DNA of 64,000 bases from Hyphomicrobiales bacterium (lineage in GTDB: Bacteria > Pseudomonadota > Alphaproteobacteria > Rhizobiales > CBDCVD01). The translations under genes and the position numbers were made by a program. Shown here one piece after another: positions 1 through 64,000 of the stretch; the first letter of the stretch is position 1, and the number at the start of each line of letters is the position of its first letter. Location: the NCBI GenBank assembly GCA_965224015.1, contig OZ245032.1, positions 854,863-918,862 on the forward strand, read 5' to 3'. The notes under the pieces are model-generated. The model searched no databases. It had not been told where the DNA came from and saw only the letters and a program-made list of their open reading frames with translations.

Positions 1-102
1 TCGCTGAATCAACTTCAAATCATGACCAACATCAATAACGGATTGATCGATAATCCCAGCCCTTTCTGAAACAAGAAAATCCTTGCCGGGCAACAAGTCC
101 AT
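1..102 (-). CDS. 5' end of a possible hypothetical protein running off the window
   Basis: ATG at 102 with GAGGG just upstream; open frame MDLLPGKDFLVSERAG... to the window edge; no recognisable motif. Confidence 0.3.
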   Translation of the reverse strand, partial: MDLLPGKDFLVSERAGIIDQSVIDVGHDLKLIQR

Positions 103-257
103 GACCCTCTGTTTGCTGTTGGTTCGTATGATCGTGACATCGAGATTGTCTGGAGCTGCTTGCAAGGCGGCCTGCTGATGTCGTTCGCCTCGTTGGGTTA
201 CGAAAAGCACACTGTATTTTACCTGCTTTTTGAGCATTGCACTGCAAATCAGCGTGT

Positions 258-1259
258 TCAGACAGATGAGACGGGAGTAGTGAACTTGCCGTCGCCGCGA
301 TGGCGCGCCTGGATCCAGCGAACGGTCTGGCTTGAGGAGCGCATGACAACCGTCTGCGTGGTGATGTGATCCCCTTTGAACCTCACGCCATTGAGAAAGT
401 TGCCATCGGTGACCCCCGTTGCGGCGAAAAGAACGTCGCCGCTTGCCAGCTGTTTGTGGCTGTAAATTTGCTCTGGGTCGGTGATGCCCATGTTGGCGGC
501 GCGCCGGCGTTTTTCGGAGGTATCAAGGATGAGTTGTCCCTGCATTTGTCCTCCCACGCAGCGCAATGCCGCCGCCGCCAGCACCCCTTCAGGGGCGCCG
601 CCAATACCCAAATAAATGTCGATCCCCGTCTCCTCGGGCTCGGTGGTGTGGATGACCCCCGCGACATCACCATCGCCTATTAGTCGAATCGCTGCGCCCA
701 AATCACGCAATTCGGCGATCATCTGCGCATGGCGGGGGCGATCCAACACACACGCGCAAATCTCCCGTGCGCGTACCCCTTTCGCCTTGGCCAGCGCCTC
801 GATATTTTCACTCACCGACGCCTCCAGGGAAACAAGACCCGGTTCATATCCAGGACCAATAGCGATTTTGTTCATGTAAACATCGGGAGCATTTAGCAAG
901 CTGCCATGTTCGGCCAGCGCCATCACGGCAAGAGAATTCGGTAAGTTCTTGGCGCACACGCTGGTACATTCCAAAGGGTCAAGGGCAATGTCCACCAGCG
1001 CCCCCCGCTTGGTGCCCACCTCCTCTCCGATGAACAGCATCGGCGCCTCGTCGCGCTCGCCCTCCCCTATGACTACCAGGCCTTCAATATCCAGGCGGTT
1101 GAGTTCATGGCGCATGGCGTTGACTGCCGCCTGGTCCGCGGCGTGATCGTCTCCACGCCCGCGCCAGCGCGCAGCCGCCACCGCGGCGGCCTCCGTGACG
1201 CGAACAATCTCCATCGTCAAAATCCGGTCCAGAACCGGGCTGTTGGCTTGTTCACTCAC
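258..1259 (-). CDS. glpX: Class II fructose-1,6-bisphosphatase
   Basis: Motifs VVIGEGERDEAPML, DPLECT, DGDVAG, GIGGAPEGV; start set at GTG 1259 after AGAGGAGG. Confidence 0.95.
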   Translation of the reverse strand: MSEQANSPVLDRILTMEIVRVTEAAAVAAARWRGRGDDHAADQAAVNAMRHELNRLDIEGLVVIGEGERDEAPMLFIGEEVGTKRGALVDIALDPLECTSVCAKNLPNSLAVMALAEHGSLLNAPDVYMNKIAIGPGYEPGLVSLEASVSENIEALAKAKGVRAREICACVLDRPRHAQMIAELRDLGAAIRLIGDGDVAGVIHTTEPEETGIDIYLGIGGAPEGVLAAAALRCVGGQMQGQLILDTSEKRRRAANMGITDPEQIYSHKQLASGDVLFAATGVTDGNFLNGVRFKGDHITTQTVVMRSSSQTVRWIQARHRGDGKFTTPVSSV

Positions 1260-1350
1260 ACCTGTGTCCCCTCCTCTTTTTGCTGCCAAGCCTTAAACCG
1301 GTATCACGGCACCTGGAGATTTCTCTCAAACGCGCAGCCAGAGCCCGCGC

Positions 1351-2745
1351 TCAATCCTTTCCTGGTGTTGGCAAGGGTTCGATGCGGATCATGTGCGGCT
1401 CTCCAAAAGTATAACCATCATCGCGTACAAGGTTCAACGCGCGCCGCACCGCAGCCTCGTTGGTGGCATGGGTAATCATAATGACCGGTTGCAAATCGCC
1501 CGTGGTCTCGTTGCCAGGCGTTGGCTTCGATTCTGCCTGTACATCGGAGCGTGCCTGCAACTGCAAAATTTTATCACCGGCAAAGCGCTGGCGCTGGATG
1601 ATATTGCGTAAGGAGATTTCCTCCTCTGCCATACGCTTGGCAATGGCCGCCAGAGCTCCAGGTTTGTCCATAAGGTTAATGCGAATATAGTATCCTCCCT
1701 CATGGTCACCCATGGGCGCGGGTTTATGGGCAACAAGATCCTCGTAACCAAACCCCAGGGGAGGCGTGCGACGGTCGCGGGCAATATCGATAATGTCGGC
1801 GAGCACCGCCGATGCGGTCGCCTTTCCTCCCGCACCCGGGCCGATGGTGACCAGCTCTCCAAGCAGATCGCAGGTGACTGCAACGGCGTTTGTGACCCCG
1901 GACACCCGGGCCAACGCGGCATCGGCGGGGATCATGGCCAGGTGCACCCGTTGCTCGATGCCGGTCTCGGTAAGTTGCGCAACAGCAAGGAGCTTGATGC
2001 GGTATCCCAGCTCTTGTGCCGCCCGAATGTCGGCCTGGGTGATGTCGCGAATTCCCTCGCAATATACGGTTTTCCCGTTGATGCGCGTGCCGAACGCAAG
2101 GGATGCGATAATGGCAAGCTTGTGGGCCGCATCATGGCCATCAACATCAAACGAGGGGTCGGCTTCCGCGTAGCCAAGGCTTTGCGCCTGCTCTAAGCAT
2201 GGGGCAAAGCCCAAGTCCGGCTCCGCCTCCATACGCGTGAGGATATAGTTACACGTGCCGTTCAGGATCCCGTACACCGCGCTGATTGTGTTGGCGTTGA
2301 GAGCTTCACGCAGGATTTTAACAATGGGAATACCGCCGGCAATTGCCGCCTCGAAATTGAGCGGGACATTGGCTGCCTGTGCCGCCTGCGCCAATTCATT
2401 CCCATGCGCCGCAAGCAACGCCTTGTTGGCGCTCACGACAGGTTTTCCCGCCGCGATCGCTGCTTCGACACATTGGCGCGCAACGCCCTCGGCCCCGCCG
2501 ATCAACTCAACGAATACATCAATCTCACCAGCTACCGCCAATGCTGACGGGTCATCGAACCAGGGCAGGTCTGAAATATTGATGCCGCGATCAAGGTCTC
2601 GCCTTCTGGCCGAGACACCAGCAATAGAAATGTCTCGCCTGGCCCTGCGGGAAAGCGCGGTACTGTTGGTAAGAATCTGTTGCACGACGGTAGTGCCAAC
2701 CGTACCCAATCCGGCAATGCCAACGCGTAAGGGACTTTGCTGCAT
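1351..2745 (-). CDS. hom: Homoserine dehydrogenase with C-terminal ACT domain
   Basis: GIAGLGTVG Rossmann motif, ANKALLA, FEAAIAGGIP, GILNGT, EADPSFDVDGHDAAHK. Confidence 0.95.
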   Translation of the reverse strand: MQQSPLRVGIAGLGTVGTTVVQQILTNSTALSRRARRDISIAGVSARRRDLDRGINISDLPWFDDPSALAVAGEIDVFVELIGGAEGVARQCVEAAIAAGKPVVSANKALLAAHGNELAQAAQAANVPLNFEAAIAGGIPIVKILREALNANTISAVYGILNGTCNYILTRMEAEPDLGFAPCLEQAQSLGYAEADPSFDVDGHDAAHKLAIIASLAFGTRINGKTVYCEGIRDITQADIRAAQELGYRIKLLAVAQLTETGIEQRVHLAMIPADAALARVSGVTNAVAVTCDLLGELVTIGPGAGGKATASAVLADIIDIARDRRTPPLGFGYEDLVAHKPAPMGDHEGGYYIRINLMDKPGALAAIAKRMAEEEISLRNIIQRQRFAGDKILQLQARSDVQAESKPTPGNETTGDLQPVIMITHATNEAAVRRALNLVRDDGYTFGEPHMIRIEPLPTPGKD

Positions 2746-2843
2746 AAACTGCTATGGCTTTCTTTGTCGTTTTCTCGCGGTTAAACAGACATGACACGCG
2801 CTAGTCCGGTCCTGGTCTGGGGAGCCCTGGTTATCCACGCACG

Positions 2844-3302
2844 TTACTCATCGTCCTCGACCGTCTTCCAGTCTTTTGTCGCTTGACTGGAACGCTCGAT
2901 CTCCTGCTTTGCGCGCTGCCACGTCTGCTTGGCCTCGCCCATGTACGTGGGAACGGGAACAGGCCCGGCTGTAGGTACGTTACGTCCTTTTGAGACAACC
3001 CTGGCGGTCCGGCGCGCGTATGTGGTTTTGTCCCGGCGCAACGCTTTGATTACCGCATCGCGTGATATACGATCACGCAGCGGCAGAGCGCGCTTGGCCG
3101 GTGTCAGGTTAATATTGGGATATCCGTCTTCGTTCAAGCCTGACCCGTTGACTTCAACAACAGATGTGCGCGCAGTCTCCAGGGCGGGGTCCTTGGGCAG
3201 GCAACCGGCAACCAAAACAGCGCCCAAGCCAACCAGTGCGCACGAGCGCAAAGCTAACGCCGAACCTCGTTTGCTGATCAGGATCAAAACACGTTTGTAC
3301 AT
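2844..3302 (-). CDS. Hypothetical lipoprotein
   Basis: Hydrophobic segment ending in lipobox-like LVAGC; the ORF-track start (3350) lies inside a MITE, so ATG 3302 is preferred. Confidence 0.6.
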   Translation of the reverse strand: MYKRVLILISKRGSALALRSCALVGLGAVLVAGCLPKDPALETARTSVVEVNGSGLNEDGYPNINLTPAKRALPLRDRISRDAVIKALRRDKTTYARRTARVVSKGRNVPTAGPVPVPTYMGEAKQTWQRAKQEIERSSQATKDWKTVEDDE

Positions 3303-3323
3303 TTGCTTGTCTCGTGCGTATAA

Positions 3324-3424
3324 TACCAAGGGCCTTTGACAATAACTCATGCATTAGCGTCAAGTAAGTATGTTATCAAGGCGGTACACCAGACGGCGTG
3401 TATATAAAGCCAATACCGCTGGTA
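3324..3424 (-). mobile_element. 101-bp MITE (family R1)
   Basis: TACCAAGGG...CGCTGGTA flanked by TAA/TAA. Confidence 0.85.
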
Positions 3425-3636
3425 TAATCGGATAACCAAGCCGGACGGTTCTGGATAGGGAACGGCGTTGGGGCAGAGTTTATGGCCCGATTGTCTTGCA
3501 GGTAGAGTAACCCGTCTCTAGCAGACATTTTGAACGCATCCAAGGCCCATTGTCGGCTTGTATTGGTATATTGGTAAATCCGTATTGGTAAAACACAGTC
3601 AAGCTGACAAAATACCATACGAAACCGGGAGGATTT

Positions 3637-5517
3637 GTGGCCATGCACAACGGGAGAGAGAACAGAGCTGGAGACCGCAAGCAATCCGCACAAATGGAGG
3701 CCGGGGGTGTGAATGCCTTGTCTGGGGTTCCCGGGGCTCTTGATGCGGAAATGTTTGGGCAGAATATGCTACGCGCCTATGAGGCGCTTGGTCAGGTGGT
3801 TATGGCGCTGGCGGAAAATCGTCAGCAGGCCGGTGTCGACAGACTTGCCGCGGAGGAAGTGAATCAGGCCGCGAAAAGTCTTTATGCGATCTGGCACTAT
3901 TGGGTCTCTCAGCCAGAGCGCGCACAAAAGGCCCAGTCGTCGCTCGTGCAGCAGATGAGCGAGACCATGACGCACCATTATGCACGCGCTTTCGGTCAGG
4001 AAGGACCGCCAGGCGAAGGCAACGGCTCGGCCGGAAAGGACCGACGGTTTTCTGATAAGGATTGGGACAACAACCCGGCGTTCTCGATGCTGCGCGATGT
4101 TTACCTCGGGTTCAGTTCTTGGGCGCAAACGCTTGTCGACGATGCTGGCGAGGTGGACGAGCATACCAGACGCAAGGCCGAGTTTTATTTGCGTCAACTG
4201 ATTGCGGCGCTGGCACCGACCAATTTTCCCCTCACCAACCCGGAGGTTTTGCGCGAGACTCTCAACAGTGGCGGTGAGAACCTCGCCCGCGGGTTGGAAA
4301 TTCTCGCCGAGGACATTACCGCTGGTAAGGGGCGGTTGAAAATTCGCCAAACGGACACAAGCCAGTTTGTGTTGGGGGAAAACATCGCCAACACGCCGGG
4401 TAAGGTCATCGCGCAAAACGACCTGCGGCAGCTGATTCAATACACCGCGAGCACCGACAAGGTTTTAAAACGCCCCTTGCTGATCGTGCCGCCGTGGATC
4501 AACAAATTCTATATTCTTGATCTGAACGCACAAAAGTCCTTTATAAAGTGGGCCGTGGAGCAGGGACACACGGTGTTTGTGGTCTCCTGGGTCAACCCGG
4601 GGAAAAAATACATGCACAAGGGCTTTGATGACTATCTCCGCGAGGGGGTGATCGCGTCCCTTGACGATATCGAAACCATAACAGGTGAGAAAAAAATCAA
4701 CACAATAGGCTATTGTGTTGGGGGCACTTTGCTGGCGGCAGCCCTTGCCTATATGGCGCAAAACCGCGACCATCGTGTCGCCAGCGCTACGTTTTTTACC
4801 ACCCAGGTTGATTTCACCTACGCGGGAGACCTGAAGGTATTTATCGATGATGAGCAGATCGCCGCCATAGAAGAGGTCATGCAGGAGCAGGGGTATTTCG
4901 ACGGTTCAGCCATGGCCAATGTCTTCAATATGTTGCGCCCACAGGACCTGATCTGGCCCTATGTGGTCAACAATTATCTTAAGGGCAAGGAGCCAATACC
5001 ATTTGACCTTCTTGCCTGGAACTCTGACGCGACGCGTATGAGCGCGGCCAATCACAGTTTTTATCTGCGTCAATGCTATAAGGACAATACGCTTGCCAGG
5101 GGGCGCATGGTCATTGACGGCAAGACCCTGAAACTGGCCCAGATCAAGCAGCCAATCTACATGTTGGCGGCCCGCGAGGACCATATTGTCCCGGCGCGCT
5201 CTGCGTTTCTGGGCAGCCAGATGTTTGCTGCAAAGGGTGCCAATGTACGCTTTGTACTCGCCGGTTCCGGCCACATCGCCGGGGTTATCAATCCCCCCAT
5301 CAAAGCCAAATACCAGTATTGGATTGGCGGCAAAGTGGGAGGCGAGTTGGACGACTGGATTGCCGATGCGCGCGAGTATCCGGGCTCCTGGTGGACAGAT
5401 TGGCATATCTGGATGCTCAAGCAGCACAATGGCGAGGTGCCAGCGCGTGAACCCGGTGGGGGCAAGCGCGACCCTATTGAGGACGCACCCGGGTCTTATG
5501 TCCGCGTTGGGGCCTGA
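3637..5517 (+). CDS. phaC: Class I polyhydroxyalkanoate synthase
   Basis: PPWINKFYILDL, lipase box GYCVGG, DHIVP, GSGHIAG. Confidence 0.95.
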   Translation: MAMHNGRENRAGDRKQSAQMEAGGVNALSGVPGALDAEMFGQNMLRAYEALGQVVMALAENRQQAGVDRLAAEEVNQAAKSLYAIWHYWVSQPERAQKAQSSLVQQMSETMTHHYARAFGQEGPPGEGNGSAGKDRRFSDKDWDNNPAFSMLRDVYLGFSSWAQTLVDDAGEVDEHTRRKAEFYLRQLIAALAPTNFPLTNPEVLRETLNSGGENLARGLEILAEDITAGKGRLKIRQTDTSQFVLGENIANTPGKVIAQNDLRQLIQYTASTDKVLKRPLLIVPPWINKFYILDLNAQKSFIKWAVEQGHTVFVVSWVNPGKKYMHKGFDDYLREGVIASLDDIETITGEKKINTIGYCVGGTLLAAALAYMAQNRDHRVASATFFTTQVDFTYAGDLKVFIDDEQIAAIEEVMQEQGYFDGSAMANVFNMLRPQDLIWPYVVNNYLKGKEPIPFDLLAWNSDATRMSAANHSFYLRQCYKDNTLARGRMVIDGKTLKLAQIKQPIYMLAAREDHIVPARSAFLGSQMFAAKGANVRFVLAGSGHIAGVINPPIKAKYQYWIGGKVGGELDDWIADAREYPGSWWTDWHIWMLKQHNGEVPAREPGGGKRDPIEDAPGSYVRVGA

Positions 5518-6434
5518 GCCAGCGCGGTGTTATACTCCTGCGCCAAGCGCGTTACAAGATCGCTGACCGGTAGCACATCGGTAACTCCCGCAGCCCCCTG
5601 CCCGGCGGACCATATGGTTTTCCAGGCGCGCGCCTCAGGATTGGCCTCGGCAGCCAGATCCAACTTACCGTGTTCCGGCAGGTCGTCCGGATCAAGCCCT
5701 GCATCCATAAGGGAACGACGCAGAAAGTTGGCGTGAACACCAGATATCGCTTTGGTGTAGACAATATCACCCGCGCCCGATTGGGCGATCATGTCTTTGT
5801 AGGCAGGCAGGGCCAGGCTTTCCATGGTGTTGATAAAGCGGGTGCCCATATAGGCCAGATCCGCCCCCATAGCACGGGCTGCGGCAATACCGGCACCGTT
5901 GCAAATGCATCCTGCAAGGATAAGCGTGCCGTCAAACCAGGACCGTATTTCCTCTAAAAAGGCGAACGGATTGAGGGTGCCCGCATGACCCCCGGCGCCG
6001 CCACACACCAGGATAAGCCCGTCAACCCCCGCCTCCGCAGCCTTTTGCGCATGGCGAAGCTTGATCACATCGTGAAACACCACCCCTGCGTAACCGTGCA
6101 CCGCATCGACCACATCACGCACCGCGCCAAGGGAGGTGATCACCAAAGGAACCCGATGTTTGATGGTCACTTCCAGGTCCCGCTTCAGGCGGGGATTGGT
6201 CTTGTGCACAATAAGGTTGACCCCATAGGGGGCATCATGCGGCCCGAGCGCCTTGCCAATTGTGGTCAATTGCGTGTCGTAATCCTCAACGGTGCGCAGG
6301 TTCAGGGAGGGAAAGGTGCCGATGATCCCCGCCCTGCACGCCGCAATCACCAGGTCGGCGCCGGACACCAGAAACATGGGCGCGGCAATCGCCGGTAGCC
6401 GCAAGTTTTTATCCAATAAGGTGGGTATCGCCAT
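5496..6434 (-). CDS. Nitronate monooxygenase family flavoprotein
   Basis: APMFLVS, GGAGGHAG, ADLAYMGTRFI; 3' end overlaps phaC by 22 bp. Confidence 0.85.
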   Translation of the reverse strand: MAIPTLLDKNLRLPAIAAPMFLVSGADLVIAACRAGIIGTFPSLNLRTVEDYDTQLTTIGKALGPHDAPYGVNLIVHKTNPRLKRDLEVTIKHRVPLVITSLGAVRDVVDAVHGYAGVVFHDVIKLRHAQKAAEAGVDGLILVCGGAGGHAGTLNPFAFLEEIRSWFDGTLILAGCICNGAGIAAARAMGADLAYMGTRFINTMESLALPAYKDMIAQSGAGDIVYTKAISGVHANFLRRSLMDAGLDPDDLPEHGKLDLAAEANPEARAWKTIWSAGQGAAGVTDVLPVSDLVTRLAQEYNTALAQAPTRT

Positions 6435-6506
6435 CGTCCTCGCGCCCTTGTTGCTAAGCTCTATTGCCGCGCTGCTCTGCGCGTCCTTTGCCCATAAACC
6501 TGTTTT

Positions 6507-7439
6507 TCAAGCCATATCATCACCGGTGCCGATCGCATCCAGGTCGTAAGGGGTCGTCTGGTACATATCATTAATCCAATTGCCAAACAGCAAATGCGCA
6601 TGGGACCGCCAGCGGTTCTCCGGCGGCTTGGTCGGATCATCGTTGGGGTAATAGTTGGCTGGCAAGGTAATTGGCGTCCCTGCCTTGATGTCCCGCTGGT
6701 ATTCCTTACCCAGATCAACACTGTCATATTCGATATGATTGAACATATAGAGGAAGCGGTGGGCCCGGTCGTGAACCAGGCAGGGGCCGGTCTCAGGGGA
6801 GTCGATCAAAAGCCGCAACCGCTCCCCCAGCGCCATGTCAGCGCTGCGCACCTCCGTCCAACGGGACACGGGAATGGAAAAGTCGTCGGAAAACCCGCGC
6901 AGAAAAGGTGATGAGGGATCAAGATTGCGATGCCGGAACACACCGAAAGCCTTGTTTGGCAAAGGATATTTCGGCAAGCCAAAGAAATGGTGCATGGCCG
7001 CCTGCGCTCCCCAGCAAATGGCCAGGCTCGAGTGCACGTGCGCCTGGGTCCAATCCAGGATATCACTTAATTCGCGCCAATAGGTGACGTCGGCGAACGG
7101 CAGTGTTTCTATCGGCGCACCGGTGATAATAAAGCCGTCAAACTTACGTGCGCGCATCTCTTCCCAAGGCTTGTAGAACGCCTGCATATGCTCGGCAGAC
7201 GTGGTTTTCGGCACGTGGTCTGTTATGCGCACCAGGGTCAATTCCACTTGCAGCGGCGTTGCGCCAACCAGACGGGCATATTGGGTCTCGGTGCGCACCT
7301 TGTCGGGCATAAGATTAAGAAGACCAATCTGCAACGGGCGAATATCCTGGCGCAGAGCCGTGCGCTCGGACATGACCATTACGCCCTCACGCTCAAGTAT
7401 GGCGCGGGCGGGCAAATCATTGGCGATCTTGATTGGCAT
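6507..7439 (-). CDS. metA: MetA-family homoserine O-acyltransferase, probably acetyl-specific
   Basis: [26 protein letters not shown] (catalytic Cys), HIEY; Glu at the specificity position. Confidence 0.93.
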
Positions 7440-7467
7440 GGCAGGCTCGTTGGCTCGTTGGCTTGGT

Positions 7468-8361
7468 TTACGCGGGTTCGGACGCTGTTACGCCGGGTTT
7501 TGAAGCTTCGTCGATGACCTGGGCACACACATCGATAATGGTCGCTGCGCTTTCAGCCTCTGCCAGTCTTGCGGCGTCGACCACATATCCATAGCGCTCC
7601 GCAATAGCTTCATAAAGGGGCAAGCGGTGGTCGATTAATGCCTTGAACCCGTAAATCGCAAAGGCATCCGGGTCCACGTCCTGATCCCCCGCAATGGCAT
7701 TAACATCCTTAAAACGTGCCCAGGTCTGGTGCAAAAACGCCTCGTTATAGTACATTGGTTTTGGCGCTCTGCGAAATCGTTCGATCAAAGCGTCGGTCTG
7801 CGCCTGGTCGCTGCGGATATATACGAGTACGGTATTGTCACAAAGGCTGCGCAGAACCGGATCGCTGGGATCATCAACATCCACAACCTCACAAAAACTG
7901 CCGCCCGTGTCACAGACAAAATGATCATAGCCATAGGTCGTGCGTGCGTTGGTAATAAAGTCCTCGGTATCAAGCAAGGCATTGATTTCGGCGCGCCGGT
8001 GCTGGCGCTGGCGATGCAGATATTGACAAAACGGCAGCCCTCCCCTGGTCTCGTCACCAGGCTTGCCCAAATAAGTGGACAGGGGAGCCAGATTCTGGAA
8101 TGTAATATTTGATGAAATATAGATCGAATCCGACTTCAGCAGATCGCGAAAGAACGGAACCGTCATGGCAATGCGCTTATAGTTGTCACTGATGTGCTCG
8201 CCCATGTAGCGGGTGCCGATGCGATAATCGACGGAATAGTGATACCAATCCTGGGCCCGTAACCGATTGGCGATCACGGTTTTTCCCGCACCCGACATGC
8301 CAAAAAGCGTGAGCGCCTTTTTATTCCAATGGCGAAACGCCGTACCGTTCTCGAATTTCAT
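7468..8361 (-). CDS. Uncharacterised P-loop ATPase, co-oriented upstream of metA
   Basis: Walker A GMSGAGKT; 28-bp gap to metA. Confidence 0.75.
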
Positions 8362-8596
8362 AAATCAGATTGTCCATCCAGGTGTAGGTAGCGTGTATCA
8401 ACTGTTATTTGGCAGGTTGGGGCCATGCAACAGCAGGGCGAACACACGCTGGGCCTTTCTATTAACGGGCATCTACCGGCCCGCTCCTTCCGTCTTGGGC
8501 CACCCCCAGGGTACTCTTTCACCGGTGGTTGGGGCCCTAAAAGTTGTGAAAGGGGGCGGGCTGGCCAGGTCGTCAATAGACGTTCCCGGTTAAAAC

Positions 8597-8740
8597 CTAT
8601 AGCAAAATGCTTTTAATTGGATTCATCGGCACTGCTGTATTTTTCCCGCATTTTGCTATAGATTTAGAGGGCGATCAGCTTTATGGGTTTCGCTTATACC
8701 AAGGGCAAAATGGGTATAAGCTAACCCCATGCTGATCTAG
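8597..8740. repeat. Composite palindromic repeat (R3 + linker + R2 carrying an R1 stub)
   Basis: CTATAGCAAAATGC...GCATTTTGCTATAG (8597-8661), linker ATTTAGAGGGCGATCAGC, TACCAAGGG stub (8697-8705), end ATGCTGATCTAG; near-identical unit at 61565-61706. Confidence 0.8.
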
Positions 8741-9384
8741 GACCCGCGTGCGAGCCTGCGCAATTTATCCATCGCCGTTTGCCTGTCCTCACCAACCGCA
8801 ATCGTTCCCAGCAAACTACCATCGCGACGCACCAAAAAGATAGAGGCCGTGTGGTCTATCGTATAGTCTTCGTCTTCAAGCAAGACCTTTTTCGCAATAA
8901 CCCGCCAGGACCGCGCAAGGTCAGCGATCTGTTTGGCGTCGCCGGTGATGCCGACAATGCGATCCGTAAAGGCTGTAACATAATTGTGCATGACCGGTGC
9001 CGCATCACGCGCCGGATCAACGGTGATGAAAAACGCGCGGACATCGCGGGCCTCCTCTCCCAATTCACGTAACCATAGCGCCAGCTCAAATAGGGTCGTT
9101 GGACACACATCAGGGCAATGGGTATAGCCAAAAAAAAGCGCCACCGGATGCCCTGCCAGGGCCTTTTCCGTGATGGGCGCACCGGTGTGGTCAATCAGTT
9201 GAAATGGGGACCCCAGAGGTGACGAGGCGTTGTTCAAAAACGCCGATTTTTGCGCCTGGGGGGAAAGCAGCATGCGACTCCCAATCACCGCAGCGGCAAT
9301 AAATACCAAAGCCCACAAAGCGTATCGGATGGCTGTTAGCATTGTGTTGGGCTTGCGTCCTTGCGCATGAGAAGCCCCGGCCAC
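8737..9384 (-). CDS. SCO family copper chaperone
   Basis: FFGYTHCPDVCP (CxxxC) and DHTA motif; N-terminal TM helix. Confidence 0.93.
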   Translation of the reverse strand: MAGASHAQGRKPNTMLTAIRYALWALVFIAAAVIGSRMLLSPQAQKSAFLNNASSPLGSPFQLIDHTGAPITEKALAGHPVALFFGYTHCPDVCPTTLFELALWLRELGEEARDVRAFFITVDPARDAAPVMHNYVTAFTDRIVGITGDAKQIADLARSWRVIAKKVLLEDEDYTIDHTASIFLVRRDGSLLGTIAVGEDRQTAMDKLRRLARGS

Positions 9385-9388
9385 GGGA

Positions 9389-9916
9389 TCAGTGCCCTAG
9401 ACCGTGAACAGGTTTGCTGGTGCGTGGTACGACATTGAGGTCCACGCTTATCGAGCCGGCGTGCTTGAAGATCAGCTCTAAGGGATAGATCTCGTGGGCA
9501 CGCAAGGGATGTTTGAGTTGCATCAGCATTAGATGCTGCCCCCCCGGCCGCAAACGTGTGCGGGCATATTTTGAAATTGCCAAACCACTATCGACCTTGC
9601 GCATTCTCATCACATCGCCGTCCATGACCATGTTATGGATTTCAACCTTTCCCGCGATTGCGCCACTGGCAGCAAGCAATGTATCATCAACGGGGCCTGT
9701 ATTTATAATCGTCAAATAGGCGCTGGCCCGTGTGGCACCGGCGAGCGTGGGATGCGTATAGAGATCTTCAATTTTCAATGTTAATGTCGACGATCCCCGC
9801 GTTGCCGCCTCTTTGGCGCATGCGCCGGTGGGAGCCGCAAAGCCCATAGAAGCCAGCGCGACAAGCAAAGTCATCGCTTTTGTAAAATGCCGGATTACCG
9901 GCTTGTCCCCCGCCAT
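9389..9916 (-). CDS. Periplasmic copper chaperone PCu(A)C
   Basis: VEIHNM...MRM...PGGQHLML motif, signal peptide; start set at ATG 9916 after AGGAAG. Confidence 0.9.
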   Translation of the reverse strand: MAGDKPVIRHFTKAMTLLVALASMGFAAPTGACAKEAATRGSSTLTLKIEDLYTHPTLAGATRASAYLTIINTGPVDDTLLAASGAIAGKVEIHNMVMDGDVMRMRKVDSGLAISKYARTRLRPGGQHLMLMQLKHPLRAHEIYPLELIFKHAGSISVDLNVVPRTSKPVHGLGH

Positions 9917-10277
9917 AGAATATCTCTTCCTGTTAGCGTTTATTGCGGGATTTGGCTCAATCATGCGGACTTTGGGGTGCCTGACAAATGGAACCGGCCT
10001 ATTGAGGAGGTAGCGATGGCGATGCGGCTTGTAGTTCTTGCAATCGTGAACCCTCTCGTGCATATAGAGCAATATCTGGCAGAAAGGAAGCTCTATCATG
10101 GCAAAAGTCGTTTGCTGCGGTAGGCTAGCTATTTCCACTGACCTTCATTTGTCCCGTGCGTGCAAATGAAGACCAGACAAGTGGATGGCCTGGTAAACCG
10201 TTAGCGAAAATGTTAGAAATTCTTCTATACATGTCTGATAGCAGCCTGTTTGCATTTTTTATTTGAAAGCCTTTGAT

Positions 10278-10370
10278 GGAGAGGTGGCCGAGTGGCTGAA
10301 GGCGCTCCCCTGCTAAGGGAGTAGACGGTTGATAGCCGTCTCGAGGGTTCGAATCCCTCTCTCTCCGCCA
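10278..10370 (+). tRNA. tRNA-Ser(GCT)
   Basis: GGAGAGGTGGCCGAGTGG...CTCCCCT-GCT-AAGGGAG, long variable arm, GGTTCGAATCC, encoded CCA. Confidence 0.97.
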
Positions 10371-10566
10371 GCCAGTTGGGCATGTTTCGGCTTATGTCAA
10401 TTGAGCGTGAATATTGCCGTGTTTTCAAAGCCTTGTAAAATTTCCTTAAAATCGAGAGACGGATTATCGGAGCACGGATTACCCGTTTGCAGGGCCTGTC
10501 TGTGATCGGCCATTTCGGTCAGGAAGCAGAACCTGAAAGGTGACAGTGGCTTTTACTTGACCGGAT

Positions 10567-11367
10567 TTACTCGGCAGCCAATCCTCTTGTTTGCTGTCTT
10601 TCGCTTGAAAACCGCGCAGATAGGTTCTCAGCGGCATCCCTTAATGCTCTTTTATAATGGTCATAGTTCGCGCGCGCGTCATCTTTCGGAGCAATGATGC
10701 AAAGTGTGTATCTGCATACGTCGTCGGCCGCAAAGACAGGGGCAGCAAAACAATGGGTAAAGTCATCTGCAACACTGTCAAAGTCGAAGAAATTGTCCTT
10801 CTGGGCTTCACGAACAGACTTCAGAAAGGTCTCTTGCGAGAGTCGAGACCCGTCTGGCAGATCGAAGTCCTGGGAGGGTATGAAGTCGAGAATCTCCTGA
10901 TCACTAAGATGGGTGAGGAGCAATCGGCCTGAAGCTGTCCACGGGATTGGCATCCTCTCACCGACGTCCGCACTGATACGAAATGGCCTACTGCCCTCGT
11001 TCATCATTGCAACGTAGTACTTATCTCCGTCTAACGTGCAGAGCTGAGATGTCTCCCGGGTCCGCTCGGTGATGCCTTCCAGGATAGGACGGACGGTGTC
11101 TCCCAGATCAAAATGCTTGCGGTAGTTTGTGCTCCAGAAATTCAGTTTTGGCCCGAGAAAGACCCTGCCATCATCACCCACTTTTTCGAGAATATTTGAT
11201 GAAATGAGCAGAGCGACCAAGTCATAGATAGAAGATTTCGGTGCGCTCATGCCCTCGGCGATTTCAATAGGCCGTTGTGGCAACCCGACCCGGCATAGAT
11301 GATCGAGGATCGCAAAGGCGCGATCCAGTCCTCTGGCCTTGGTCTTTGTCTTCCCGTCCTTGGTCAT
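10567..11367 (-). CDS. IclR family transcriptional regulator
   Basis: GLDRAFAILDHL HTH region; PWTASGRLLL effector-domain motif. Confidence 0.9.
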   Translation of the reverse strand: MTKDGKTKTKARGLDRAFAILDHLCRVGLPQRPIEIAEGMSAPKSSIYDLVALLISSNILEKVGDDGRVFLGPKLNFWSTNYRKHFDLGDTVRPILEGITERTRETSQLCTLDGDKYYVAMMNEGSRPFRISADVGERMPIPWTASGRLLLTHLSDQEILDFIPSQDFDLPDGSRLSQETFLKSVREAQKDNFFDFDSVADDFTHCFAAPVFAADDVCRYTLCIIAPKDDARANYDHYKRALRDAAENLSARFSSERQQTRGLAAE

Positions 11368-11397
11368 AAGCTACTGCTCGCACATATACATCAATAA

Positions 11398-11789
11398 TCA
11401 GACTACTTTACGAAAGGCGATGCAGTCCACTTCAACTTTGCAGTCGACAACCATCGCCGACTGAACACAGGCCCGTGCCGGTGGGTTTTCGCCAAAGTAT
11501 TCCGCAAACACCTTGTTAAAGCTCCAAAAATCCCGGGGATCGGCAAGCCAGACACGCCAATCCGCATGATTTCAGCTGTGGAGCAACCGGCGTCTTCAAC
11601 AATCACGATCATGTTCCGAATAGCTTGATGGGCTTGCGGAACAATACCACCGTCGATGACCTCACCATCAACCATTGGCGTTTGGCCCGAGACATAAAGC
11701 AAGCCATCTGCTTCTGTCGCTTTTGCGAAGGGCAGCGCTTGCGGGCCTGATCCTTTGGCCTCATTCAATCCATGTCTCCTGATCGACAT
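11398..11789 (-). pseudogene. RidA/YjgF family protein, frameshifted
   Basis: LLYVSGQTP N-terminus; an extra GT (GGCGTGTCTGG, ~11550) shifts the frame. The other frame continues VWLADPRDFWSFNKVFAEYFGENPPARACVQSAMVVDCKVEVDCIAFRKVV* to TGA at 11398. Confidence 0.88.
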
Positions 11790-11804
11790 CTGTGTTTACC
11801 TCAG

Positions 11805-12572
11805 TCAGAATTTTGAGCTTTTCAGGAACGCAGCCAGGCGCTCAGTTTTGGGGTTCTTGAACATCTCTTTGGGTGGACCCTGTTCGCCGATCCGACCGTC
11901 CTGCATGAAAATCACACGGTTCGAAACGTCATGGGCAAATTGCATCTCATGGGTTACCAGCAGCATGGTCATGCCGTCTTTTGCGAGATCCAAAATGACC
12001 TCAAGAACCTCATTGACCAGTTCTGGATCAAGTGCAGATGTGACTTCGTCAAAGAGCATCAGTTTAGGATTCATTGCGATCGCGCGTGCAATCGCGACCC
12101 GTTGTTGTTGACCACCGGAAAGCTGCCCCGGAAAGTGGTTCTTGCGCTCAAGCATGCCGACACGCTCAAGCCATTTCTCCGCGACTGAATGTGCTTCGTC
12201 TTTGGCCATTCCCTTTGTCTTCACCAAACCGAGCATCACGTTGCGAACGGCCGTCATATGAGGAAACAGGTTGAAATGCTGGAAGGCCATACCGGTCATG
12301 GCGCGTTGCCGGGCGATCTCCTTTTCTGACAGCCTGACGCGCTTTCCGGCTTTTTCCCTGTAGCCAATCTGCTCGCCGTCGATCGCAATGACACCTTCTT
12401 CGTAGTCCTCAAGCAGATTGACACACCGAAGGAGTGTTGTTTTTCCCGATCCGCTTGAGCCAATCAGGCTGACGACGTCGCCTTGCTGCATCGTCAAATC
12501 GATACCTCTAAGAACTTCAAGGTCTCCAAAGCGTTTGTGTAAGTTTTGAATTTCCAGGAGTTTCGATAACAT
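11805..12572 (-). CDS. Polar amino acid ABC transporter ATP-binding protein
   Basis: [33 protein letters not shown]. Confidence 0.95.
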
Positions 12573-12580
12573 TCGAGACC

Positions 12581-13243
12581 TCAGTTTGGGATCGCTACTT
12601 TGCGTTCCACGTAGCGCCCGGCCTTTTCGATTGCGAAGTTGATCAGAAAGAAAACAAAGCCCGCGAAGAAATAGAGCTCCAGGCTAAGATACGTACGGGA
12701 GATGATCTGCTGAACGGACAGCAGTAACTCAACCACACCGATGATGGATAGCAGGGTAGAGGCTTTGACAATCTCTGTTGCGGTGTTCACCCAGGTTGGG
12801 AGAATTTGGCGCAGCGCCTGCGGCAGCAGAACCGAGAAGAAGGTCTTTAAGAACGTCAGTCCGATGGACTTGGCCGCCTCCGTCTGTCCTTTTGGGATGG
12901 CTTGAAGGGCACCGCGAACGATTTCACCCACATGAGAACTACAAAACAAGGTCAGGGCAAAGACCCCAGCTTCGAACGCGGACAGGTCAACGCCAACGAC
13001 CGACAGAATGTAGAAGCAGGCCAGGATCAGAACAAAAACAGGTGTGCCGCGCAGGAAATCCGAGTAAATCCTGATCAGAAAACGCGCAGGTAGATTTCCG
13101 TAAGTGAGGATGAGACCGACCACAACCCCGAGGATCGTGCCCAGAATAATGGACAGTCCAGATATCTGAAGCGTGTTCCACAAGCCTTGCAGTACGGCAA
13201 ATCGGGCAGACCATATAGCGTCAAGCGCTTGAATGATTTCCAT
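12581..13243 (-). CDS. Polar amino acid ABC transporter permease
   Basis: [29 protein letters not shown] (EAA loop). Confidence 0.93.
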
Positions 13244-13248
13244 GACAC

Positions 13249-13911
13249 TTACCTCGGAATTGCCAACCGCGTTTCGATCTGGCGAAGCGCGGCGGCGATG
13301 ACATAACAGGCCATCACGTACATCAGGCTCGCCACCAGCCAGGTTTCGATGACCCGGAAGGTTTCGACATTGATTTTTCTTGCATAGAAGGTCAGTTCCG
13401 GCACCGCGATTGCCGCGGCCAGTGACGTGTCCTTAAAGAGTGAAATGAAGTTATTGCTGAGTGAGGGCAGGACATTTCGAAACATCACCGGAATGGTAAT
13501 GAGCAGTTTTGTTCGAAGTTCCGTCAGGCCGATCGTCAACCCAGCTTCCCGAAGCCCACTTGGCAGAGCCACAAGTCCGGCGCGGAAAACCTCCGTTAGA
13601 TACGCCCCGGAGTAAACCGACAACGTAACGATGAAAGATTCAATTTTTCCCAGTCGTACACCAAATTGTGGCAGGGCAAAGAAGGTGAACAGAATCAGGA
13701 CCAGAATGGGAGTATTCCTGATCGCTGACACGTAAGAAATTGAAAGCCGCCGGATTGCCCTGCGCTTGGATAACATCCCAAAAGCAGCCAACAGACCAAT
13801 CAGACATCCAATCGCAATTGAGATAATCGCGAGAAAGATGCCAAGCCCCAAGCCTGACAACAACAGGTCAAAGTCGCGCCAGACAGCGGCAAAGTTAAAG
13901 TCATAGTCCAT
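13249..13911 (-). CDS. Polar amino acid ABC transporter permease
   Basis: RNTPILV, EVFRAGL...GLREAG, FKDTSLA. Confidence 0.93.
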   Translation of the reverse strand: MDYDFNFAAVWRDFDLLLSGLGLGIFLAIISIAIGCLIGLLAAFGMLSKRRAIRRLSISYVSAIRNTPILVLILFTFFALPQFGVRLGKIESFIVTLSVYSGAYLTEVFRAGLVALPSGLREAGLTIGLTELRTKLLITIPVMFRNVLPSLSNNFISLFKDTSLAAAIAVPELTFYARKINVETFRVIETWLVASLMYVMACYVIAAALRQIETRLAIPR

Positions 13912-13936
13912 TGGCTACTCGTAAGGTGCGGCTCGT

Positions 13937-14770
13937 TTACTTGAATTCGACCGGGAAACCGATCTGCGGTGGGCTCAGTTCTGCGCCGAACCATTGTTTG
14001 TAGGATGCCGCATAAGTGTTGAACTCAACGCCGGTCATAGCTTCATGCAGCACAGAGTTGACGAAGTTCAGCCAACGCTGATCGCCGGGCTTTACCGCAC
14101 AGCTGTAGCTCTGTGGGTTCCAGCCAAAACCGGAATCTGCATAGCGGCCTGGGTTCCGCGCCATGAACCAGCTCAGGGAGGACTGGTCGGTTGCAGCTGC
14201 ATTTGAGCGGCCAGAATTCAGCGCCTGATACATCAGATCCACGCTTTCATACTGATCGACGTTCGCTTCAGGTAGCGCGGCATGTACCATGTCTTCGGCA
14301 TAGACGTTTTGCAGAACCGAAACAGTCACATCGCTGCCAGCAGCCTTCAGCGCGTCATAGTCAGCATAGTCGCCGCCATTCAGCAGCATGAGGCCGACAC
14401 CTTCTCGATAGTAGGGGATGGTAAATTCGACCTGCTGCGCTCGGCCAGCGGTCACCGTCATAAACTGACAGGTCACGTCGACCTTGTCGGTCGCCAGATT
14501 CGGAATGCGCGCATCGCCGGACTGGTTGACGAACTCAATCTTGGTTGGGTCGTCAAAAAGGCCCTTTGCAATCAGACGCAGCATGTCGATGTCAAAACCG
14601 ACCAGTTCATTGTTTTCGTTTGTGAAGTGCCAGGGCGCATTGGTACTGCCAGTGCCCGCGATCAGGTAACCGCGGTCCAGGACGTCCTGGAGCTTGTCAG
14701 CATATGCAGTCCCGGCTGCGGCGCCTATAAGCAACGCAGCCAGACAGGTAGTCTTCAGTGTTTTCAGCAT
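13937..14770 (-). CDS. Amino acid ABC transporter substrate-binding protein (family 3)
   Basis: Signal peptide, GFDIDM, RAQQVEFTIPY. Confidence 0.92.
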   Translation of the reverse strand: MLKTLKTTCLAALLIGAAAGTAYADKLQDVLDRGYLIAGTGSTNAPWHFTNENNELVGFDIDMLRLIAKGLFDDPTKIEFVNQSGDARIPNLATDKVDVTCQFMTVTAGRAQQVEFTIPYYREGVGLMLLNGGDYADYDALKAAGSDVTVSVLQNVYAEDMVHAALPEANVDQYESVDLMYQALNSGRSNAAATDQSSLSWFMARNPGRYADSGFGWNPQSYSCAVKPGDQRWLNFVNSVLHEAMTGVEFNTYAASYKQWFGAELSPPQIGFPVEFK

Positions 14771-14939
14771 TAGATCCTCCTTGCTGTGTTATTCCGGTAT
14801 ACCGGAATTAATATCGGTATTGCGGAATGATAATTTGCACGCCAAAAACAACCTGTCAATAAGAATGTCGGAACGCCACCATTTGCTGTCGGTCAAACCA
14901 GCCCAAACGGTCAAGAGGATTCATAGGGAGTGCACGCCC

Positions 14940-15034
14940 ATGGACACGCCATCGGCCGTCGTGGATTTCGATGTGGCCGAGCCAATATTCCCAGATTTCA
15001 GGAATACTGCGATACGCACGGCCTCAAAGTCCGA
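14940..15034 (+). pseudogene. 5' remnant of a D-threonine aldolase-family (fold type III PLP) enzyme
   Basis: MDTPSAVVDFDVAE, then a 1-nt frameshift (~14982), then ANIPRFQEYCDTHGLKVR. This matches the family N-terminus but breaks off just before the PH.KTHK PLP lysine motif. Confidence 0.7.
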
Positions 15035-15502
15035 AACGCGCATATTTGGGATCACAAGATCATGCGGGGATATGTAACAGGGGAATATGAGAGCTTGGAT
15101 GCGCCAGAGGTTTGGGCGTTTTTCGGTAATCGGGAAACCGCGCTGGAAGTCATGTCTATACCGCGGGACAACAAGCAGCTTCATTAAAGAATATTATATA
15201 CGGGAGGATTTATCATGTCTGCATCAAAAATACTTTTGCTGGATGGGAATACATTGCGGATTTTCTTTAAAGCGGATGGCATACGCAGTCTCAATCTCTT
15301 GCCGCGAAACGGCGGTGCCCGGCTGAGATAGCATGGTGAAATTGCCCTTTGCAGGTCTGTTGCTTCAACCCAAATTGGTTGATGCATTGATAGTGTGCGA
15401 TTTTTTCATTGCAACTTAATGTTTCGCTAATAACAATCATTAAGGGAAGCCAAGTTGAGCATCAGCCCATAAGATTTAAATCATAGTACGCAAAGGGGCA
15501 GA

Positions 15503-15856
15503 GTGAGGAAAATGGCTAAATTTTATCGACAATCGTTTCTTTGTCTGGCGGTGGGTCTTTTTGCTTTGGCTGCGCATGCGCAAAGTGCGGACGCGATAAC
15601 CGATACATCCGACGTTTTGCCTCAGTCAGTTTATGGCCGGCCGGATGCCGCGGGCTTGTACAAGTTCGAGGATGGCTTCCCCGATGCGATTGACCTGAAC
15701 AAGGGGCGTCTTGCAGGGAATTGCTTCGGTCGTGGAACACGGGTTGAACCGGACTCCCGTGCCCCGGTGGCGAATACAGAGAGTAAACGCGTTGTCCGGC
15801 ACTTCAATGCATTTGATCGCGACACAGATTACGATGATGCCGATTCGAAATTCTGA
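15503..15856 (+). CDS. Hypothetical secreted protein
   Basis: Sec-type signal peptide ending AAHA; AGGGG upstream; no recognisable domain. Confidence 0.5.
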   Translation: MRKMAKFYRQSFLCLAVGLFALAAHAQSADAITDTSDVLPQSVYGRPDAAGLYKFEDGFPDAIDLNKGRLAGNCFGRGTRVEPDSRAPVANTESKRVVRHFNAFDRDTDYDDADSKF

Positions 15857-15996
15857 CGCTGCAGAGGTATGTTCGCGTGAAAGTTAGGAAAATCGCAATG
15901 ATTGCTGTCGCGCAGCCCCTCGCGCGGCGTCGCCGTCCAATTGGGATCAGATGGTATGCTCATGGCGCCACCTCGAGTTGTCTTTGCGGTGCGGCT

Positions 15997-16122
15997 GCGG
16001 CCGCGGGTATCATAGGCGAGGCGGATGCGCTCGCCACGGCTGCCGCGCGCCTCCTCCACACGCCCGCCCTTCGAGGATTGCCAGTTAAGGAAGGTATCGC
16101 TCGCCTGCGTTCGACCCGCCTG
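15997..16122 (-). repeat. 126-bp RHS-core fragment, direct repeat of 17976-18101
   Basis: Encodes QAGRTQASDTFLNWQSSKGGRVEEARGSRGERIRLAYDTRGR, versus QAGRTQPSDTFFNWQSSKGGRVEVARGSRGERIRLAYDTRGR in the other copy. Confidence 0.9.
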
Positions 16123-16732
16123 GAGAACGATCGCGAACCGGCGTTAAGTCAAACGCACAAGGGTATTCAACAAAATCGACGGTAATCATGTTTTCACGAC
16201 AAATATCTACGAATTGTTGTGAACAAATTTTCCCGCATAGATCCTTGTCCAACGCAATCCAGAATTTTCTGTTCGGTTTTTTGCGAATTACATAATCTTC
16301 CATTTTAAATTTTCTTAGATGTGGCCAAAAATCAATTGGACTATGATCTTTGTCAACCATATATACTGTGGTCTTGATTTTTCCAATATAGTAAATTAAT
16401 TTTTCTGAATCAAAATAATTATTTAATTCCACATTATTATAATATATAGAACATTTTGTAAATTCAATATCATCGCAATGATTATCTAAAAATAATTTTC
16501 TAAATTTATCGCTGAATAAAGAATGAAAAACTGTCTCAACGTAATCCAGGCCGACAAACGATGAATATGGAAATAATTCAATATCAGACACGTAAAACTC
16601 TGCCGCGCCTTCGGCATTGAATTTAGGGTCTACACTGGTTCCATGAGTGCTTTCATAGCTATTGTAATCCTTTGGCACTAGACAGTCAGATGGATGTGTT
16701 TCATGTGGGAGAATTTTATAGTATTTTTTCAT
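16085..16732 (-). CDS. Putative immunity protein for the AHH nuclease (Imm11/DUF1629-like)
   Basis: AT-rich gene 13 bp downstream of the toxin domain; pattern FSDKF...IEF...C.I...YY...D...S...ICSQ.F resembles Imm11. Confidence 0.65.
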   Translation of the reverse strand: MKKYYKILPHETHPSDCLVPKDYNSYESTHGTSVDPKFNAEGAAEFYVSDIELFPYSSFVGLDYVETVFHSLFSDKFRKLFLDNHCDDIEFTKCSIYYNNVELNNYFDSEKLIYYIGKIKTTVYMVDKDHSPIDFWPHLRKFKMEDYVIRKKPNRKFWIALDKDLCGKICSQQFVDICRENMITVDFVEYPCAFDLTPVRDRSPGGSNAGERYLP

Positions 16733-16745
16733 AGTTAATCCTGTT

Positions 16746-18194
16746 TTATTTACACTTTGCGCCGTGTTTACCTAACCGCATTGCTCCTGTACCAAGCAAA
16801 GTTCTATACTTGAAGGCTAATTTTCTAATTGCTCTTGCTGTGCACTTCCTACTCATATTTCGGCGAAAGATTGTATTTAAATTACGTTCCATTTGTTCAG
16901 AGTAGTCGCGATGCTCCGTCGTGCTTCCTCTATGAGTTCCTGCCGTTTTTGGCGAAGACGTTTGACCACCAAGCCCCACGCATTCGGGTAGATACATGAT
17001 ATTTTGCACTCCACCCATGTCAAACAGGTTTCCAGCACGTCGTATAGCGAGATGGTCGTGAAAGTCCCATGGAATAATATGGTGTCGCTGAAATCCCGGT
17101 TTTGAGGGCATAGATGCAGGAGATTTCGCGAGCCCTAAAGGATCTGTCCAATAACTCGGATTATTTACATACCCTTGCGATCTGAGCCCTCCTCCCAGAC
17201 CAATCGGATCGGGTGAGATGTATTACGCGGCCCTGGCATCATAGTATCGAGAGCGGTTGTCGTAAAGGCCGGTTTCGGCGTCCGCCCATTGGCCCTGAAA
17301 GCGAATGGGGCAGTGGTAGGGATCGGGATCATCAGATGCCTTTAGCGCCAGATTACCGCTGACCAACCCGCCGCCGCCACCACCTCCCGGGTCCCCTCGA
17401 GGCGAACTGCCAGGCCGCGTGCCGTACACCGGCTGTCCATCTGCACCATAGCCCTGAAAGCCGCCGGAGCCGGGCGGGCCATCGTCGTCATTCTCCGCCT
17501 GCCACAAGCGGCGAACTTCCCCCCAGGTCGTGTATTCCGCCGCCCAAACGAGCTCTCCAGCCTCAGATATCAATTCGCGCGGTGTGCCCAGATGATCGGT
17601 CACGACGTAGCTGAGATGGCCGGCCTCCTCACGCGCCAGGGGCACAAAACTGTCCGGCTCAAAGTGCCAGGCCGTTTCGCGAACGATCTCGCCGGTGTCG
17701 TTGGAGAGGCTTTCTTTAAGGATAACATCGCCGTCCCACAGATAGTCTGCGCGGCCGATCTCCCGCCACTCGCCGATATGGCCATCCTTGTCGTTCTTGT
17801 CGTTGGCAGCGCGGGCGTGTTGCACCCTGGCAAGGCGCCGGCCCAGCGCATCGTACGCATAGGTCCACTTGTGCCCCTGCGGCGTGAGCGCCGCAACAAG
17901 CCGGTCGCGACCATCCCAGGTGAAGACGTAACGCTGAGGCCGGAAGCCATTCCGCTCAACCTTGCGCTCGATCGCGCGGCCGCGGGTATCATAGGCGAGG
18001 CGGATGCGCTCGCCACGGCTGCCGCGCGCCACCTCCACACGCCCGCCCTTCGAGGATTGCCAGTTGAAGAAGGTATCGCTGGGCTGCGTTCGGCCCGCTT
18101 GCCGCTCGCCAGAAGGCTTGGCAAGATCCTCATAGTGTTTAAAGTGAATGGTTACATTAAACAAAGTACGGGAGAGTATACTTACTGCGTCCAA
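16746..18194 (-). pseudogene. Orphan RHS core fragment plus AHH (HNH/EndoVII-fold) nuclease toxin, split by one in-frame TAA
   Basis: YD repeats, [41 protein letters not shown]...[11 protein letters not shown] in frame with RHHIIP...NIMYLP...HRGSTTEH; stop at 17223-17225. Confidence 0.88.
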
Positions 18195-19363
18195 TCATGC
18201 TTTAGCAGCAACTTGTGGCGTATGGCGTAAGGGTTATAATCGTCCGGAATCGGAAGACCATCAAAATTTCCTAAATATTCAATATGATAATAGTCCTCAT
18301 CAGGCTTTACCCCATTAGCAGCAACGCCCTTCGCGAACAATATTTTCTTCAGATTTTGACGTAAATAATCCTCATCCTCAAAGATCATATCGTCACCGAT
18401 ATATCGCTTTCCACGCGCTGGCCCCCAAGTGAAATAATGAGTGTTCTGCGACAGTGTGCGCGCAAAAGTGCCATCCCTTTGTACGTAATCAAGGATCGCG
18501 TCCTTCGCCTTGGTTGAAATCAGAAAACCGATAGAAAATAATGTCCCTTCAAGTTCTGGCGTCGTGCAGCCCACCGTACCGCAATGCTCAAACTGCTTGA
18601 GCAATTCAGATAACATTTGCTCCTCGCCCAGTGCATGAAACGCCGCGGCAGCTTTCATGGCGGATGGCAAAATATATGCGGCGTCTGAGGTGGTAACTAA
18701 AGCAAGATCACCAAGCCTAGTAAACATGGCGCTGCGAGCGAGTTGCTCAGCATTGGGGCGATAGTCGGGATCTATCTCTTCTGCCCTGAAATCACGCACA
18801 TAGCCTTTCCAAAGCACAAAACGATAAGCTTTTTCTGCCTGGCTTTTTCGCAAAAGTTGTAGGCCACCATTGATGTCGGCTCGTTGGTCGCGGTTAATTA
18901 TAGCATCCATGCATTTAGCGACATGCTCATAGTCTTTCTTACGACCCGAATAGCGCATGATTTGGTAATATACACTGCCAAACTCCTTACCCAGTTTACC
19001 ATCGCAAGCGGCCTGATTAAGATAGGCAACATGATCTCGTGTACGGAACAAACTGAGCGCCTCCGATATAGGGCGACTTCTCTGCGCAAAGTCGGCGACG
19101 ATTTTCTCGAGTAGTTCGTTTTCGCCATAGGAAAACAAAATATCAACTGACTTGGAAAACCTGCTACTAATACCCGCATAGTAGGCGGGTCGTTGATCTC
19201 CTAACCACTGATAATCCAAGAGTGCACGAGGATTTATTTCAACCATCCAAAAAATATTGTTTGAAAATGGATCTTTCATAGCTGGCTTTTCTAGATACAT
19301 AGCCACAGGTAGGCAGGCAAGAACTGCAATTATCACGAATAATCTGCGAACACGTGGTCTCAT
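18182..19363 (-). CDS. Putative membrane-anchored/periplasmic immunity protein (B2)
   Basis: N-terminal hydrophobic helix; ATGA overlap with the upstream effector; shares QF..CG...C..PE.EG.L..I.F and YH...YNPY with the two 385-aa proteins. Confidence 0.65.
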   Translation of the reverse strand: MRPRVRRLFVIIAVLACLPVAMYLEKPAMKDPFSNNIFWMVEINPRALLDYQWLGDQRPAYYAGISSRFSKSVDILFSYGENELLEKIVADFAQRSRPISEALSLFRTRDHVAYLNQAACDGKLGKEFGSVYYQIMRYSGRKKDYEHVAKCMDAIINRDQRADINGGLQLLRKSQAEKAYRFVLWKGYVRDFRAEEIDPDYRPNAEQLARSAMFTRLGDLALVTTSDAAYILPSAMKAAAAFHALGEEQMLSELLKQFEHCGTVGCTTPELEGTLFSIGFLISTKAKDAILDYVQRDGTFARTLSQNTHYFTWGPARGKRYIGDDMIFEDEDYLRQNLKKILFAKGVAANGVKPDEDYYHIEYLGNFDGLPIPDDYNPYAIRHKLLLKHDWTQ

Positions 19364-20295
19364 TGGGGGGTACCAGTGGGCGAAATTGATATATTGGGTT
19401 TGTCTGATGGAGCAGTCTTGATTATCTTTGGCTGGTAAATTTTCTGGTCGCCAGAGGGTTTAGCAAGATCCTCATAGTGTTTAAAGTGAATGGTTACATT
19501 ATCAAGCGTATTTAAGCTGCTGTGCTCATGCCACGCTTCAATAATTGATTTAGGTACTTCAGATGTCACGGTCGCGGTATTGCAGCCGATAAAGCGTGAA
19601 AATTTTGTTGAAGCCTTGAAAACTTTTTGCTTTTCAATACTCTGCAGATTACGAGGACGAATCGTTAAACGTTTCTCTGGTCCGACCGGCGCTGCCGGAT
19701 CGTCTGGAGTACCATGATCTAAAGTCAACCAAAGCTCGCCGTCCACAGCATGGCCGATAAACCACAATCTAGTAATACTGTTGTCTTTTAGTCTATTGGC
19801 ATAGTTGTTAACATCATTAACTTCATTAATTGAGGAGTATACTAAGTCAAATTTTTTCGCGTTAGCTACGGCCTTTAACTCTTTGCGCATAAATGAATAA
19901 TAATCTGTGACATTTTTTTCAAATGTCCCTTTATGCCAATAGCGTTTTATTATTAACTTATCTTTAACTGCCTCCGCATGTTCATTACGTCTCCATGCGT
20001 CCCGAGAAAGATAGGCACTCCAAGGATCATCAGACTCAAAGTTATCATCATCATTGAAGCGATCATCATAACCCTTTTTATAGACCAGCACGTGCACGAT
20101 CTCATTATCGGGTGGATCCTGTTCATTTTCAAGATATGCCTTAAGCGTGACGAAATAACTAAGCCATGTCCTGTCATGATCTCGATCACCAGTATGATAT
20201 TTGCCGGGGGCTCCCAAAACAACGATGAAATTCCTGGGACATGTTTCACAGATTTCTCCGGCTTTTCCCTTACCCGGTTTGTCTGGCGGCGTCAT
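19360..20295 (-). CDS. Putative T6SS effector (A2) with caspase/C80-like motifs
   Basis: TGATG-coupled to a DUF4123 gene; N-terminal CETCP; RLWFIGH and SRFIGCN motifs. Confidence 0.65.
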   Translation of the reverse strand: MTPPDKPGKGKAGEICETCPRNFIVVLGAPGKYHTGDRDHDRTWLSYFVTLKAYLENEQDPPDNEIVHVLVYKKGYDDRFNDDDNFESDDPWSAYLSRDAWRRNEHAEAVKDKLIIKRYWHKGTFEKNVTDYYSFMRKELKAVANAKKFDLVYSSINEVNDVNNYANRLKDNSITRLWFIGHAVDGELWLTLDHGTPDDPAAPVGPEKRLTIRPRNLQSIEKQKVFKASTKFSRFIGCNTATVTSEVPKSIIEAWHEHSSLNTLDNVTIHFKHYEDLAKPSGDQKIYQPKIIKTAPSDKPNISISPTGTPQ

Positions 20296-20960
20296 CAGAT
20301 TTTTCCTTCGTCGGCGTTGTAAACATATTTCTCAAACAGTGCCGTTAATTCAGCTTCGTTTTTATCAGCAAGTGCTGGAGTGAATTCTGTGTGCTCGGTG
20401 TCAAACCGCTCTCCAAGCCGCCAGGCACAGAATACAAAACCCATCAGATCATATTCCGTTATCAGATCATAATCCTGTGCCCGGGCTATGTGCGTTCTAA
20501 CAAAGGCTCTGGCCTTTGTGATGTCTGCCTTGCCGTACCCTTCAGCTTCACCAATCTTTGCCAGCTCCTGCGCCACCATCTCGCAAAAAATCTCCATTTG
20601 CATCTGCTCAAACGCCGCCTCATGGCCTCGCCTGATCAGGGTAAGCGGCCCCGTGGATCGCTGCGCCCGTGCCTGCGACGCCACAGCAAACGGCTCGATC
20701 ATCGTTGGCTCCAGAGTGCGCATGTCAATGCGGTGCACGGTCATGGGAGACGCATCGTTTGCCTTGGCAAAGTGAAATATATTGTGCGCCTTCGAAAGTC
20801 CCGGTTCCTCGCACCAGTCCTCGGCGAAGATATGCGTGATCGGACCAAAAAATGCCGCAAGCTCTGGTCCGTTGCAGGACAAAAGCCAGACCCGCAAAAC
20901 CGCCGGATCAAAAAAACGAAACCGCACCACCCGACCATCGCTCTCCCACTCAACACGCAA
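20295..20960 (-). CDS. 5'-truncated DUF4123 (Tap-1/Tec-type T6SS effector adaptor), copy 1
   Basis: NFRRYLRVEWESDGRVVRFRFFDPAVLR...FFGPI matches the DUF4123 C-terminal motif; the N-terminal half is missing; TTG start has no clear RBS. Confidence 0.78.
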   Translation of the reverse strand: MRVEWESDGRVVRFRFFDPAVLRVWLLSCNGPELAAFFGPITHIFAEDWCEEPGLSKAHNIFHFAKANDASPMTVHRIDMRTLEPTMIEPFAVASQARAQRSTGPLTLIRRGHEAAFEQMQMEIFCEMVAQELAKIGEAEGYGKADITKARAFVRTHIARAQDYDLITEYDLMGFVFCAWRLGERFDTEHTEFTPALADKNEAELTALFEKYVYNADEGKI

Positions 20961-20976
20961 GTACCGGCGGAAGTTT

Positions 20977-22134
20977 TTACCTTAATAATCCGTTACTGCT
21001 TGCATAATTGTAATACGCCAATATACGTCTGACATATGGGTTGTAGTGCGTAGAATCAAATTCGGTTGGATGAAGATGATACGTCCCGAAATCGCTGTCG
21101 TAAATAACGCTATCACTGTAAGACCACAAGTGCCTTAGAATACCATCGACATTTCCGGCCCCATAACGCAAGTAAGGATCAAATTCCTCAAAAAAATTAA
21201 AAAAACCGTTCCGCTTTACCAACTCTTCGGAAAGGGGGCCGCCGGATTCGAGATATTTAATGAAATAATCAGAATAGGGCTTTTTATGAAAGAAACTGAT
21301 CGTCACCAACATGCCTTCATACTCAGGGACCCCACAGGGCGACGGCTTTTGACCGCACCAGGCAAATTGCCTTATCAGTGTCTGATAGGCTTGCTCCAGG
21401 CCGTCGCCAAACAGTTCGTGTAACGCAGTCAATACCGACTTTTTCAACGCGATATCATAGGGAGAGTGAGTGGGTGTAATTAATGTAATCTCCCCAAGTG
21501 CTTTAAATATTTCACTGTTACGTCTTTGCCTGACATTGGGGAAATAGGTGATTGTTCCAATATTGGCTAAGCGATGATCGGGTAAATCACCTTCATCCAT
21601 GAGCGCGCGATAATACATCCCAAAGTAAATCAAAATATTCGATGATGGATATATATAATCTTCGCGTACATGCTTGTAAAAAATATCTTCCGCGGACGTA
21701 TTTTGAAGAATTTTTTGATTATAAAAATTAAATATTGCCAACAAGTACGCGGTTCCTAGTCGAGTAAGAGTGTTATTGTCAAGCTCTTCTACACAGTCAT
21801 ATTGAAAAATAAGCTTGCTTTCCAAATTATTTTCTTGTTTCAATTTAACCAGGCTCTTTAATATTTTCCACTGTTGCGGAATAATGCGATTATAATGTTT
21901 GGAATATTTTTCATTATAATTATGTGTCATAATTAAACCGAAATCCAATAGGACAATAAATCCATACCTATTGTTAATATGTAATACTTCGTCACGACTC
22001 ATGTCTTCATGCTCCAAGCATTTTTCTAGATAAATCTTATCTACCGGCTCCAACTCATTAGCCACGGCATTTTTTACAAAAATACTCGATAAGCTTAGCA
22101 GTGAAAATAAAAGCAAATATCTATTATATATCAT
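20977..22134 (-). CDS. Putative periplasmic immunity protein (B1)
   Basis: Signal peptide (..KNAVA); TAATG-coupled to the upstream effector; AT-rich. Confidence 0.7.
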   Translation of the reverse strand: MIYNRYLLLFSLLSLSSIFVKNAVANELEPVDKIYLEKCLEHEDMSRDEVLHINNRYGFIVLLDFGLIMTHNYNEKYSKHYNRIIPQQWKILKSLVKLKQENNLESKLIFQYDCVEELDNNTLTRLGTAYLLAIFNFYNQKILQNTSAEDIFYKHVREDYIYPSSNILIYFGMYYRALMDEGDLPDHRLANIGTITYFPNVRQRRNSEIFKALGEITLITPTHSPYDIALKKSVLTALHELFGDGLEQAYQTLIRQFAWCGQKPSPCGVPEYEGMLVTISFFHKKPYSDYFIKYLESGGPLSEELVKRNGFFNFFEEFDPYLRYGAGNVDGILRHLWSYSDSVIYDSDFGTYHLHPTEFDSTHYNPYVRRILAYYNYASSNGLLR

Positions 22135-22904
22135 TATGGGAACTCCGCCTTTTTATATTGATCCGTTCCATTAGGAAAGTCATGATAGTCTTTGAAGTTA
22201 ATTGTAACCGGATACCCAACAGATTTTAATCCTGTCGCTTTATTCCACTCCTGTGCAACTATCTCGTTATTACAGCCGATGAATCTAGATTTAAGCTTAG
22301 ACGTTGTGCGAATCACACTTTTTTTTACCTTTTTGAATTCATCCGCGTCAAATACGGCATTTTTATTTCGAGGTCTAATGGGTATTCCTGGATCAATGTG
22401 ATCTAAATCCAACCAGAGTTCGTTACGTTTAGCAGAATGGCCGCTATAATACAATCTGGTAACAGAATCAGCTTTCATGCTATTGATATGGCTAACTATA
22501 GAATTTTTTGTCTTAATTCCAATGTATCTGTGCTTAGTACTATTACCTGCAATCCATTTCTTAATTCGATCAAGATAATTTTTTGCTTTAAAATGAGTTA
22601 TTATCCTTTTTACTTGATCGCTAATGAATTTTGGTCTTTTGTTATCTTTATTATCATCTGTCCACCTCTCGTTATAAGCGGGTGTGTAAACCAGCCAATC
22701 AACAGTTTCACCATCTTCCAATTTTATTTTTCCTGAGTCAAATCCATTGGCGAGGGTATAGTAATACGAATACCAGGCCCTATCGTGGGCGGGATCTCTT
22801 GGATCATAGACACCGGGTCCGCCTAAGATAATGATAAACTTCTTGGGACATGTTTCACAGAATTTTCCAGCCTTTTCCTTTTTCGGTTTGTCTGGCGGCG
22901 TCAT
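22134..22904 (-). CDS. Putative T6SS effector (A1), paralogue of A2
   Basis: Shared MTPPDKP..KAG..CETCP, G.PG.Y..HDR.W.SY, RLYYSGH (H156), SRFIGCN (C211). Confidence 0.65.
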   Translation of the reverse strand: MTPPDKPKKEKAGKFCETCPKKFIIILGGPGVYDPRDPAHDRAWYSYYYTLANGFDSGKIKLEDGETVDWLVYTPAYNERWTDDNKDNKRPKFISDQVKRIITHFKAKNYLDRIKKWIAGNSTKHRYIGIKTKNSIVSHINSMKADSVTRLYYSGHSAKRNELWLDLDHIDPGIPIRPRNKNAVFDADEFKKVKKSVIRTTSKLKSRFIGCNNEIVAQEWNKATGLKSVGYPVTINFKDYHDFPNGTDQYKKAEFP

Positions 22905-23569
22905 CAGATTTTTCCTTCGTCGGCGTTGTAAACATATTTCTCAAACAGTGCCGTTAATTCAGCTTCGTTTTTATCAGCAAGTGCTGGAGTGAATTCTGTG
23001 TGCTCGGTGTCAAACCGCTCTCCAAGCCGCCAGGCACAGAATACAAAACCCATCAGATCATATTCCGTTGTCAGATCATAATCCTGTGCCCGGGCTATGT
23101 GCGTTCTAACAAAGGCTCTGGCCTTTGTGATGTCTGCCTTGCCGTACCCTTCAGCTTCACCAATCTTTGCCAGCTCCTGCGCCACCATCTCGCAAAAAAT
23201 CTCCATTTGCATCTGCTCAAACGCCGCCTCATGGCCTCGTCTGATCAGGGTAAGCGGCCCCGTGGATCGCTGCGCCCGTGCCTGCGACGCTACAGCAAAC
23301 GGCTCGATCATCGTTGGCTCCAGAGTGCGCATGTCAATGCGGTGCACGGTCATGGGAGACGCATCGTCTGCCTTGGCAAAGTGAAATATATTGTGCGCCT
23401 TCGAAAGTCCCGGTTCCTCGCACCAGTCCTCGGCGAAGATATGCGTGATCGGACCAAAAAATGCCGCAAGCTCTGGTCCGTTGCAGGACAAAAGCCAGAC
23501 CCGCAAAACCGCCGGATCAAAAAAACGAAACCGCACCACCCGACCATCGCTCTCCCACTCAACACGCAA
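22904..23569 (-). CDS. 5'-truncated DUF4123 adaptor, copy 2
   Basis: Differs from copy 1 at 2 of 221 residues; truncated at the same point. Confidence 0.78.
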   Translation of the reverse strand: MRVEWESDGRVVRFRFFDPAVLRVWLLSCNGPELAAFFGPITHIFAEDWCEEPGLSKAHNIFHFAKADDASPMTVHRIDMRTLEPTMIEPFAVASQARAQRSTGPLTLIRRGHEAAFEQMQMEIFCEMVAQELAKIGEAEGYGKADITKARAFVRTHIARAQDYDLTTEYDLMGFVFCAWRLGERFDTEHTEFTPALADKNEAELTALFEKYVYNADEGKI

Positions 23570-23585
23570 GTACCGGCGGAAGTTT

Positions 23586-24743
23586 TTACCTTAATAATCC
23601 GTTACTGCTTGCATAATTGTAATACGCCAATATACGTCTGACATATGGGTTGTAGTGCGTAGAATCAAATTCGGTTGGATGAAGATGATACGTCCCGAAA
23701 TCGCTGTCGTAAATAACGCTATCACTGTAAGACCGCAAACGCCTTAGAATGCCATCGACATTTCCGGCCCCATAACGCAAGTAAGGATCAAATTCCTCAA
23801 AAAAATTAAAAAAACCGTTCCGCTTTACCAACTCTTCGGAAAGGGGGCCGCCGGATTCGAGATATTTAATGAAATAATCAGAATAGGGCTTTTTATGAAA
23901 GAAACTGATCGTCACCAACATACCTTCATACTCGGGGACCCCGCAGGGTGACGGCTTTTGACCGCACCAGGCAAATTGCCTTATCAGTGTCTGATAGGCT
24001 TGCTCCAGGCCGTCGCCAAACAGTTCGTGTAACGCAGTCAATACCGACTTTTTCAACGCGATATCATAGGGAGAGTGAGTGGGTGTAATTAAAGTAATCT
24101 CCCCAAGTGCTTTAAATATTTCACTGTTACGTCTTTGCCTGGCATTTGGGGAATAGGTGATTGTTCCAATATTGGCTAGGCGATGATCGGGTAAATCACC
24201 TTCATCCATAAGCGCGCGATAATACATCCCAAAGTAAATCAAAATATCCGATGATGGATATATATAATCTTCGCTTACATGCCTGTAAAAAATATCTTCC
24301 GCGGACGTATTTTGAAGAATTTTTTGATTATAAAAATTAAATATTGCCAACAAGTACGCGGTTCCTCGTCGAGTAAAGGTGTTATTGTCAAATTTTTGTA
24401 TACAGTCATATTGAAAAAAAAGTTTGCTCTCCAAATTATTTTCTTGTTTCAATTTAACCAGGCTCTTTAATATTTTCCATTGTTGCGGAATAATGCGATT
24501 ATAATGTTTGGAATATTTTTCACTATAATTATGTGTCTTAATAATTCTGAAATTCAATAGGGCAATAAATCCATACCTATTGTTAAGGTGCAATACTTCA
24601 TCACGACTCATGTCTTCATGCTCCAAGCATTTTTCAAGATAAATCTTATCTACCGGCTCCAATTCATTAGCCATAGTATTTTTTACAAAAATACTCGATA
24701 AGCTTAGCAGTGAAAACAAAAGCAAATATCTATTATATATCAT
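23586..24743 (-). CDS. Putative periplasmic immunity protein (B0), paralogue of B1
   Basis: Same length as B1 (385 aa); about 23 substitutions by manual count. Confidence 0.7.
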   Translation of the reverse strand: MIYNRYLLLFSLLSLSSIFVKNTMANELEPVDKIYLEKCLEHEDMSRDEVLHLNNRYGFIALLNFRIIKTHNYSEKYSKHYNRIIPQQWKILKSLVKLKQENNLESKLFFQYDCIQKFDNNTFTRRGTAYLLAIFNFYNQKILQNTSAEDIFYRHVSEDYIYPSSDILIYFGMYYRALMDEGDLPDHRLANIGTITYSPNARQRRNSEIFKALGEITLITPTHSPYDIALKKSVLTALHELFGDGLEQAYQTLIRQFAWCGQKPSPCGVPEYEGMLVTISFFHKKPYSDYFIKYLESGGPLSEELVKRNGFFNFFEEFDPYLRYGAGNVDGILRRLRSYSDSVIYDSDFGTYHLHPTEFDSTHYNPYVRRILAYYNYASSNGLLR

Positions 24744-24870
24744 TATGGGAACTCCTCCTTTTCATATGTATCTGCTCCATTAGGAAAGCCATGATAGTCT
24801 TTGAAGTCAATTGTAACCGGATACCCAACAGATCTTAATCCTGCCGCTTTACTCCACGCCTCAGCAACTA
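24743..24870 (-). pseudogene. 3' remnant of a third A-type effector (A0), cut by an IS
   Basis: Reads LVAEAWSKAAGLRSVGYPVTIDFKDYHGFPNGADTYEKEEFP*, 30/42 identical to the A1 C-terminus; ends at the IS left end. Confidence 0.88.
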
Positions 24871-25662
24871 GGTCCTGTTGACAAACTGGGTTTCCAAATC
24901 ACTTAAAATGTGATTCAAGATAACTTTTGAGGAGGTTATCATGACACGTTTGCTGATGGAAGATGCGGAATGGGCGTTCTTTGAACCCTTTATTGTTGCC
25001 ATTCGCGGCCGCGGTGGACGTCCGGCTAGGGATCATCGTCGTGTCCTGGACGGCATATTCTGGATCGCACGCACCGGCGCCCCATGGCGAGATCTACCTG
25101 AGGCGTTCGGTAAATGGTCGAGCGTCTACCGCCAGTTCCGACGCTGGACGTTGGCTGGGCTTTGGGAGTTGATCCTGGAGACCTTGAACGAGAGCGGGGC
25201 GGCACCCGATCAGGTTCAGATGATCGACAGTACCGTCATCCGCGCCCACCATCAGGCAGCAGGCGCAAAAGGGGGGCTCAAAAAGAAGGTCTTGGCCGTT
25301 CAAAAGGTGGCTTTACGACAAAGATACATCTGATTACCAACGCTTTTGGGCTGCCTTTGAGAGCCGAGGTCAGCGGCGGCCAGGTTTCTGACTACAAGGG
25401 GTACGACCTCTTGCACGAGGACGCTATAACGCCGGCCAAGGTGCTAATCGCTGACAAGGGCTATGATTCAGACGCGATCAGGGATGATGTTGAGAAACAC
25501 GGTGGCGTGTCGATCATTCCGGGGCGCAAATGCCGGAAAGACCCCATTCCCGTCGATGAGTTCCTTTATGGCTTGCGTAATCGGATCGAACGGTGTTTTA
25601 ACAGACTCAAGAACGCCAGACGGCTGGCAACAAGGTACGACAAAACCGCAGCGAGCTATATC

Positions 25663-27287
25663 GTCGTTTGTGAAGAATTTCCATTGCATTGATATTGTTT
25701 GATTATCAGGCTTTTCGGGCCTTCGATATTGCAAGATTTTGCACGCCTGTGGTTTGTTTCCTTGCAATTTGCGTAACGTCCTTTTCTGTGATTCACTGGT
25801 CAAACAAGTGATTTGGAGAGGGATATGAAGCCAAGAGAACCTTTTAAGACCGGTCAGTTCGATATGTTTCGTTCAAGGCTGGATCAGATCATCAACATGG
25901 GCCACGAGAAGGCGATTTTAGCCGACAAGATCGATTGGCAATTTCTGTCGGATAAATGTGAGGCAGTCTATGCGGACAAAGCCGGTCACCCGCCCCTTCC
26001 GACGCGGCTGATGGCGGGACTGCATATCCTCAAATATGCCGACAATCTTTCCGATGAAGAAGTCTGCGCCCGCTTTGTGGAGAACCCGTATTATCAATAT
26101 TTGTGCGGTGAGGAGTTCTTTCGTCATGATCTTCCGCTTGAGCGCTCGTCAATGACCCGATGGCGTCAGCGGATGGGCGAGGAGAGGATACAAGCCCTGT
26201 TGCAGGAGAGCCTTGCCGTGGCCTTGAAAGTGGGGGCTGCGAAGCCTTCGGATTTTACCCAGGTGATTGTCGATACCACGGTTCAGGAGAAGAACGTTGC
26301 TTATCCAACGGACGCCAAACTGTGTCACAAGGCCCGGGAGCGGTTGGTTAAGCTGGCGAAGAAGCACGGCATCAAGCTACGCCAGTCCTATGTGCGGGTG
26401 AGCAAGAAGGCCCTGATCAAACACCAGCGCTATGCCCATGCCAAGCACTACAAGCGGGCGAAAAGGGAATTAAAACGCCTTAAAACCTGGCTTGGCCGTA
26501 CCATTCGTGACATCAAGCGTAAGATTAAAGGCAACAAGGCCCACCAGGAGGCTTTCCTGCGGCCCCTGTGGCTGGCCGAGCGGGTGATGACCCAGAAACC
26601 GCGGGATGATATTCCAAAGAAAGTCTATAGCCTGCATGCTCCCGAGGTAGAGTGTATTGGCAAGGGAAAGGCTCACAAGCCTTACGAGTTTGGCGTCAAG
26701 GCATCAGTGGCCACCACGCTCAAGCGTTCAAAGGGGGGTCAGTTCGCCATTCATGCCAAGGCATTGCCGGGCAGGCCGTATGATGGTCACACACTTGCCA
26801 GCGTCATTCCCGCGATTGAGGCAATCACCGGTGCAGTCCTCAAGCGTATTCTCGCAGACGCCGGCTACAAGGGCCACAACGCCCCCTTAAGTCACAAGTT
26901 TCGGGTCTTTACCGCCGGCCAGAAACGAAGGGTGACACCGGCCATCAAACGCCAGATGAGACGACGGGCAGCAATTGAGCCGGTGATACCAGCGGTATTG
27001 GCTTTTTGTACAAGCTGACTTGTGTGTCGTATTGATAAGACAACGGTTTTACGCTGGGCCAGGAGTCAAACGCAAGGCCCCTTGGTATGATGGGTCATCT
27101 CAAGTCAGGACACCGCATGGATCGGAACTATCTTGCTCATGAACAAGGCGATGCCATCAACCCGATCCTTGCAGCCGCAGGCTACAACTTCCGCCTTATC
27201 CTCAAATGGATCAAGGCTTTTTGTTTCAAAATCTGGATCGTGTGGATATTCAATCAATCAGCCAAAATCGCATAGTTCACAATCGAC
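25663..27287 (+). mobile_element. Second IS5-family element (large single transposase), nested and itself disrupted
   Basis: IRs GTCGTTTGTGAA / TTCACAATCGAC; TATATC duplicated on both sides; transposase motifs DTTVQEKN, KPYEFG, DAGYKGH, AAIEPV|GHLK split by a MITE. Confidence 0.9.
26987..27087 (+). mobile_element. 101-bp MITE (R1), diverged copy inside the transposase gene
   Basis: TGA-TACCAGCGG...CCCTTGGTA-TGA; removing it plus one TGA restores CCG GTG ATG GGT CAT (PVMGH). Confidence 0.9.
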
Positions 27288-27361
27288 TATATCGGCTTTA
27301 TCTTTATCTTTATCTTTATCGTCTCCGCTAGACTGTGGTGCAAACAGTGTGTCAACACAGC

Positions 27362-27411
27362 CTAGATCAGCATACGTTGAGTTGTCCCTATAGCAAAATG
27401 GGTACACCTAA
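27362..27411. repeat. R2-family repeat (partial)
   Basis: CTAGATCAGCATACGTTGAGTTGTCCCTATAGCAAAATGGGTACACCTAA. Confidence 0.7.
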
Positions 27412-27532
27412 ACGCCGGCATCGGCTTTGGCGACCCCAGCTTTTTGACAGGCGCATTCACTTCACCAAGTTTTTCCCTGTGGTGCGTCATTTCCATTTCT
27501 TTCAGTCAATCCCGCCGCGCAAAGGCTTCGTG

Positions 27533-28633
27533 CTACAGCGTGCTCTTGATCAGATCGTTGACGCGGGCGGCATTTTCCATCTGAACCATGTGGCCGGCAT
27601 TTTCGATGACAGACACTTTTGCACCCGATACCGCACTGGCATGAGATACAGGGATCACGTCATCGTGTTCGCCCCAGATGATCTGGATCGGACACGACAA
27701 ACCGTCGAGGTTGCCGGAGATGCGTTCGATCTGCTTTGCATCAGCGAACATGTTCAACGACAAGGCATCTAAAAATGCCTGCACACCGTCCAGGCGCTTA
27801 TATTTGAGCAGATCGTCCACCATTGCGCGGCTGACAAGACTTTCGTCGGCAAAGAGCGCCTTGAGGTGCGGCTTCAACTCTTTACGGCTCGCAGAAGACA
27901 CAAAGCCCGAGATGTAGTCACCGTTGATCTCGTCCCCCAGACCGGCGGAACAGATAAGTGTCAGCGACGCAACCCTGCCCGGGTGTTGCATGGCCACTCG
28001 GCCAGCCACAAGCCCACCCATCGAATGGCCAACAAAATGTGCGTCTTCAACGGACAGGTGATCCAACAGTTGCACAACCGCATCAACCATTGTCCCGAGC
28101 CCCGGATTTTCTATCGCCTTTGACGATTGCCCGTGTCCCGGCAGGTCCAATGCATATACGGGCGCACTTTCCGAAATGGCATCTATGTTGAACCGCCAGT
28201 TATCAAAATCGCCGCCAAAGCCGTGAACCAGAACCACTGGCACACCTTCGCCGTTCCTGGCTGTGTAGCAGATTTTGCCGACTGGCAGTTCCACAAATTC
28301 ATGTGTTGCAGCGGCTTTCCCTTCCTCTTCAACTTCAGGCATTTCAAATGCATCGACATAAGCATTGATCTCGGCATCAGAGACATCCGCCGGCGCCAAA
28401 ACGCCCAACAATGCCTGAACAGGATAGATTTCGCCCTCTTGCCCCACATGCCTTCGCAGGAGGCCGCCATCGGCGGCCTCCACGGCATTTGCGATTTTGT
28501 CGGTTTCAACATCCATGATCTCGTCACCAGGCGAGATTTCGGTGCCTTCTGCAACATGCCACGCCGCCAGGGTGCCCTCCTTCATGGAGAGCCCCCACTT
28601 TGGCATGAGGATCGGGGTGATTTTATCGCTCAT
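27533..28633 (-). CDS. acoC: Acetoin dehydrogenase E2 component (lipoyl domain + alpha/beta hydrolase)
   Basis: MPKWGLSM, VETDKIAN lipoyl Lys, HGFGGD, GHSMGG. Confidence 0.92.
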   Translation of the reverse strand: MSDKITPILMPKWGLSMKEGTLAAWHVAEGTEISPGDEIMDVETDKIANAVEAADGGLLRRHVGQEGEIYPVQALLGVLAPADVSDAEINAYVDAFEMPEVEEEGKAAATHEFVELPVGKICYTARNGEGVPVVLVHGFGGDFDNWRFNIDAISESAPVYALDLPGHGQSSKAIENPGLGTMVDAVVQLLDHLSVEDAHFVGHSMGGLVAGRVAMQHPGRVASLTLICSAGLGDEINGDYISGFVSSASRKELKPHLKALFADESLVSRAMVDDLLKYKRLDGVQAFLDALSLNMFADAKQIERISGNLDGLSCPIQIIWGEHDDVIPVSHASAVSGAKVSVIENAGHMVQMENAARVNDLIKSTL

Positions 28634-29646
28634 TGATTTTTCGCTCCCAGCGTTTTGCGAACGGCTTCGGCAATGCGGTCCGGTGACGGGATGTAAAGGT
28701 CCTCAAGCGAAGGCGAGAAGGGAACCGGCGTATGCGGTGCGGTTACCATTTCAATCGGCGCTTTCAAAGCCTTGAACGCGTCCCGTGCGACACAAGCGGA
28801 AACGTCCGTTGCGATCGAACAACGCGGATTGGCTTCATCAACGCAAACAAGACGGCCAGTCTCCTCCACACTTTCGACCACCGTATCCATATCGATTGGT
28901 GACAGCGTGCGCAGATCGATCACTTCGCAATCAATGCCCTCTTTTTTCAGCGTATCCGCCGCCGCTAGAGAGTTCGGAACCATCAATCCGTAAGCCACTA
29001 TGGTGACATCGCTGCCTTCGCGCGCCACATTCGCCTCACCGAAGGGGATCGTGTACAACTCTTCTGGCACGTCGGTCTCTGATCCATAGAGATTTTTGTG
29101 CTCCAGGAAGATCACCGGATCATTGTCGCGGATCGACTGTATCAAAAGCCCTTTCGTGTCATAGGCGTTTGACGGGCAGACCACCTTCACACCCGGAATA
29201 TGGGTGAAAATCGGTGTCAACATCTGACTGTGCTGGGCAGCTGCCCTGAAACCAGCACCACACATCGCCCGGATGACCACCGGCGTTTCGGCCTTACCCC
29301 CAAACATATAGCGGAACTTGGCTGCCTGGTTGTAGATCTGGTCCAGACACACACCCATGAAATCGATGAACATCAGTTCAGCGATCGGACGCAGACCACA
29401 GGTCGCCGCGCCGATAGCCGCACCAATATAGGCACTTTCGGAAAGCGGTGTATCGATCATTTGTTGCGGATGTTTATGATAGAGGCCTTTTGAGACACCA
29501 AGGACACCACCCCAGGCATCCTCTTCACCTGGCGATCCCGTACCGCCCACAATGTCTTCCCCCATCATGATGACCGTTTTATCGCGAGTCATCTCCTGAT
29601 CAATGGCTTCGTTGATCGCGTCTTTCATACTAAGTGTACGTGCCAT
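28630..29646 (-). CDS. acoB: Acetoin dehydrogenase E1 beta subunit
   Basis: DTPLSESA, ELMFIDF, RAAAQHSQ; operon context. Confidence 0.93.
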   Translation of the reverse strand: MARTLSMKDAINEAIDQEMTRDKTVIMMGEDIVGGTGSPGEEDAWGGVLGVSKGLYHKHPQQMIDTPLSESAYIGAAIGAATCGLRPIAELMFIDFMGVCLDQIYNQAAKFRYMFGGKAETPVVIRAMCGAGFRAAAQHSQMLTPIFTHIPGVKVVCPSNAYDTKGLLIQSIRDNDPVIFLEHKNLYGSETDVPEELYTIPFGEANVAREGSDVTIVAYGLMVPNSLAAADTLKKEGIDCEVIDLRTLSPIDMDTVVESVEETGRLVCVDEANPRCSIATDVSACVARDAFKALKAPIEMVTAPHTPVPFSPSLEDLYIPSPDRIAEAVRKTLGAKNQ

Positions 29647-29676
29647 TTTCGTTTCTCCTGTCTTCGCGTTGACGTG

Positions 29677-30657
29677 TCAGTAGGCAACGTACACGTCGGT
29701 TGTCAGATCTTGCGGTCCGGGCAGCGGCGCGGCCTTTGCCTCTTCGACAGCTTCGTCGATCAGGGACAGTACCTGCTTGTCGATTGCATCCAACTCTGCA
29801 TCGGACACGACACCAGCCTCAGTCACCTTCGTGCGGAATATTTTCAGACAATCGCGGTTCGCGCGGTTATCCTCGCTTTCGCCGGGAGCCCGGTAGGTCT
29901 GGGCATCGCCCTCAAAATGTCCGAAGAAACGGATCATCTTGCACTCAAGCAGGGTCGGGCCGCCGCCCTCACGCGCCCGCTTGATGACTTCACCGGCGGC
30001 TTCGTAAACCGCGAAGAAGTCGGTTCCGTCGACGGTTATGCCCGGCATGCCAAAACCGGTGGCGCGGTCGACATAAGAGTCAGACGCAACCGCGTAATCC
30101 ACTGATGTGGATTCCGCATAGCCGTTGTTCTCGACCACAAAGATGGCCGGCAGGTTCCATATGGCGGCAAGGTTCATAGACTCCAGAACCGTACCCTGGT
30201 TGGATGCGCCATCACCAAAGAAGGTAATCGCAACGCCGTCATGGCCCAATTTCTGCGCCGCCAGCGCAGCACCGCAAACCAGAGGCGCTCCCGCACCCAG
30301 AATGCCATTGGCACCCATCATGCCCTTGGAGAGGTCGGCAATGTGCATAGAACCGCCCTTGCCGGCGCAGGAGCCGGTAATTTTGCCGTAAATTTCGGCC
30401 ATCATAGCCTTCACATCAACGCCTTTGGCGATGCAGTGGCCATGCCCACGATGGGTTGAGGCAATCCGGTCATGGTCTTGAAGATGCATCATGATGCCGA
30501 CACCTGCGGCTTCCTCACCGGCGTAAAGATGCACGAAGCCGGGAATGTCACCGCGTCCAAAATCCACATGCAACCGTTCCTCGAACTCTCGGATCGTTTT
30601 CATGCGTCGATAGGCTTCCAGAAGCCCATCTTTGTCTACTGGGAATGGGTTGCTCAT
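29677..30657 (-). CDS. acoA: Acetoin dehydrogenase E1 alpha subunit
   Basis: GFVHLYAGEEA, STHRGHGH, TPP motif GDGASNQG...ENN. Confidence 0.93.
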   Translation of the reverse strand: MSNPFPVDKDGLLEAYRRMKTIREFEERLHVDFGRGDIPGFVHLYAGEEAAGVGIMMHLQDHDRIASTHRGHGHCIAKGVDVKAMMAEIYGKITGSCAGKGGSMHIADLSKGMMGANGILGAGAPLVCGAALAAQKLGHDGVAITFFGDGASNQGTVLESMNLAAIWNLPAIFVVENNGYAESTSVDYAVASDSYVDRATGFGMPGITVDGTDFFAVYEAAGEVIKRAREGGGPTLLECKMIRFFGHFEGDAQTYRAPGESEDNRANRDCLKIFRTKVTEAGVVSDAELDAIDKQVLSLIDEAVEEAKAAPLPGPQDLTTDVYVAY

Positions 30658-30673
30658 GAGGTCCTCCCTTTAT

Positions 30674-31714
30674 CTATTGAGCAGCGCGAAGTCGCGCTTC
30701 GGTTTCACTGGTTAGAAGTCGATGTTTGGCCGCGTAAGTCATGCATCCCGGCACATTGATGGTTCGGAATGCGTCCGGCTGCAGCCGGATGCTGACATCG
30801 TCGGTTTCGCAAAATGTTATTTCCCTCTCGCCGTCGAGAGCAAAGGAGCCTGCTGACACACCAGGCAAATAAAGTTCGCCAGGCCGTACCGTTTCGATCG
30901 ACACAATACCCACCTCTTCAATCAGTCCCGGTGCAATCGGGACAGTCACCGTGAAGTTAGCCCTGTCGATTGGCGCCAGCCTGACCCGGCGGCCTTCCGG
31001 CGTTTCACGCCTTAGCGGCGCAAGAAGACCGACAATCGACGACATGCCAATTCCATCCGGCATGCCAAAGGTCACATAGAGATCGCGGAAACTCTCTGTT
31101 TTCCAGATAGCCCGGGCGCCGACGAAGCGATCCGCAACAACCGCAATATCGACAAGTGCGATTTCCCGGTGGTCGTTGACCTTTACTTCAAGACGCTTGT
31201 TGTAACGAAAGGCGTGGTCGCACGGGACCTGCCCGGTAACCGCCAGGCCTACGGCAAGTCCGGTGATCGTCGGCTCGCGCAGTTGCGGAAATGCATTGTT
31301 CGTACCCGTTGAAATACCGGCAATTGGGGTGTTCCCACACCCTGAAACGACAACCCGGTTGGTGCCGTCGCCGCCCAAAACAACGATTGCCCCAACCCCC
31401 AGTTCATGCATTTGACGCGCGGCCTCGGCGCTGTCCTGCGACGTGCAGGTCACCGGCATATCTAGATAGGTTACCGCCGGAAAACGGCGCACGCCCATTC
31501 GCTCTTGGCGATCTATGGTGCGCATAAGCTGGGTTCTGATACCGCCATTTTCCGGCATGATGTAGACCTCGTCTACACCGACTGCCGACAGGCCGGTCAA
31601 CATGCGCAACACGATGTTGGCGCGATCATTTATCGGCAGGTTTCCCGCATGCGAGATGATCCTGCGAATATCGCGGGCGGAAACCGGATTGGCGATGATC
31701 CCAACTCTTGGCAC
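30674..31714 (-). CDS. acoX: AcoX, ATP-NAD kinase-like protein
   Basis: GIIANPVSARDIRR, LGGDGTNR, STGTNNAFP; start GTG 31714 with AAGGAG 8 nt upstream. Confidence 0.88.
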   Translation of the reverse strand: MPRVGIIANPVSARDIRRIISHAGNLPINDRANIVLRMLTGLSAVGVDEVYIMPENGGIRTQLMRTIDRQERMGVRRFPAVTYLDMPVTCTSQDSAEAARQMHELGVGAIVVLGGDGTNRVVVSGCGNTPIAGISTGTNNAFPQLREPTITGLAVGLAVTGQVPCDHAFRYNKRLEVKVNDHREIALVDIAVVADRFVGARAIWKTESFRDLYVTFGMPDGIGMSSIVGLLAPLRRETPEGRRVRLAPIDRANFTVTVPIAPGLIEEVGIVSIETVRPGELYLPGVSAGSFALDGEREITFCETDDVSIRLQPDAFRTINVPGCMTYAAKHRLLTSETEARLRAAQ

Positions 31715-31741
31715 TAAGGACACTCCTTCGAAGACGTAACA

Positions 31742-31758
31742 CGCAACGGCAATACCAA
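31742..31758 (-). promoter_or_regulatory. Sigma54 (-24/-12) promoter of acoXABC
   Basis: Minus strand reads TTGGTATTGCCGTTGCG = TGG-N8-TTGC, correctly spaced just upstream of the acoX RBS. Confidence 0.65.
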
Positions 31759-31899
31759 ATTGAATTTTGTCATAGCGGATGCGATGGATCTCGAAAGTTG
31801 TGGAAATTCTCCAGCGGCGTTCTCCGAGCAGTTTGATTTTTGCCTGATAAGACGGCGAGGTCAAGTGTCATGGGTTCGACCGGCTGCGCGAGGGGCTCG

Positions 31900-32040
31900 C
31901 CAACCATCAGCCTTACTTCAGATAAAGGGTACAGCGCCGGTGCCAATAACAACGCTTATCATGTATCGACGCCGGCATTGAACATGATGACCAAGGCCTT
32001 AGCCATCGAACTCTCCCCGGGCATGCCCGTAACCGTTGGG
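31900..32040 (+). pseudogene. Internal remnant of an SDR oxidoreductase (boundaries approximate)
   Basis: SDKGYSAGANNNAYHVSTPALNMMTKALAIELSP resembles the YxxSK-ALNMMTK.LA.EL region, with Lys changed to Thr. Confidence 0.6.
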
Positions 32041-32093
32041 GTCAAGACCGGCAGACGGTGGGTGATCGAACTCTTCCTCTCGCCGATCATACG

Positions 32094-32154
32094 CTATAGC
32101 AAAATGCGTTTAACCGGAATCCTAGGCATTCCCGTATTTTCCTCGCATTTTGCT
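32094..32154. repeat. R3-family palindromic repeat
   Basis: CTATAGCAAAATGCG...CGCATTTTGCT. Confidence 0.75.
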
Positions 32155-32526
32155 GCGGCCTTCGCCACGCAATTTTCCATCGTTTTCCTCAAATATGGGA
32201 ATGTCTGAATTTTCCATACCCTCGATATCAAATACAAGTTCGAGCTGTTTTATTTCTCGAGCTTCAGAACGATTCATCTGCAATGTCCTCAATTATTCCT
32301 CTATATAATTACTCTTTTGTCTTACATCTTTTCCGAGTAACATTGGAGAATTTGCAAAATGGGGAGCCCAGTAAGGACTCCCTTGTGGACAGGACCGAGC
32401 CACAGCATGCTAAAAGCCACATGCCTTTTGCGATCCATATCAATCGCCTGCAATTCGGTTTGCCCATTTGAAATCAGAATTGTGGCTGATATTACCAGCC
32501 AAGCTTGTCAACAAATAGTTTAGATT

Positions 32527-32562
32527 TCCAGCCCTTCATCCAGCCCTTCATCCAGCCCTTCA
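32527..32562. repeat. 12-bp tandem repeat x3 (TCCAGCCCTTCA)
   Basis: Three exact units just after the deacetylase stop codon. Confidence 0.9.
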
Positions 32563-32563
32563 T

Positions 32564-33457
32564 CTAGATCTGAAATGCTTCAGGAGGCGCGTTGTAGAGT
32601 GGCAGGCGAACGTTCCGAGGGCTGTATCCCTGGGCCGTAACTTTGCGGACATGGGCGGCTATCTCGTCCAAACGTGCGAACCAGACATCACCCTTTTCAA
32701 GCATGTAGGCGATCAGTTTTTCGACTTCCATCCAGCGTGACAGACGCCCGCTTACAAAAGGGTGCCAGGGCGTTATCCACAGTCCGCCATGTTCCCACAT
32801 GGCGTCAAATTCCGCGCGAAATACCTTAATGGCTTCTGCTGGCGCCTTGATCTGCATTTCAAAACCTATTTCGGGTTGGTGTACATAAGGCGGCCAGTCG
32901 TCCACCGCCCAGTTCACCGGGAGTTCCACGAGATCACCTTTTTCGTTGGATATCAGATATGGCACGTCATCTGACATCAGCGAACTGTCGTACTCGAAGC
33001 CCTGCTGCAGCAACAAATCGAGCGTGTTGTCTGTAAAGTGGTATAGCGGCGCTCGGGAACCTTTGGGTCGTTGGCCAGTCAGACGTTCCAGAACCTCCAT
33101 CGACTTCAACAGACTGTCTGCTTCCCGCTGTCGGCTAAGTTCGACAAACGGTTCATGAGCATGGCTGTGGTAGCCGATCTCGTGCCCATCATTCACAATG
33201 GCTTCAACTGCATCGGGATAGGTTTCTGCGCTCCATCCGGGAATAAAGAAGGTCTGTTTCAGACCGAACTTCCGGAAAGTATTGAGAATTCGGGGAATTG
33301 CCACGTGCGGCCCATATTGCAAATTTGTGCATGCGGCGATGCGACGATGGGAATCGCGCGGGTTCGCAATGTGGATCAGGCTGTCCGCATCCATATCAAG
33401 CGAAATCGCCACCGCGCATCGGGCGCCATTGGGCCAAGGAACAGGATTGGCAATCAT
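32564..33457 (-). CDS. Polysaccharide deacetylase family protein (PuuE-like)
   Basis: SLDMDAD, TFFIPGW, HEIGYHSHAH, YDSSLMSDD, WHPFVSGR. Confidence 0.88.
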   Translation of the reverse strand: MIANPVPWPNGARCAVAISLDMDADSLIHIANPRDSHRRIAACTNLQYGPHVAIPRILNTFRKFGLKQTFFIPGWSAETYPDAVEAIVNDGHEIGYHSHAHEPFVELSRQREADSLLKSMEVLERLTGQRPKGSRAPLYHFTDNTLDLLLQQGFEYDSSLMSDDVPYLISNEKGDLVELPVNWAVDDWPPYVHQPEIGFEMQIKAPAEAIKVFRAEFDAMWEHGGLWITPWHPFVSGRLSRWMEVEKLIAYMLEKGDVWFARLDEIAAHVRKVTAQGYSPRNVRLPLYNAPPEAFQI

Positions 33458-34398
33458 TTCGCGCCTCGTTCAAAATCTAGACCTAAAGCAGCCGGCGGGC
33501 GAACCTTGCCAGACAGGACAACCAAAGCCATGATGGATGCCACATAGGGCAGCATGGCGAAAAACTGATACGGGACATCCGGGCTCGCGAATTGCATCCT
33601 GAGTTGCAGGGCGTCTGCAAAACCAAAGAACACCGCTGCCGCAAGCGCACCAATTGGATGCCATCTGCCGAGAATGAGCGCTGCTAGAGCGATAAAACCT
33701 TTTCCTGCACTCATGTTTTCGGTGAAAACGAAAACCTGGGACAGTACGATGTAAGCGCCACCCAACCCGGCTAAAGCACAGCTAAGCGTCACGATCCAAA
33801 AGCGATTGCTCAACACAGAGATACCAGCCGTATCTGCCGCACGCGGATACTCTCCGATGGCACGCATTTTTAATCCCCACGGCGTGCGGAACATCGCCCA
33901 CCAGAAAAACGGTATCAGCAGATAAATCATGTAGAACAGGATATCCTGATGGAACAATGGTTGCCCGATGAAGGGAATCCGTGACAAGATCGGTATTTCG
34001 AAGGGGGTGAAACCGGGCAGGTTTTGCGACGAGGTACCACCTGTGAAAACGACACGTGCCAAATAAGATGTGAACCCCAACATCAAGATGTTGATTGCGA
34101 TCCCTGCAACAATTTGATTGACCCGCATCAACACACTTAGTGTGGCCAGGATCACTCCGGCAAACCCCGCAAAGAGTAAGGCAAACACTACACCACCCAT
34201 CGCAGATCCGGTAGCGTAGGCGCCGGCGGCACCGCCAAAAGCTCCGGCCAGAACGCAACCTTCCAGGCCGATATTGTAGACACCTGAGCGCTCGCTCAGC
34301 ACGCCGCCAAGCGCTGCAAAAACAATCGGTATGGAAAGACGCATTCCGGTGCCAAGAAAATCCGTTAGCTGTCCGACATCGAAGAGAAACGCAAACAT
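33454..34398 (-). CDS. ABC permease (BMP/nucleoside-type)
   Basis: SERSGVYNIGLEG, GE.PRAADTAGI, AGKGFIALAA; start set at ATG 34398. Confidence 0.92.
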   Translation of the reverse strand: MFAFLFDVGQLTDFLGTGMRLSIPIVFAALGGVLSERSGVYNIGLEGCVLAGAFGGAAGAYATGSAMGGVVFALLFAGFAGVILATLSVLMRVNQIVAGIAINILMLGFTSYLARVVFTGGTSSQNLPGFTPFEIPILSRIPFIGQPLFHQDILFYMIYLLIPFFWWAMFRTPWGLKMRAIGEYPRAADTAGISVLSNRFWIVTLSCALAGLGGAYIVLSQVFVFTENMSAGKGFIALAALILGRWHPIGALAAAVFFGFADALQLRMQFASPDVPYQFFAMLPYVASIMALVVLSGKVRPPAALGLDFERGAK

Positions 34399-34405
34399 TT
34401 TCAAA

Positions 34406-35488
34406 TCATCCCCCTTCGGTTTTGGGTGATAAGGATTTCCGGTCAAATATGGAGAAACGTTTCTGCCAGGTCTCTCGGTCGATACGCAGCGCCAGGCTGG
34501 CGGCAGTAAAGATGATCACCATACCCTGAATTGCTTCAATGATTGCGCTCTCAAGACCCGTGGCGCGCTGCATGATGTTGGCACCCGCTTGCAAACCACT
34601 CAGGAAAAACGCGGATAATGGCAGCAAGATGGGATTGAGGCTTGCAAGAAAAGCGACCACGATGCCGTCATAGCCAAAGCCCGGGCTAAACATATGATAG
34701 AGACGGTACTTAAGGCCGATCACTTCAATAGTTCCCGCAAGACCTGCGACGGCGCCACCGACAAACATGCTTACAAGGATTTGCCGATTAACGTTGATGC
34801 CTGCATATTTTGCTGCAACTGGGTTTTGTCCAACCGTATTCCAGGCGAACCCAAGGGTTGAATACTTCAGAACGAACCAAAAGACCAATGACAACACGAG
34901 TCCGAGTAGAATACCGGAATGAACATCGGTCCCAGGCATGATGAGCGAGAGCATAAGATTATCAGGAATTTCCTCACTATAAGGATAAGGCGCACCCGGT
35001 TGCATCATGGGACCAGACACAAAAAAGCTGACAATGTTGATGGCGATGTAGTTCATGAGGATCGTAACGATCACCTCGTTGATTCCCCGATAAGCTTTCA
35101 AAATCGCCGGTATAAGCGCCCATAATCCGCCCCCGACGGCACCAGCTGCTACCACCACCAGTAGGTGGAGTGGTCCCATCTCAGGCAGAAGCAGGGCGGC
35201 TACGCTAGCTAATAACGCCCCCATATAGATTTGACCTTCACCGCCGATATTGAACATGCCGGCCCGCAAGGGGATCACGACAGCCAGGCTGGCAAGTAGA
35301 ATGGGTGACATTTTTGTCAGCGTGCTTGCCAATCCGTAGTAGTCAAAGAATGCACCATGGAACAGCGCACCGTATGCTTCGATCGGGCTATGTCCGGAAA
35401 GCGCCATCAAAATTCCGCCCAAAAATAGCGCCAGCAATACAGCCCAAACCGTGCGTAACTTGATAAAAGTGTTCATGAACCAAGACAT
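34406..35488 (-). CDS. ABC permease (BMP/nucleoside-type)
   Basis: FNIGGEGQ, INEVIVTILMNY, GFGYDGIVVA. Confidence 0.92.
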   Translation of the reverse strand: MSWFMNTFIKLRTVWAVLLALFLGGILMALSGHSPIEAYGALFHGAFFDYYGLASTLTKMSPILLASLAVVIPLRAGMFNIGGEGQIYMGALLASVAALLLPEMGPLHLLVVVAAGAVGGGLWALIPAILKAYRGINEVIVTILMNYIAINIVSFFVSGPMMQPGAPYPYSEEIPDNLMLSLIMPGTDVHSGILLGLVLSLVFWFVLKYSTLGFAWNTVGQNPVAAKYAGINVNRQILVSMFVGGAVAGLAGTIEVIGLKYRLYHMFSPGFGYDGIVVAFLASLNPILLPLSAFFLSGLQAGANIMQRATGLESAIIEAIQGMVIIFTAASLALRIDRETWQKRFSIFDRKSLSPKTEGG

Positions 35489-37008
35489 TAGGCGTGCTCC
35501 CGAATTCCGGCCATCAACATCCCGACGCGTTCTGAAGTTGCCTCTTCGGTCTTCAAAACACCTGTGACTTTACCTTCACACATGACGGCAATTCGATCGG
35601 CTACCTCCATGATGTGTTCAAGCTCAGTTGAAATATACAGGACGGCCTTGCCAGCTTCTCTGAGTGCAAGAACATTCTTCTGAACGTTTTCGATCGCACC
35701 GACGTCAAGACCCTTACACGGCTGCACCACCAGCAATACTTCGGGCCCTGTTTCAATCTCGCGTGCGAATACCAGCTTTTGCTGATTTCCGCCGGACAGA
35801 AAGCGAATGGCCTGATTTATGGAATGGAGACGTACGTCGTACCTTTCAATCCAGTCTTTGACGGTATTGCTGATTACACGAAGCTGCATAAGGCCAAACT
35901 TTGTGTTGGGTGGCCGCGCGAAATCCCGCAATGCACCGTTCAGGGCAACGGAATAATCCATCACTAACGCGGTGCCATGGCGGTCGGCCGGAACATAGCC
36001 AAGCCGATGGTCGTGACGACGGCTATCAACGGTTTCCTTCGAGACGGGTTTGTCACAGATGAAAATTTCACCTTCCGACAATTGAATCATGCCAGAAACC
36101 GCATCAGCAAGCTCATCCTGACCATTGCCGTCAACGCCGGCGACGCCCAGAATTTCGCCGGCTTTGACCTCCAGCGATACATTGCTCAGATGGTTGATCC
36201 CCTGATTGCTTACGACCGAGGCATTTTCCACACGGAGCAAAGGTTTACCAGTCCGCACCTCGGTTTTTGTAAAACCGGCATGAAGATCACGACCCATCAT
36301 GGAGCGCGCCAGTTCCGTTTGCGTCGTATTGCTGGCTTGCACGCTTTCCGTGATCCGCCCGTGCCTCATTACTGTGATGTCGTCGGATACAGTCATGACC
36401 TCATCCAGCTTATGGGTGATAAAGACTACGGTCTTTCCTTTGGCGCGCAGTTTGCTGAGGCCATCAAGGAAGGTCTCGACCTCTGGCGGGGCCAAAACGC
36501 TGGTCGGTTCGTCAAGTATGAGAAGGTCGACATCGCGATAGAGAACCTTGAGAATTTCAACGCGCTGGCGCATTCCCATCGAGAGACGCCAGATTTCCTT
36601 GTCTGGCTCAACATCAAACCCGTATTCTTCGCTCAGCGCGGCAATTTTTCGGGAATGTTCTTTGTAATCAATATTCGCACCCAGGCCTTCCAGGCCGAGA
36701 ATGATGTTTTCCGTTACGGTCAGGCTGTCCACCAGCATGAAGTGCTGGTGAATCATACCAATATGGTGATGCAACGCATCCCTCGGGGATGATAGTATTG
36801 TCGGCTCGCCGTTGATGCGTACCTCGCCGCTTGTGGGCTGGTAAAGGCCATAGATTATGTTCATCAGCGTTGTTTTTCCCGCACCATTCTCTCCCAAAAC
36901 AGCGTGGATAAGGCCTTTGTGAATATCCATATTCACGCCATCAAGGGCGACGAAATCACCAAACTTTCGAACAACGTCGTGGAGACTGACAAAGGCTTGC
37001 ATCCTCAT
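35488..37008 (-). CDS. ABC ATP-binding protein with two ATPase domains (CUT2-type)
   Basis: GENGAGKT, LSMGMRQRVEI, GVDGNGQ, LSGGNQQK. Confidence 0.94.
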   Translation of the reverse strand: MRMQAFVSLHDVVRKFGDFVALDGVNMDIHKGLIHAVLGENGAGKTTLMNIIYGLYQPTSGEVRINGEPTILSSPRDALHHHIGMIHQHFMLVDSLTVTENIILGLEGLGANIDYKEHSRKIAALSEEYGFDVEPDKEIWRLSMGMRQRVEILKVLYRDVDLLILDEPTSVLAPPEVETFLDGLSKLRAKGKTVVFITHKLDEVMTVSDDITVMRHGRITESVQASNTTQTELARSMMGRDLHAGFTKTEVRTGKPLLRVENASVVSNQGINHLSNVSLEVKAGEILGVAGVDGNGQDELADAVSGMIQLSEGEIFICDKPVSKETVDSRRHDHRLGYVPADRHGTALVMDYSVALNGALRDFARPPNTKFGLMQLRVISNTVKDWIERYDVRLHSINQAIRFLSGGNQQKLVFAREIETGPEVLLVVQPCKGLDVGAIENVQKNVLALREAGKAVLYISTELEHIMEVADRIAVMCEGKVTGVLKTEEATSERVGMLMAGIREHA

Positions 37009-37015
37009 TGCTCTC

Positions 37016-37039
37016 CTAGAGCGTGCCAGGTTTTAATAG
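37016..37039 (-). repeat. 24-bp R4 motif
   Basis: Reverse complement is CTATTAAAACCTGGCACGCTCTAG; copies at 48383, 52538, 53910. Confidence 0.7.
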
Positions 37040-37236
37040 AAGCCATTCTGTTTCTCGATTGGCGAGGCGATTCCCACGTTCAAGGCGATCAAAGAGCGAT
37101 GTTTATCTATCTCTCAAGAGCGGCTTGGGCGTGGGCGTTGCGCCAATCGGAAACCCGAAGGGGCGGGCGCTTTTGCTATAGGACACGGTTTGGTTGGCCA
37201 GGCTTGCAAGCATGGCCAACGCGGGTGGCGGGAGAC

Positions 37237-38199
37237 CTAGGGCTTGAGCTCCCCTGAGATCATCTGGGCTACAGCGGTTTTAACCGCCGCCTGGACATCC
37301 GCTGGAACGCTTTCGTGGAAAGTTCCAAGCCGGGCGGCATCCGGGGCCTCAAAGCCATATGCATAAGCTTTGCCTGGCAATTTACCGTCCTCAATCTCGC
37401 TAAGCACGGTAACCATCGCACCGGGAAGGTCGATAATTGCGGATTGCAGAATGATATCCGGCCAATCGGCAATTGCATCATAGTAGATGCCGAAACCATG
37501 CACGCCCTTTTCCTGGATTGCCTGCAAGCTGCCGACCGTCGCATTGTCCATGGTTGGGAAAATAACATCCGCGCCCTGGGAAATAAGGCCTAAGGTTGCC
37601 TCCTTGCCTTTGGCGACATCGTCCCAATCGCTTGTCCATGCCACGAGAACTTGTGCATCAGGACGCGCGGCGAGAAAACCGGCTTCGTAGCCTTCCATCA
37701 AGTTGATGGAAAAAGGAATTTGCTGCGCCCCGACAAAGCCGCCGATGCCACTTTTTGATAGTTTGCCGCCAATCAAACCCAAAGCGTAACCAAGTTGACG
37801 ATACGCAAAGTTCAACGTGGCGATGTTCCCGCCGGCTTGGGAACCACTCACAACCAGGAACGAAGTATCGGGATTACGTCGCGCAACCCGATTTACAGAT
37901 TCCTGAAATTCAGACCCGTGACCGATGACGATATCATAGCCGCGTCGCGCATAGTCAGCGAGGGCTTCGGCCTGATCCGGTTGGGCTACCTTTTCGCTAT
38001 AAGCCATCCCCAGACCCAGCGTCTCGGAGGCTTTGACAGCACCTTCGTATCCTGCCTGATTGAAAGAGTTGTCCGTAATTACGCCAGGTAGGACAATCGC
38101 AAATTTGCCAGATTCGTCCGCGAGTGTCGTTTGTGGTGTAAGCAGAGCTAAGGCTGCAATGAACGCCTTAAATCCGCTGGTTGGTTTTACAAAATTCAT
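37237..38199 (-). CDS. BMP family ABC substrate-binding protein
   Basis: DNSFNQAGYEG, IGHGSEF, WDDVAKGKEA, GADVIF; signal peptide. Confidence 0.92.
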   Translation of the reverse strand: MNFVKPTSGFKAFIAALALLTPQTTLADESGKFAIVLPGVITDNSFNQAGYEGAVKASETLGLGMAYSEKVAQPDQAEALADYARRGYDIVIGHGSEFQESVNRVARRNPDTSFLVVSGSQAGGNIATLNFAYRQLGYALGLIGGKLSKSGIGGFVGAQQIPFSINLMEGYEAGFLAARPDAQVLVAWTSDWDDVAKGKEATLGLISQGADVIFPTMDNATVGSLQAIQEKGVHGFGIYYDAIADWPDIILQSAIIDLPGAMVTVLSEIEDGKLPGKAYAYGFEAPDAARLGTFHESVPADVQAAVKTAVAQMISGELKP

Positions 38200-38274
38200 C
38201 TTATCCTCCTTGTTTTGTGCTTGCGCCGGGAATCGATTTTGTGCGGTCCCTTGGGGTTGCTTCCAGGTTATATT

Positions 38275-38302
38275 ATTTTAGTTGCATAAATTTTTATGTC
38301 AA
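38275..38302 (-). promoter_or_regulatory. Candidate sigma70 promoter of the BMP-ABC operon
   Basis: TTGACA-N16-TAAAAT on the minus strand, within an AT-rich, imperfectly inverted region (candidate TetR operator). Confidence 0.5.
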
Positions 38303-38386
38303 TTAAAAATTAATTAATTAAAAATTTTATTGCGCCACTCATGGAATTGTGGAATTTTGTTACGAGAGACAAATGAGTAGTGAAAG

Positions 38387-39046
38387 ATGGCTTCAAAGAG
38401 CTCAGTAAAGCAGAAGACAGGATTGCGTCAGCGGCAGAAAGAAATTCGACGAAAGCAAATACTTGAGGCTGCAAGGGTAAGATTTGCGAAAGCAGGATTT
38501 AAGAGCACCACGATGGAGGCCATTGCCGACGATGTTGGCATGTCTTCGGTAACAATCGCTAATTACTACGGTTCAAAGGTCGGCTTACTGTTGGCTCTTG
38601 TTCAGGAGAGTGATGCGCTCCTAATCGATCGACTGAAGCCTCTTATGGAAACTACGGACGAAAACGCCGTTGGCGTGGTTTCTCAGTTCGGAGAAACCAT
38701 TCGTGAAAATGCCATTAACTTTTTGAGTAAGTCACTGTGGCGACAAGTTCTGGCGGCAAGTATTACCGACGAAAGCGAAGATTTTCGCGAGACATATGAA
38801 AAACTTGACAACAAATTAATAGAGTTGTTGGAGTTGTTAATCGTGAAACTTCAAAATGATAGAAAACTCGACTCCAGTCTGAATCCAACGAAACTGGCCG
38901 ATACTATATTTTCGCTTCAAAACAACCGCTTTATTCAATTCATGTCGTCAGACAATATCGGTAAAAAAGAAATGGCACGGTTGTTCAGAGATGATGTCGC
39001 CTTCTTGTTGCAGCACTACATTCCAAATACGAAAACCACGCAATAA
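38387..39046 (+). CDS. TetR family regulator, divergent from the ABC operon
   Basis: ILEAARVRF..GFKSTTMEAIADDVGMSSVTIANYY HTH. Confidence 0.9.
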   Translation: MASKSSVKQKTGLRQRQKEIRRKQILEAARVRFAKAGFKSTTMEAIADDVGMSSVTIANYYGSKVGLLLALVQESDALLIDRLKPLMETTDENAVGVVSQFGETIRENAINFLSKSLWRQVLAASITDESEDFRETYEKLDNKLIELLELLIVKLQNDRKLDSSLNPTKLADTIFSLQNNRFIQFMSSDNIGKKEMARLFRDDVAFLLQHYIPNTKTTQ

Positions 39047-39794
39047 TTGTGATCGCATACTTGGTATTGCAGCCAGGCCCTTTCTAAGCGACGTAAAGGT
39101 GTTAATCTGGTATTTTTTGAGGATTTTCATTCGGTCTCTGCATGGATGCTTGAAGTGCAATATCCCCAATTTCCATAGCAGGGATCGGATGGACAACCTA
39201 CTGATGGACAACCTGCTGAAAGCTCACTCCTTGCAATAGCCTCAATTAGGTGTGTTAGCAAGGCCGCACCCCAGACGGCGTGTCTATAAAGCCCATACCG
39301 CTGGCATAAGTCTTTGAAAGACAAAAATTATTCGTTTGCAAATTGTTAACTATTGCATGCACGGTACCCCGATCCAAATAGCGGGAGAGCTCAAACCAGC
39401 AAGGTTAATAAGCCCGCCGTGAAAGCTCGGGAGCGAGCCTTTATGCCCCAATGTGAGACATACTATCGGGCGGCGGCAGCACATCATCAACACCGGACAT
39501 GCAAGGCATGAATTACAGGTTATGCGAGCTTATCGCGAAATTTTCCCTCACTGCGGGTATTCTTGACGACAAAATGATGGCCCTTAAGGCTCCAGAGCTC
39601 AGTTATGCCCCCACGGCTGTGCTTTTCCGATCGAAAAATAGCGGGGTTCAGGCAAGGTTTTGGCTTCACATTGCGTTATGGTTGCATGGCAGTGAAAGCC
39701 CGCGGTGCCAGAACAAATAGCCTGTTAACGGATCAAACGAATCCCGAACAAAGCCAAAACGAATCAGGGGTAAAATCATTGGTAGACATGTGAT

Positions 39795-40013
39795 TAGATC
39801 AGCATGGGCTTAGGTGTACCCATTTTGCTATGGGGACAACTAAGCCCATAAAGCTGATCGCCCTCTAATACCAAGGGTCCTTAACAATGACTCATGGCTT
39901 AGCGTCGAAGAGGTGTGTTATCAAGGCAGTACACCAGTCAGCGTGTCTATAAAGCCAATACCGCTGGTATAAATCTATAGCAAATGATTCCCATTAAATG
40001 CATTTTGCTATAG
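39795..40013. repeat. Composite R2-linker-[R1]-R3 repeat
   Basis: TAGATCAGCATGGG...GCTGATCGCCCTC-TAA[MITE]TAA-ATCTATAGCAAATG...CATTTTGCTATAG. Confidence 0.8.
39869..39969 (-). mobile_element. 101-bp MITE (R1)
   Basis: TAA duplication; the empty site GCCCTCTAAATCTATAG is at 56373-56389. Confidence 0.9.
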
Positions 40014-40058
40014 TCTTTCTCTTGTCCATAACCGGGGTTAATAATAGACTGACCCGTT

Positions 40059-41093
40059 ATGTCCGTGTTGGAAAAAATTATCGCCGCATCGCGAGCCAGA
40101 GCCCCTCATATTGTTCTTTCCGAGGGAGAAGATCCTCGTGTTGTCGAAGCCGCGGCCCGCGCCGTCACCAGCGGTTTGGCCCGTATTTCCGTCGTTGCCG
40201 ATCCACAGGTCTTTGCCGCTCAGGCCAAGGGCCTGAAAGGGGCAGACCGCATTGGCATCCAGCATCCTCCAAGTTCACCTTTGGTGGACGCCTATACGTG
40301 TGCGTATCACGATTTGCGACGTCATAAAGGCGTGGATGCTGAGGCTGCACGCCGTGCGATGCACGCAAATCTTGGCTTTGCAGCCATGATGGTGCGCCAA
40401 GGCGACGCGGACGCCACCATCGGCGGCGCGCTCGCAACAACGGCAGACACAGTTCGCGCAGGGCTTCAGATTATCGGTAAGGCACCAGGCTGTGACGTGG
40501 TTTCGAGTTTTTTTCTCATGCTGTTGCCCGCGCCGTTTTCCCGCCCTGTCATCTTTGCCGACTGCGCCCTAAACATTGAACCCGATGCCAGGGCTTTAGC
40601 AGACATCGCCACCGCATCGGCGTCTTCTTACCGAGCGTTGACGGGTGAACCGGCACGGGTTGCCATGCTATCGTTTTCTACCCATGCCAGTGTGCCAGCG
40701 CAGGCCCATCCCTCCCTGGCGCGTATCAAAGAGGCGGTGGACCGGGTCAGGATACAGGTTCCAGATCTGATCATTGACGGAGAAATCCAATTCGATGCCG
40801 CGATCATGGCCGATATCGCCCACAACAAAGCCCCAGGGTCCGCACTCGACGGTGAAGCCAATGTTTTTGTGTTTCCCGATCTGAACGCGGGGAATATCGG
40901 CTACAAGATCGCTCAGCGCATTGGTGGCGCCAAGGCCATTGGTCCGGTACTGCAGGGGTTGGCCCGCCCCGCCAACGATCTGTCGCGCGGGTGCAGTGTC
41001 GAGGACATTTACCTGACGATCGCCATCACCGGTGCCCAGGTTGCCGCGCAGCCGCAGAGCCAAACGATCAGCGATCCCGCGCACCGCGCATAA
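40059..41093 (+). CDS. pta: Phosphate acetyltransferase (short form)
   Basis: LSEGEDPRV, VSSFFLM, FADCALNIEP, DGEIQFDAA, FPDLNAGNIGYK, DLSRGCS. Confidence 0.93.
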   Translation: MSVLEKIIAASRARAPHIVLSEGEDPRVVEAAARAVTSGLARISVVADPQVFAAQAKGLKGADRIGIQHPPSSPLVDAYTCAYHDLRRHKGVDAEAARRAMHANLGFAAMMVRQGDADATIGGALATTADTVRAGLQIIGKAPGCDVVSSFFLMLLPAPFSRPVIFADCALNIEPDARALADIATASASSYRALTGEPARVAMLSFSTHASVPAQAHPSLARIKEAVDRVRIQVPDLIIDGEIQFDAAIMADIAHNKAPGSALDGEANVFVFPDLNAGNIGYKIAQRIGGAKAIGPVLQGLARPANDLSRGCSVEDIYLTIAITGAQVAAQPQSQTISDPAHRA

Positions 41094-42246
41094 GCGGGAT
41101 GACGATTTGCGAAAACAAACCGATTCCGTACAGCATGTTTCCGACAATTGCCGGCACATGGCCGATTGAGGCGATCGTTATCAACCCCATGACAATACCA
41201 AAAGCGCGCAGGCCAAATCCGTAGAGACTGTGTACGAAACGCGCCTCAATAGCGGTCTGAATGGTCCAGCAGGCACCAAGATAAAGGATAAGCCCCATAC
41301 ACCCCACCCAGGCGTAGCCAACAGGAAACGGCTCGAAAAAACCCACCTTCACCTCGCCCGTCAAGGCAACGCCGATCATGATCGCCGCCATCATGATGAC
41401 CAGATGACTATACCACCAGCGCGACATGTGTTTTTTTGTCTGTCGCGGCTCGCCATTGCCGACGAAGTCGAAGTAAATCCACGCCAGTGCAAACAACGAC
41501 AGGCCGCCGACCACATAGTTAAAGAAAATACCCGGCCCGACCTTGTAAAGCCCCTTGTCCGCCAAAGTGACCACCATCTTGAAAAAGCCCTCACCGATAA
41601 CAATAAGCATCAGCAAGGCAAACCGCTCGGACAGATGTTCAAATCGCGGGACGAAACGTGTGTGGCGCATGACACCAATACCAGGCAGCAAATACCCAAG
41701 TTGCAGCGCGATGATCAATATCCCCCAAAGGACATAATTGTAGGGCGCCGGCAAAAATGCCGACAGGCCGAACAACACCGCAAATACCGCGAACATGCGA
41801 ACCATTTCCAGGGCGAGAGCGCGCGATTGTCTGTCTTGGTGCAAGGCGCGCCAGTACATAACCGCCAAAAGGGCACGGTTGATACCGTAAGCGACGGCGA
41901 AATAAACAGCCCCCTTGCCCGGAATATGCGGAATAGCCGCGGCAAACACCATAACCGTGCACATTTGCAGGGCCATGATCAGTCGGTGCACCGGATCGCC
42001 GCTAACATAAAGGGAGGTATAAAACACCGTGTCCCCCCATGCCATCCAGATCATCGTAAACAGGGCGGCAAAGACTAAAAATCCCTCCAAGCTCAAATGA
42101 TGGCTCAAATAGTTTCCCAGCAAAAACACGCACACCACATGGACAAGATCGTAGAACAGTTCGATCCACGCAACATGACTGCCGGAGTGCTCCGTATCCT
42201 GGTGGTGTCGAGGCCGGCTCCAAAAATGACTTTTGCTTTCGCTCAT
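41068..42246 (-). CDS. LtrA (low temperature requirement A) family membrane protein
   Basis: WIELFYDLVHV, HLSERFALLMLIVIGE; start set at ATG 42246. Confidence 0.88.
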   Translation of the reverse strand: MSESKSHFWSRPRHHQDTEHSGSHVAWIELFYDLVHVVCVFLLGNYLSHHLSLEGFLVFAALFTMIWMAWGDTVFYTSLYVSGDPVHRLIMALQMCTVMVFAAAIPHIPGKGAVYFAVAYGINRALLAVMYWRALHQDRQSRALALEMVRMFAVFAVLFGLSAFLPAPYNYVLWGILIIALQLGYLLPGIGVMRHTRFVPRFEHLSERFALLMLIVIGEGFFKMVVTLADKGLYKVGPGIFFNYVVGGLSLFALAWIYFDFVGNGEPRQTKKHMSRWWYSHLVIMMAAIMIGVALTGEVKVGFFEPFPVGYAWVGCMGLILYLGACWTIQTAIEARFVHSLYGFGLRAFGIVMGLITIASIGHVPAIVGNMLYGIGLFSQIVIPLMRGARDR

Positions 42247-42390
42247 GGATTTTTCATCGCATCGGTTTGCAGAATTACGCGCACCAGTGTACAAAAACCG
42301 GCTTTGCTGGTCTACCTTCCGGCCGTGACCAAACATCGCCTTGTGCCGAGCGCATATTTGCTTATGGTGCGCTTACCAAATTTGTGCTTA

Positions 42391-42491
42391 TACCAGCGGT
42401 ATTGGCTTTATGTACACGCCGACTGGTGTACTGCCTTGATAACATACTTGCTTGACGCTAATCCATGAGTCATTGTTAAGGACCCTTGGTA
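42391..42491 (+). mobile_element. 101-bp MITE (R1)
   Basis: TTA-TACCAGCGG...CCCTTGGTA-TTA. Confidence 0.88.
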
Positions 42492-42537
42492 TTAATAGCG
42501 CCCAACGCGATCAAAACCGACCTTGCCAGGAGGGACC

Positions 42538-43554
42538 ATGGGGAAAGTCATCTCACTTGATGCACACGAGCACAAGGCACCGGAATTAACCGGATTCATG
42601 ACATTAGTCAAACCGGAAATGGATCGGGTCAATGCGCTGATCGTTGCCAGGGCCGGCTCTCATGTGGACATGATTCCAGCCGTTGTCCAACATTTGGTTT
42701 CCTCCGGCGGAAAGCGCATCCGCCCCATGCTAACCCTCGCCTCAGCGGCGCTGTGCGGTTATGAGGGCGATGCCCATGTGACCCTGGCAGCCGGCGTCGA
42801 GTTCATGCACACAGCCACTTTGCTGCATGACGATGTCGTCGACAAGTCCGATATGCGCCGGGGTAAAAAAGCGGCGCGGTTATTATGGGGCAACCAGGCG
42901 AGCGTGCTTGTTGGCGACTATCTCCTGGGCCAGGCGTTTAAAATGATGGTCGAAGCCGGCTCCCTTGAGGCCCTTGCTGTCCTTTCCAACGCCGCGGCGA
43001 TTATTGCTGAAGGGGAGGTGCTACAACTGAGTGTCGCCAAAGACACGGCCACCACCGAAGACGATTACCTCGCCGTGATCAGCGCCAAGACGGCGGCACT
43101 ATTTGCTGCGGCCTCGGAGGTCGGTGCCATCATCGCCGATACCGACAAGGCAACCCGTGCCGCGCTCCGCTCTTACGGCGCCAATCTTGGCCTGTCTTTT
43201 CAATTGGTTGATGACGCTCTTGACTACGGCGGTGCGCACGCCAAAATGGGCAAAAATGTAGGTGACGATTTTCGCGAAGGAAAAATTACCCTGCCCGTTA
43301 TTCTCGCCTATCGGCGCGGCACAAACCAGGAGCGGCGTTTCTTTGAACGCACGATCGCAGAAGGTGAAATTGAACCCGAAGACGTGGAGCGCGCGCTGCA
43401 GCTGATGCGTAACTACCGTGCCCTTGAGGATACTTTGGAGCGGGCACGCCATTACGGGACCATCAGTCGTGATGCCCTGGCTCCCCTGCCCGAGAGCCCA
43501 CATAAGAAGGCGCTTCTCGACGTTGTTGCGTTTTGTATTGCGCGCGCCTATTAA
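42538..43554 (+). CDS. ispB: Polyprenyl diphosphate synthase
   Basis: GGKRIRP, LLHDDVVD, FQLVDDALD, GDDFREGKITLP. Confidence 0.92.
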   Translation: MGKVISLDAHEHKAPELTGFMTLVKPEMDRVNALIVARAGSHVDMIPAVVQHLVSSGGKRIRPMLTLASAALCGYEGDAHVTLAAGVEFMHTATLLHDDVVDKSDMRRGKKAARLLWGNQASVLVGDYLLGQAFKMMVEAGSLEALAVLSNAAAIIAEGEVLQLSVAKDTATTEDDYLAVISAKTAALFAAASEVGAIIADTDKATRAALRSYGANLGLSFQLVDDALDYGGAHAKMGKNVGDDFREGKITLPVILAYRRGTNQERRFFERTIAEGEIEPEDVERALQLMRNYRALEDTLERARHYGTISRDALAPLPESPHKKALLDVVAFCIARAY

Positions 43555-43588
43555 ACCTTGAACCTTGCGTATTACACAGGTCACGAGC

Positions 43589-44905
43589 ATGAAGGCCTCC
43601 GCAAGCGTGCACATGCCGGGTGAAGGCGATTATACTGCACTTTGCCGCGATTGCTTTTACCTTTTCGATGGCCCGGGCACGACTCTATTGCGTTGTCAGC
43701 GGTGTTTTGGCACCCGCGTTGTGGCCCATGAAGAGCTTATGGCCCTTGCCATCGCCCATGTGGACTGCGACGCGTTTTATGCCAGTGTGGAGAAGCGCGA
43801 CAATCCGGATCTGCGCGGCAAACCGGTGATCGTGGGGGGCGGCACACGCGGCGTGGTTACGACCGCGTGTTACCAGGCCCGCATTGCCGGTGTGCACTCG
43901 GCCATGCCCATGTTCAAGGCGCGCAAGGCCTGTCCCGAGGCGATTATCATCCGCCCGAACATGAAAAAATACGTTACCGTGTCCAGGCAAATTCGCACCC
44001 GGATGCGCCGCCTGACCCCTCTCGTGCAGGCTGTTTCCATTGATGAGGCTTATTTGGACTTAAGCGGCACCACCCGTTTGCATGGGGCCCCGCCGGCGGT
44101 ACTGTTGGCGCGGCTGGCCAGGGACATTGAGACAGACATTGGGATTACCATTTCGATTGGGTTGAGCACCAACCGATTTTTGGCCAAATGCGCCTCTGAT
44201 CTTGATAAGCCCCGGGGGTTTTCGGTGATCGGCGCAGGCGAGGCGCAAGACTTTTTGCACGACAAGCCGATCCGCTTTATTGGCGGTGTGGGTAAGGCCA
44301 TGCAAAAGATGTTAAGGCGCGACAATCTTCATACGATTGGCCAATTGCAGGCCCTGGACGCGCGAGATTTGGCACGCCGCTATGGCGCCATGGGGGTCTT
44401 GTTGGCCAAGCGCGCACGCGGCATTGACAACTCCCGTGTAACCCCCAACCGCGGCGCCAAAAGCATCAGTTGCGAGACAACCCTTGGCCGTGATATCGCC
44501 AGTGAGGCCCTGTTGCGGCGGCGCCTGCGGGCTTTGAGCGAGCGTGTCTCCCATCGGCTCAAGCGTAATCATTTGGGCGGCCAATCCGTGACCTTGAAGC
44601 TCAAGACCGCGTCCTTTCAGACCTTGACCCGATCGCGAAAGCTCAACGCGCCCACGCAGCTGGCGGATCGTATTTTTCACGAGGCTGCGGATCTGTTGCG
44701 CCGGGAAATCAGGGGTACGGCTTATCGGCTCATTGGTGTTGGCGTTTCGGATCTGTGCGCGGAACGGTTTGCAGACCCCGACGACCTGATTGAGCAAGAG
44801 CGCCATAAGCGTCGGCGGGCAGAGGAAGCCATGGACCGGGTGCGTGAGCGTTTCGGCTGGGAGGCGGTGAAAACCGGTCTGACATTTGATAACAAAAGGG
44901 TCTGA
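43589..44905 (+). CDS. dinB: DNA polymerase IV
   Basis: HVDCDAFYASVE, SIDEAYLD, KCASDLDKPRG; N-terminal Cys cluster as in alphaproteobacterial DinB; start uncertain. Confidence 0.95.
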   Translation: MKASASVHMPGEGDYTALCRDCFYLFDGPGTTLLRCQRCFGTRVVAHEELMALAIAHVDCDAFYASVEKRDNPDLRGKPVIVGGGTRGVVTTACYQARIAGVHSAMPMFKARKACPEAIIIRPNMKKYVTVSRQIRTRMRRLTPLVQAVSIDEAYLDLSGTTRLHGAPPAVLLARLARDIETDIGITISIGLSTNRFLAKCASDLDKPRGFSVIGAGEAQDFLHDKPIRFIGGVGKAMQKMLRRDNLHTIGQLQALDARDLARRYGAMGVLLAKRARGIDNSRVTPNRGAKSISCETTLGRDIASEALLRRRLRALSERVSHRLKRNHLGGQSVTLKLKTASFQTLTRSRKLNAPTQLADRIFHEAADLLRREIRGTAYRLIGVGVSDLCAERFADPDDLIEQERHKRRRAEEAMDRVRERFGWEAVKTGLTFDNKRV

Positions 44906-44967
44906 TGTTTGATAACAAAAGGGTCTGACGTTTGACAACAAAAGATTCTGGCGTTTGATAACAAAAG
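44876..44967. repeat. 23-bp tandem repeat x4 overlapping the dinB stop
   Basis: GGTCTGACATTTGATAACAAAAG-like units at 44876, 44899, 44922, 44945, with no spacers. Confidence 0.9.
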
Positions 44968-45103
44968 ATAATGTAAACAATTGCTACATAAACTTGCGAC
45001 GTTCCTTGCGTCCTGAGCGAGAACGCGCTATAGCGGCCAGGGATGGATCGTATGGCCCGTTTGCGCACGTATGGTGATCCGGCGTGCCAGGCGCAGGACC
45101 TGT

Positions 45104-45178
45104 TGGGGCGTGGCCAAATGGTAAGGCAGCGGCTTTTGGTGCCGAAGACTGTAGGTTCGAGTCCTACCGCCCCAGCCA
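45104..45178 (+). tRNA. tRNA-Gln(TTG)
   Basis: TGGGGCG acceptor stem, loop TT-TTG-GT, GGTTCGAGTCC, CCA end. Confidence 0.96.
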
Positions 45179-45254
45179 CATCCAAAAACGGTGCCTATCT
45201 GATAGCGGTAGGCCAACCTTTTCTGTGGTGCCTGAAGCCTTGAGGGAGGCGACA

Positions 45255-45833
45255 ATGACAATGTGGTGGCTGGCGCTTGGACTTGCCGTTTTTATTGGGT
45301 TGCACCTTATTCCCAGCGCCCCCGGCGTTAAGTCTGGGCTTGTGGAGCGTTTTGGTGAGAGTACCTATCGCATAATTTATTCCGTCGGGGCCATTGTCTC
45401 ATTGGTGTTGATTATTTTTGGTTACGCGGTGGCGCGCCCGGACGCGCCGTTTTATTACGAACCGTCAACACCATTGAAGATTATTGGCGGGCTTCTCATG
45501 CTGCCGGCGTTTATCCTGTTTCCCGCAGCCCGCCTTGCAGGCTGGATAAAAAGAGTCGCCAAACACCCCCAACTCGCGGCCGTCAAGATCTGGGCCTTTG
45601 CCCATTTGCTCATGAACGGCGACGGGGCTTCGCTGCTTTTATTTGGTGCATTTCTGGCCTGGGCCGTATATGCGCGCGTCTCTTACAAATGGCGCGAAAC
45701 GGCGACCCCCACCAAACTGCCAATAAAATGGTCTCGGCCTGATACGATCGCCACAGTGATTGGTCTCGTGCTCTACGGCATTTTTATCGCCGGCGGTCAC
45801 GAATTCCTGATCGGCGTCCCCGCAACCGGGTAA
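45255..45833 (+). CDS. NnrU family membrane protein
   Basis: FIGLHLIP, KHPQL..VKIWAFAHLLMNGD, HEFLIGV; ATG 45255 after GGGAGG. Confidence 0.88.
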   Translation: MTMWWLALGLAVFIGLHLIPSAPGVKSGLVERFGESTYRIIYSVGAIVSLVLIIFGYAVARPDAPFYYEPSTPLKIIGGLLMLPAFILFPAARLAGWIKRVAKHPQLAAVKIWAFAHLLMNGDGASLLLFGAFLAWAVYARVSYKWRETATPTKLPIKWSRPDTIATVIGLVLYGIFIAGGHEFLIGVPATG

Positions 45834-45991
45834 ACGGCTACAAAGGGGAGGTCGCCAATGGACGTTTCCAGATGATCCTGTTGACAACCTAGCGCTTTCG
45901 ATGGCGACGAAGCGTCACGTGTTGCATCAAAAAACACTTTATGGTAGCAGAATAGGCATTAATCTCGCTATAAGTGTTTTTTGGAGGCTCC

Positions 45992-47800
45992 ATGACGGCA
46001 AGACTACAAGCGGCTGAAAAGGCTGAATGCCCCCACCCGCCGGTCGTTTACCCACAGCGGCAAGTGTTGTATCAAGTTAAGCCCCTACCCCTGTTGGTCG
46101 GCATTTGCCTTTTCGGCCTTGCAGCCTTGGCTTTGCCCCCTGCGGCCAACGCCGCCTGTCCCGGCGTAATCGCCTCCGGTGAGACGCAAACCACGCCCCA
46201 AACCCTCGCTAATCAGGGCGAGACATGTACCGTGGAGTCGGGTGGCACAATCAGAACGAACAATGCAAATGGTATCAATACCAGCAGCAACCGGCACGTG
46301 ATCTCCAACTTCGGCACAATACAGACGAGCGGATTCCAAGTGCGCGGCGTGGAGATCCGTGGAAGAAACAATGTATTGTCCAACTTCGGCACAATACAAG
46401 CGACTGGTGCGCAAGCGCGCGGCGTGTTCATCCGAGGCCGTGGCAACGTATTTTATAACGGTGGCACTATAGAAGCGAGCGGCACACGCAGTTTAGCCAT
46501 CAGAATCCAAACACCGAACAATCAGATGAACACCCTGACCCTGCTTCCCGGCTCTCGTATCATCGGCGACGTCAGACTTGCCGGCGGGGGCTCTGAAACG
46601 GTCAACTTTTACAACCGCGTCGGCACCGTGATCACATTTGACTTTACATCAGGAACCGGCTTGCCGGAAGTCATCGATACCAACGGGCGGCCCTTTGTGA
46701 CCATCCCCGCGCCAGGTGGTGTTGGTAACCCTTACGTGGTCGTTGTCGATCCCACCGCCTTCGGCCAAAACGACGAGCGCCTTGCGGACCTGACAGGGGC
46801 GATGTTCGGTGCAATCCATACCCACCTTGATGATATCCGGCGGCTCCCTGCGGTCGCATCGGGGCCCACAAGCCGCGCGTCGATGCAGATCGGTGTCAGC
46901 GTCGCCGACGAGCCCTTTGAGATCGCGGATCCTGTTGTCGACACGGTGATTGATCACAAGACGAACCTGTGGGCGCAGGTCATCGGCGCCCACCGCCGTG
47001 AGGAGGAAAAAGGCATCAGCAATGAGGCCGATCACAATCTGCTGGGTGTTATCATTGGCTTTGATAGCCCCATAGACACCGACACTCTCGCGGGGTTGCG
47101 CCTTGGCGGATTTCTCGGCGCCGCGGTCGGTGAAACCGAGATCGGCTATAACAGCCAGCATATTGATACGACAAACTTCTTCGGCGGCATTTATGGGGAA
47201 TACGCGCAGGAAAACTGGTACACGCGCCTGACCCTTGGACTGGGGATCATTGATCACGACAGCACCCGCCTGGTGATGGACAATCTGGCACCAAACGGCT
47301 CGTGGAATGCACGCGCTTCCTATGACGGGATGTTTATCTCGCCGGAATTCGCAGTGGGGGCTGACTACGACATGAGCGGGACGCGCATTAGCCCAAGCCT
47401 CAAGCTGCGCTATGGGTATATGTCCCTCGACGGGTACACCGAAACAGGCGCGCCTGCCAATGTTTCCCCAAGCCTCCTGACCATAGCCGATCGGGACGTG
47501 AATCTCCTGTTGGGTCGGGCGCAGATCGCCTTTGCACGCACCTGGAGAGCCCTTGACCTCAGGCCACGGATTGGTGTGGAGGGGCACCTTAGCGACAGTG
47601 ACAACGTGTCCGCCAGCATCGCCGGGACCGCCCTGTCTTTTGCCCCTGCAGGGGAGAAAGAGGCCATAAGCGGATTTGTCGGCGCGACCGTATCAGCGGA
47701 TTTTGGCGGCGAGGCGACCGCCTATGTTGATGCCGAGGCGCATTTAGGCAATAACGGTTACCGATTTGCCGCAAGCCTCGGCCTGAGCGTACGGTTTTAG
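45992..47800 (+). CDS. Autotransporter (beta-helical passenger + beta-barrel)
   Basis: SNFGTIQ repeats, barrel-like alternating strands, C-terminal LGLSVRF; start uncertain. Confidence 0.82.
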   Translation: MTARLQAAEKAECPHPPVVYPQRQVLYQVKPLPLLVGICLFGLAALALPPAANAACPGVIASGETQTTPQTLANQGETCTVESGGTIRTNNANGINTSSNRHVISNFGTIQTSGFQVRGVEIRGRNNVLSNFGTIQATGAQARGVFIRGRGNVFYNGGTIEASGTRSLAIRIQTPNNQMNTLTLLPGSRIIGDVRLAGGGSETVNFYNRVGTVITFDFTSGTGLPEVIDTNGRPFVTIPAPGGVGNPYVVVVDPTAFGQNDERLADLTGAMFGAIHTHLDDIRRLPAVASGPTSRASMQIGVSVADEPFEIADPVVDTVIDHKTNLWAQVIGAHRREEEKGISNEADHNLLGVIIGFDSPIDTDTLAGLRLGGFLGAAVGETEIGYNSQHIDTTNFFGGIYGEYAQENWYTRLTLGLGIIDHDSTRLVMDNLAPNGSWNARASYDGMFISPEFAVGADYDMSGTRISPSLKLRYGYMSLDGYTETGAPANVSPSLLTIADRDVNLLLGRAQIAFARTWRALDLRPRIGVEGHLSDSDNVSASIAGTALSFAPAGEKEAISGFVGATVSADFGGEATAYVDAEAHLGNNGYRFAASLGLSVRF

Positions 47801-47807
47801 GGCCTAT

Positions 47808-47869
47808 AGATCAGCATACGTTTAGTTGTATCGCTCACAAAATGGGTACAGCTAACCCCATGCTGATCT
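47808..47869. repeat. R2-family repeat, intact
   Basis: AGATCAGCAT...ATGCTGATCT terminal inverted repeats; holds the empty TTA site (47822-47824). Confidence 0.8.
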
Positions 47870-47920
47870 CATATGGACCTTAAGCCTCTTGCAAATAGCC
47901 CCCTATATCCTGCAAGACTA

Positions 47921-48227
47921 TACCAGCGGTATGGGCTTTATGGACACGCCGACTGGTGTACTGCCTTGATAACACACCTGATTGACACTAATGCATGAGC
48001 CCTTGGCAAGGGCCCTTGGTATATACCAGCGGTATGGGCTTTATGGACACGCCGACTGGTGTACTGCTTTGATAACACAACGCTTTGACGCCAAGGCATG
48101 AGCCCTTGGCAAGGGCCCTTGGTATATGCCAGCGGTATGGGCTTTATGGACACGCCGACTGGTGTACTGCCTTGATAACACACCTGATTGACGCTAATGC
48201 ATGAGCCCTTGTCAAAGACCCTTGGTA
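47921..48227 (+). mobile_element. Three head-to-tail 101-bp MITEs (R1) separated by TA
   Basis: Units 47921-48021, 48024-48124, 48127-48227. Confidence 0.9.
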
Positions 48228-48239
48228 TTATAGCCAGGC

Positions 48240-48335
48240 CGCCTGAAAATGATTTCATTTTCAGGCGAAAAGCCGAGCGATAATAAAAGCTTATAGCTAA
48301 ATGACTTTATCAGAATAAAGTCATTTAGCTATAAG
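48240..48335. terminator. Two strong hairpins between convergent genes
   Basis: 12-bp stem 48240-48267; perfect 21-bp stem CTTATAGCTAAATGACTTTAT/ATAAAGTCATTTAGCTATAAG at 48290-48335; terminator function is inferred. Confidence 0.55.
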
Positions 48336-48382
48336 GCCCATCTTGTCGCAAAATCGCCCAAGTACCTTTTGGCAGAATGGTT

Positions 48383-48406
48383 CTATTAAAACCTGACACG
48401 CTCTAG
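48383..48406 (+). repeat. 24-bp R4 motif containing the dgkA stop codon
   Basis: CTATTAAAACCTGACACGCTCTAG. Confidence 0.7.
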
Positions 48407-48765
48407 CCGAGCAGGATAATCCCCCAAACGCACGCGGCATTAACCAGTGCCACGAATACCGCCGCACTGCCGACATCCTTGGCTTTCTTTGATAGTGGAT
48501 GATTGTCCTGCGAGATGCGATCCACTATCGCCTCAATAGCGGTGTTAATCAGCTCGATAACAATGACCAGCAAAATACTGGCGATCATCAAAGCCTTGCT
48601 ACCGACGCTGAGGGGTAAAAAAAGCGCAACAGGAACAAGAACAATTGCAAAAAACCCCTCCTGGCGCAGGGCCTGTTCAGTGCTGAAAGCAGACTTCAGG
48701 CCCTCATAGGAGTAGCCCGCTGCGCGAATTATGCGGCGAATGCCGCCCTGTTGCCGGGTGTTCAT
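48403..48765 (-). CDS. dgkA: Diacylglycerol kinase
   Basis: GYSYEGL, ELINTAIEAIVD, AKDVGSAAV. Confidence 0.95.
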   Translation of the reverse strand: MNTRQQGGIRRIIRAAGYSYEGLKSAFSTEQALRQEGFFAIVLVPVALFLPLSVGSKALMIASILLVIVIELINTAIEAIVDRISQDNHPLSKKAKDVGSAAVFVALVNAACVWGIILLG

Positions 48766-48845
48766 GGTCGATTCTACCTGTTTTCAGTTTATTCGGCGAC
48801 GACGCCGGCAAGCGCCGAACTGACAAGCGCCCGGCGACACACTGG

Positions 48846-50171
48846 TTACACCTTTTGACCAATGAGGTCATAGTCTTGCGCGTGCGTAATGCGTGCCGTA
48901 ATCACATCGCCCACCGATAGGCCCGCGGTGCCCTGGATAAAAATATTGCCATCGATCTCAGGGGCGTCCCAAACCGTGCGGCCAATGGCCATATCCTCCT
49001 GCGCGTCCAGGTCATCAATCACCACATTGGTTGTGGCACCCACTTTGGCGAGCATGACCGAGGCACTGATGTCGGCCTGCTGCGCCATCAAGGCATGCCA
49101 GCGCTCATTGCGCACGGACGCAGGAACCTTTGCAGCCAAAGCGTTTGAGGGCGCGCCGGCAACATCTTCGTACTCAAAGCACCCCACCCGCTCAAGTCGC
49201 GCCTCCCGCAAAAACGCAAGCAGAGTGGCAAAATCCTCGTCTGTCTCGCCGGGAAAGCCGACAATGAATGTGGAGCGAATGGCCAGATCGGGACAGTGTT
49301 TGCGCCATGCCGCAATGCGCGCCAGCATCTTTTCCTGGTCTGCCGGACGGCGCATGGCTCTTAGCACCCGCGGCGCAGCATGTTGGAAGGGAATATCAAG
49401 ATAAGGAAGAATATGCCCCTCAGCCATCAAGGGGATGATCTCGTCCACGTGCGGGTAAGGATACACGTAATGCAGACGCACCCACACACCCAGTTGCCCC
49501 AGCGCTTGCACAAGATCAAAAAACCGTGCCTTTACCGCCCGTCCGTGGAACGGGCTTTCTTCATACCTCAGATCACGCCCATAGGCGCTGGTGTCCTGGG
49601 AAATGACCAGTAATTCCTTGACGCCGGCCTTGGCAAGACGCTCGGCTTCATAAAGGACACCGGCCGCCGGGCGCGAACGTAAAGGGCCGCGCAATTGCGG
49701 AATGATGCAAAACGTGCAGCTGTTGGAGCAACCTTCGGATATTTTCAAATAGGCATAGTGGCGCGGCGTAAGCCGCACACCTTGCGGCGGCACTAGGTCA
49801 ACAAAGGGCGCCGGCGAGACGGGTACCGCATCATGGACAGCCGCAACAACCGCCTCATATTGATGCGGGCCACTGATATTGATGACCTTGGGATGCTCCG
49901 CCTCAATCATGGCCTTTTCGTGCCCCAGGCATCCGGTCACGATCACCCGACCGTTTTCCTCAATGGCCTCGCCAATGGCGGCCAGGGATTCGGCTTTGGC
50001 TGAGTCGAGAAACCCGCATGTATTGACAATGACAGCATCGGCTTCGTCGTAGTGGGGCGTCAGGGCATAGCCATCGGCGCGCAGTTTTGTCAAAATGCGT
50101 TCAGAATCAACCAGAGCCTTGGGGCATCCAAGGGAGACAATGCCTATAGTGGGTTGCTTGGCGTGGGACAT
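48846..50171 (-). CDS. rimO: Ribosomal protein S12 methylthiotransferase
   Basis: [25 protein letters not shown] radical-SAM motif, DAPEIDG TRAM domain; ATG 50171. Confidence 0.96.
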
Positions 50172-50423
50172 GATTCGATACGGGCTTGGCGTTAGGGGGC
50201 AAGTGTGGCAAATTGCGGTTTTGTACATGATTTCGCTTAAGCCGGGTCAATGCATGCGAACCGCTGTTCTGCTTGCTGCTATAGAGCATATTGGCCTGAA
50301 TGGAAACCGTTTGCACGGCCCCCGGATCTTTCGGCGGGCTTGCCGGTCCGGGGTAATGGCACTAAGCGGGCCGGACCTGCAAAGCAAGCGAGCAGACACG
50401 AACAGTGCAGGATGTACCAGGGT

Positions 50424-52529
50424 ATGTTTGATAAGATCCTAATCGCCAATCGCGGGGAGATCGCCTGTCGGATCATAAGAACGGCAAGCCGCTTGGGTAT
50501 CAAAACCGTTGCCGTTTATTCAGATGCAGACCGCAGAGCCCTGCATGTGGAGATGGCGGACGAGGCGGTGGCCATAGGTCCAGCTGCGGCGGCGGCATCT
50601 TATCTGGTGGGCGATGCGATCGTTGATGCGTGCCGACAAACCGGGGCGGAGGCGGTTCATCCGGGCTACGGATTTTTGTCGGAGAACGCCGCTTTTGCGC
50701 GTATGCTCAAGGATGCGAACATCATTTTTGTTGGTCCCAATGCCGCGGCCATTGAGGTCATGGGAGACAAAATCGCTTCCAAGAAAGCCGCACGGGATGC
50801 CGGCGTCAATACGGTTCCCGGCCATATCGGCCTTATAGAAGACGAAGCCCACGCCATCCAGATCGCCGATCAGATCGGTTATCCGGTCATGATCAAGGCC
50901 TCAGCGGGCGGCGGCGGCAAGGGGATGCGCATTGCGCACAATGCAGATCAGGTTGCCGAAGGCTTTCGTCTTGCCCGCTCGGAAGCTTTGTCGTCGTTCG
51001 CCGATGATCGCATTTTTATCGAAAAGTACATTACTGATCCGCGTCATATTGAGATTCAGGTTCTGGGCGATTCGCATGGTCATATTATTCATCTTGGCGA
51101 GCGGGAATGCTCCATTCAGCGACGCAACCAGAAAGTCATAGAGGAGGCCCCCTCGCCACTTCTTGATGACAAGACCCGAGCGCTTATGGGCGAGCAGGCT
51201 GTTGCTCTCGCCCGGGCCGTCTCCTATGATTCGGCGGGAACCGTGGAGTTCGTCGTCGATCAGGATAAACGTTTCTACTTTTTGGAAATGAATACCCGGC
51301 TACAGGTGGAGCATCCGGTCACCGAAATGATTACCCGGGTTGACCTGGTGGAGCAGATGCTTCGGGTGGCCAGCGGCGAAAAGCTGCCGCTTACCCAGGA
51401 TGACGTGCGCGTCAGGGGCTGGGCGATCGAAGCACGCGTTTATGCCGAGGACCCCTTGCGCGGCTTCTTGCCCGCCACGGGGCGTATTCGCGGCTTGAAG
51501 CTTCCCGGCAAGCCCAATCAGGCATCGATACCCTCAGATGCCAACGCCAGCGTTCGCATTGACACGGGTGTTGTCGAGGGTAGCGAAATTTCTCTCTATT
51601 ATGATCCCATGATCGCCAAGCTGGTCACCCACGGGCCCGATCGCGCGCGCGCCATTGCCGCCATGGCAAACGCGCTTGATGGATTTTCCGTTGATGGTGT
51701 GGTGAATAATCTTGGCTTTTTATCGACGATTATGGACAACGGGCGCTGGCGCGACGGGCACCTTTCGACGCACTTTATCGACGAAGAATTTGGGGAGACG
51801 TTTGCCGGCCGGGACCTGACACAAGCAGAGCACGCGCAGTTGGTAGGGGTTGCGCTTTCGCTCAACATCAGGCAGCGGGCCCAGCTCAACCAGCTCTCCG
51901 ATCGCCTGCGTCCGCATGCGGGCGACTATAGCGGCGACTGGGCCGTGCGATTTGACGACGCCTGGGTCGAGGTCAATGTGAAGGCCGTTGAATGTTCCGG
52001 CCATGGACGGGCATGCAGCTTGCGCTACAGCTGGGCTGCGCGGGAAGAGCCTGGCGAACCTGGCGAATACCATGTTCACATGCACGATTTTGACAACGGG
52101 CTGTGGCGGGGCACAATTGCCGATGCCGACAAACCGGTCGAGGCCGACGGGCCAAAACCGCGATCGCACAAGGCCCGGGCGCTGTGTGTTCAGGTACGTC
52201 CCCAGATCAATGGATGGTCGCTGCACTGGCGCGGCGCGGTTCGGGATGTTCGGATCGTGCGCCCGCGCGTTGCCGCCCTGAACGCCTTGATGCCCGTCAC
52301 GCAAGCGCCCGACATGTCTGCCATGGTGCTATGTCCCATGCCCGGAACCGTGGTTTCCATTGCTGTCAGCGAGAACCAAAGTGTCAAGGTCGGCGATGAA
52401 CTGTGCGTTGTGGAGGCCATGAAGATGGAAAACGTATTGCGTGCGGAACGCGATGCGCGCATTGTCCGTATCAACGCCGCACCAGGCGACAGTCTGGCGG
52501 TCGATGCCGTGATTATGGAGCTTGAATAG
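50424..52529 (+). CDS. pccA: Biotin-dependent acyl-CoA carboxylase alpha subunit, probably propionyl-CoA carboxylase
   Basis: MFDKILIANRGEIA, ERECSIQRRNQK, EMNTRLQVEH, biotin motif EAMKMEN. Confidence 0.88.
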   Translation: MFDKILIANRGEIACRIIRTASRLGIKTVAVYSDADRRALHVEMADEAVAIGPAAAAASYLVGDAIVDACRQTGAEAVHPGYGFLSENAAFARMLKDANIIFVGPNAAAIEVMGDKIASKKAARDAGVNTVPGHIGLIEDEAHAIQIADQIGYPVMIKASAGGGGKGMRIAHNADQVAEGFRLARSEALSSFADDRIFIEKYITDPRHIEIQVLGDSHGHIIHLGERECSIQRRNQKVIEEAPSPLLDDKTRALMGEQAVALARAVSYDSAGTVEFVVDQDKRFYFLEMNTRLQVEHPVTEMITRVDLVEQMLRVASGEKLPLTQDDVRVRGWAIEARVYAEDPLRGFLPATGRIRGLKLPGKPNQASIPSDANASVRIDTGVVEGSEISLYYDPMIAKLVTHGPDRARAIAAMANALDGFSVDGVVNNLGFLSTIMDNGRWRDGHLSTHFIDEEFGETFAGRDLTQAEHAQLVGVALSLNIRQRAQLNQLSDRLRPHAGDYSGDWAVRFDDAWVEVNVKAVECSGHGRACSLRYSWAAREEPGEPGEYHVHMHDFDNGLWRGTIADADKPVEADGPKPRSHKARALCVQVRPQINGWSLHWRGAVRDVRIVRPRVAALNALMPVTQAPDMSAMVLCPMPGTVVSIAVSENQSVKVGDELCVVEAMKMENVLRAERDARIVRINAAPGDSLAVDAVIMELE

Positions 52530-52537
52530 CCGGGCCT

Positions 52538-52561
52538 CTATTAAGACCTGACACGCTCTAG
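52538..52561 (+). repeat. 24-bp R4 motif containing the galE stop codon
   Basis: CTATTAAGACCTGACACGCTCTAG. Confidence 0.7.
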
Positions 52562-53547
52562 TCACGGCGCAAATCGCGTAGTTTTTTCTCCCACACCAAA
52601 GCATGAGTAACGATTGTGTCTAAGCTCTCATAGCGGGGTTTCCAGCCAAGAACCGAACGAATCGCCTCAGCGCCGGCAACAAGCACCGCTACGTCGCCTG
52701 CGCGCCTTGGCGCTTCACGCACCGCAAAATCAACCCCGCTGGCGCGCTTTACCGCAGCGATCACCTCCAACACAGAGGCGCCGCGGCCATATCCGCAATT
52801 GAGCACCAGATTATCCCCCCCCTTTCGCAAATGCGCAAGCGCCAGCATATGTGCCTCTGTCAGGTCTTGCACATGAATATAGTCCCTGATCCCGGTCCCA
52901 TCCGGAGTATCATAATCCGTTCCAAACACGTCCATGTAAGACCGCTGACCGGTTGCGGCCTGACAGGCAATTTTGATCAAATGGGTGGCATTGGGACTTG
53001 CCTGGCCGCCATGTCCCGCCGGGTCGGCCCCCGCTACATTAAAATAGCGCAGCACCGTATAGCGCAGATCGTGAGCAATGCCCGCATCGCGCAGCATCAT
53101 CTCCACCATCATTTTGGACCGTCCATAAGGAGACGCCGGCGCCAGGTTCGCGTCTTCAAAGACAGGAACCCTCGCCCCCTCTCCATAAACAGCCGCGGTG
53201 GACGAAAAAATAAAATGCTCAACCCCCGCCGCAACCGCCGCCGCAATGAGCGTCAGGGCCTTGGCGGTATTGTTGTGATAATAGACGAGCGGGTCCGCCA
53301 CCGAGTCCGCCACAACGATCGAGCCGGCAAAATGCACGATCGCATCCACACGATGTTCGGCAATAACCTGCGCCACCAGCGGCCTGTCGCCAATATCACC
53401 AACAATCAGAGTGGCTTCGCGCGCCACCGCCCAGTCGGCTCCCTGGGATAGGTCGTCGATGACCACAACCTGCTCATGCCTTGACACAAGGTCGCGCACC
53501 ATTTGCGCGCCGATATATCCGGCTCCACCGGTCACCAATACTGACAT
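52558..53547 (-). CDS. galE: UDP-glucose 4-epimerase
   Basis: TGGAGYIG, SSTAAVYG, YGRSK, LRYFNVAGA, RDYIHV. Confidence 0.95.
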   Translation of the reverse strand: MSVLVTGGAGYIGAQMVRDLVSRHEQVVVIDDLSQGADWAVAREATLIVGDIGDRPLVAQVIAEHRVDAIVHFAGSIVVADSVADPLVYYHNNTAKALTLIAAAVAAGVEHFIFSSTAAVYGEGARVPVFEDANLAPASPYGRSKMMVEMMLRDAGIAHDLRYTVLRYFNVAGADPAGHGGQASPNATHLIKIACQAATGQRSYMDVFGTDYDTPDGTGIRDYIHVQDLTEAHMLALAHLRKGGDNLVLNCGYGRGASVLEVIAAVKRASGVDFAVREAPRRAGDVAVLVAGAEAIRSVLGWKPRYESLDTIVTHALVWEKKLRDLRRD

Positions 53548-53580
53548 AATTAACCCCGGCTATGGCTCATGATCAGATAA

Positions 53581-53681
53581 TACCAGCGGTATTGGCTTTA
53601 TAGACACGCCGACTGGTGTACAGCCTTGATAACACACCTCTTTGACGCTAATCCATGAGTCATTGTTAAAGACCCTTGGTA
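53581..53681 (+). mobile_element. 101-bp MITE (R1)
   Basis: TAA-TACCAGCGG...CCCTTGGTA-TAA. Confidence 0.9.
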
Positions 53682-53909
53682 TAAATGGCTGGTAGCGCCT
53701 TTCTATAGACATGAACCGACAAAGCACAAGAAAAAGGTCCTTGTCCAGAATTGGGGTTAATGACTTAACGACCTGCCGCTCACGTCCAAGGGGCGAGCGG
53801 ATTTCTCCACATCCGCTTTCACAGTTCAGCGGGTTACAAGGTTTTGGGGATTGCGTCCAGCTTAAAATCAGGGCACCCAAACGCCGGTCGCTCGTAAAGC
53901 CGGGCCTTT

Positions 53910-53933
53910 CTATTAAGACATGGCACGCTATAG
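53910..53933 (+). repeat. 24-bp R4 motif
   Basis: CTATTAAGACATGGCACGCTATAG. Confidence 0.65.
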
Positions 53934-54200
53934 GTGTGTAATTGCAACAGTTTGTCCCTGGTAAATGCATCGGGTGCAGTTGGCCATTCGTCTGATCATG
54001 AGAGATGTTCGATTTCTCCCGCGTTGTCAAGGGCGCTTCGCGCCGCTTTCAGCGGTTCTTAAACCCTTGACAACGCGAGAGAAATCGAAAAAAAGCAATG
54101 ATCAGATGAATGGCCCGATATGGCCTTGCTAGCGGCAATGGCCGCAATAACCCTGACTTCAGACCTGCCACCTTGAGAACAACTTATTGAAAGATTACAT

Positions 54201-56018
54201 CTAGGGCTGGAGGCGCACCCGCAACCCGATCCGATGTTCCTTGTGGCTTTCCCCGGCAAACGAGCTGTGCACGTGCTCATAGGTATATTCCGGTTTGACT
54301 TCGATGCGAGGATCGGGCTGATAGACAATCCCTGTATTCACGGTAAAGGTCCGCAATGTGCGCCGCTGAGGGATTGCCACGCCACCGGTAAAAGCCGGTG
54401 ATGTGGCAATGCGCTCAAAGTCGATGTCGTAGGTGGCGTCCAGTTCAAGGGCGAGGGCGCGACGTAGCATTTGGTTGAGAGAAAGCCCCATACGGTATTG
54501 GGTCACACCGAAAATACCGGTTTGCGTGCTGGGTACAAACCTGGAGGCAATACCCAGGTCGAGGGTTGTAAGGTCGCTGGGGGTCCAGGTCATATGCAGC
54601 GCCCCGGCGTAAGCCTCGGCGCGCGGCACCCCGGGAGTGCTGAACACCAGCGGCTCGTAGCCAAATCGGGCCTCGCCGCGCAAACTGCTGGCCAGATTAA
54701 ACCTGGCACCAACGCGCCCGGCATAAAGAGTCGCGTTACTTGATTTATCAGGACTTTTGCCGCGCAAAATATAGCGGCCGATGGCGACTTCAACGAAGGG
54801 CTGAAACGTATCACTATGCTCTAGCGAAAGACGCAGCGCCAGCGAGCCATCAAGGCTGTCGCGGGAGAATTGCACCGGAACCATAGTAAAGCCCATGGGA
54901 CCCCCTGGCACCGTTGCAATGAGAATATCCGGATCCTCATAATTGATCACTCTGATCTGGCCGCGCAGGGTCACGCTGCCTGTCTCAAACTGATGCCGCA
55001 ACGCGGCCTCAACAGAGGTTTTGTGGACATAACTCGGCTTGGCCATCCGCGCCGGTTGCAGTTTAAATCGCGAGTTGCGCTCCTTCTCGAAAGCATAGCT
55101 GGCGGCAAAATCCGTTGTTGTGTTCTGAGAAAAATCCAGACGCCCGCTTAGATCCACACCCACTTGGGTTGTCGAGGCTTCGTTTTGAGAAAAATAATGC
55201 AGCCTGCCAACGTCCACATCAGCATTGAAAGCATGTCGCTCCCCGTTTGAACGCAGACCAAATCCCACAGTTGAACGGGCAAAGACGCTGTGCCTGCCGT
55301 CAGGTTTGCTGGCGGCGTTGGTGGTATAGCCGAATTCGCCCTCCCAAAACGGCATAAAGCGAAGCCCCTGCCCTTCCAGGTCGGGCTCATGACTTGGTTC
55401 GTCATGGCCTTCCTGGTCAGTTGGCGGCAACTCCTGGGAACCGACCCATTCAGCATCTGTGCCCTCTTCGGACGCTGCAATGGTGTCCATGGTAGGGGGT
55501 TGCGGTGCAGGCTGCGGAGTGGGATCGCCTTTGTAAACCGGGGATAGGTCGCGCTCAGGCGGCGCGTCCCAAATATTCACATTGTCAAGGATCGGGTCGC
55601 TGTCGTCGGGCAAGTGTGCGCCGGCTAGCAGCTCAGGCCTTCGGGCTCGCTCGGCCAGGGCCTCATCAATGGGATCGCGCTCATTATCAGGCCTTAGACG
55701 GACCGGCGCCTGCACCTGAGACGACGGTATGGGTGCTGCTGAAGGCCCCTCCCCCGGGTCGCCACGGGTCGGATCAAGGGTACTGAAGTCCTCCGGCTGT
55801 TGCGGCTGCTCCATAAGCTCACGCCGGATGCGCCGCAACTGCTCTTGTTTGGATTGTTGCGCTAAAGGCTCTCGCCCAGGCTCGGCGATATCCATAACAT
55901 CGGGTTCTTGCAACTGGGAGCCGCGCAGCTCCTCTGGCGTCAATTTGTCCGCAGCCATTACCGGGAGCGCGAGCCCCGCCAGCAAGAACCATAGAAACAA
56001 GGGGTGAACAGTCATCAA
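54201..56018 (-). CDS. Outer-membrane beta-barrel protein with an acidic/Pro-rich N-terminal region
   Basis: Signal peptide, low-complexity linker, GYTTN followed by amphipathic strands. Confidence 0.75.
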   Translation of the reverse strand: MMTVHPLFLWFLLAGLALPVMAADKLTPEELRGSQLQEPDVMDIAEPGREPLAQQSKQEQLRRIRRELMEQPQQPEDFSTLDPTRGDPGEGPSAAPIPSSQVQAPVRLRPDNERDPIDEALAERARRPELLAGAHLPDDSDPILDNVNIWDAPPERDLSPVYKGDPTPQPAPQPPTMDTIAASEEGTDAEWVGSQELPPTDQEGHDEPSHEPDLEGQGLRFMPFWEGEFGYTTNAASKPDGRHSVFARSTVGFGLRSNGERHAFNADVDVGRLHYFSQNEASTTQVGVDLSGRLDFSQNTTTDFAASYAFEKERNSRFKLQPARMAKPSYVHKTSVEAALRHQFETGSVTLRGQIRVINYEDPDILIATVPGGPMGFTMVPVQFSRDSLDGSLALRLSLEHSDTFQPFVEVAIGRYILRGKSPDKSSNATLYAGRVGARFNLASSLRGEARFGYEPLVFSTPGVPRAEAYAGALHMTWTPSDLTTLDLGIASRFVPSTQTGIFGVTQYRMGLSLNQMLRRALALELDATYDIDFERIATSPAFTGGVAIPQRRTLRTFTVNTGIVYQPDPRIEVKPEYTYEHVHSSFAGESHKEHRIGLRVRLQP

Positions 56019-56202
56019 TCAGTCAGCCACGTGGAGTCAATGCCAAACAAAAGCATCGGCAAAAGCAAAATCACCAAAGCGCGAATTTTGCTGCAAAAGC
56101 AGTCGATTTTCGCTGTACACACCAAGGCCCGGTCAATCAGGGGAGCCGTTCGGAGCAATTGTATTGACAATTCGTAAAAGAATAGGGTTAACAGATCGTT
56201 GT

Positions 56203-56446
56203 CTAGATCAGCATACGTTTATACCAAGGGCCCTTGCCAATGACTCATGCATTTGCGTCAAAGCGTTGTGTTATCAAGGCAGTACACCAGCCGGCGTGTC
56301 CATAAAGCCAATACCGCTGGTATTAGTTGTCCCCATTTTGCTATGGGGACAACTAAACGTATTAAGCTGATCGCCCTCTAAATCTATAGCAAAATGCAAA
56401 AACATGGTGGATGCTCATGATTCCAACTAAACGCATTTTGCTATAT
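56203..56446. repeat. Composite R2[R1]-linker-R3 repeat
   Basis: A 19-bp stem ATACGTTTAGTTGTCCCCA/TGGGGACAACTAAACGTAT has its left arm split by a MITE; R3 at 56384-56446. Confidence 0.82.
56222..56322 (-). mobile_element. 101-bp MITE (R1) inserted in an R2 repeat
   Basis: TTA duplication; the empty site CATACGTTTAGTTGT is at 47815-47829. Confidence 0.92.
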
Positions 56447-56502
56447 GTCATTTCGTGTCGTTCATAGGGATACGTGCTACAAAGGGGCAGAGCGAGGGAC
56501 GT

Positions 56503-57528
56503 ATGCGCAAAGTTGCCAAATCAGCCGACACGGATAGCAAACAGGACTTGCGCCAATGCGCCCTTGCGGCGGGGGCGCGAACCCTGTCTCTTGAAGCGCG
56601 GGGGCTGCTGGCCCTTGAAGCCGCACTTGAAGATTCTTTGGCAGAGGCCTTTGCCAGTGCAGTTTCAACCCTTTATGAAGCCAGGGGCCGGGTTATCACC
56701 ACGGGCATGGGCAAGAGCGGCCATATTGGTGACAAGCTTGCCGCGACGCTCGCATCGACGGGAACGCCGGCATTTTTCGTCCATCCCGCCGAGGCCGGCC
56801 ACGGAGATTTGGGAATGATTTGCTCCGACGATGTGATCCTGGCCCTTTCGTGGTCCGGGGAAACGGCGGAACTAAAAAATATTGTCAATCACGTCAAGCG
56901 GTTTCGCATCCCACTCATAGGGATCACGGCAGCTGCACACAGCACACTTGCAGCGAATGCGGACGTGGCCCTGGTGCTTCCCGAGGTGCCGGAGGCCTGC
57001 CCGCACGGGCTGGCCCCCACCACATCGGCGCTCCTGCAATTGGCGATCGGGGATGCCCTGGCCGTGGCTTTGCTGGAAGTGCGCGGGTTTTCGGCCCGGG
57101 ATTTTGGCCTTATTCATCCAGGCGGAACCCTGGGGGCATTGCTGGCATCGGTTGGCGATATTATGCATCAAGGGGACAAGATGCCGCTCGCGCCCGTCGG
57201 CACGCCCATGGCGGATGCCATTCTCATCATGTCGCAAAAGGGGTTTGGCTGCATCGGCGTAACCGCAGTGCCAGGCGGCTCCGATGCGGCTCTGATTGGC
57301 ATGATTACCGATGGCGACTTACGCCGTCATATTGATGATGATCTGCTGGCGCGGCCAGTTGAGCAGATCATGACCGCGGACCCGTTGGTGCTTGACGCCG
57401 ACACATTGGTGAGCGAGGCGCTGGTGATCGCCAATGAAAAGCGCATCACGGCGTTTTTCATTGTTGATGGGGGCAAACCGGTCGGCGTGGTACACATGCA
57501 TGATTTGCTGCGCGTGGGCGCCGCCTGA
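56503..57528 (+). CDS. kdsD: KpsF/GutQ arabinose-5-phosphate isomerase (SIS + CBS)
   Basis: GMGKSGHIG, HPAEAGHGDLG, APTTS, HPGGTLG, TDGDLRR. Confidence 0.92.
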   Translation: MRKVAKSADTDSKQDLRQCALAAGARTLSLEARGLLALEAALEDSLAEAFASAVSTLYEARGRVITTGMGKSGHIGDKLAATLASTGTPAFFVHPAEAGHGDLGMICSDDVILALSWSGETAELKNIVNHVKRFRIPLIGITAAAHSTLAANADVALVLPEVPEACPHGLAPTTSALLQLAIGDALAVALLEVRGFSARDFGLIHPGGTLGALLASVGDIMHQGDKMPLAPVGTPMADAILIMSQKGFGCIGVTAVPGGSDAALIGMITDGDLRRHIDDDLLARPVEQIMTADPLVLDADTLVSEALVIANEKRITAFFIVDGGKPVGVVHMHDLLRVGAA

Positions 57529-57586
57529 GAAGCCCCACTCAGAGGTACCAGGACGCCAAGGATCAAAGCGGCAACGGGTCTTGCCC

Positions 57587-58480
57587 TCACGCACCATCAA
57601 ACCCGATCATGGCCTTTATGTCATTTCGAGTCATACCTTGCGCCCTCAGGGTACGCAGGCTCGTTGCCTGGGTCGACTTCGACAATTTACGCCCGTCTTC
57701 ATCAAGGATAAGGCGATGATGATGATAGACCGGCTCCGGCAATTGCAATAGCGCTTGCAAGACCCGATGAATGGCCGTCATGGGAGCGATATCGCGCCCG
57801 CGCACAACATGGCTTATGCCTTGATGCGCATCGTCAAGCACCACGGCCAGATTATACATCACCGGCATGTGCCGTCCCGCCATGGCCACGTCGCCCCAGT
57901 GCTGTGCCTTGGCGCGCACCGTTTTAACGGTCTTTTGCTGGGTATTGGTGGCGTTTGTCTCGGTCCAGGTCAGCGGTCCGGCAAGCTGTGCCAGCGCTTT
58001 TTTCATGTCCAAACGCAAGGTAAAGGGGCGCGCTTGCACCTGGCGGCGACGCTCTTCCTGGCGACCAAGTACCAGACCGCGCCCAGGATGTCGCGGCGCA
58101 CCGAGTGGATCCAATCGCGGCACCTCAGGTGCAAGCCTCGCAACGGCCGCTGCGATTTCTTTTCGCGATGCGTAGCAGCGATAGAGAAGGCGCTTCTCAT
58201 CAAGCCTGGTGATCGCCTGTTGATAGCGGGTGAGATGCTCCGATTGACGCAGCACCGGTTCTTCCCACGCAAGACCGAGCCAACGCAGGTCGTCATAAAT
58301 CGCCTCCTCGAACACGGATCGGCAGCGCTCGCGATCAATATTCTCAATGCGCAGCAGAAACTTTGCGCCGATAGCCCGGGCGAAGGCGTAACCCGCCAAC
58401 GCCGCATAGGCATGGCCAAGATGCAGATAGCCGTTTGGACTTGGTGCGAAGCGAGACACCGGGTGCGAGAGTGGGCTCAT
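57587..58480 (-). CDS. gluQ: Glutamyl-Q tRNA(Asp) synthetase
   Basis: RFAPSPNGYLHLGH, KLSKS, no anticodon-binding domain. Confidence 0.9.
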   Translation of the reverse strand: MSPLSHPVSRFAPSPNGYLHLGHAYAALAGYAFARAIGAKFLLRIENIDRERCRSVFEEAIYDDLRWLGLAWEEPVLRQSEHLTRYQQAITRLDEKRLLYRCYASRKEIAAAVARLAPEVPRLDPLGAPRHPGRGLVLGRQEERRRQVQARPFTLRLDMKKALAQLAGPLTWTETNATNTQQKTVKTVRAKAQHWGDVAMAGRHMPVMYNLAVVLDDAHQGISHVVRGRDIAPMTAIHRVLQALLQLPEPVYHHHRLILDEDGRKLSKSTQATSLRTLRAQGMTRNDIKAMIGFDGA

Positions 58481-58557
58481 GGCAGGCAGGTATGATGTCC
58501 ACCAGATTATGGCTTGTGACTGGCCGGGGCGGGGGCTCCGACTTTATCTGAAAAAGT

Positions 58558-59262
58558 TTAACGCGCCCGTTGACCAAACAGAATTTTCTGAACCTCTGTA
58601 TCCGTGGCCAATTGGTATTTTTCGCGATAGTCCCTGCCTACAGCAAGGCCGGCAATGACCGCAGGACGCGCCAACACGGTTTCCAGCCAGCGCTCCATGT
58701 GGGGAAACTGGGCAATATCCTGCCCCTGGCCTTCCCACAATTTTGCCCAGCCAATACACGCCATATCAGCAATGGAATAGTCGCCGGCAAGATAGTCCCG
58801 ATCCGTAAGACGTTTATTTAGAACCCCGTATAACCGATTGCATTCGTTAGTATAACGCTCAATGGCATAATCGAGTTTTTCGGGCGCATAACTGCGAAAA
58901 TGATGCGCCTGACCTGCCATGGGACCCAAGCCGCCCATTTGCCAGAACAGCCATTGTTCAACCTCGACTCGAGAGCGGTCTTCCTGCGGGTAAAACTGTC
59001 CGAACTTACGCCCGAGATATTGCAGGATCGCCCCCGATTCGAAAACCGAAATCGCTTTGTTGTCCGGACCTTCAGGATCGACAATTGCGGGCATGCGATT
59101 GTTCGGCGCGATTTTCAGGAAATCCGGGTGAAACTGCTCGCCTGCGCCTATGTCGACATAATTGATCTTATAGGGGACCCGCAGTTCCTCAAACATTATG
59201 GTAATCTTCCAGCCGTTCGGTGTCGGCCAATAATAAAGTTCAATGGGCGTTTGCTGATGCAC
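58558..59262 (-). CDS. Glutathione S-transferase (YfcG-like)
   Basis: YYWPTPNGWKI, NNRMPAI, FESGAIL. Confidence 0.92.
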   Translation of the reverse strand: MHQQTPIELYYWPTPNGWKITIMFEELRVPYKINYVDIGAGEQFHPDFLKIAPNNRMPAIVDPEGPDNKAISVFESGAILQYLGRKFGQFYPQEDRSRVEVEQWLFWQMGGLGPMAGQAHHFRSYAPEKLDYAIERYTNECNRLYGVLNKRLTDRDYLAGDYSIADMACIGWAKLWEGQGQDIAQFPHMERWLETVLARPAVIAGLAVGRDYREKYQLATDTEVQKILFGQRAR

Positions 59263-59381
59263 AAGGATTTCCTTTGTTTCATGATGTTGCCGGTTATGGT
59301 ATCGTGACGGAGCATAGAAACAAGAACTTTATGCGGCTGGACCCCGCGCGTTGATCCGAAAACTCCTTTTGAGGCCCCGTC

Positions 59382-60758
59382 ATGGCCACGTCCGCACCCT
59401 TTATTCCGCCAACATTTACGCCCTCTCGGGCTCCGGTGCGCCTGGGTCATTTTATGGCGAAGTTCATACGAAATCCAATAGAAACCCTGCCCGCACAAGT
59501 GTTTGAACAACCCGCCTTCAAGGCGGTCATTATGGGCCAGCAGGTGCTGTTTATCTCCGACCCGGAAGCGGTAAAGACCGTGCTGATGGACAAGGACAGC
59601 ATTTATCCCAAAGGCGAGGCTTACCGCTTGACCCTGGGTGAGGCTCTGGGACAGGGGTTGTTCACGGCCGACGGACAGCACTGGCGCTGGCAACGGCGGG
59701 CTTTGGCACCGGCTTTTCGTCCGCGTAATCTGGCCCCTTTGGTGCCGGCGATGGTCAATGCCGCCGAGATCACCGTGGCGCGCTGGCGCACCCACAGCAA
59801 CGGCGAGCCGATCAATGTAGCCCAGGCCATGATGCAAACCACGTTTCGGATCATCCTTGACACGATGCTCTCCGGAGGGGCGCAGTTTGACGCGGGAGAG
59901 TTCGAGGCCTTCATGGGGAAATATGCCAAGGGGGTGCCGTGGGTGTTTGCCCTGATCCTGTTTGGCCTGCCGCGGTGGATGCCGCACCCGGGACGCGCGG
60001 GCATGCGTCGGGCAGCGCGCGCGTTACGCCGGACGATCATGAATGTTGTGGTGCAGCGTCGCAACAAAAAGGAGGGGGCTCCGGATCTTATCGATCTCTT
60101 GCTTGATGCGCAAGATCCCATAACAGGCCGACGCATGAGTGATGACGAAATTGTGGACAATATCGCCACCTTCCTTGCCGCCGGACATGAAACCACAGCG
60201 CAGACCCTGTCGTGGACCCTGTTCCTGCTTAGTGCCCACAAAGAAAGCGAGATGCGGGTGATCGAGGAAATCAGCACCGTCATTGGTGACGGGCCGATTA
60301 CCGCCTCCGCACTTATGCAGCTTACTTTTACCCGGCAGGTGATAGAGGAGGCCATGCGCCTTTATCCCCCCGCTCCTATCATCACCCGCGAACCCAGCGA
60401 ACCTGTAACCTGGTTCGAGCGCACGGTACGCGCCGGCTCGATTGTGGAAATCCCCATCTATGCCATTCACCGTCACAGGGACCTTTGGGAGAACCCCGAT
60501 GCTTTTGATCCGGACCGGTTTGCCCCCGGCAAGGAGGCCGAGCGACATAGGTTTGCGTATCTGCCCTTTGGCGGCGGGACGCGGGTGTGTATCGGCGCGA
60601 CCTTTGCTATGCTGGAGGCCCTGGCCGTTTTGGCCACGCTGATGCCGAAAGTCCGTCTTCGCGTTGCCCCCGGCCATCAGGTCTGGCCGGAGGCTTTTAT
60701 CACCATGCGCCCGCGCCGGGGTTTGCCCATGACTATCGCGTGGCGCGAGGCGGGCTGA
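59382..60758 (+). CDS. Cytochrome P450
   Basis: AGHETT, EAMR (ExxR), FDPDRF, heme motif FGGGTRVCIG. Confidence 0.95.
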   Translation: MATSAPFIPPTFTPSRAPVRLGHFMAKFIRNPIETLPAQVFEQPAFKAVIMGQQVLFISDPEAVKTVLMDKDSIYPKGEAYRLTLGEALGQGLFTADGQHWRWQRRALAPAFRPRNLAPLVPAMVNAAEITVARWRTHSNGEPINVAQAMMQTTFRIILDTMLSGGAQFDAGEFEAFMGKYAKGVPWVFALILFGLPRWMPHPGRAGMRRAARALRRTIMNVVVQRRNKKEGAPDLIDLLLDAQDPITGRRMSDDEIVDNIATFLAAGHETTAQTLSWTLFLLSAHKESEMRVIEEISTVIGDGPITASALMQLTFTRQVIEEAMRLYPPAPIITREPSEPVTWFERTVRAGSIVEIPIYAIHRHRDLWENPDAFDPDRFAPGKEAERHRFAYLPFGGGTRVCIGATFAMLEALAVLATLMPKVRLRVAPGHQVWPEAFITMRPRRGLPMTIAWREAG

Positions 60759-60894
60759 ACGCATGGTAGCAAAACGCGTTTGGCGGTTCTTATACCAAGG
60801 GTCCTTGACAATGGCTGATACTCAAACAATATCAACGCAATGGAAATTCTTCGCAAACGACGGTATAAGATGCTCAAGAACGTCGCGTAGTTTG

Positions 60895-61398
60895 CTATAG
60901 GCTTTTTTCCATCACCAGAACCGGGATTCCATCGTCCCGGCTCAAACACCCGCTGCGTTCATCGACAATTGCAAAACCCTGTCCCTTATAGAACCGCACC
61001 GCACGGGTATTGTCACGCTCCACCTCAAGACGAAGCGCTGGGGTTCCGGAAAAGGCGCGCTCAATGCGCTTGAGCAACTGCCAGCCGATGCCTTTACCTT
61101 GCACCCTGGGCAGAACATACAGGCGATTGACGATAACCACACCGTCGTCACTTGGCGTCGCCAGGGCGTGCCCTACGAGGGTGTCGTTGAGTTCGGCAAC
61201 AAGAAACAGGGTCGTGGCGTCAGCAAGCGAAGGGGCTAATGCCTTTACCCCGTGCCATCGGCGACTGAGCTTGCAAACCGTTTCATACCCTAAGAGATCA
61301 TCATAGGTGTCGTGCCAGGTTTCGCGCAGCAGGCGCGAGACCTCCGGCAGGTCGCTGGGGCGCCCGCGAGCAATGCGCAAAGTGTTTTGATGGGTCAT
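60895..61398 (-). CDS. GNAT N-acetyltransferase
   Basis: LYVLPRVQGKGIG (motif A), NTRAVRFYKGQGF. Confidence 0.88.
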   Translation of the reverse strand: MTHQNTLRIARGRPSDLPEVSRLLRETWHDTYDDLLGYETVCKLSRRWHGVKALAPSLADATTLFLVAELNDTLVGHALATPSDDGVVIVNRLYVLPRVQGKGIGWQLLKRIERAFSGTPALRLEVERDNTRAVRFYKGQGFAIVDERSGCLSRDDGIPVLVMEKSL

Positions 61399-61564
61399 AG
61401 GGTTGCCGGATTCCCTGCCAATTCATCTTGCGGGCCAACGACCGGTACACCCCTTGCACAAAAATCGTCATTCCCGGTTGCGCATGCAGCGCCTGCACGC
61501 TATAGCCTGAAAGTAAGGCCCTTGGCGCGTGCTTTAGAGCGTACTTCATAGAGCATAACACAGC

Positions 61565-61706
61565 CCATAGCAAAATGCGTTTAATTGGAATCATGGGGCT
61601 TTTGCGTATTCTTCTCGCATTTTGCTATAGATTTGAGGGCGATCAGCTTTATGGGGTTCGCTTATACCAAGGGCAAAATGGGTACACCTAACCCCATGCT
61701 GATCTA
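61565..61706. repeat. Composite R3-linker-R2 repeat with an R1 stub
   Basis: Same architecture and same TACCAAGGG truncation (61665-61673) as 8597-8740. Confidence 0.8.
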
Positions 61707-61752
61707 AAGGCCACCTTGATCATCACCGTTGTCAACAGAATACCGAGGCCCT

Positions 61753-62040
61753 ATGTCCATTGATATTAAAGAGGTAAAGAACATCGCTAGGCTGGCACGA
61801 ATCGCTATCGCCGAACAGGAGGCGGATGGTTTTCAAAACGAAATCAACAGCATACTGGGATGGGTTGAACAACTAAATGAAATTGATGTCAGCGCCGCTA
61901 AGCCGCTTACATCCATAGTTCCCATGGGCATGAAAAAACGCTCCGATGATGTCACCGCCGGTGGCCATGCGGACATGATCGTCGCCAACGCACCTGAAGA
62001 GGAAGATCATTACTTTGTCGTGCCCAAGGTGGTGGAGTGA
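61753..62040 (+). CDS. gatC: Asp/Glu-tRNA amidotransferase subunit C
   Basis: [14 protein letters not shown]...YFVVPKVVE. Confidence 0.95.
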
Positions 62041-63542
62041 GCCCGGTGCGTGACCTGACCCGCTTAAGCATCGCCACGGCCCGCGAAGGTTTAAAGAGCA
62101 AAGCCTTCTCCGCGAGCGAACTCGCCACCGCCTACCTTGACGCCATTGAAGGCGCCAACGGCGCCCTTAATGCCTATGTGGAAGTCACCGCCGACAAGGC
62201 CCGTGCCATGGCAAAGCAAAGCGATGCGCGCATCGCCGCGCAGGAAACCGGCGCTCTTGAGGGCATTCCCCTTGGCATCAAAGACCTTTATTGTACCAGA
62301 GGCGATCACTCCCAGGCCTGTTCGCATATTCTCGACGGGTTCCGCCCGGACTATGAATCAACCGTAACAGCAAACCTGTGGAATGCCGGTGCGGTCCAAT
62401 TGGGCAAGCTGAACATGGATGAATTCGCCATGGGTTCGTCTAACGAGAACAGCTATTACGGCCCTGTTGTGAACCCATGGCGGGCTACCGGCAACAATGC
62501 AAAGCTGGTACCGGGGGGCTCATCGGGGGGCTCGGCGGCCGCCCTTGCGGCACACCTGGCGGCAGGCACCCTGGGAACGGACACCGGCGGATCGATCCGC
62601 CAGCCCGCCGCTTTTACCGGCACCGTCGGCATCAAGCCAACCTACGGGCGTTGCTCGCGTTGGGGCATTATTGCCTTTGCGTCCTCGCTGGATCAGGCGG
62701 GACCCTTTGCACGCAGTGTCGAGGATGCCGCACTGCTGCTTAACGTGATGGCGGGTCACGATGAGAAAGACACCACCAGTGTGGACAGACCCGTACCGGA
62801 CTATGCTGCAAGTGTTGGTGCCAGCGTTAAGGGACTGACCATCGGCGTGCCCAGGGAATACCGCCTTGAGGGCATGAGCCGTGATGTAGAGGCGTTGTGG
62901 CAGCAGGGGATTGCCTGGCTGAAACAGGCCGGGGCGGAAATCGAAGACATTTCCCTGCCCTATACGCGCTACGCTCTGCCTGCCTATTACATCATCGCCC
63001 CGGCTGAGGCCTCATCCAACCTGGCCCGTTACGACGGCGTGCGTTATGGCCTTCGCGTCGACGGTGATGACGTCATTTCCATGTATGAAAATACCCGCGC
63101 CACAGGTTTCGGCCACGAGGTCAAGCGCCGGGTGATGATCGGCACTTACGTGCTGTCGGCGGGCTATTACGACGCCTATTATGTGCGCGCCCAGAAAGTG
63201 CGCAACCTGATCAAACGCGATTTCGATGAGACCTGGAACAGGGGTGTCGACGCAGTACTCACGCCGACGACGCCAACTGCGGCTTTTCCCATCGGCGACG
63301 AGAGCAAGCAGGACCCTATCGCCATGTACCTGAACGATATTTTCACCGTAACGGTCAACATGGCCGGCCTGCCGGGCATTTCGGTGCCGGCGGGACTGGA
63401 CCGACAGGGCTTGCCGCTGGGCTTGCAACTGATCGGCAGGCCGTTTGATGAGGAAACCCTGTTTCGCCTCGCCCATGTGATTGAGGACGCGGCCGGACGT
63501 TTTACACCAGATGTGTGGTGGGAGCAAAAAACTAATGCCTGA
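62037..63542 (+). CDS. gatA: Asp/Glu-tRNA amidotransferase subunit A
   Basis: [45 protein letters not shown]. Confidence 0.97.
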
Positions 63543-63579
63543 GTCCCGCAAACCAGAACACCATAAGAGGGATGGCATT

Positions 63580-64000
63580 GTGACCAAAGCCAGCATCTAC
63601 AAGGGCATCTCAACAAAAGCCATTCACGCAGGCGAGTGGCCGGATCCGGACACCGGTGCCTCGGCGCCCAATATCGTCATGTCGTCAACGTTTGTGACCG
63701 ATCAGCCGCAAGGGTTTTCCGCCAACGAACTTACCCCCGAATCGCCCTTTGTTTACAGCCGTTGGGCAAACCCGACGGTGGCCCAGTTGGAGGCTAAACT
63801 TGCCGCTCTCGAGGGCGGCGAGCAGGCGGTGTGTTTTGCCTCCGGCATGGCCGCGTCTTCGGCGATTTTCTTTTCGCTTTTGTCCGCCGGCGACCACGTG
63901 ATTGTGGCGGATGTGTGCTATGCGGGCGTGGCGGAGTTGGCGCGCACCACCTTACCCCGCATGGGGGTCGCAGTCAGCCTTGTTGACATGTCGAACCTGG
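63580..64000 (+). CDS. Cys/Met metabolism PLP-dependent lyase (cystathionine gamma-synthase/lyase family), partial
   Basis: GTG 63580: TKAIHAGE, YSRWANPT, LAALEGG, FASGMAA; not in the supplied ORF track. Confidence 0.88.
   Translation, partial: MTKASIYKGISTKAIHAGEWPDPDTGASAPNIVMSSTFVTDQPQGFSANELTPESPFVYSRWANPTVAQLEAKLAALEGGEQAVCFASGMAASSAIFFSLLSAGDHVIVADVCYAGVAELARTTLPRMGVAVSLVDMSNL

Follow-up and report, generated by a model that had tools for sequence, protein, structure and literature searches.

A 101-bp TNA-duplicating MITE family, probably orphan, present in high copy number in the chromosome of a Hyphomicrobiales bacterium

The stretch of 64 kb considered in the current analysis (the window) contains nine full copies of a non-coding repeat, which has no ORF and is 101 bp long in all nine, just where an earlier note on this DNA had placed them. 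Six of these are single copies and carry the flanking duplications previously attributed to them. The copies at 3324..3424 (A-type, minus strand), 39869..39969 (minus strand) and 53581..53681 (plus strand) are flanked by TAA/TAA, those at 42391..42491 (plus strand) and 56222..56322 (minus strand) by TTA/TTA, and a divergent B-type copy at 26987..27087 (plus strand), situated within an IS5-family transposase gene, by TGA/TGA. The copies at 39869 and 56222 each lie within another repeat family. The remaining three units (47921, 48024 and 48127) form a head-to-tail array on the plus strand (47921..48227) with a period of 103 and TA spacers; its outer flanks are CTA and TTA, and the third unit begins with TGCC and not TACC. 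Four partial copies had also been proposed, two of which are borne out: a truncated copy of 76 nt near 39275 (39230..39305, minus strand, model positions 2-77) and, near 60792, a right-end fragment (TACCAAGGGTCCTTGACAATGG...) of ~25 nt with TTA before it (60793..60820, minus strand). The other two, at ~8697 and ~61665, are not real partial copies and consist only of the 10-nt end motif TACCAAGGGC (8697..8706 and 61665-61674) inside another repeat family.

The element has TACCAGCGGTATT as its left end and CCNNTGGTA as its right end. Its terminal inverted repeats, imperfect as had been described, are short: in the window copies 8 of 10 positions agree when TACCAGCGGT is set against TACCAAGGGT, whose reverse complement forms the other end. 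When the flanking A is included, the left end makes up a perfect 13-nt palindrome, ATACC-AGC-GGTAT. The element cannot form a long hairpin, and no stable fold beyond that of shuffled sequences has been obtained for it (z -0.8 and +0.2). An Rfam scan of the window has revealed two tRNAs only, and the element is without an Rfam family.

Empty paralogous targets are identified for several of the insertions. The two empty sites of the earlier note are both real: one with a single TTA (...gcatacgtTTAgttgt..., 47815..47829) is the counterpart of the filled site at 56222, and one with a single TAA (...gatcgccctcTAAatctatagc..., 56369..56390) is the counterpart of that at 39869, for which a second empty copy is found on the minus strand (~8650-8676). 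In addition to these, the IS5 copy of the window has an empty TCA target (25869..25895), at which 6-7 paralogs of this IS at other chromosomal loci carry the element. In the four window sites and in one elsewhere on the chromosome, the filled form gains exactly 101 + 3 bp, that is 104 bp, over the empty one. These sites also refute an IS630/Tc1-mariner-type MITE that would duplicate TA and whose ends would merely start with TA, since the gain is not 99 + 2 and one TNA becomes two. TA is indeed present at both ends and IS630-family copies occur in the genome, but the resident IS630 ends are AGCATTTCCGG... in CTAG, and this explanation can practically be dismissed.

The IS5-family transposase gene (25813..27275, plus strand, the end being approximate) is split by the copy at 26987, which sits between E and K of the transposase YREK motif. 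Removal in silico of this copy along with one TGA gives ...RRAAIEPVMGHLKSGHRMDRN... and restores the reading frame, as had been noted; once repaired, the protein reaches 510 bits against the IS5 model NF033578. The empty and filled paralogous sites and the restored frame support mobility of the element within this genome. Insertion and the TNA duplication are evident in the sequence itself, whereas the enzyme type and its supply in trans are inferred.

A search of the whole genome with nhmmer has resulted in 618 matches, all chromosomal, of which 415 are end-to-end and 392 exactly 101 bp long; the number of copies on the chromosome is about 480. Identical TNA flanks are seen in 290 of the 415 end-to-end copies. 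When copies duplicated inside larger repeats are removed from this set, 360 independent insertions remain, 263 of them with identical TNA flanks; with shuffled partners the figure averages 118 and does not exceed 141. The TNA duplications therefore hold genome-wide, and neither the number of matches nor this agreement of the flanks is due to chance. The 263 duplications comprise TTA (124), TAA (110), TGA (24) and TCA (5), the central base co-varying between the two flanks. TWA accounts for 85% of the insertions as against 46% of the intergenic TNA sites, and the target context is weakly palindromic, with a symmetric enrichment of G/C 4-5 nt on each side of the central base. An orientation bias is observed at TGA targets.

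Among the 392 copies, 342 are fully intergenic, with unbiased orientation relative to genes, and 37 abut a stop codon exactly. The exact abutment, along with the 101-bp length, ends and central TGA kept across very divergent families (described below), would suit a module maintained by selection and spread by recombination, either a functional structured RNA or regulatory DNA. This proposal is very improbable, as the element has neither a fold beyond shuffles nor an Rfam match nor an orientation bias, has inserted within a transposase gene and other repeats, and has duplications that need transposition. As a sign of recent activity we have counted 85 copies with an identical twin at a different locus. 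The two plasmids contain no copy though they carry ISs, which argues against current activity. An insertion sequence of the IS427 group has been found inside one copy of the element.

Head-to-tail arrays are common in the family, usually with mutations in the internal ends. Descent of all the TGCC-type dimers from one mobile dimer was considered and is unsupported, the array units sharing locus-specific variants; the TGCC-type arrays derive from different subfamilies. The commonest junction, GGTA-TA-TACC, is exactly that of two abutted 103-bp units. The boundary of the element formally allows two parses, since 101 bp plus a 3-bp duplication and 103 bp plus a 1-bp duplication yield identical sequence and cannot be told apart by it. 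A true unit of 103 bp (ATACC...GGTAT, with perfect 5-nt ends), of whose TNA target only the central base is duplicated, would explain the exact abutments in arrays of period 103 and the perfect 13-nt palindrome formed with the flanking A. Arrays with periods of 101, 102 and 104 exist too, however, and one-base duplications are to our knowledge very unusual for DDE transposases; this parse is considered unlikely.

Copies or relatives of the element have been identified in three further genomes. In the sister species (G001) the 13-nt end motif occurs about 370 times, and 101-bp copies were sampled there; its synteny with this genome (G000) is almost gone and the intergenic DNA is unalignable. 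Two members of other families of the same order (G055 and G056) have different elements of ~101 bp with the same 13-nt end, TACCRGCGGTATT, and TNA flanks. These align to the 101-bp element without gaps over 101 columns and have in common with it positions 1-13, the central TGA and the right end; the terminal repeats of the G055 relatives are near-perfect over 9-11 nt. Outside these four genomes, nothing above background emerged from BLAST against 40 relatives or from end-pattern scans covering 400 genomes of the order. A scan of genome contigs with TNATACCAGCGGTATNH revealed only chance singletons among the matches listed, two metagenome scans (JGI contigs) nothing or one chance match, BLAST on a plasmid collection no match to the element, and a text search of the literature for the end sequences only primers. 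The family had been described as widespread, which applies within the genome and does not extend across bacteria: it is confined to a single genus, and two further bacterial families of the order have look-alikes of it.

The 101-bp elements of the three bacterial families could conceivably constitute one old superfamily that has kept the 13-nt palindromic end (A)TACCRGCGGTATT, a length of ~101 bp, the central TGA and the TNA duplication. Such a superfamily would multiply to hundreds of near-identical copies in genomes without a transposase of matching ends and would imply an unrecognised kind of mobiliser, for example host-encoded or non-IS-borne, possibly requiring a certain substrate length, and the elements would not be deleted ISs. 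We regard this as a doubtful, though not negligible, proposition.

An autonomous IS with the ends of the element is not encoded anywhere in the complete genome. A partner was sought among TACCA-type end pairs that are spaced 250-6000 bp and share the same TNA flanks; in G000 this has revealed only neighbouring MITEs at IS-sized spacing. The previous observation that no IS of the window has TACCA ends is thereby confirmed and extended to the whole genome, and the transposase bounded by TACCA...TGGTA, which was to be sought genome-wide, has not been found there. Apart from the IS5-group element interrupted by the MITE and a second IS427-group family, IS ends have been mapped for IS1182-like (13 copies), IS427-group (7), IS481 (5), IS630 (4) and IS110 (3) elements and for an IS1031-group singleton; none resembles TACC and most are located in CTAG.

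Pfam scans of G000, G001, G055 and G056 for DDE_Tnp_4, rve, DDE_Tnp_1 and Y1_Tnp, a selection outside which fall ISL3, IS256, IS66, IS1595, Tn3 and others, have likewise brought up no candidate mobiliser. There is no DDE_Tnp_4 gene over the cut-off in any of the four. The rve matches comprise the five IS481 copies and one uninspected match (C1:140431-140712), none being IS30- or IS3-like. The DDE_Tnp_1 genes are situated in ISs with other ends, and three single-copy DDE_Tnp_1 fragments have no end motifs nearby that could bound an IS. The regions around the sampled transposase genes of G001, G055 and G056 contain no IS bounded by the ends of the element. Y1_Tnp genes are present in G000, G055 and G056, which, with the small palindrome at the left end, might recall a palindromic element of the REP/BIME sort, mobilised by a HUH transposase of the Y1 class (RAYT or IS200-type). 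This is contradicted by genuine target duplications whose central base co-varies; moreover, in G000 the Y1 genes are those of two ordinary IS200-like copies (571 bp) with ends of their own, and G001 has no Y1 gene despite its ~370 end motifs. Such an origin is therefore extremely improbable.

Among the resident ISs, TNA is duplicated by just one, an IS5-family element of the IS1031 group (C1:2890272-2891203) that is present as a single copy of 932 bp with a TTA/TTA duplication. It scores 210 bits on NF033580 and has a homologue in the sister genome, and could be suggested to mobilise the MITE through ends unlike its own. Its ends (GAGCCTGATTGG... and GAGTCTGATTCA...), however, share no similarity with the ends or the interior of the MITE, and transposases normally require their own ends, which makes this role quite unlikely. 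Ends of the IS1031 group begin with GAG, a feature that the MITE does not share, although the 3-bp length of the duplication and the TNA target of this group (ISfinder family table) are the same as those of the element. The link to the IS5 family that had been proposed is one of duplication type, and no cognate transposase is found. Many accepted MITE families are likewise without a known partner IS.

These observations suggest that the element is, with high probability, a non-autonomous TNA-duplicating MITE, moved in trans by a DDE-type transposase, that expanded in this genus and is now orphan. That it is a TNA-duplicating MITE which has moved within this genome is supported by the genome-wide duplications with their co-varying base, the empty and filled sites, the restoration of the frame, and the lack of coding capacity and of a stable fold; every test run is in favour of this. 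A DDE-type transposase supplied in trans would recognise the short ends of the element and cut TNA targets, preferring TWA within weakly palindromic surroundings, with a stagger of 3 nt, and repair of the gaps would produce the TNA duplication. On the chromosome of this genus the family would have grown to about 480 full copies. Head-to-tail multimers would form often and persist mainly with mutated internal ends. No transposase gene bounded by the ends of the element occurs in the complete genome, so the family would now be orphan; its mobiliser may have been lost, may reside on a mobile element outside the assembly or may be unrecognisable by its ends.

Prokaryotic MITEs that have been reviewed include Correia/NEMIS of Neisseria, RUP of pneumococcus, ERIC, Nezha and Chunjie (PMC10969869). 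Like these, the element is small, non-coding, mostly intergenic and of high copy number, has terminal inverted repeats and a target duplication and lacks a transposase gene of its own; unlike them, it duplicates TNA and not TA, has imperfect repeats of 10 nt and is without a long hairpin or a known parent IS. The Tourist MITEs and PIF/Harbinger transposons of eukaryotes make TWA duplications (PMC4482050) and resemble it in the TWA-biased 3-bp duplication and the very high copy number of ~100-bp derivatives, but the host here is bacterial and DDE_Tnp_4 has no match above the cut-off in any of the four element-bearing genomes. Bru-RS1 and Bru-RS2 of Brucella, described as repeated palindromic elements of 103 and 106 bp (PMC10800456, citing Halling and Bricker 1994), are nearly of the same size and, like the element, are hit by IS427-group insertion sequences, as far as the descriptions on which this comparison is based go. 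A direct relationship to them would seem unlikely, since only background was seen beyond the four genomes in the searches of 40 relatives and 400 genomes of the order. The elements described here are a real, probably undescribed, orphan MITE family.

The family is probably a new one of a familiar sort of selfish DNA and is otherwise ordinary. It adds a TNA/TWA-duplicating member to the bacterial MITEs, such families being much rarer in the literature than TA-duplicating ones. Handles on the mobilising enzyme are offered by the 13-nt end and 101-bp length, both conserved in three bacterial families, by arrays whose internal ends are mutated, and by the biased orientation at TGA targets. The family is also a source of errors in assembly and annotation and a handy marker for strain typing. 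With roughly 50-60 kb of the 3.5-Mb chromosome made up of its copies, as calculated from the match counts, it is a major shaper of the intergenic DNA of this lineage.

All nine full copies of the non-coding 101-bp element (the MITE) that the earlier note had proposed are present in the window, at 3324, 26987, 39869, 42391, 47921, 48024, 48127, 53581 and 56222, and each is exactly 101 bp long. When the element is oriented with TACCAGCGGTAT as its left end and ...CCCTTGGTA as its right end, there are five plus-strand and three minus-strand copies, and the one at 26987, which represents the B-type of sequence in the window, is divergent and on the plus strand. Duplicated TNA flanks, as claimed, border the six solitary copies (TAA/TAA, TGA/TGA, TAA/TAA, TTA/TTA, TAA/TAA and TTA/TTA), and a head-to-tail trimer with TA between its units occupies 47921-48227. 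Of the partial copies proposed, a genuine fragment at 39230-39305 and a short right-end fragment at ~60793 have been retained, while those at ~8697 and ~61665 are a 10-nt end motif alone, within a different repeat family. A repeat scan has also identified four 23-bp units in tandem (44871-44962) and two 75-bp units inside an ORF (46304-46453), both unrelated to the MITE.

The window (C1:854863-918862) belongs to a 3.6-Mb assembly made up of one chromosome (C1) and two plasmids, C2 (60 kb) and C3 (42 kb). A profile made from the nine window copies has 618 matches; none lies outside the chromosome, 415 are end-to-end and 392 exactly 101 bp. Both plasmids are devoid of the element, where ~18 copies would be expected arithmetically at the chromosomal density; C2 carries several IS copies. 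Identical 3-bp flanks, all of them TNA, border 290 of the 415 end-to-end copies. With copies carried along inside larger repeats collapsed, 360 independent insertions are obtained, and the TNA duplication is borne out genome-wide in 263 of them (TTA 124, TAA 110, TGA 24, TCA 5). Random re-pairing of left and right flanks gives a mean of 118 identical pairs and a maximum of 141; the central base thus does co-vary, and the duplication is genuine. TWA accounts for 85% of the targets as against 46% of intergenic TNA sites, and a symmetrical excess of G/C is seen 4-5 nt away from the central base. A weakly palindromic target of this sort is typical of DDE transposases. Orientation and central base are linked at G/C targets (TGA 24 versus TCA 5 among 29 independent insertions on C1, p = 5e-4), suggesting asymmetric contacts between the two unlike ends and the target; at A/T targets TAA and TTA are even, with no such link.

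A crude gene model of our own places 342 of 392 copies entirely in intergenic DNA, with no orientation bias; for 37 copies the target was the stop codon of a gene. An identical twin exists elsewhere for 85 copies, a copy usually has 0-2 differences from its nearest neighbour in sequence, and the variation is concentrated at ~15 polymorphic positions that define subfamilies; as judged from their sequences, the copies are young. Tiny TNA-flanked derivatives of 11-31 bp, with little beyond the joined ends, are also observed (C1:2313383-2313408, 2093233-2093263, 3307682-3307712 and 2463028-2463038); they may have arisen by deletion or be scars left by excision.

The two empty target sites reported in the window do match filled sites, those of copies 56222 and 39869, as paralogues. 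The former reads ...acgtTTA[101 bp]TTAgttgt... when filled and ...gatcagcatacgtTTAgttgt... in the 47807 region; the unfilled form of the latter, ...gctgatcgccctcTAAatctatagc..., is found at 56369 and, in minus-strand orientation, near 8676. Paralogous empty sites are supplied by two other repeat families, and the gain on filling is exactly 104 bp in every case. A TA-duplicating element of the IS630 type is ruled out by these empty sites. A frequent second modular repeat family, TAGATCAGCAT...CTATAGCAAAATGGGTAC...GATCGCCCTCTAA, hosts both empty and filled sites; its window copies are at 27350-27415, 39795-39868, 47800-47890, 56318-56400, 8576-8716 and 61544-61724, and some copies of the family contain the 10-nt end motif TACCAAGGGC.

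Copy 26987 had been said to split a transposase that is restored on excision, and its removal with one TGA indeed yields ...RRAAIEPVMGHLKSGHRMDRNYL... in an IS5-family gene, the repaired product scoring 510 bits on the IS5-family model NF033578. At C1:1776174 a diverged paralogue has no interruption at the insertion point. The split IS (window 25700-27330) is present in eight copies, the others at C1:487587, 505890, 2081710, 2610047, 2929023, 3086679 and 1646910, all with the same B-type insertion between E and K of YREK. Six or seven of these other copies carry a second MITE near the 5' end, at tggaTCA/TCAgatc, a site that is empty in the window copy (25869-25895). This IS has kept multiplying with a transposase that should be dead, presumably through mobilisation in trans or as a passenger in larger segments that were copied.

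Adjacent copies form 54 clusters, ~45 of them head-to-tail, whose outer flanks match nearly always. The usual junction is GGTA-TA-TRCC, which gives a period of 103; some arrays instead repeat every 102 bp (spacer A), 104 bp (spacer TNA) or 101 bp. Of the TA junctions, 26 have TGCC as their internal left end and 15 have TACC, TGCC being found in only ~8 of 427 outside arrays, and other junctions have AGCC or GACC. In the sister species (G001), three separate arrays repeat every 99 bp, and their internal right end is altered to CCYTGTA, followed directly by TACC. We infer that multimers may survive when an internal end is crippled, leaving the outer ends alone usable. Units within one array have locus-specific variants in common; growth or homogenisation of the arrays has thus taken place in situ, and an origin of all arrays from one mobile dimer is not supported. 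The real unit could alternatively be 103 bp, ATACC...GGTAT, with the central base alone duplicated; this describes the same sequence as the parse of 101 bp plus 3 bp followed here, and the period-103 junction fits it.

The 13-nt end pattern has 475 matches in the genome itself and 369 in G001, the one congeneric species, with which synteny is almost gone. G001 has mainly B-type elements, ~73% identical to the A-type that dominates the present genome. BLAST searches of 40 relatives and end-pattern searches of 400 genomes each from the order and the class gave background matches only, apart from these two genomes and G055 and G056, which come from two other families of the order and have end-pattern counts slightly above background. 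G055 has an element family of its own, with at least 40 matches scored among 102 candidates, 34 matches to the variant end ATACCGGCGGTATT, and TNA flanks at the copies sampled; G056 contains a small number of elements of yet another kind. An alignment of representatives of all four kinds needs no gaps across its 101 columns; beyond positions 1-13, the TGA in the centre (47-49) and CC..TGGTA at the right end, they have little in common. The end, the length and the type of duplication are therefore older than the genus and extend beyond it.

The element contains no ORF and has no match in Rfam, and neither of its strands folds better than shuffled controls do (z -0.8 and +0.2). A REP/RAYT system is ruled out, since in this genome both Y1 genes are those of ordinary IS200-like elements and G001 has ~370 end motifs with no Y1 gene. 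These IS200-like elements (C1:1910515-1911085 and 3050952-3051522) are identical, 571 bp long with a 154-residue Y1 transposase frame, and absent from G001.

No mobiliser of the MITE was found. As noted earlier, no IS in the window has the ends of the MITE, and no IS-sized pair of such ends exists in the whole genome. Repeated transposase genes are of IS1182-like, IS427-group, IS481, IS630, IS110 and IS5-group types; the ends that were mapped, in the IS1182-like, first IS427-group, IS481, IS630 and IS110 families, are unrelated to those of the MITE. Most with mapped ends (IS1182-like, IS427-group, IS481, IS630) are inserted in CTAG, often inside a short repeat ctagagcgtgtcaggtcttaata (e.g. C1:535742, 1810024, 457551, 2934560). 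One IS427-group copy, at C1:1810024, lies inside a copy of the 101-bp element and recalls IS711 in the Bru-RS of Brucella. Pfam scans of the four MITE-bearing genomes revealed no Harbinger-like gene, and the rve matches are five IS481 copies and one uninspected, none IS30- or IS3-like. TNA is otherwise duplicated by just one resident element, a single-copy 932-bp IS of the IS1031 group (C1:2890272-2891203, TTA/TTA, 210 bits on NF033580), which has a homologue in G001 and ends with nothing in common with those of the MITE. The family looks recently active and now orphan in this strain. From the duplication alone, its enzyme would be a DDE transposase that cuts with a 3-nt stagger, like those of the IS1031 group or PIF/Harbinger.

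The TNA-duplicating IS1031 group of the IS5 family and the Tourist/Harbinger elements work in a similar way, but the end test fails for both, and the MITE cannot be classed under either. Every structural feature expected of bacterial MITEs is found in the 101-bp element except a known parent IS, which is also lacking in many accepted MITE families. Searches of the plasmid collection, of JGI metagenome contigs and of a library of papers turned up no similar element. Bru-RS1 and Bru-RS2 of Brucella (PMC10800456) are close to it in size and come from the same host order; order-wide scans gave no sign of a relationship. The 101-bp element is a real family, apparently undescribed, within a known kind, the bacterial MITEs, and only its missing transposase and the conservation of its length and end may lift it above the ordinary.

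Follow-up and report, generated by a model that had tools for sequence, protein, structure and literature searches.

How did two near-identical genes of one array come to differ almost entirely in their first halves? We analysed a window of 64,000 nucleotides from Hyphomicrobiales bacterium GCA_965224015.1 (contig OZ245032.1, positions 854,863-918,862 of the forward strand). The locus is a decaying array of type VI secretion system (T6SS) toxin cassettes with two near-identical putative immunity genes, B0 and B1, and one distant one, B2 (Table 1). The reading that we favour, with a probability of about 0.6, is that the lopsided divergence results mainly from recombination around a shared adaptor gene fragment together with tighter constraint on the C-terminal half of B, and that B is the immunity protein of the candidate effector E.

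Table 1. Features of the array and its flanks; positions are those of the window.
Feature	Positions	Strand	Basis or remarks
Tail scar of another E2-like effector (NVTIHFKHYEDLAKPSG), joined to Rhs core fragment	18099-18159	-	direct repeat
B2, 393 aa, distant member of the B family	18182-19363	-	4-nt overlap between its start and the E2 stop
E2, 311 aa, putative effector of second subtype	19360-20295	-	ORF
Direct repeat, copy 2	20224-22261	-	E1 tail, B1, DUF4123 fragment, 24 codons of E2
DUF4123 fragment, second copy	20295-20981	-	truncation point and 16-nt junction to B identical to first copy
B1, 385 aa, putative immunity protein for E1	20977-22134	-	ORF
E1, 256 aa, putative effector, no signal peptide	22134-22904	-	ORF
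Direct repeat, copy 1	22833-24870	-	E tail, B0, DUF4123 fragment, 24 codons of E
DUF4123 adaptor gene fragment, first copy	22904-23590	-	frame open over 228 codons; TTG at 23569 is the first codon resembling a start
B0, 385 aa, putative exported immunity protein, cognate effector gone	23586-24743	-	ORF; 94% identical to B1
E0 remnant, last 42 codons of an E1-type effector	24744-24870	-	14/127 nt differences from E1 tail 22261-22135
Composite IS5-family insertion	24871-27362	+	Pfam; truncates head of array
DUF4096/DDE transposase ORFs in the insertion	24941-25692		Pfam
Second transposase ORF (DUF772) in the insertion	25813-27018		Pfam

The array contains a direct repeat whose two copies match over 2,038 nt without gaps at 96.27% identity (blastn). 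Each copy consists of an effector 3' tail, a B gene, a 5'-truncated DUF4123 adaptor fragment and the first codons of the next effector, in this order. An assembly artefact is ruled out, since 76 positions distinguish the copies and the flanks of each are unique. The span 18182-24743 given in the original prediction is correct for the three B genes; the repeat bearing B0 reaches further, to 24870. Stop and start codons overlap between the DUF4123 fragment and E1, between E1 and B1 (one base in each case), and between E2 and B2, and a signal-less candidate effector gene is followed by a putative immunity gene in one operon. E1 and E2 are 32% identical over their full length. The locus may be described as tandem T6SS modules, each composed of the 3' part of a DUF4123 adaptor gene, an effector and an immunity gene.

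The upstream end of the array has been cut by the IS. Its left end, GGTCCTGTTGACAAACTGG, begins where the repeat homology ends, and a matching inverted end is found at approximately 27340-27362. Past the IS there is an acoC-like gene and not the remainder of the effector. B0 had been predicted to be an orphan, and this is borne out: nothing precedes it but 127 nt, or 42 codons, of effector tail, truncated at 24870/24871, and the genome holds no further copy of this effector, since tblastn with E1 and E2 matched only these two genes and the remnants. The E0 remnant has 67% amino acid identity to E1 over the last 46 residues (tblastn). At the other end of the array, the scar is a direct repeat of 19441-19501 (90-94% identical), and a true Rhs-AHH-immunity orphan follows directly (17223-18194, 16746-17111 and 16085-16732).

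Neither TssC (PF05943) nor Hcp (PF05638) was found in this 100%-complete genome, whereas the identical search recovers TssC in the sister species. Intact VgrG is absent from the genome, which has fragments only, and so is a full-length adaptor gene. The array is preceded by the IS and then by aco genes, not by vgrG and PAAR. The genome has no T6SS, a point that the original prediction missed, and therefore the three B genes and both intact effectors are left without an apparatus and the array is a relic. It is doubtful that E and B presently act as a self-protection pair. Comparison with the sister species, whose DNA is only approximately 70% identical, established no synteny; one flank has no match there, and no empty site was recovered.

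Both DUF4123 fragments lack about 150 N-terminal residues and retain only the C-terminal 221-228 codons. They differ at 4 of 666 nt, with no differences in the 16-nt spacer to B. Of the 119 positions of the Pfam DUF4123 profile, only 79/86-118 are matched, with 20.7 bits in hmmscan, where the cut-off is 25.8, and 29.5 bits when the genome was scanned. The fragments are clearly homologous to full-length DUF4123 proteins (E=3e-59, 48% identity), and these relatives are situated in vgrG-PAAR-DUF4123-effector loci of Pseudovibrio. The full-length relatives measure 335-379 aa, and in alignment with them the fragment sets in at the invariant core FRRYLRVE.ESDGR, the most conserved stretch of the adaptor gene. 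Among adaptor relatives, nucleotide identity reaches 78-88% along the core and drops to 32-49% over the final 90 or so codons. No relative of the fragment was observed in a class-wide sample of 400 genomes or in the sister species.

The B proteins form one family of three members, as predicted, each starting with a signal-peptide-like or anchor-like N-terminus. Judged by sequence, the N-terminus of B0, MIYNRYLLLFSLLSLSSIFVKNTMA followed by NE, reads as a Sec signal peptide, and such hydrophobic segments are present on B and not on E. B0, B1 and B2 would be immunity proteins exported through Sec, either periplasmic or anchored in the membrane. They would make up a very rare family, and the effector to which each is coupled in translation, itself without a signal, would belong to the equally rare family E. 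B2 is homologous to B1 only over residues 175-370 of B1, in the C-terminal half (29% identity, E=8e-14). The protein is probably bipartite, with a fast-evolving N-terminal half (approximately residues 26-170) and a conserved C-terminal half (approximately 175-370) that carries CG-x(3-5)-C and PE.EG. The motifs listed in the original prediction, namely the cysteine pair, PE.EG and YNPY, are retained in B2, but the cysteine spacing is not fixed: CGQKPSPC in B0 and B1, CGTVGC in B2, and CGLYYC in the sole outside relative. The cysteine pair and PE.EG do not vary among the four known members. Since the pair is conserved and an export signal is also present, a periplasmic disulphide is plausible.

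The outside relative (P0019; 27.5% identity to B2 over residues 8-316) stands alone among housekeeping genes and is the only relative of B among 1.84 billion representative proteins; E has none in the same set. Neither family matched Pfam, NCBIfam or PDB sequences. Word-indexed homologue searches with B1 and E2 returned only the proteins of the window itself, and contigs from genomes and metagenomes, scanned for patterns taken from the E and B alignments, yielded nothing. The AlphaFold model of B1, built from a four-sequence alignment, has pLDDT 38.4 and pTM 0.28, with pLDDT below 50 around residues 263-270; that of E1, built from two sequences, has pLDDT 38.9 and pTM 0.43, and neither model is usable. 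Foldseek comparison of the low-confidence E model with PDB gave generic alpha/beta folds and nothing below E=0.03. Profile comparison with Tle1-like effectors and with a 294-aa effector adjoining related adaptors revealed similarity confined to the first 24 or so residues; E is not a relative of Tle1, because the likeness goes no further.

The B0 and B1 genes align without gaps and differ at 47 nucleotide positions, corresponding to 23 of 385 amino acids. The predicted lopsidedness is real: 21 of the replacements are at residues 23-201 and the other two at 335 and 337, many of them conservative. Divergence within B is clearly not uniform (max-chi-square, permutation p=0.0012). The contrast between the halves holds, but not the break near residue 200: a single break is best placed near codon 126, and the change is a gradient rather than a step. 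In codons 1-201, dS is 0.151 and dN is 0.047; in codons 202-385, the values are 0.062 and 0.0046 (Nei-Gojobori). In the N-terminal half, which according to the original prediction would set specificity and co-evolve with the effector, dN/dS is 0.31, higher than the 0.07 of the C-terminal half, yet below 1. By this comparison, purifying selection appears to be about four times stronger on the C-terminal half.

Constraint is only part of the pattern. Along the repeat, the mismatch frequency is 11.0% in the E tail, 6.0% in nucleotides 1-651 of B, 1.6% in nucleotides 652-1158, zero in the spacer between B and the DUF4123 fragment, 0.6% in the fragment, and 15.5% in the first 71 nt of the next effector. 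Synonymous divergence falls as well, with dS in the fragment being as low as 0.013 (Nei-Gojobori), and therefore the segments differ in age. Third positions differ at 16 of 201 codons in the N-terminal half of B, 7 of 185 in the C-terminal half and 2 of 222 in the fragment. The contrast between the N-terminal half and the fragment is strong (p=0.0004), whereas that between the two halves of B alone is marginal (p=0.08-0.09). The C-terminal half and the adjacent DUF4123 fragment thus share a younger history, which agrees with the earlier suggestion that the one was homogenised with the other.

The max-chi-square test over the whole repeat detects a breakpoint (p<0.0005). The two-break model delimits a low-divergence tract at 24365-22886 with 21 differences in 1,480 nt, between flanks diverged by 8.7% and 21% (p<0.0005). 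The longest identical runs, 367 and 187 nt, are located in the 3' end of B with the fragment and across the junction of the fragment with E. Silent divergence is heterogeneous with localisable breakpoints, as in a recombination mosaic, and this points to recombination or gene conversion, not to selection alone. The GC content is 32% in the N-terminal half of B, 43.5% in the C-terminal half and 53% in the fragment, so that differences in mutation rate could add to the gradient. Two close copies are by themselves compatible with any direction and partner of the exchange: with conversion of one copy by the other, with an imported third allele and with staggered duplication.

An alternative history makes selection, one part of the original prediction, the only cause: one tandem duplication would have occurred recently, and the N-terminal half of B would then have come under diversifying selection while tracking effector variants, with no later recombination. 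The location of the replacements and the four-fold higher dN/dS of this half agree with it, as does the bunching of replacements in residues 61-74 and 109-126 (13 nonsynonymous changes vs 1 synonymous) and the excess of dN over dS in the E tail beside B (dN/dS 1.8; 13 vs 2 changes). However, one duplication predicts uniform silent divergence, and not the approximately 11-fold fall from the N-terminal half to the fragment. The ratio in the N-terminal half does not exceed 1. The two patches were dropped as candidate hot spots, their clustering being marginal at best after correction for the post hoc choice of windows (p=0.04-0.24). Finally, the E0 tail is a dead remnant, and thus dN/dS near or above 1 is expected there without selection. 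We consider this history distinctly unlikely. It is unlikely, too, that the units were imported separately by horizontal transfer and recombined via the DUF4123 core, the similarity reflecting a crossover with an incoming allele. Such sequential displacement is the established model for Vibrio cholerae arrays (PMC5361080), and it fits the effector-tail remnants at both ends of the array, the GC content of E and B (38-46% vs 55% for the genome) and the lack of relatives of the fragment in the sister species. On the other hand, the order is reversed, with the orphan B0 and the remnant upstream of the complete modules, not downstream; the two junctions between B and the fragment are identical to the base, which implies that the junction arose a single time and was duplicated inside the array; and no donor allele was found in the homologue searches.

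B could also be no immunity protein but an unrelated exported protein, encoded after the effector gene by chance, with ordinary domain-wise constraint in a duplicated gene producing the pattern. No link between B and immunity emerged from families, structures or experiments, 385 aa is large for an immunity protein, and the sole outside relative stands by itself among housekeeping genes. However, the overlapping stop and start codons recur in three separate effector-B pairs, E and B diverge in step (32% identity between E1 and E2, 29% between B1 and B2), and B has an export signal where E has none, which is the standard arrangement for T6SS effectors acting in the periplasm. A lone copy elsewhere suits the known habit of orphan immunity genes. 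This reading is very improbable.

Under the favoured scenario of recombination plus constraint, E0-B0 and E1-B1 would have started as allelic variants of one subtype, diverged by approximately 9-11% in DNA. Later, the tandem DUF4123 fragments may have recombined, by gene conversion or by unequal crossing-over, and so homogenised a tract centred on the fragment, with a sharp end about 20 nt into the effector gene and a fading one through the 3' half of B. The recombination tract and the stronger purifying selection on the C-terminal half would be two multiplying causes of the lopsidedness. Last, an IS-associated deletion would have removed everything upstream of the final 42 codons of E0, leaving B0 an orphan.

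In V. cholerae, an effector module consists of the 3' end of tap-1, the effector and the immunity gene, and is swapped by recombination in the conserved adaptor core (Unterweger 2015, PMC4557670). The modules described here resemble those of aux-1, with its chimeric DUF4123 adaptor Tap-1, in composition, in the conserved core as a recombination site and in the effector-specific variable C-terminus of the adaptor. Unlike aux-1, decapitated adaptor 3' parts lie free in tandem in a genome that has no T6SS, no intact vgrG and no full-length adaptor; neither the effector nor the immunity family is related to TseL/TsiV1; and the GC content, which matches in V. cholerae, is far higher in the adaptor fragment (53%) than in the genes for effector and immunity protein (38%). 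Immunity genes orphaned behind the 3' remnant of an effector are also known (Kirchberger 2017, PMC5361080). As in those arrays, the intact B0 follows only the 3' end of its effector, and immunity genes of the same family stand in a row with a mosaic recombination history. In contrast to them, the orphan is at the upstream end, its effector was probably lost to an IS-associated deletion and not to an incoming module, and the downstream units keep complete effector genes.

Arrays of orphan rhs-CT/rhsI and cdiA-CT/cdiI cassettes have reportedly been described (Poole et al. 2011; Koskiniemi et al. 2014). The likeness lies in tandem silent cassettes of a fragment of the conserved upstream gene as a possible homology arm, a variable toxin and an immunity gene; the Rhs-AHH-immunity orphan beside the array belongs to this type. 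Here, however, the arm belongs to a separate adaptor gene and not to the toxin polypeptide, and a swap would rebuild the adaptor and bring a separate effector gene. One tentative possibility is that the array serves as a silent store of T6SS modules open to exchange, an adaptor-based counterpart of the Rhs/CDI orphan cassettes with undescribed effector and immunity families. If so, a single recombination with a full-length adaptor gene would bring in a new adaptor tail together with a new effector and its immunity gene, and the arms would drive conversion into the immunity genes, keeping the conserved halves uniform while the specificity halves diverge.

Current understanding is not changed by this locus; its value is that of a clean example and a source of uncharacterised proteins. 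It provides a physical example of a V. cholerae-type effector module outside vibrios, in the form of free-standing tandem units, and suggests that the homology arms moving such modules also reshape the adjoining immunity genes. It adds two protein families, B and E, with almost no relatives in public data. Since the T6SS is lost here and kept in the sister species while the effector and immunity genes are intact, the array offers a case for how long immunity outlives the weapon.

The putative T6SS effector and immunity genes form a compact low-GC array on the minus strand of the window (24870-16085), in which three members of one putative exported immunity family (B0, B1 and B2) follow the putative effectors E0, E1 and E2, and two copies of a 5'-truncated adaptor gene (DUF4123 fragment) lie between the units. 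At the DUF4123-E1, E1-B1 and E2-B2 boundaries, each stop codon overlaps the next start codon, an operon-like arrangement.

Features of the array and its upstream flank
Feature	Position	Strand	Basis
Composite IS5-family insertion	24871-27362		transposase domains and ends read in sequence
E0 effector tail, 127 nt	24870-24744	minus	
B0, 385 aa	24743-23586	minus	
DUF4123 fragment, first copy, open frame	23590-22904	minus	
E1, 256 aa	22904-22134	minus	
B1, 385 aa	22134-20977	minus	
DUF4123 fragment, second copy	20981-20295	minus	
E2, 311 aa	20295-19360	minus	
B2, 393 aa	19363-18182	minus	
Scar of a further E2-like tail, 54-61 nt, fused to an Rhs core fragment	18159-18099	minus	
AHH nuclease domain, then its own 215-aa immunity gene	3' end of array	minus	

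B0 and B1 lie within a gap-free direct repeat of 2,038 nt (24870-22833 and 22261-20224, 96.3% identity). The mismatches amount to 11.0% in the effector tail, 6.0% in nucleotides 1-651 of B, 1.6% in nucleotides 652-1158, 0% in the 16-nt spacer, 0.6% in the DUF4123 fragment and 15.5% in the initial 71 nt of the following effector, beyond which DNA homology stops. A two-breakpoint maximum chi-square scan of the two copies delimits a young tract at 24365-22886 (21 differences in 1,480 nt, p<0.0005), with flanks diverged by 8.7% and 21%; a scan restricted to B places the best single break near codon 126 (p=0.0012). The B0-B1 alignment has no gaps, and there are 47 nucleotide and 23 amino acid differences, 21 replacements falling within residues 23-201 and two at residues 335 and 337. 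This agrees with the original observation of about 23 differences, about 21 of them N-terminal and two later. Divergence is non-uniform by both scans, and takes the form of a gradient falling toward the DUF4123 fragment, with no step at residue 200.

One possible explanation is a single duplication followed by later selection. It does not account for the fall in silent divergence between segments: in the B0/B1 repeat copies, dS (Nei-Gojobori) decreases from 0.151 in B codons 1-201 to 0.062 in codons 202-385 and 0.013 in the DUF4123 fragment (dN 0.047, 0.0046 and 0.0039; dN/dS 0.31, 0.07 and 0.29, respectively). Third-position differences number 16/201, 7/185 and 2/222; the contrast between the N-half and the DUF4123 fragment gives p=0.0004, and those between adjacent regions p ~0.09. 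Since silent divergence itself drops along the repeat, the segments differ in coalescence time, and the proposed homogenisation of the B C-half with the DUF4123 arm is borne out. The B N-half has about four times more replacements per silent change than the C-half, and the approximately 10-fold lower dN of the C-half is the product of segment age and stronger constraint. Taken as a whole, the N-half shows no sign of positive selection. The replacements look bunched at residues 61-74 and 109-126, which is marginal (p=0.04-0.24 after correction for window choice). The dN/dS of 1.8 in the E0 tail (13 vs 2 changes) was given no weight, because E0 is a dead remnant. The GC content climbs in parallel, from 32% in the B N-half to 43.5% in the C-half and 53% in the DUF4123 fragment (genome 55%); mixed origins or conversion bias may be behind this.

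Homology of B2 to B1 is confined to residues 175-370 (29% identity, E=8e-14), and no alignment of their N-halves was obtained, which fits the looser constraint on this half. The motifs originally noted as kept in B2, QF..CG-x(3-5)-C..PE.EG.L..(I/V).F and YNPY, were both found, with variable spacing between the cysteines.

The Pfam DUF4123 match covers only the last ~40 model positions. Full-length adaptor relatives (335-379 aa, up to 48% identical) occur in Pseudovibrio, Ruegeria and other assemblies, and those of Pseudovibrio occupy vgrG-PAAR-DUF4123-effector loci. The frames in the window lack about 150 N-terminal residues and start exactly at the invariant FRRYLRVE.ESDGR.VRFRFFDPAVLRVWLLS, 4-8 nt past the B stop codon. 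The junction is identical in both copies, and hence arose once and was then copied. Among the relatives, nucleotide identity is 78-88% across the core of the adaptor gene and 32-49% in its last ~90 codons. This conserved core with a variable tail is the chimeric architecture of Tap-1 of Vibrio cholerae, where recombination within the conserved core swaps a module made up of the 3' end of tap-1, effector and immunity gene (PMC4557670). In the window, the Tap-1-type modules are free tandem units resembling orphan Rhs or CDI cassettes. An N-terminal leader of ~24 residues with a CxxC pair recurs in unrelated effectors that lie downstream of members of this DUF4123 subfamily (window, 22833-22904 and 20224-20295; outside loci L007:1860-1931 and L010:1719-1790), exemplified by MTPPDKP.K.KAG..CETCP in E1/E2, MANPSIPPAGKPTDICADCP in a 294-aa protein and ..SICETCKF in Pseudovibrio Tle1-like lipases. 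The leader may be a marker for adaptor or spike loading.

E0 is severed by the IS at 24870/24871; the distal IS side adjoins an acoC-like gene, not the remaining E0, and no second E0 copy exists elsewhere in the genome (3.6 Mb, 100% complete). Thus B0 is an orphan, as originally predicted. With the homogenisation described above, this lends partial support to the original interpretation, under which the N-half of B would set specificity and the Cys pair may form a disulphide. The IS5-family element contains a two-ORF frameshifted transposase and a second transposase ORF (DUF772) within one inverted-end pair, an arrangement that points to nested insertions. At ~27298-27322 there is also a short tandem repeat, ctttat x4. 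At the other end, a 126-nt Rhs-core direct repeat (15997-16122 and 17976-18101, 94% identical, 1,979 nt apart) flanks the AHH toxin-immunity cassette. An in-frame TAA (17223-17225, minus strand) breaks the Rhs fragment just before ...YISPDPIGL... and the AHH domain, so the orphan Rhs-AHH toxin is split, with an intact immunity gene. The main Rhs region (~2.894-2.905 Mb of genome contig C1) contains near-identical AHH/immunity pairs.

The genome contains no full-length relative of the adaptor of the window, neither TssC nor Hcp was found, and VgrG is present as fragments only. The same TssC search was positive in the sister species, where the DUF4123 fragment has no relative. Given a genome without T6SS apparatus, the array is a relic; its immunity genes could nonetheless give protection from attackers carrying these effectors. 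T6SS cargo relics are scattered on C1 (1777598-1785708, 1265718-1266459, 134210-134350). They comprise two VgrG fragments, one near triplicated 152-aa genes and an AHH-like gene, another PAAR fragment, and a seemingly frameshifted PAAR gene adjoining an unrelated full-length DUF4123 gene.

A full HMMER search with the B profile in 1.84 billion representative proteins yielded one outside relative, P0019 (365 aa), which carries the Cys-pair motif and has a hydrophobic anchor at its N-terminus. It is solitary among housekeeping genes and, having no adjoining effector, looks like another orphan. Its locus (L009:9932-11098, assembly from run SRR24146886) is flanked by an ABC-transporter binding-protein gene and folD, and the frame reaches upstream to the anchor. 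No relatives of E were found by word-indexed protein search or by scans of genome and metagenome contigs, and neither B nor E has a Pfam, NCBIfam or PDB match. E1 and E2 share an alternating strand-helix pattern and conserved His (GH), Asp-His (LDH) and Cys (IGCN) positions.

Judging from sequence, the system is a putative array of T6SS effector-immunity modules shaped by recombination. It brings novel protein families and provides a clear physical example of adaptor-core homology arms.
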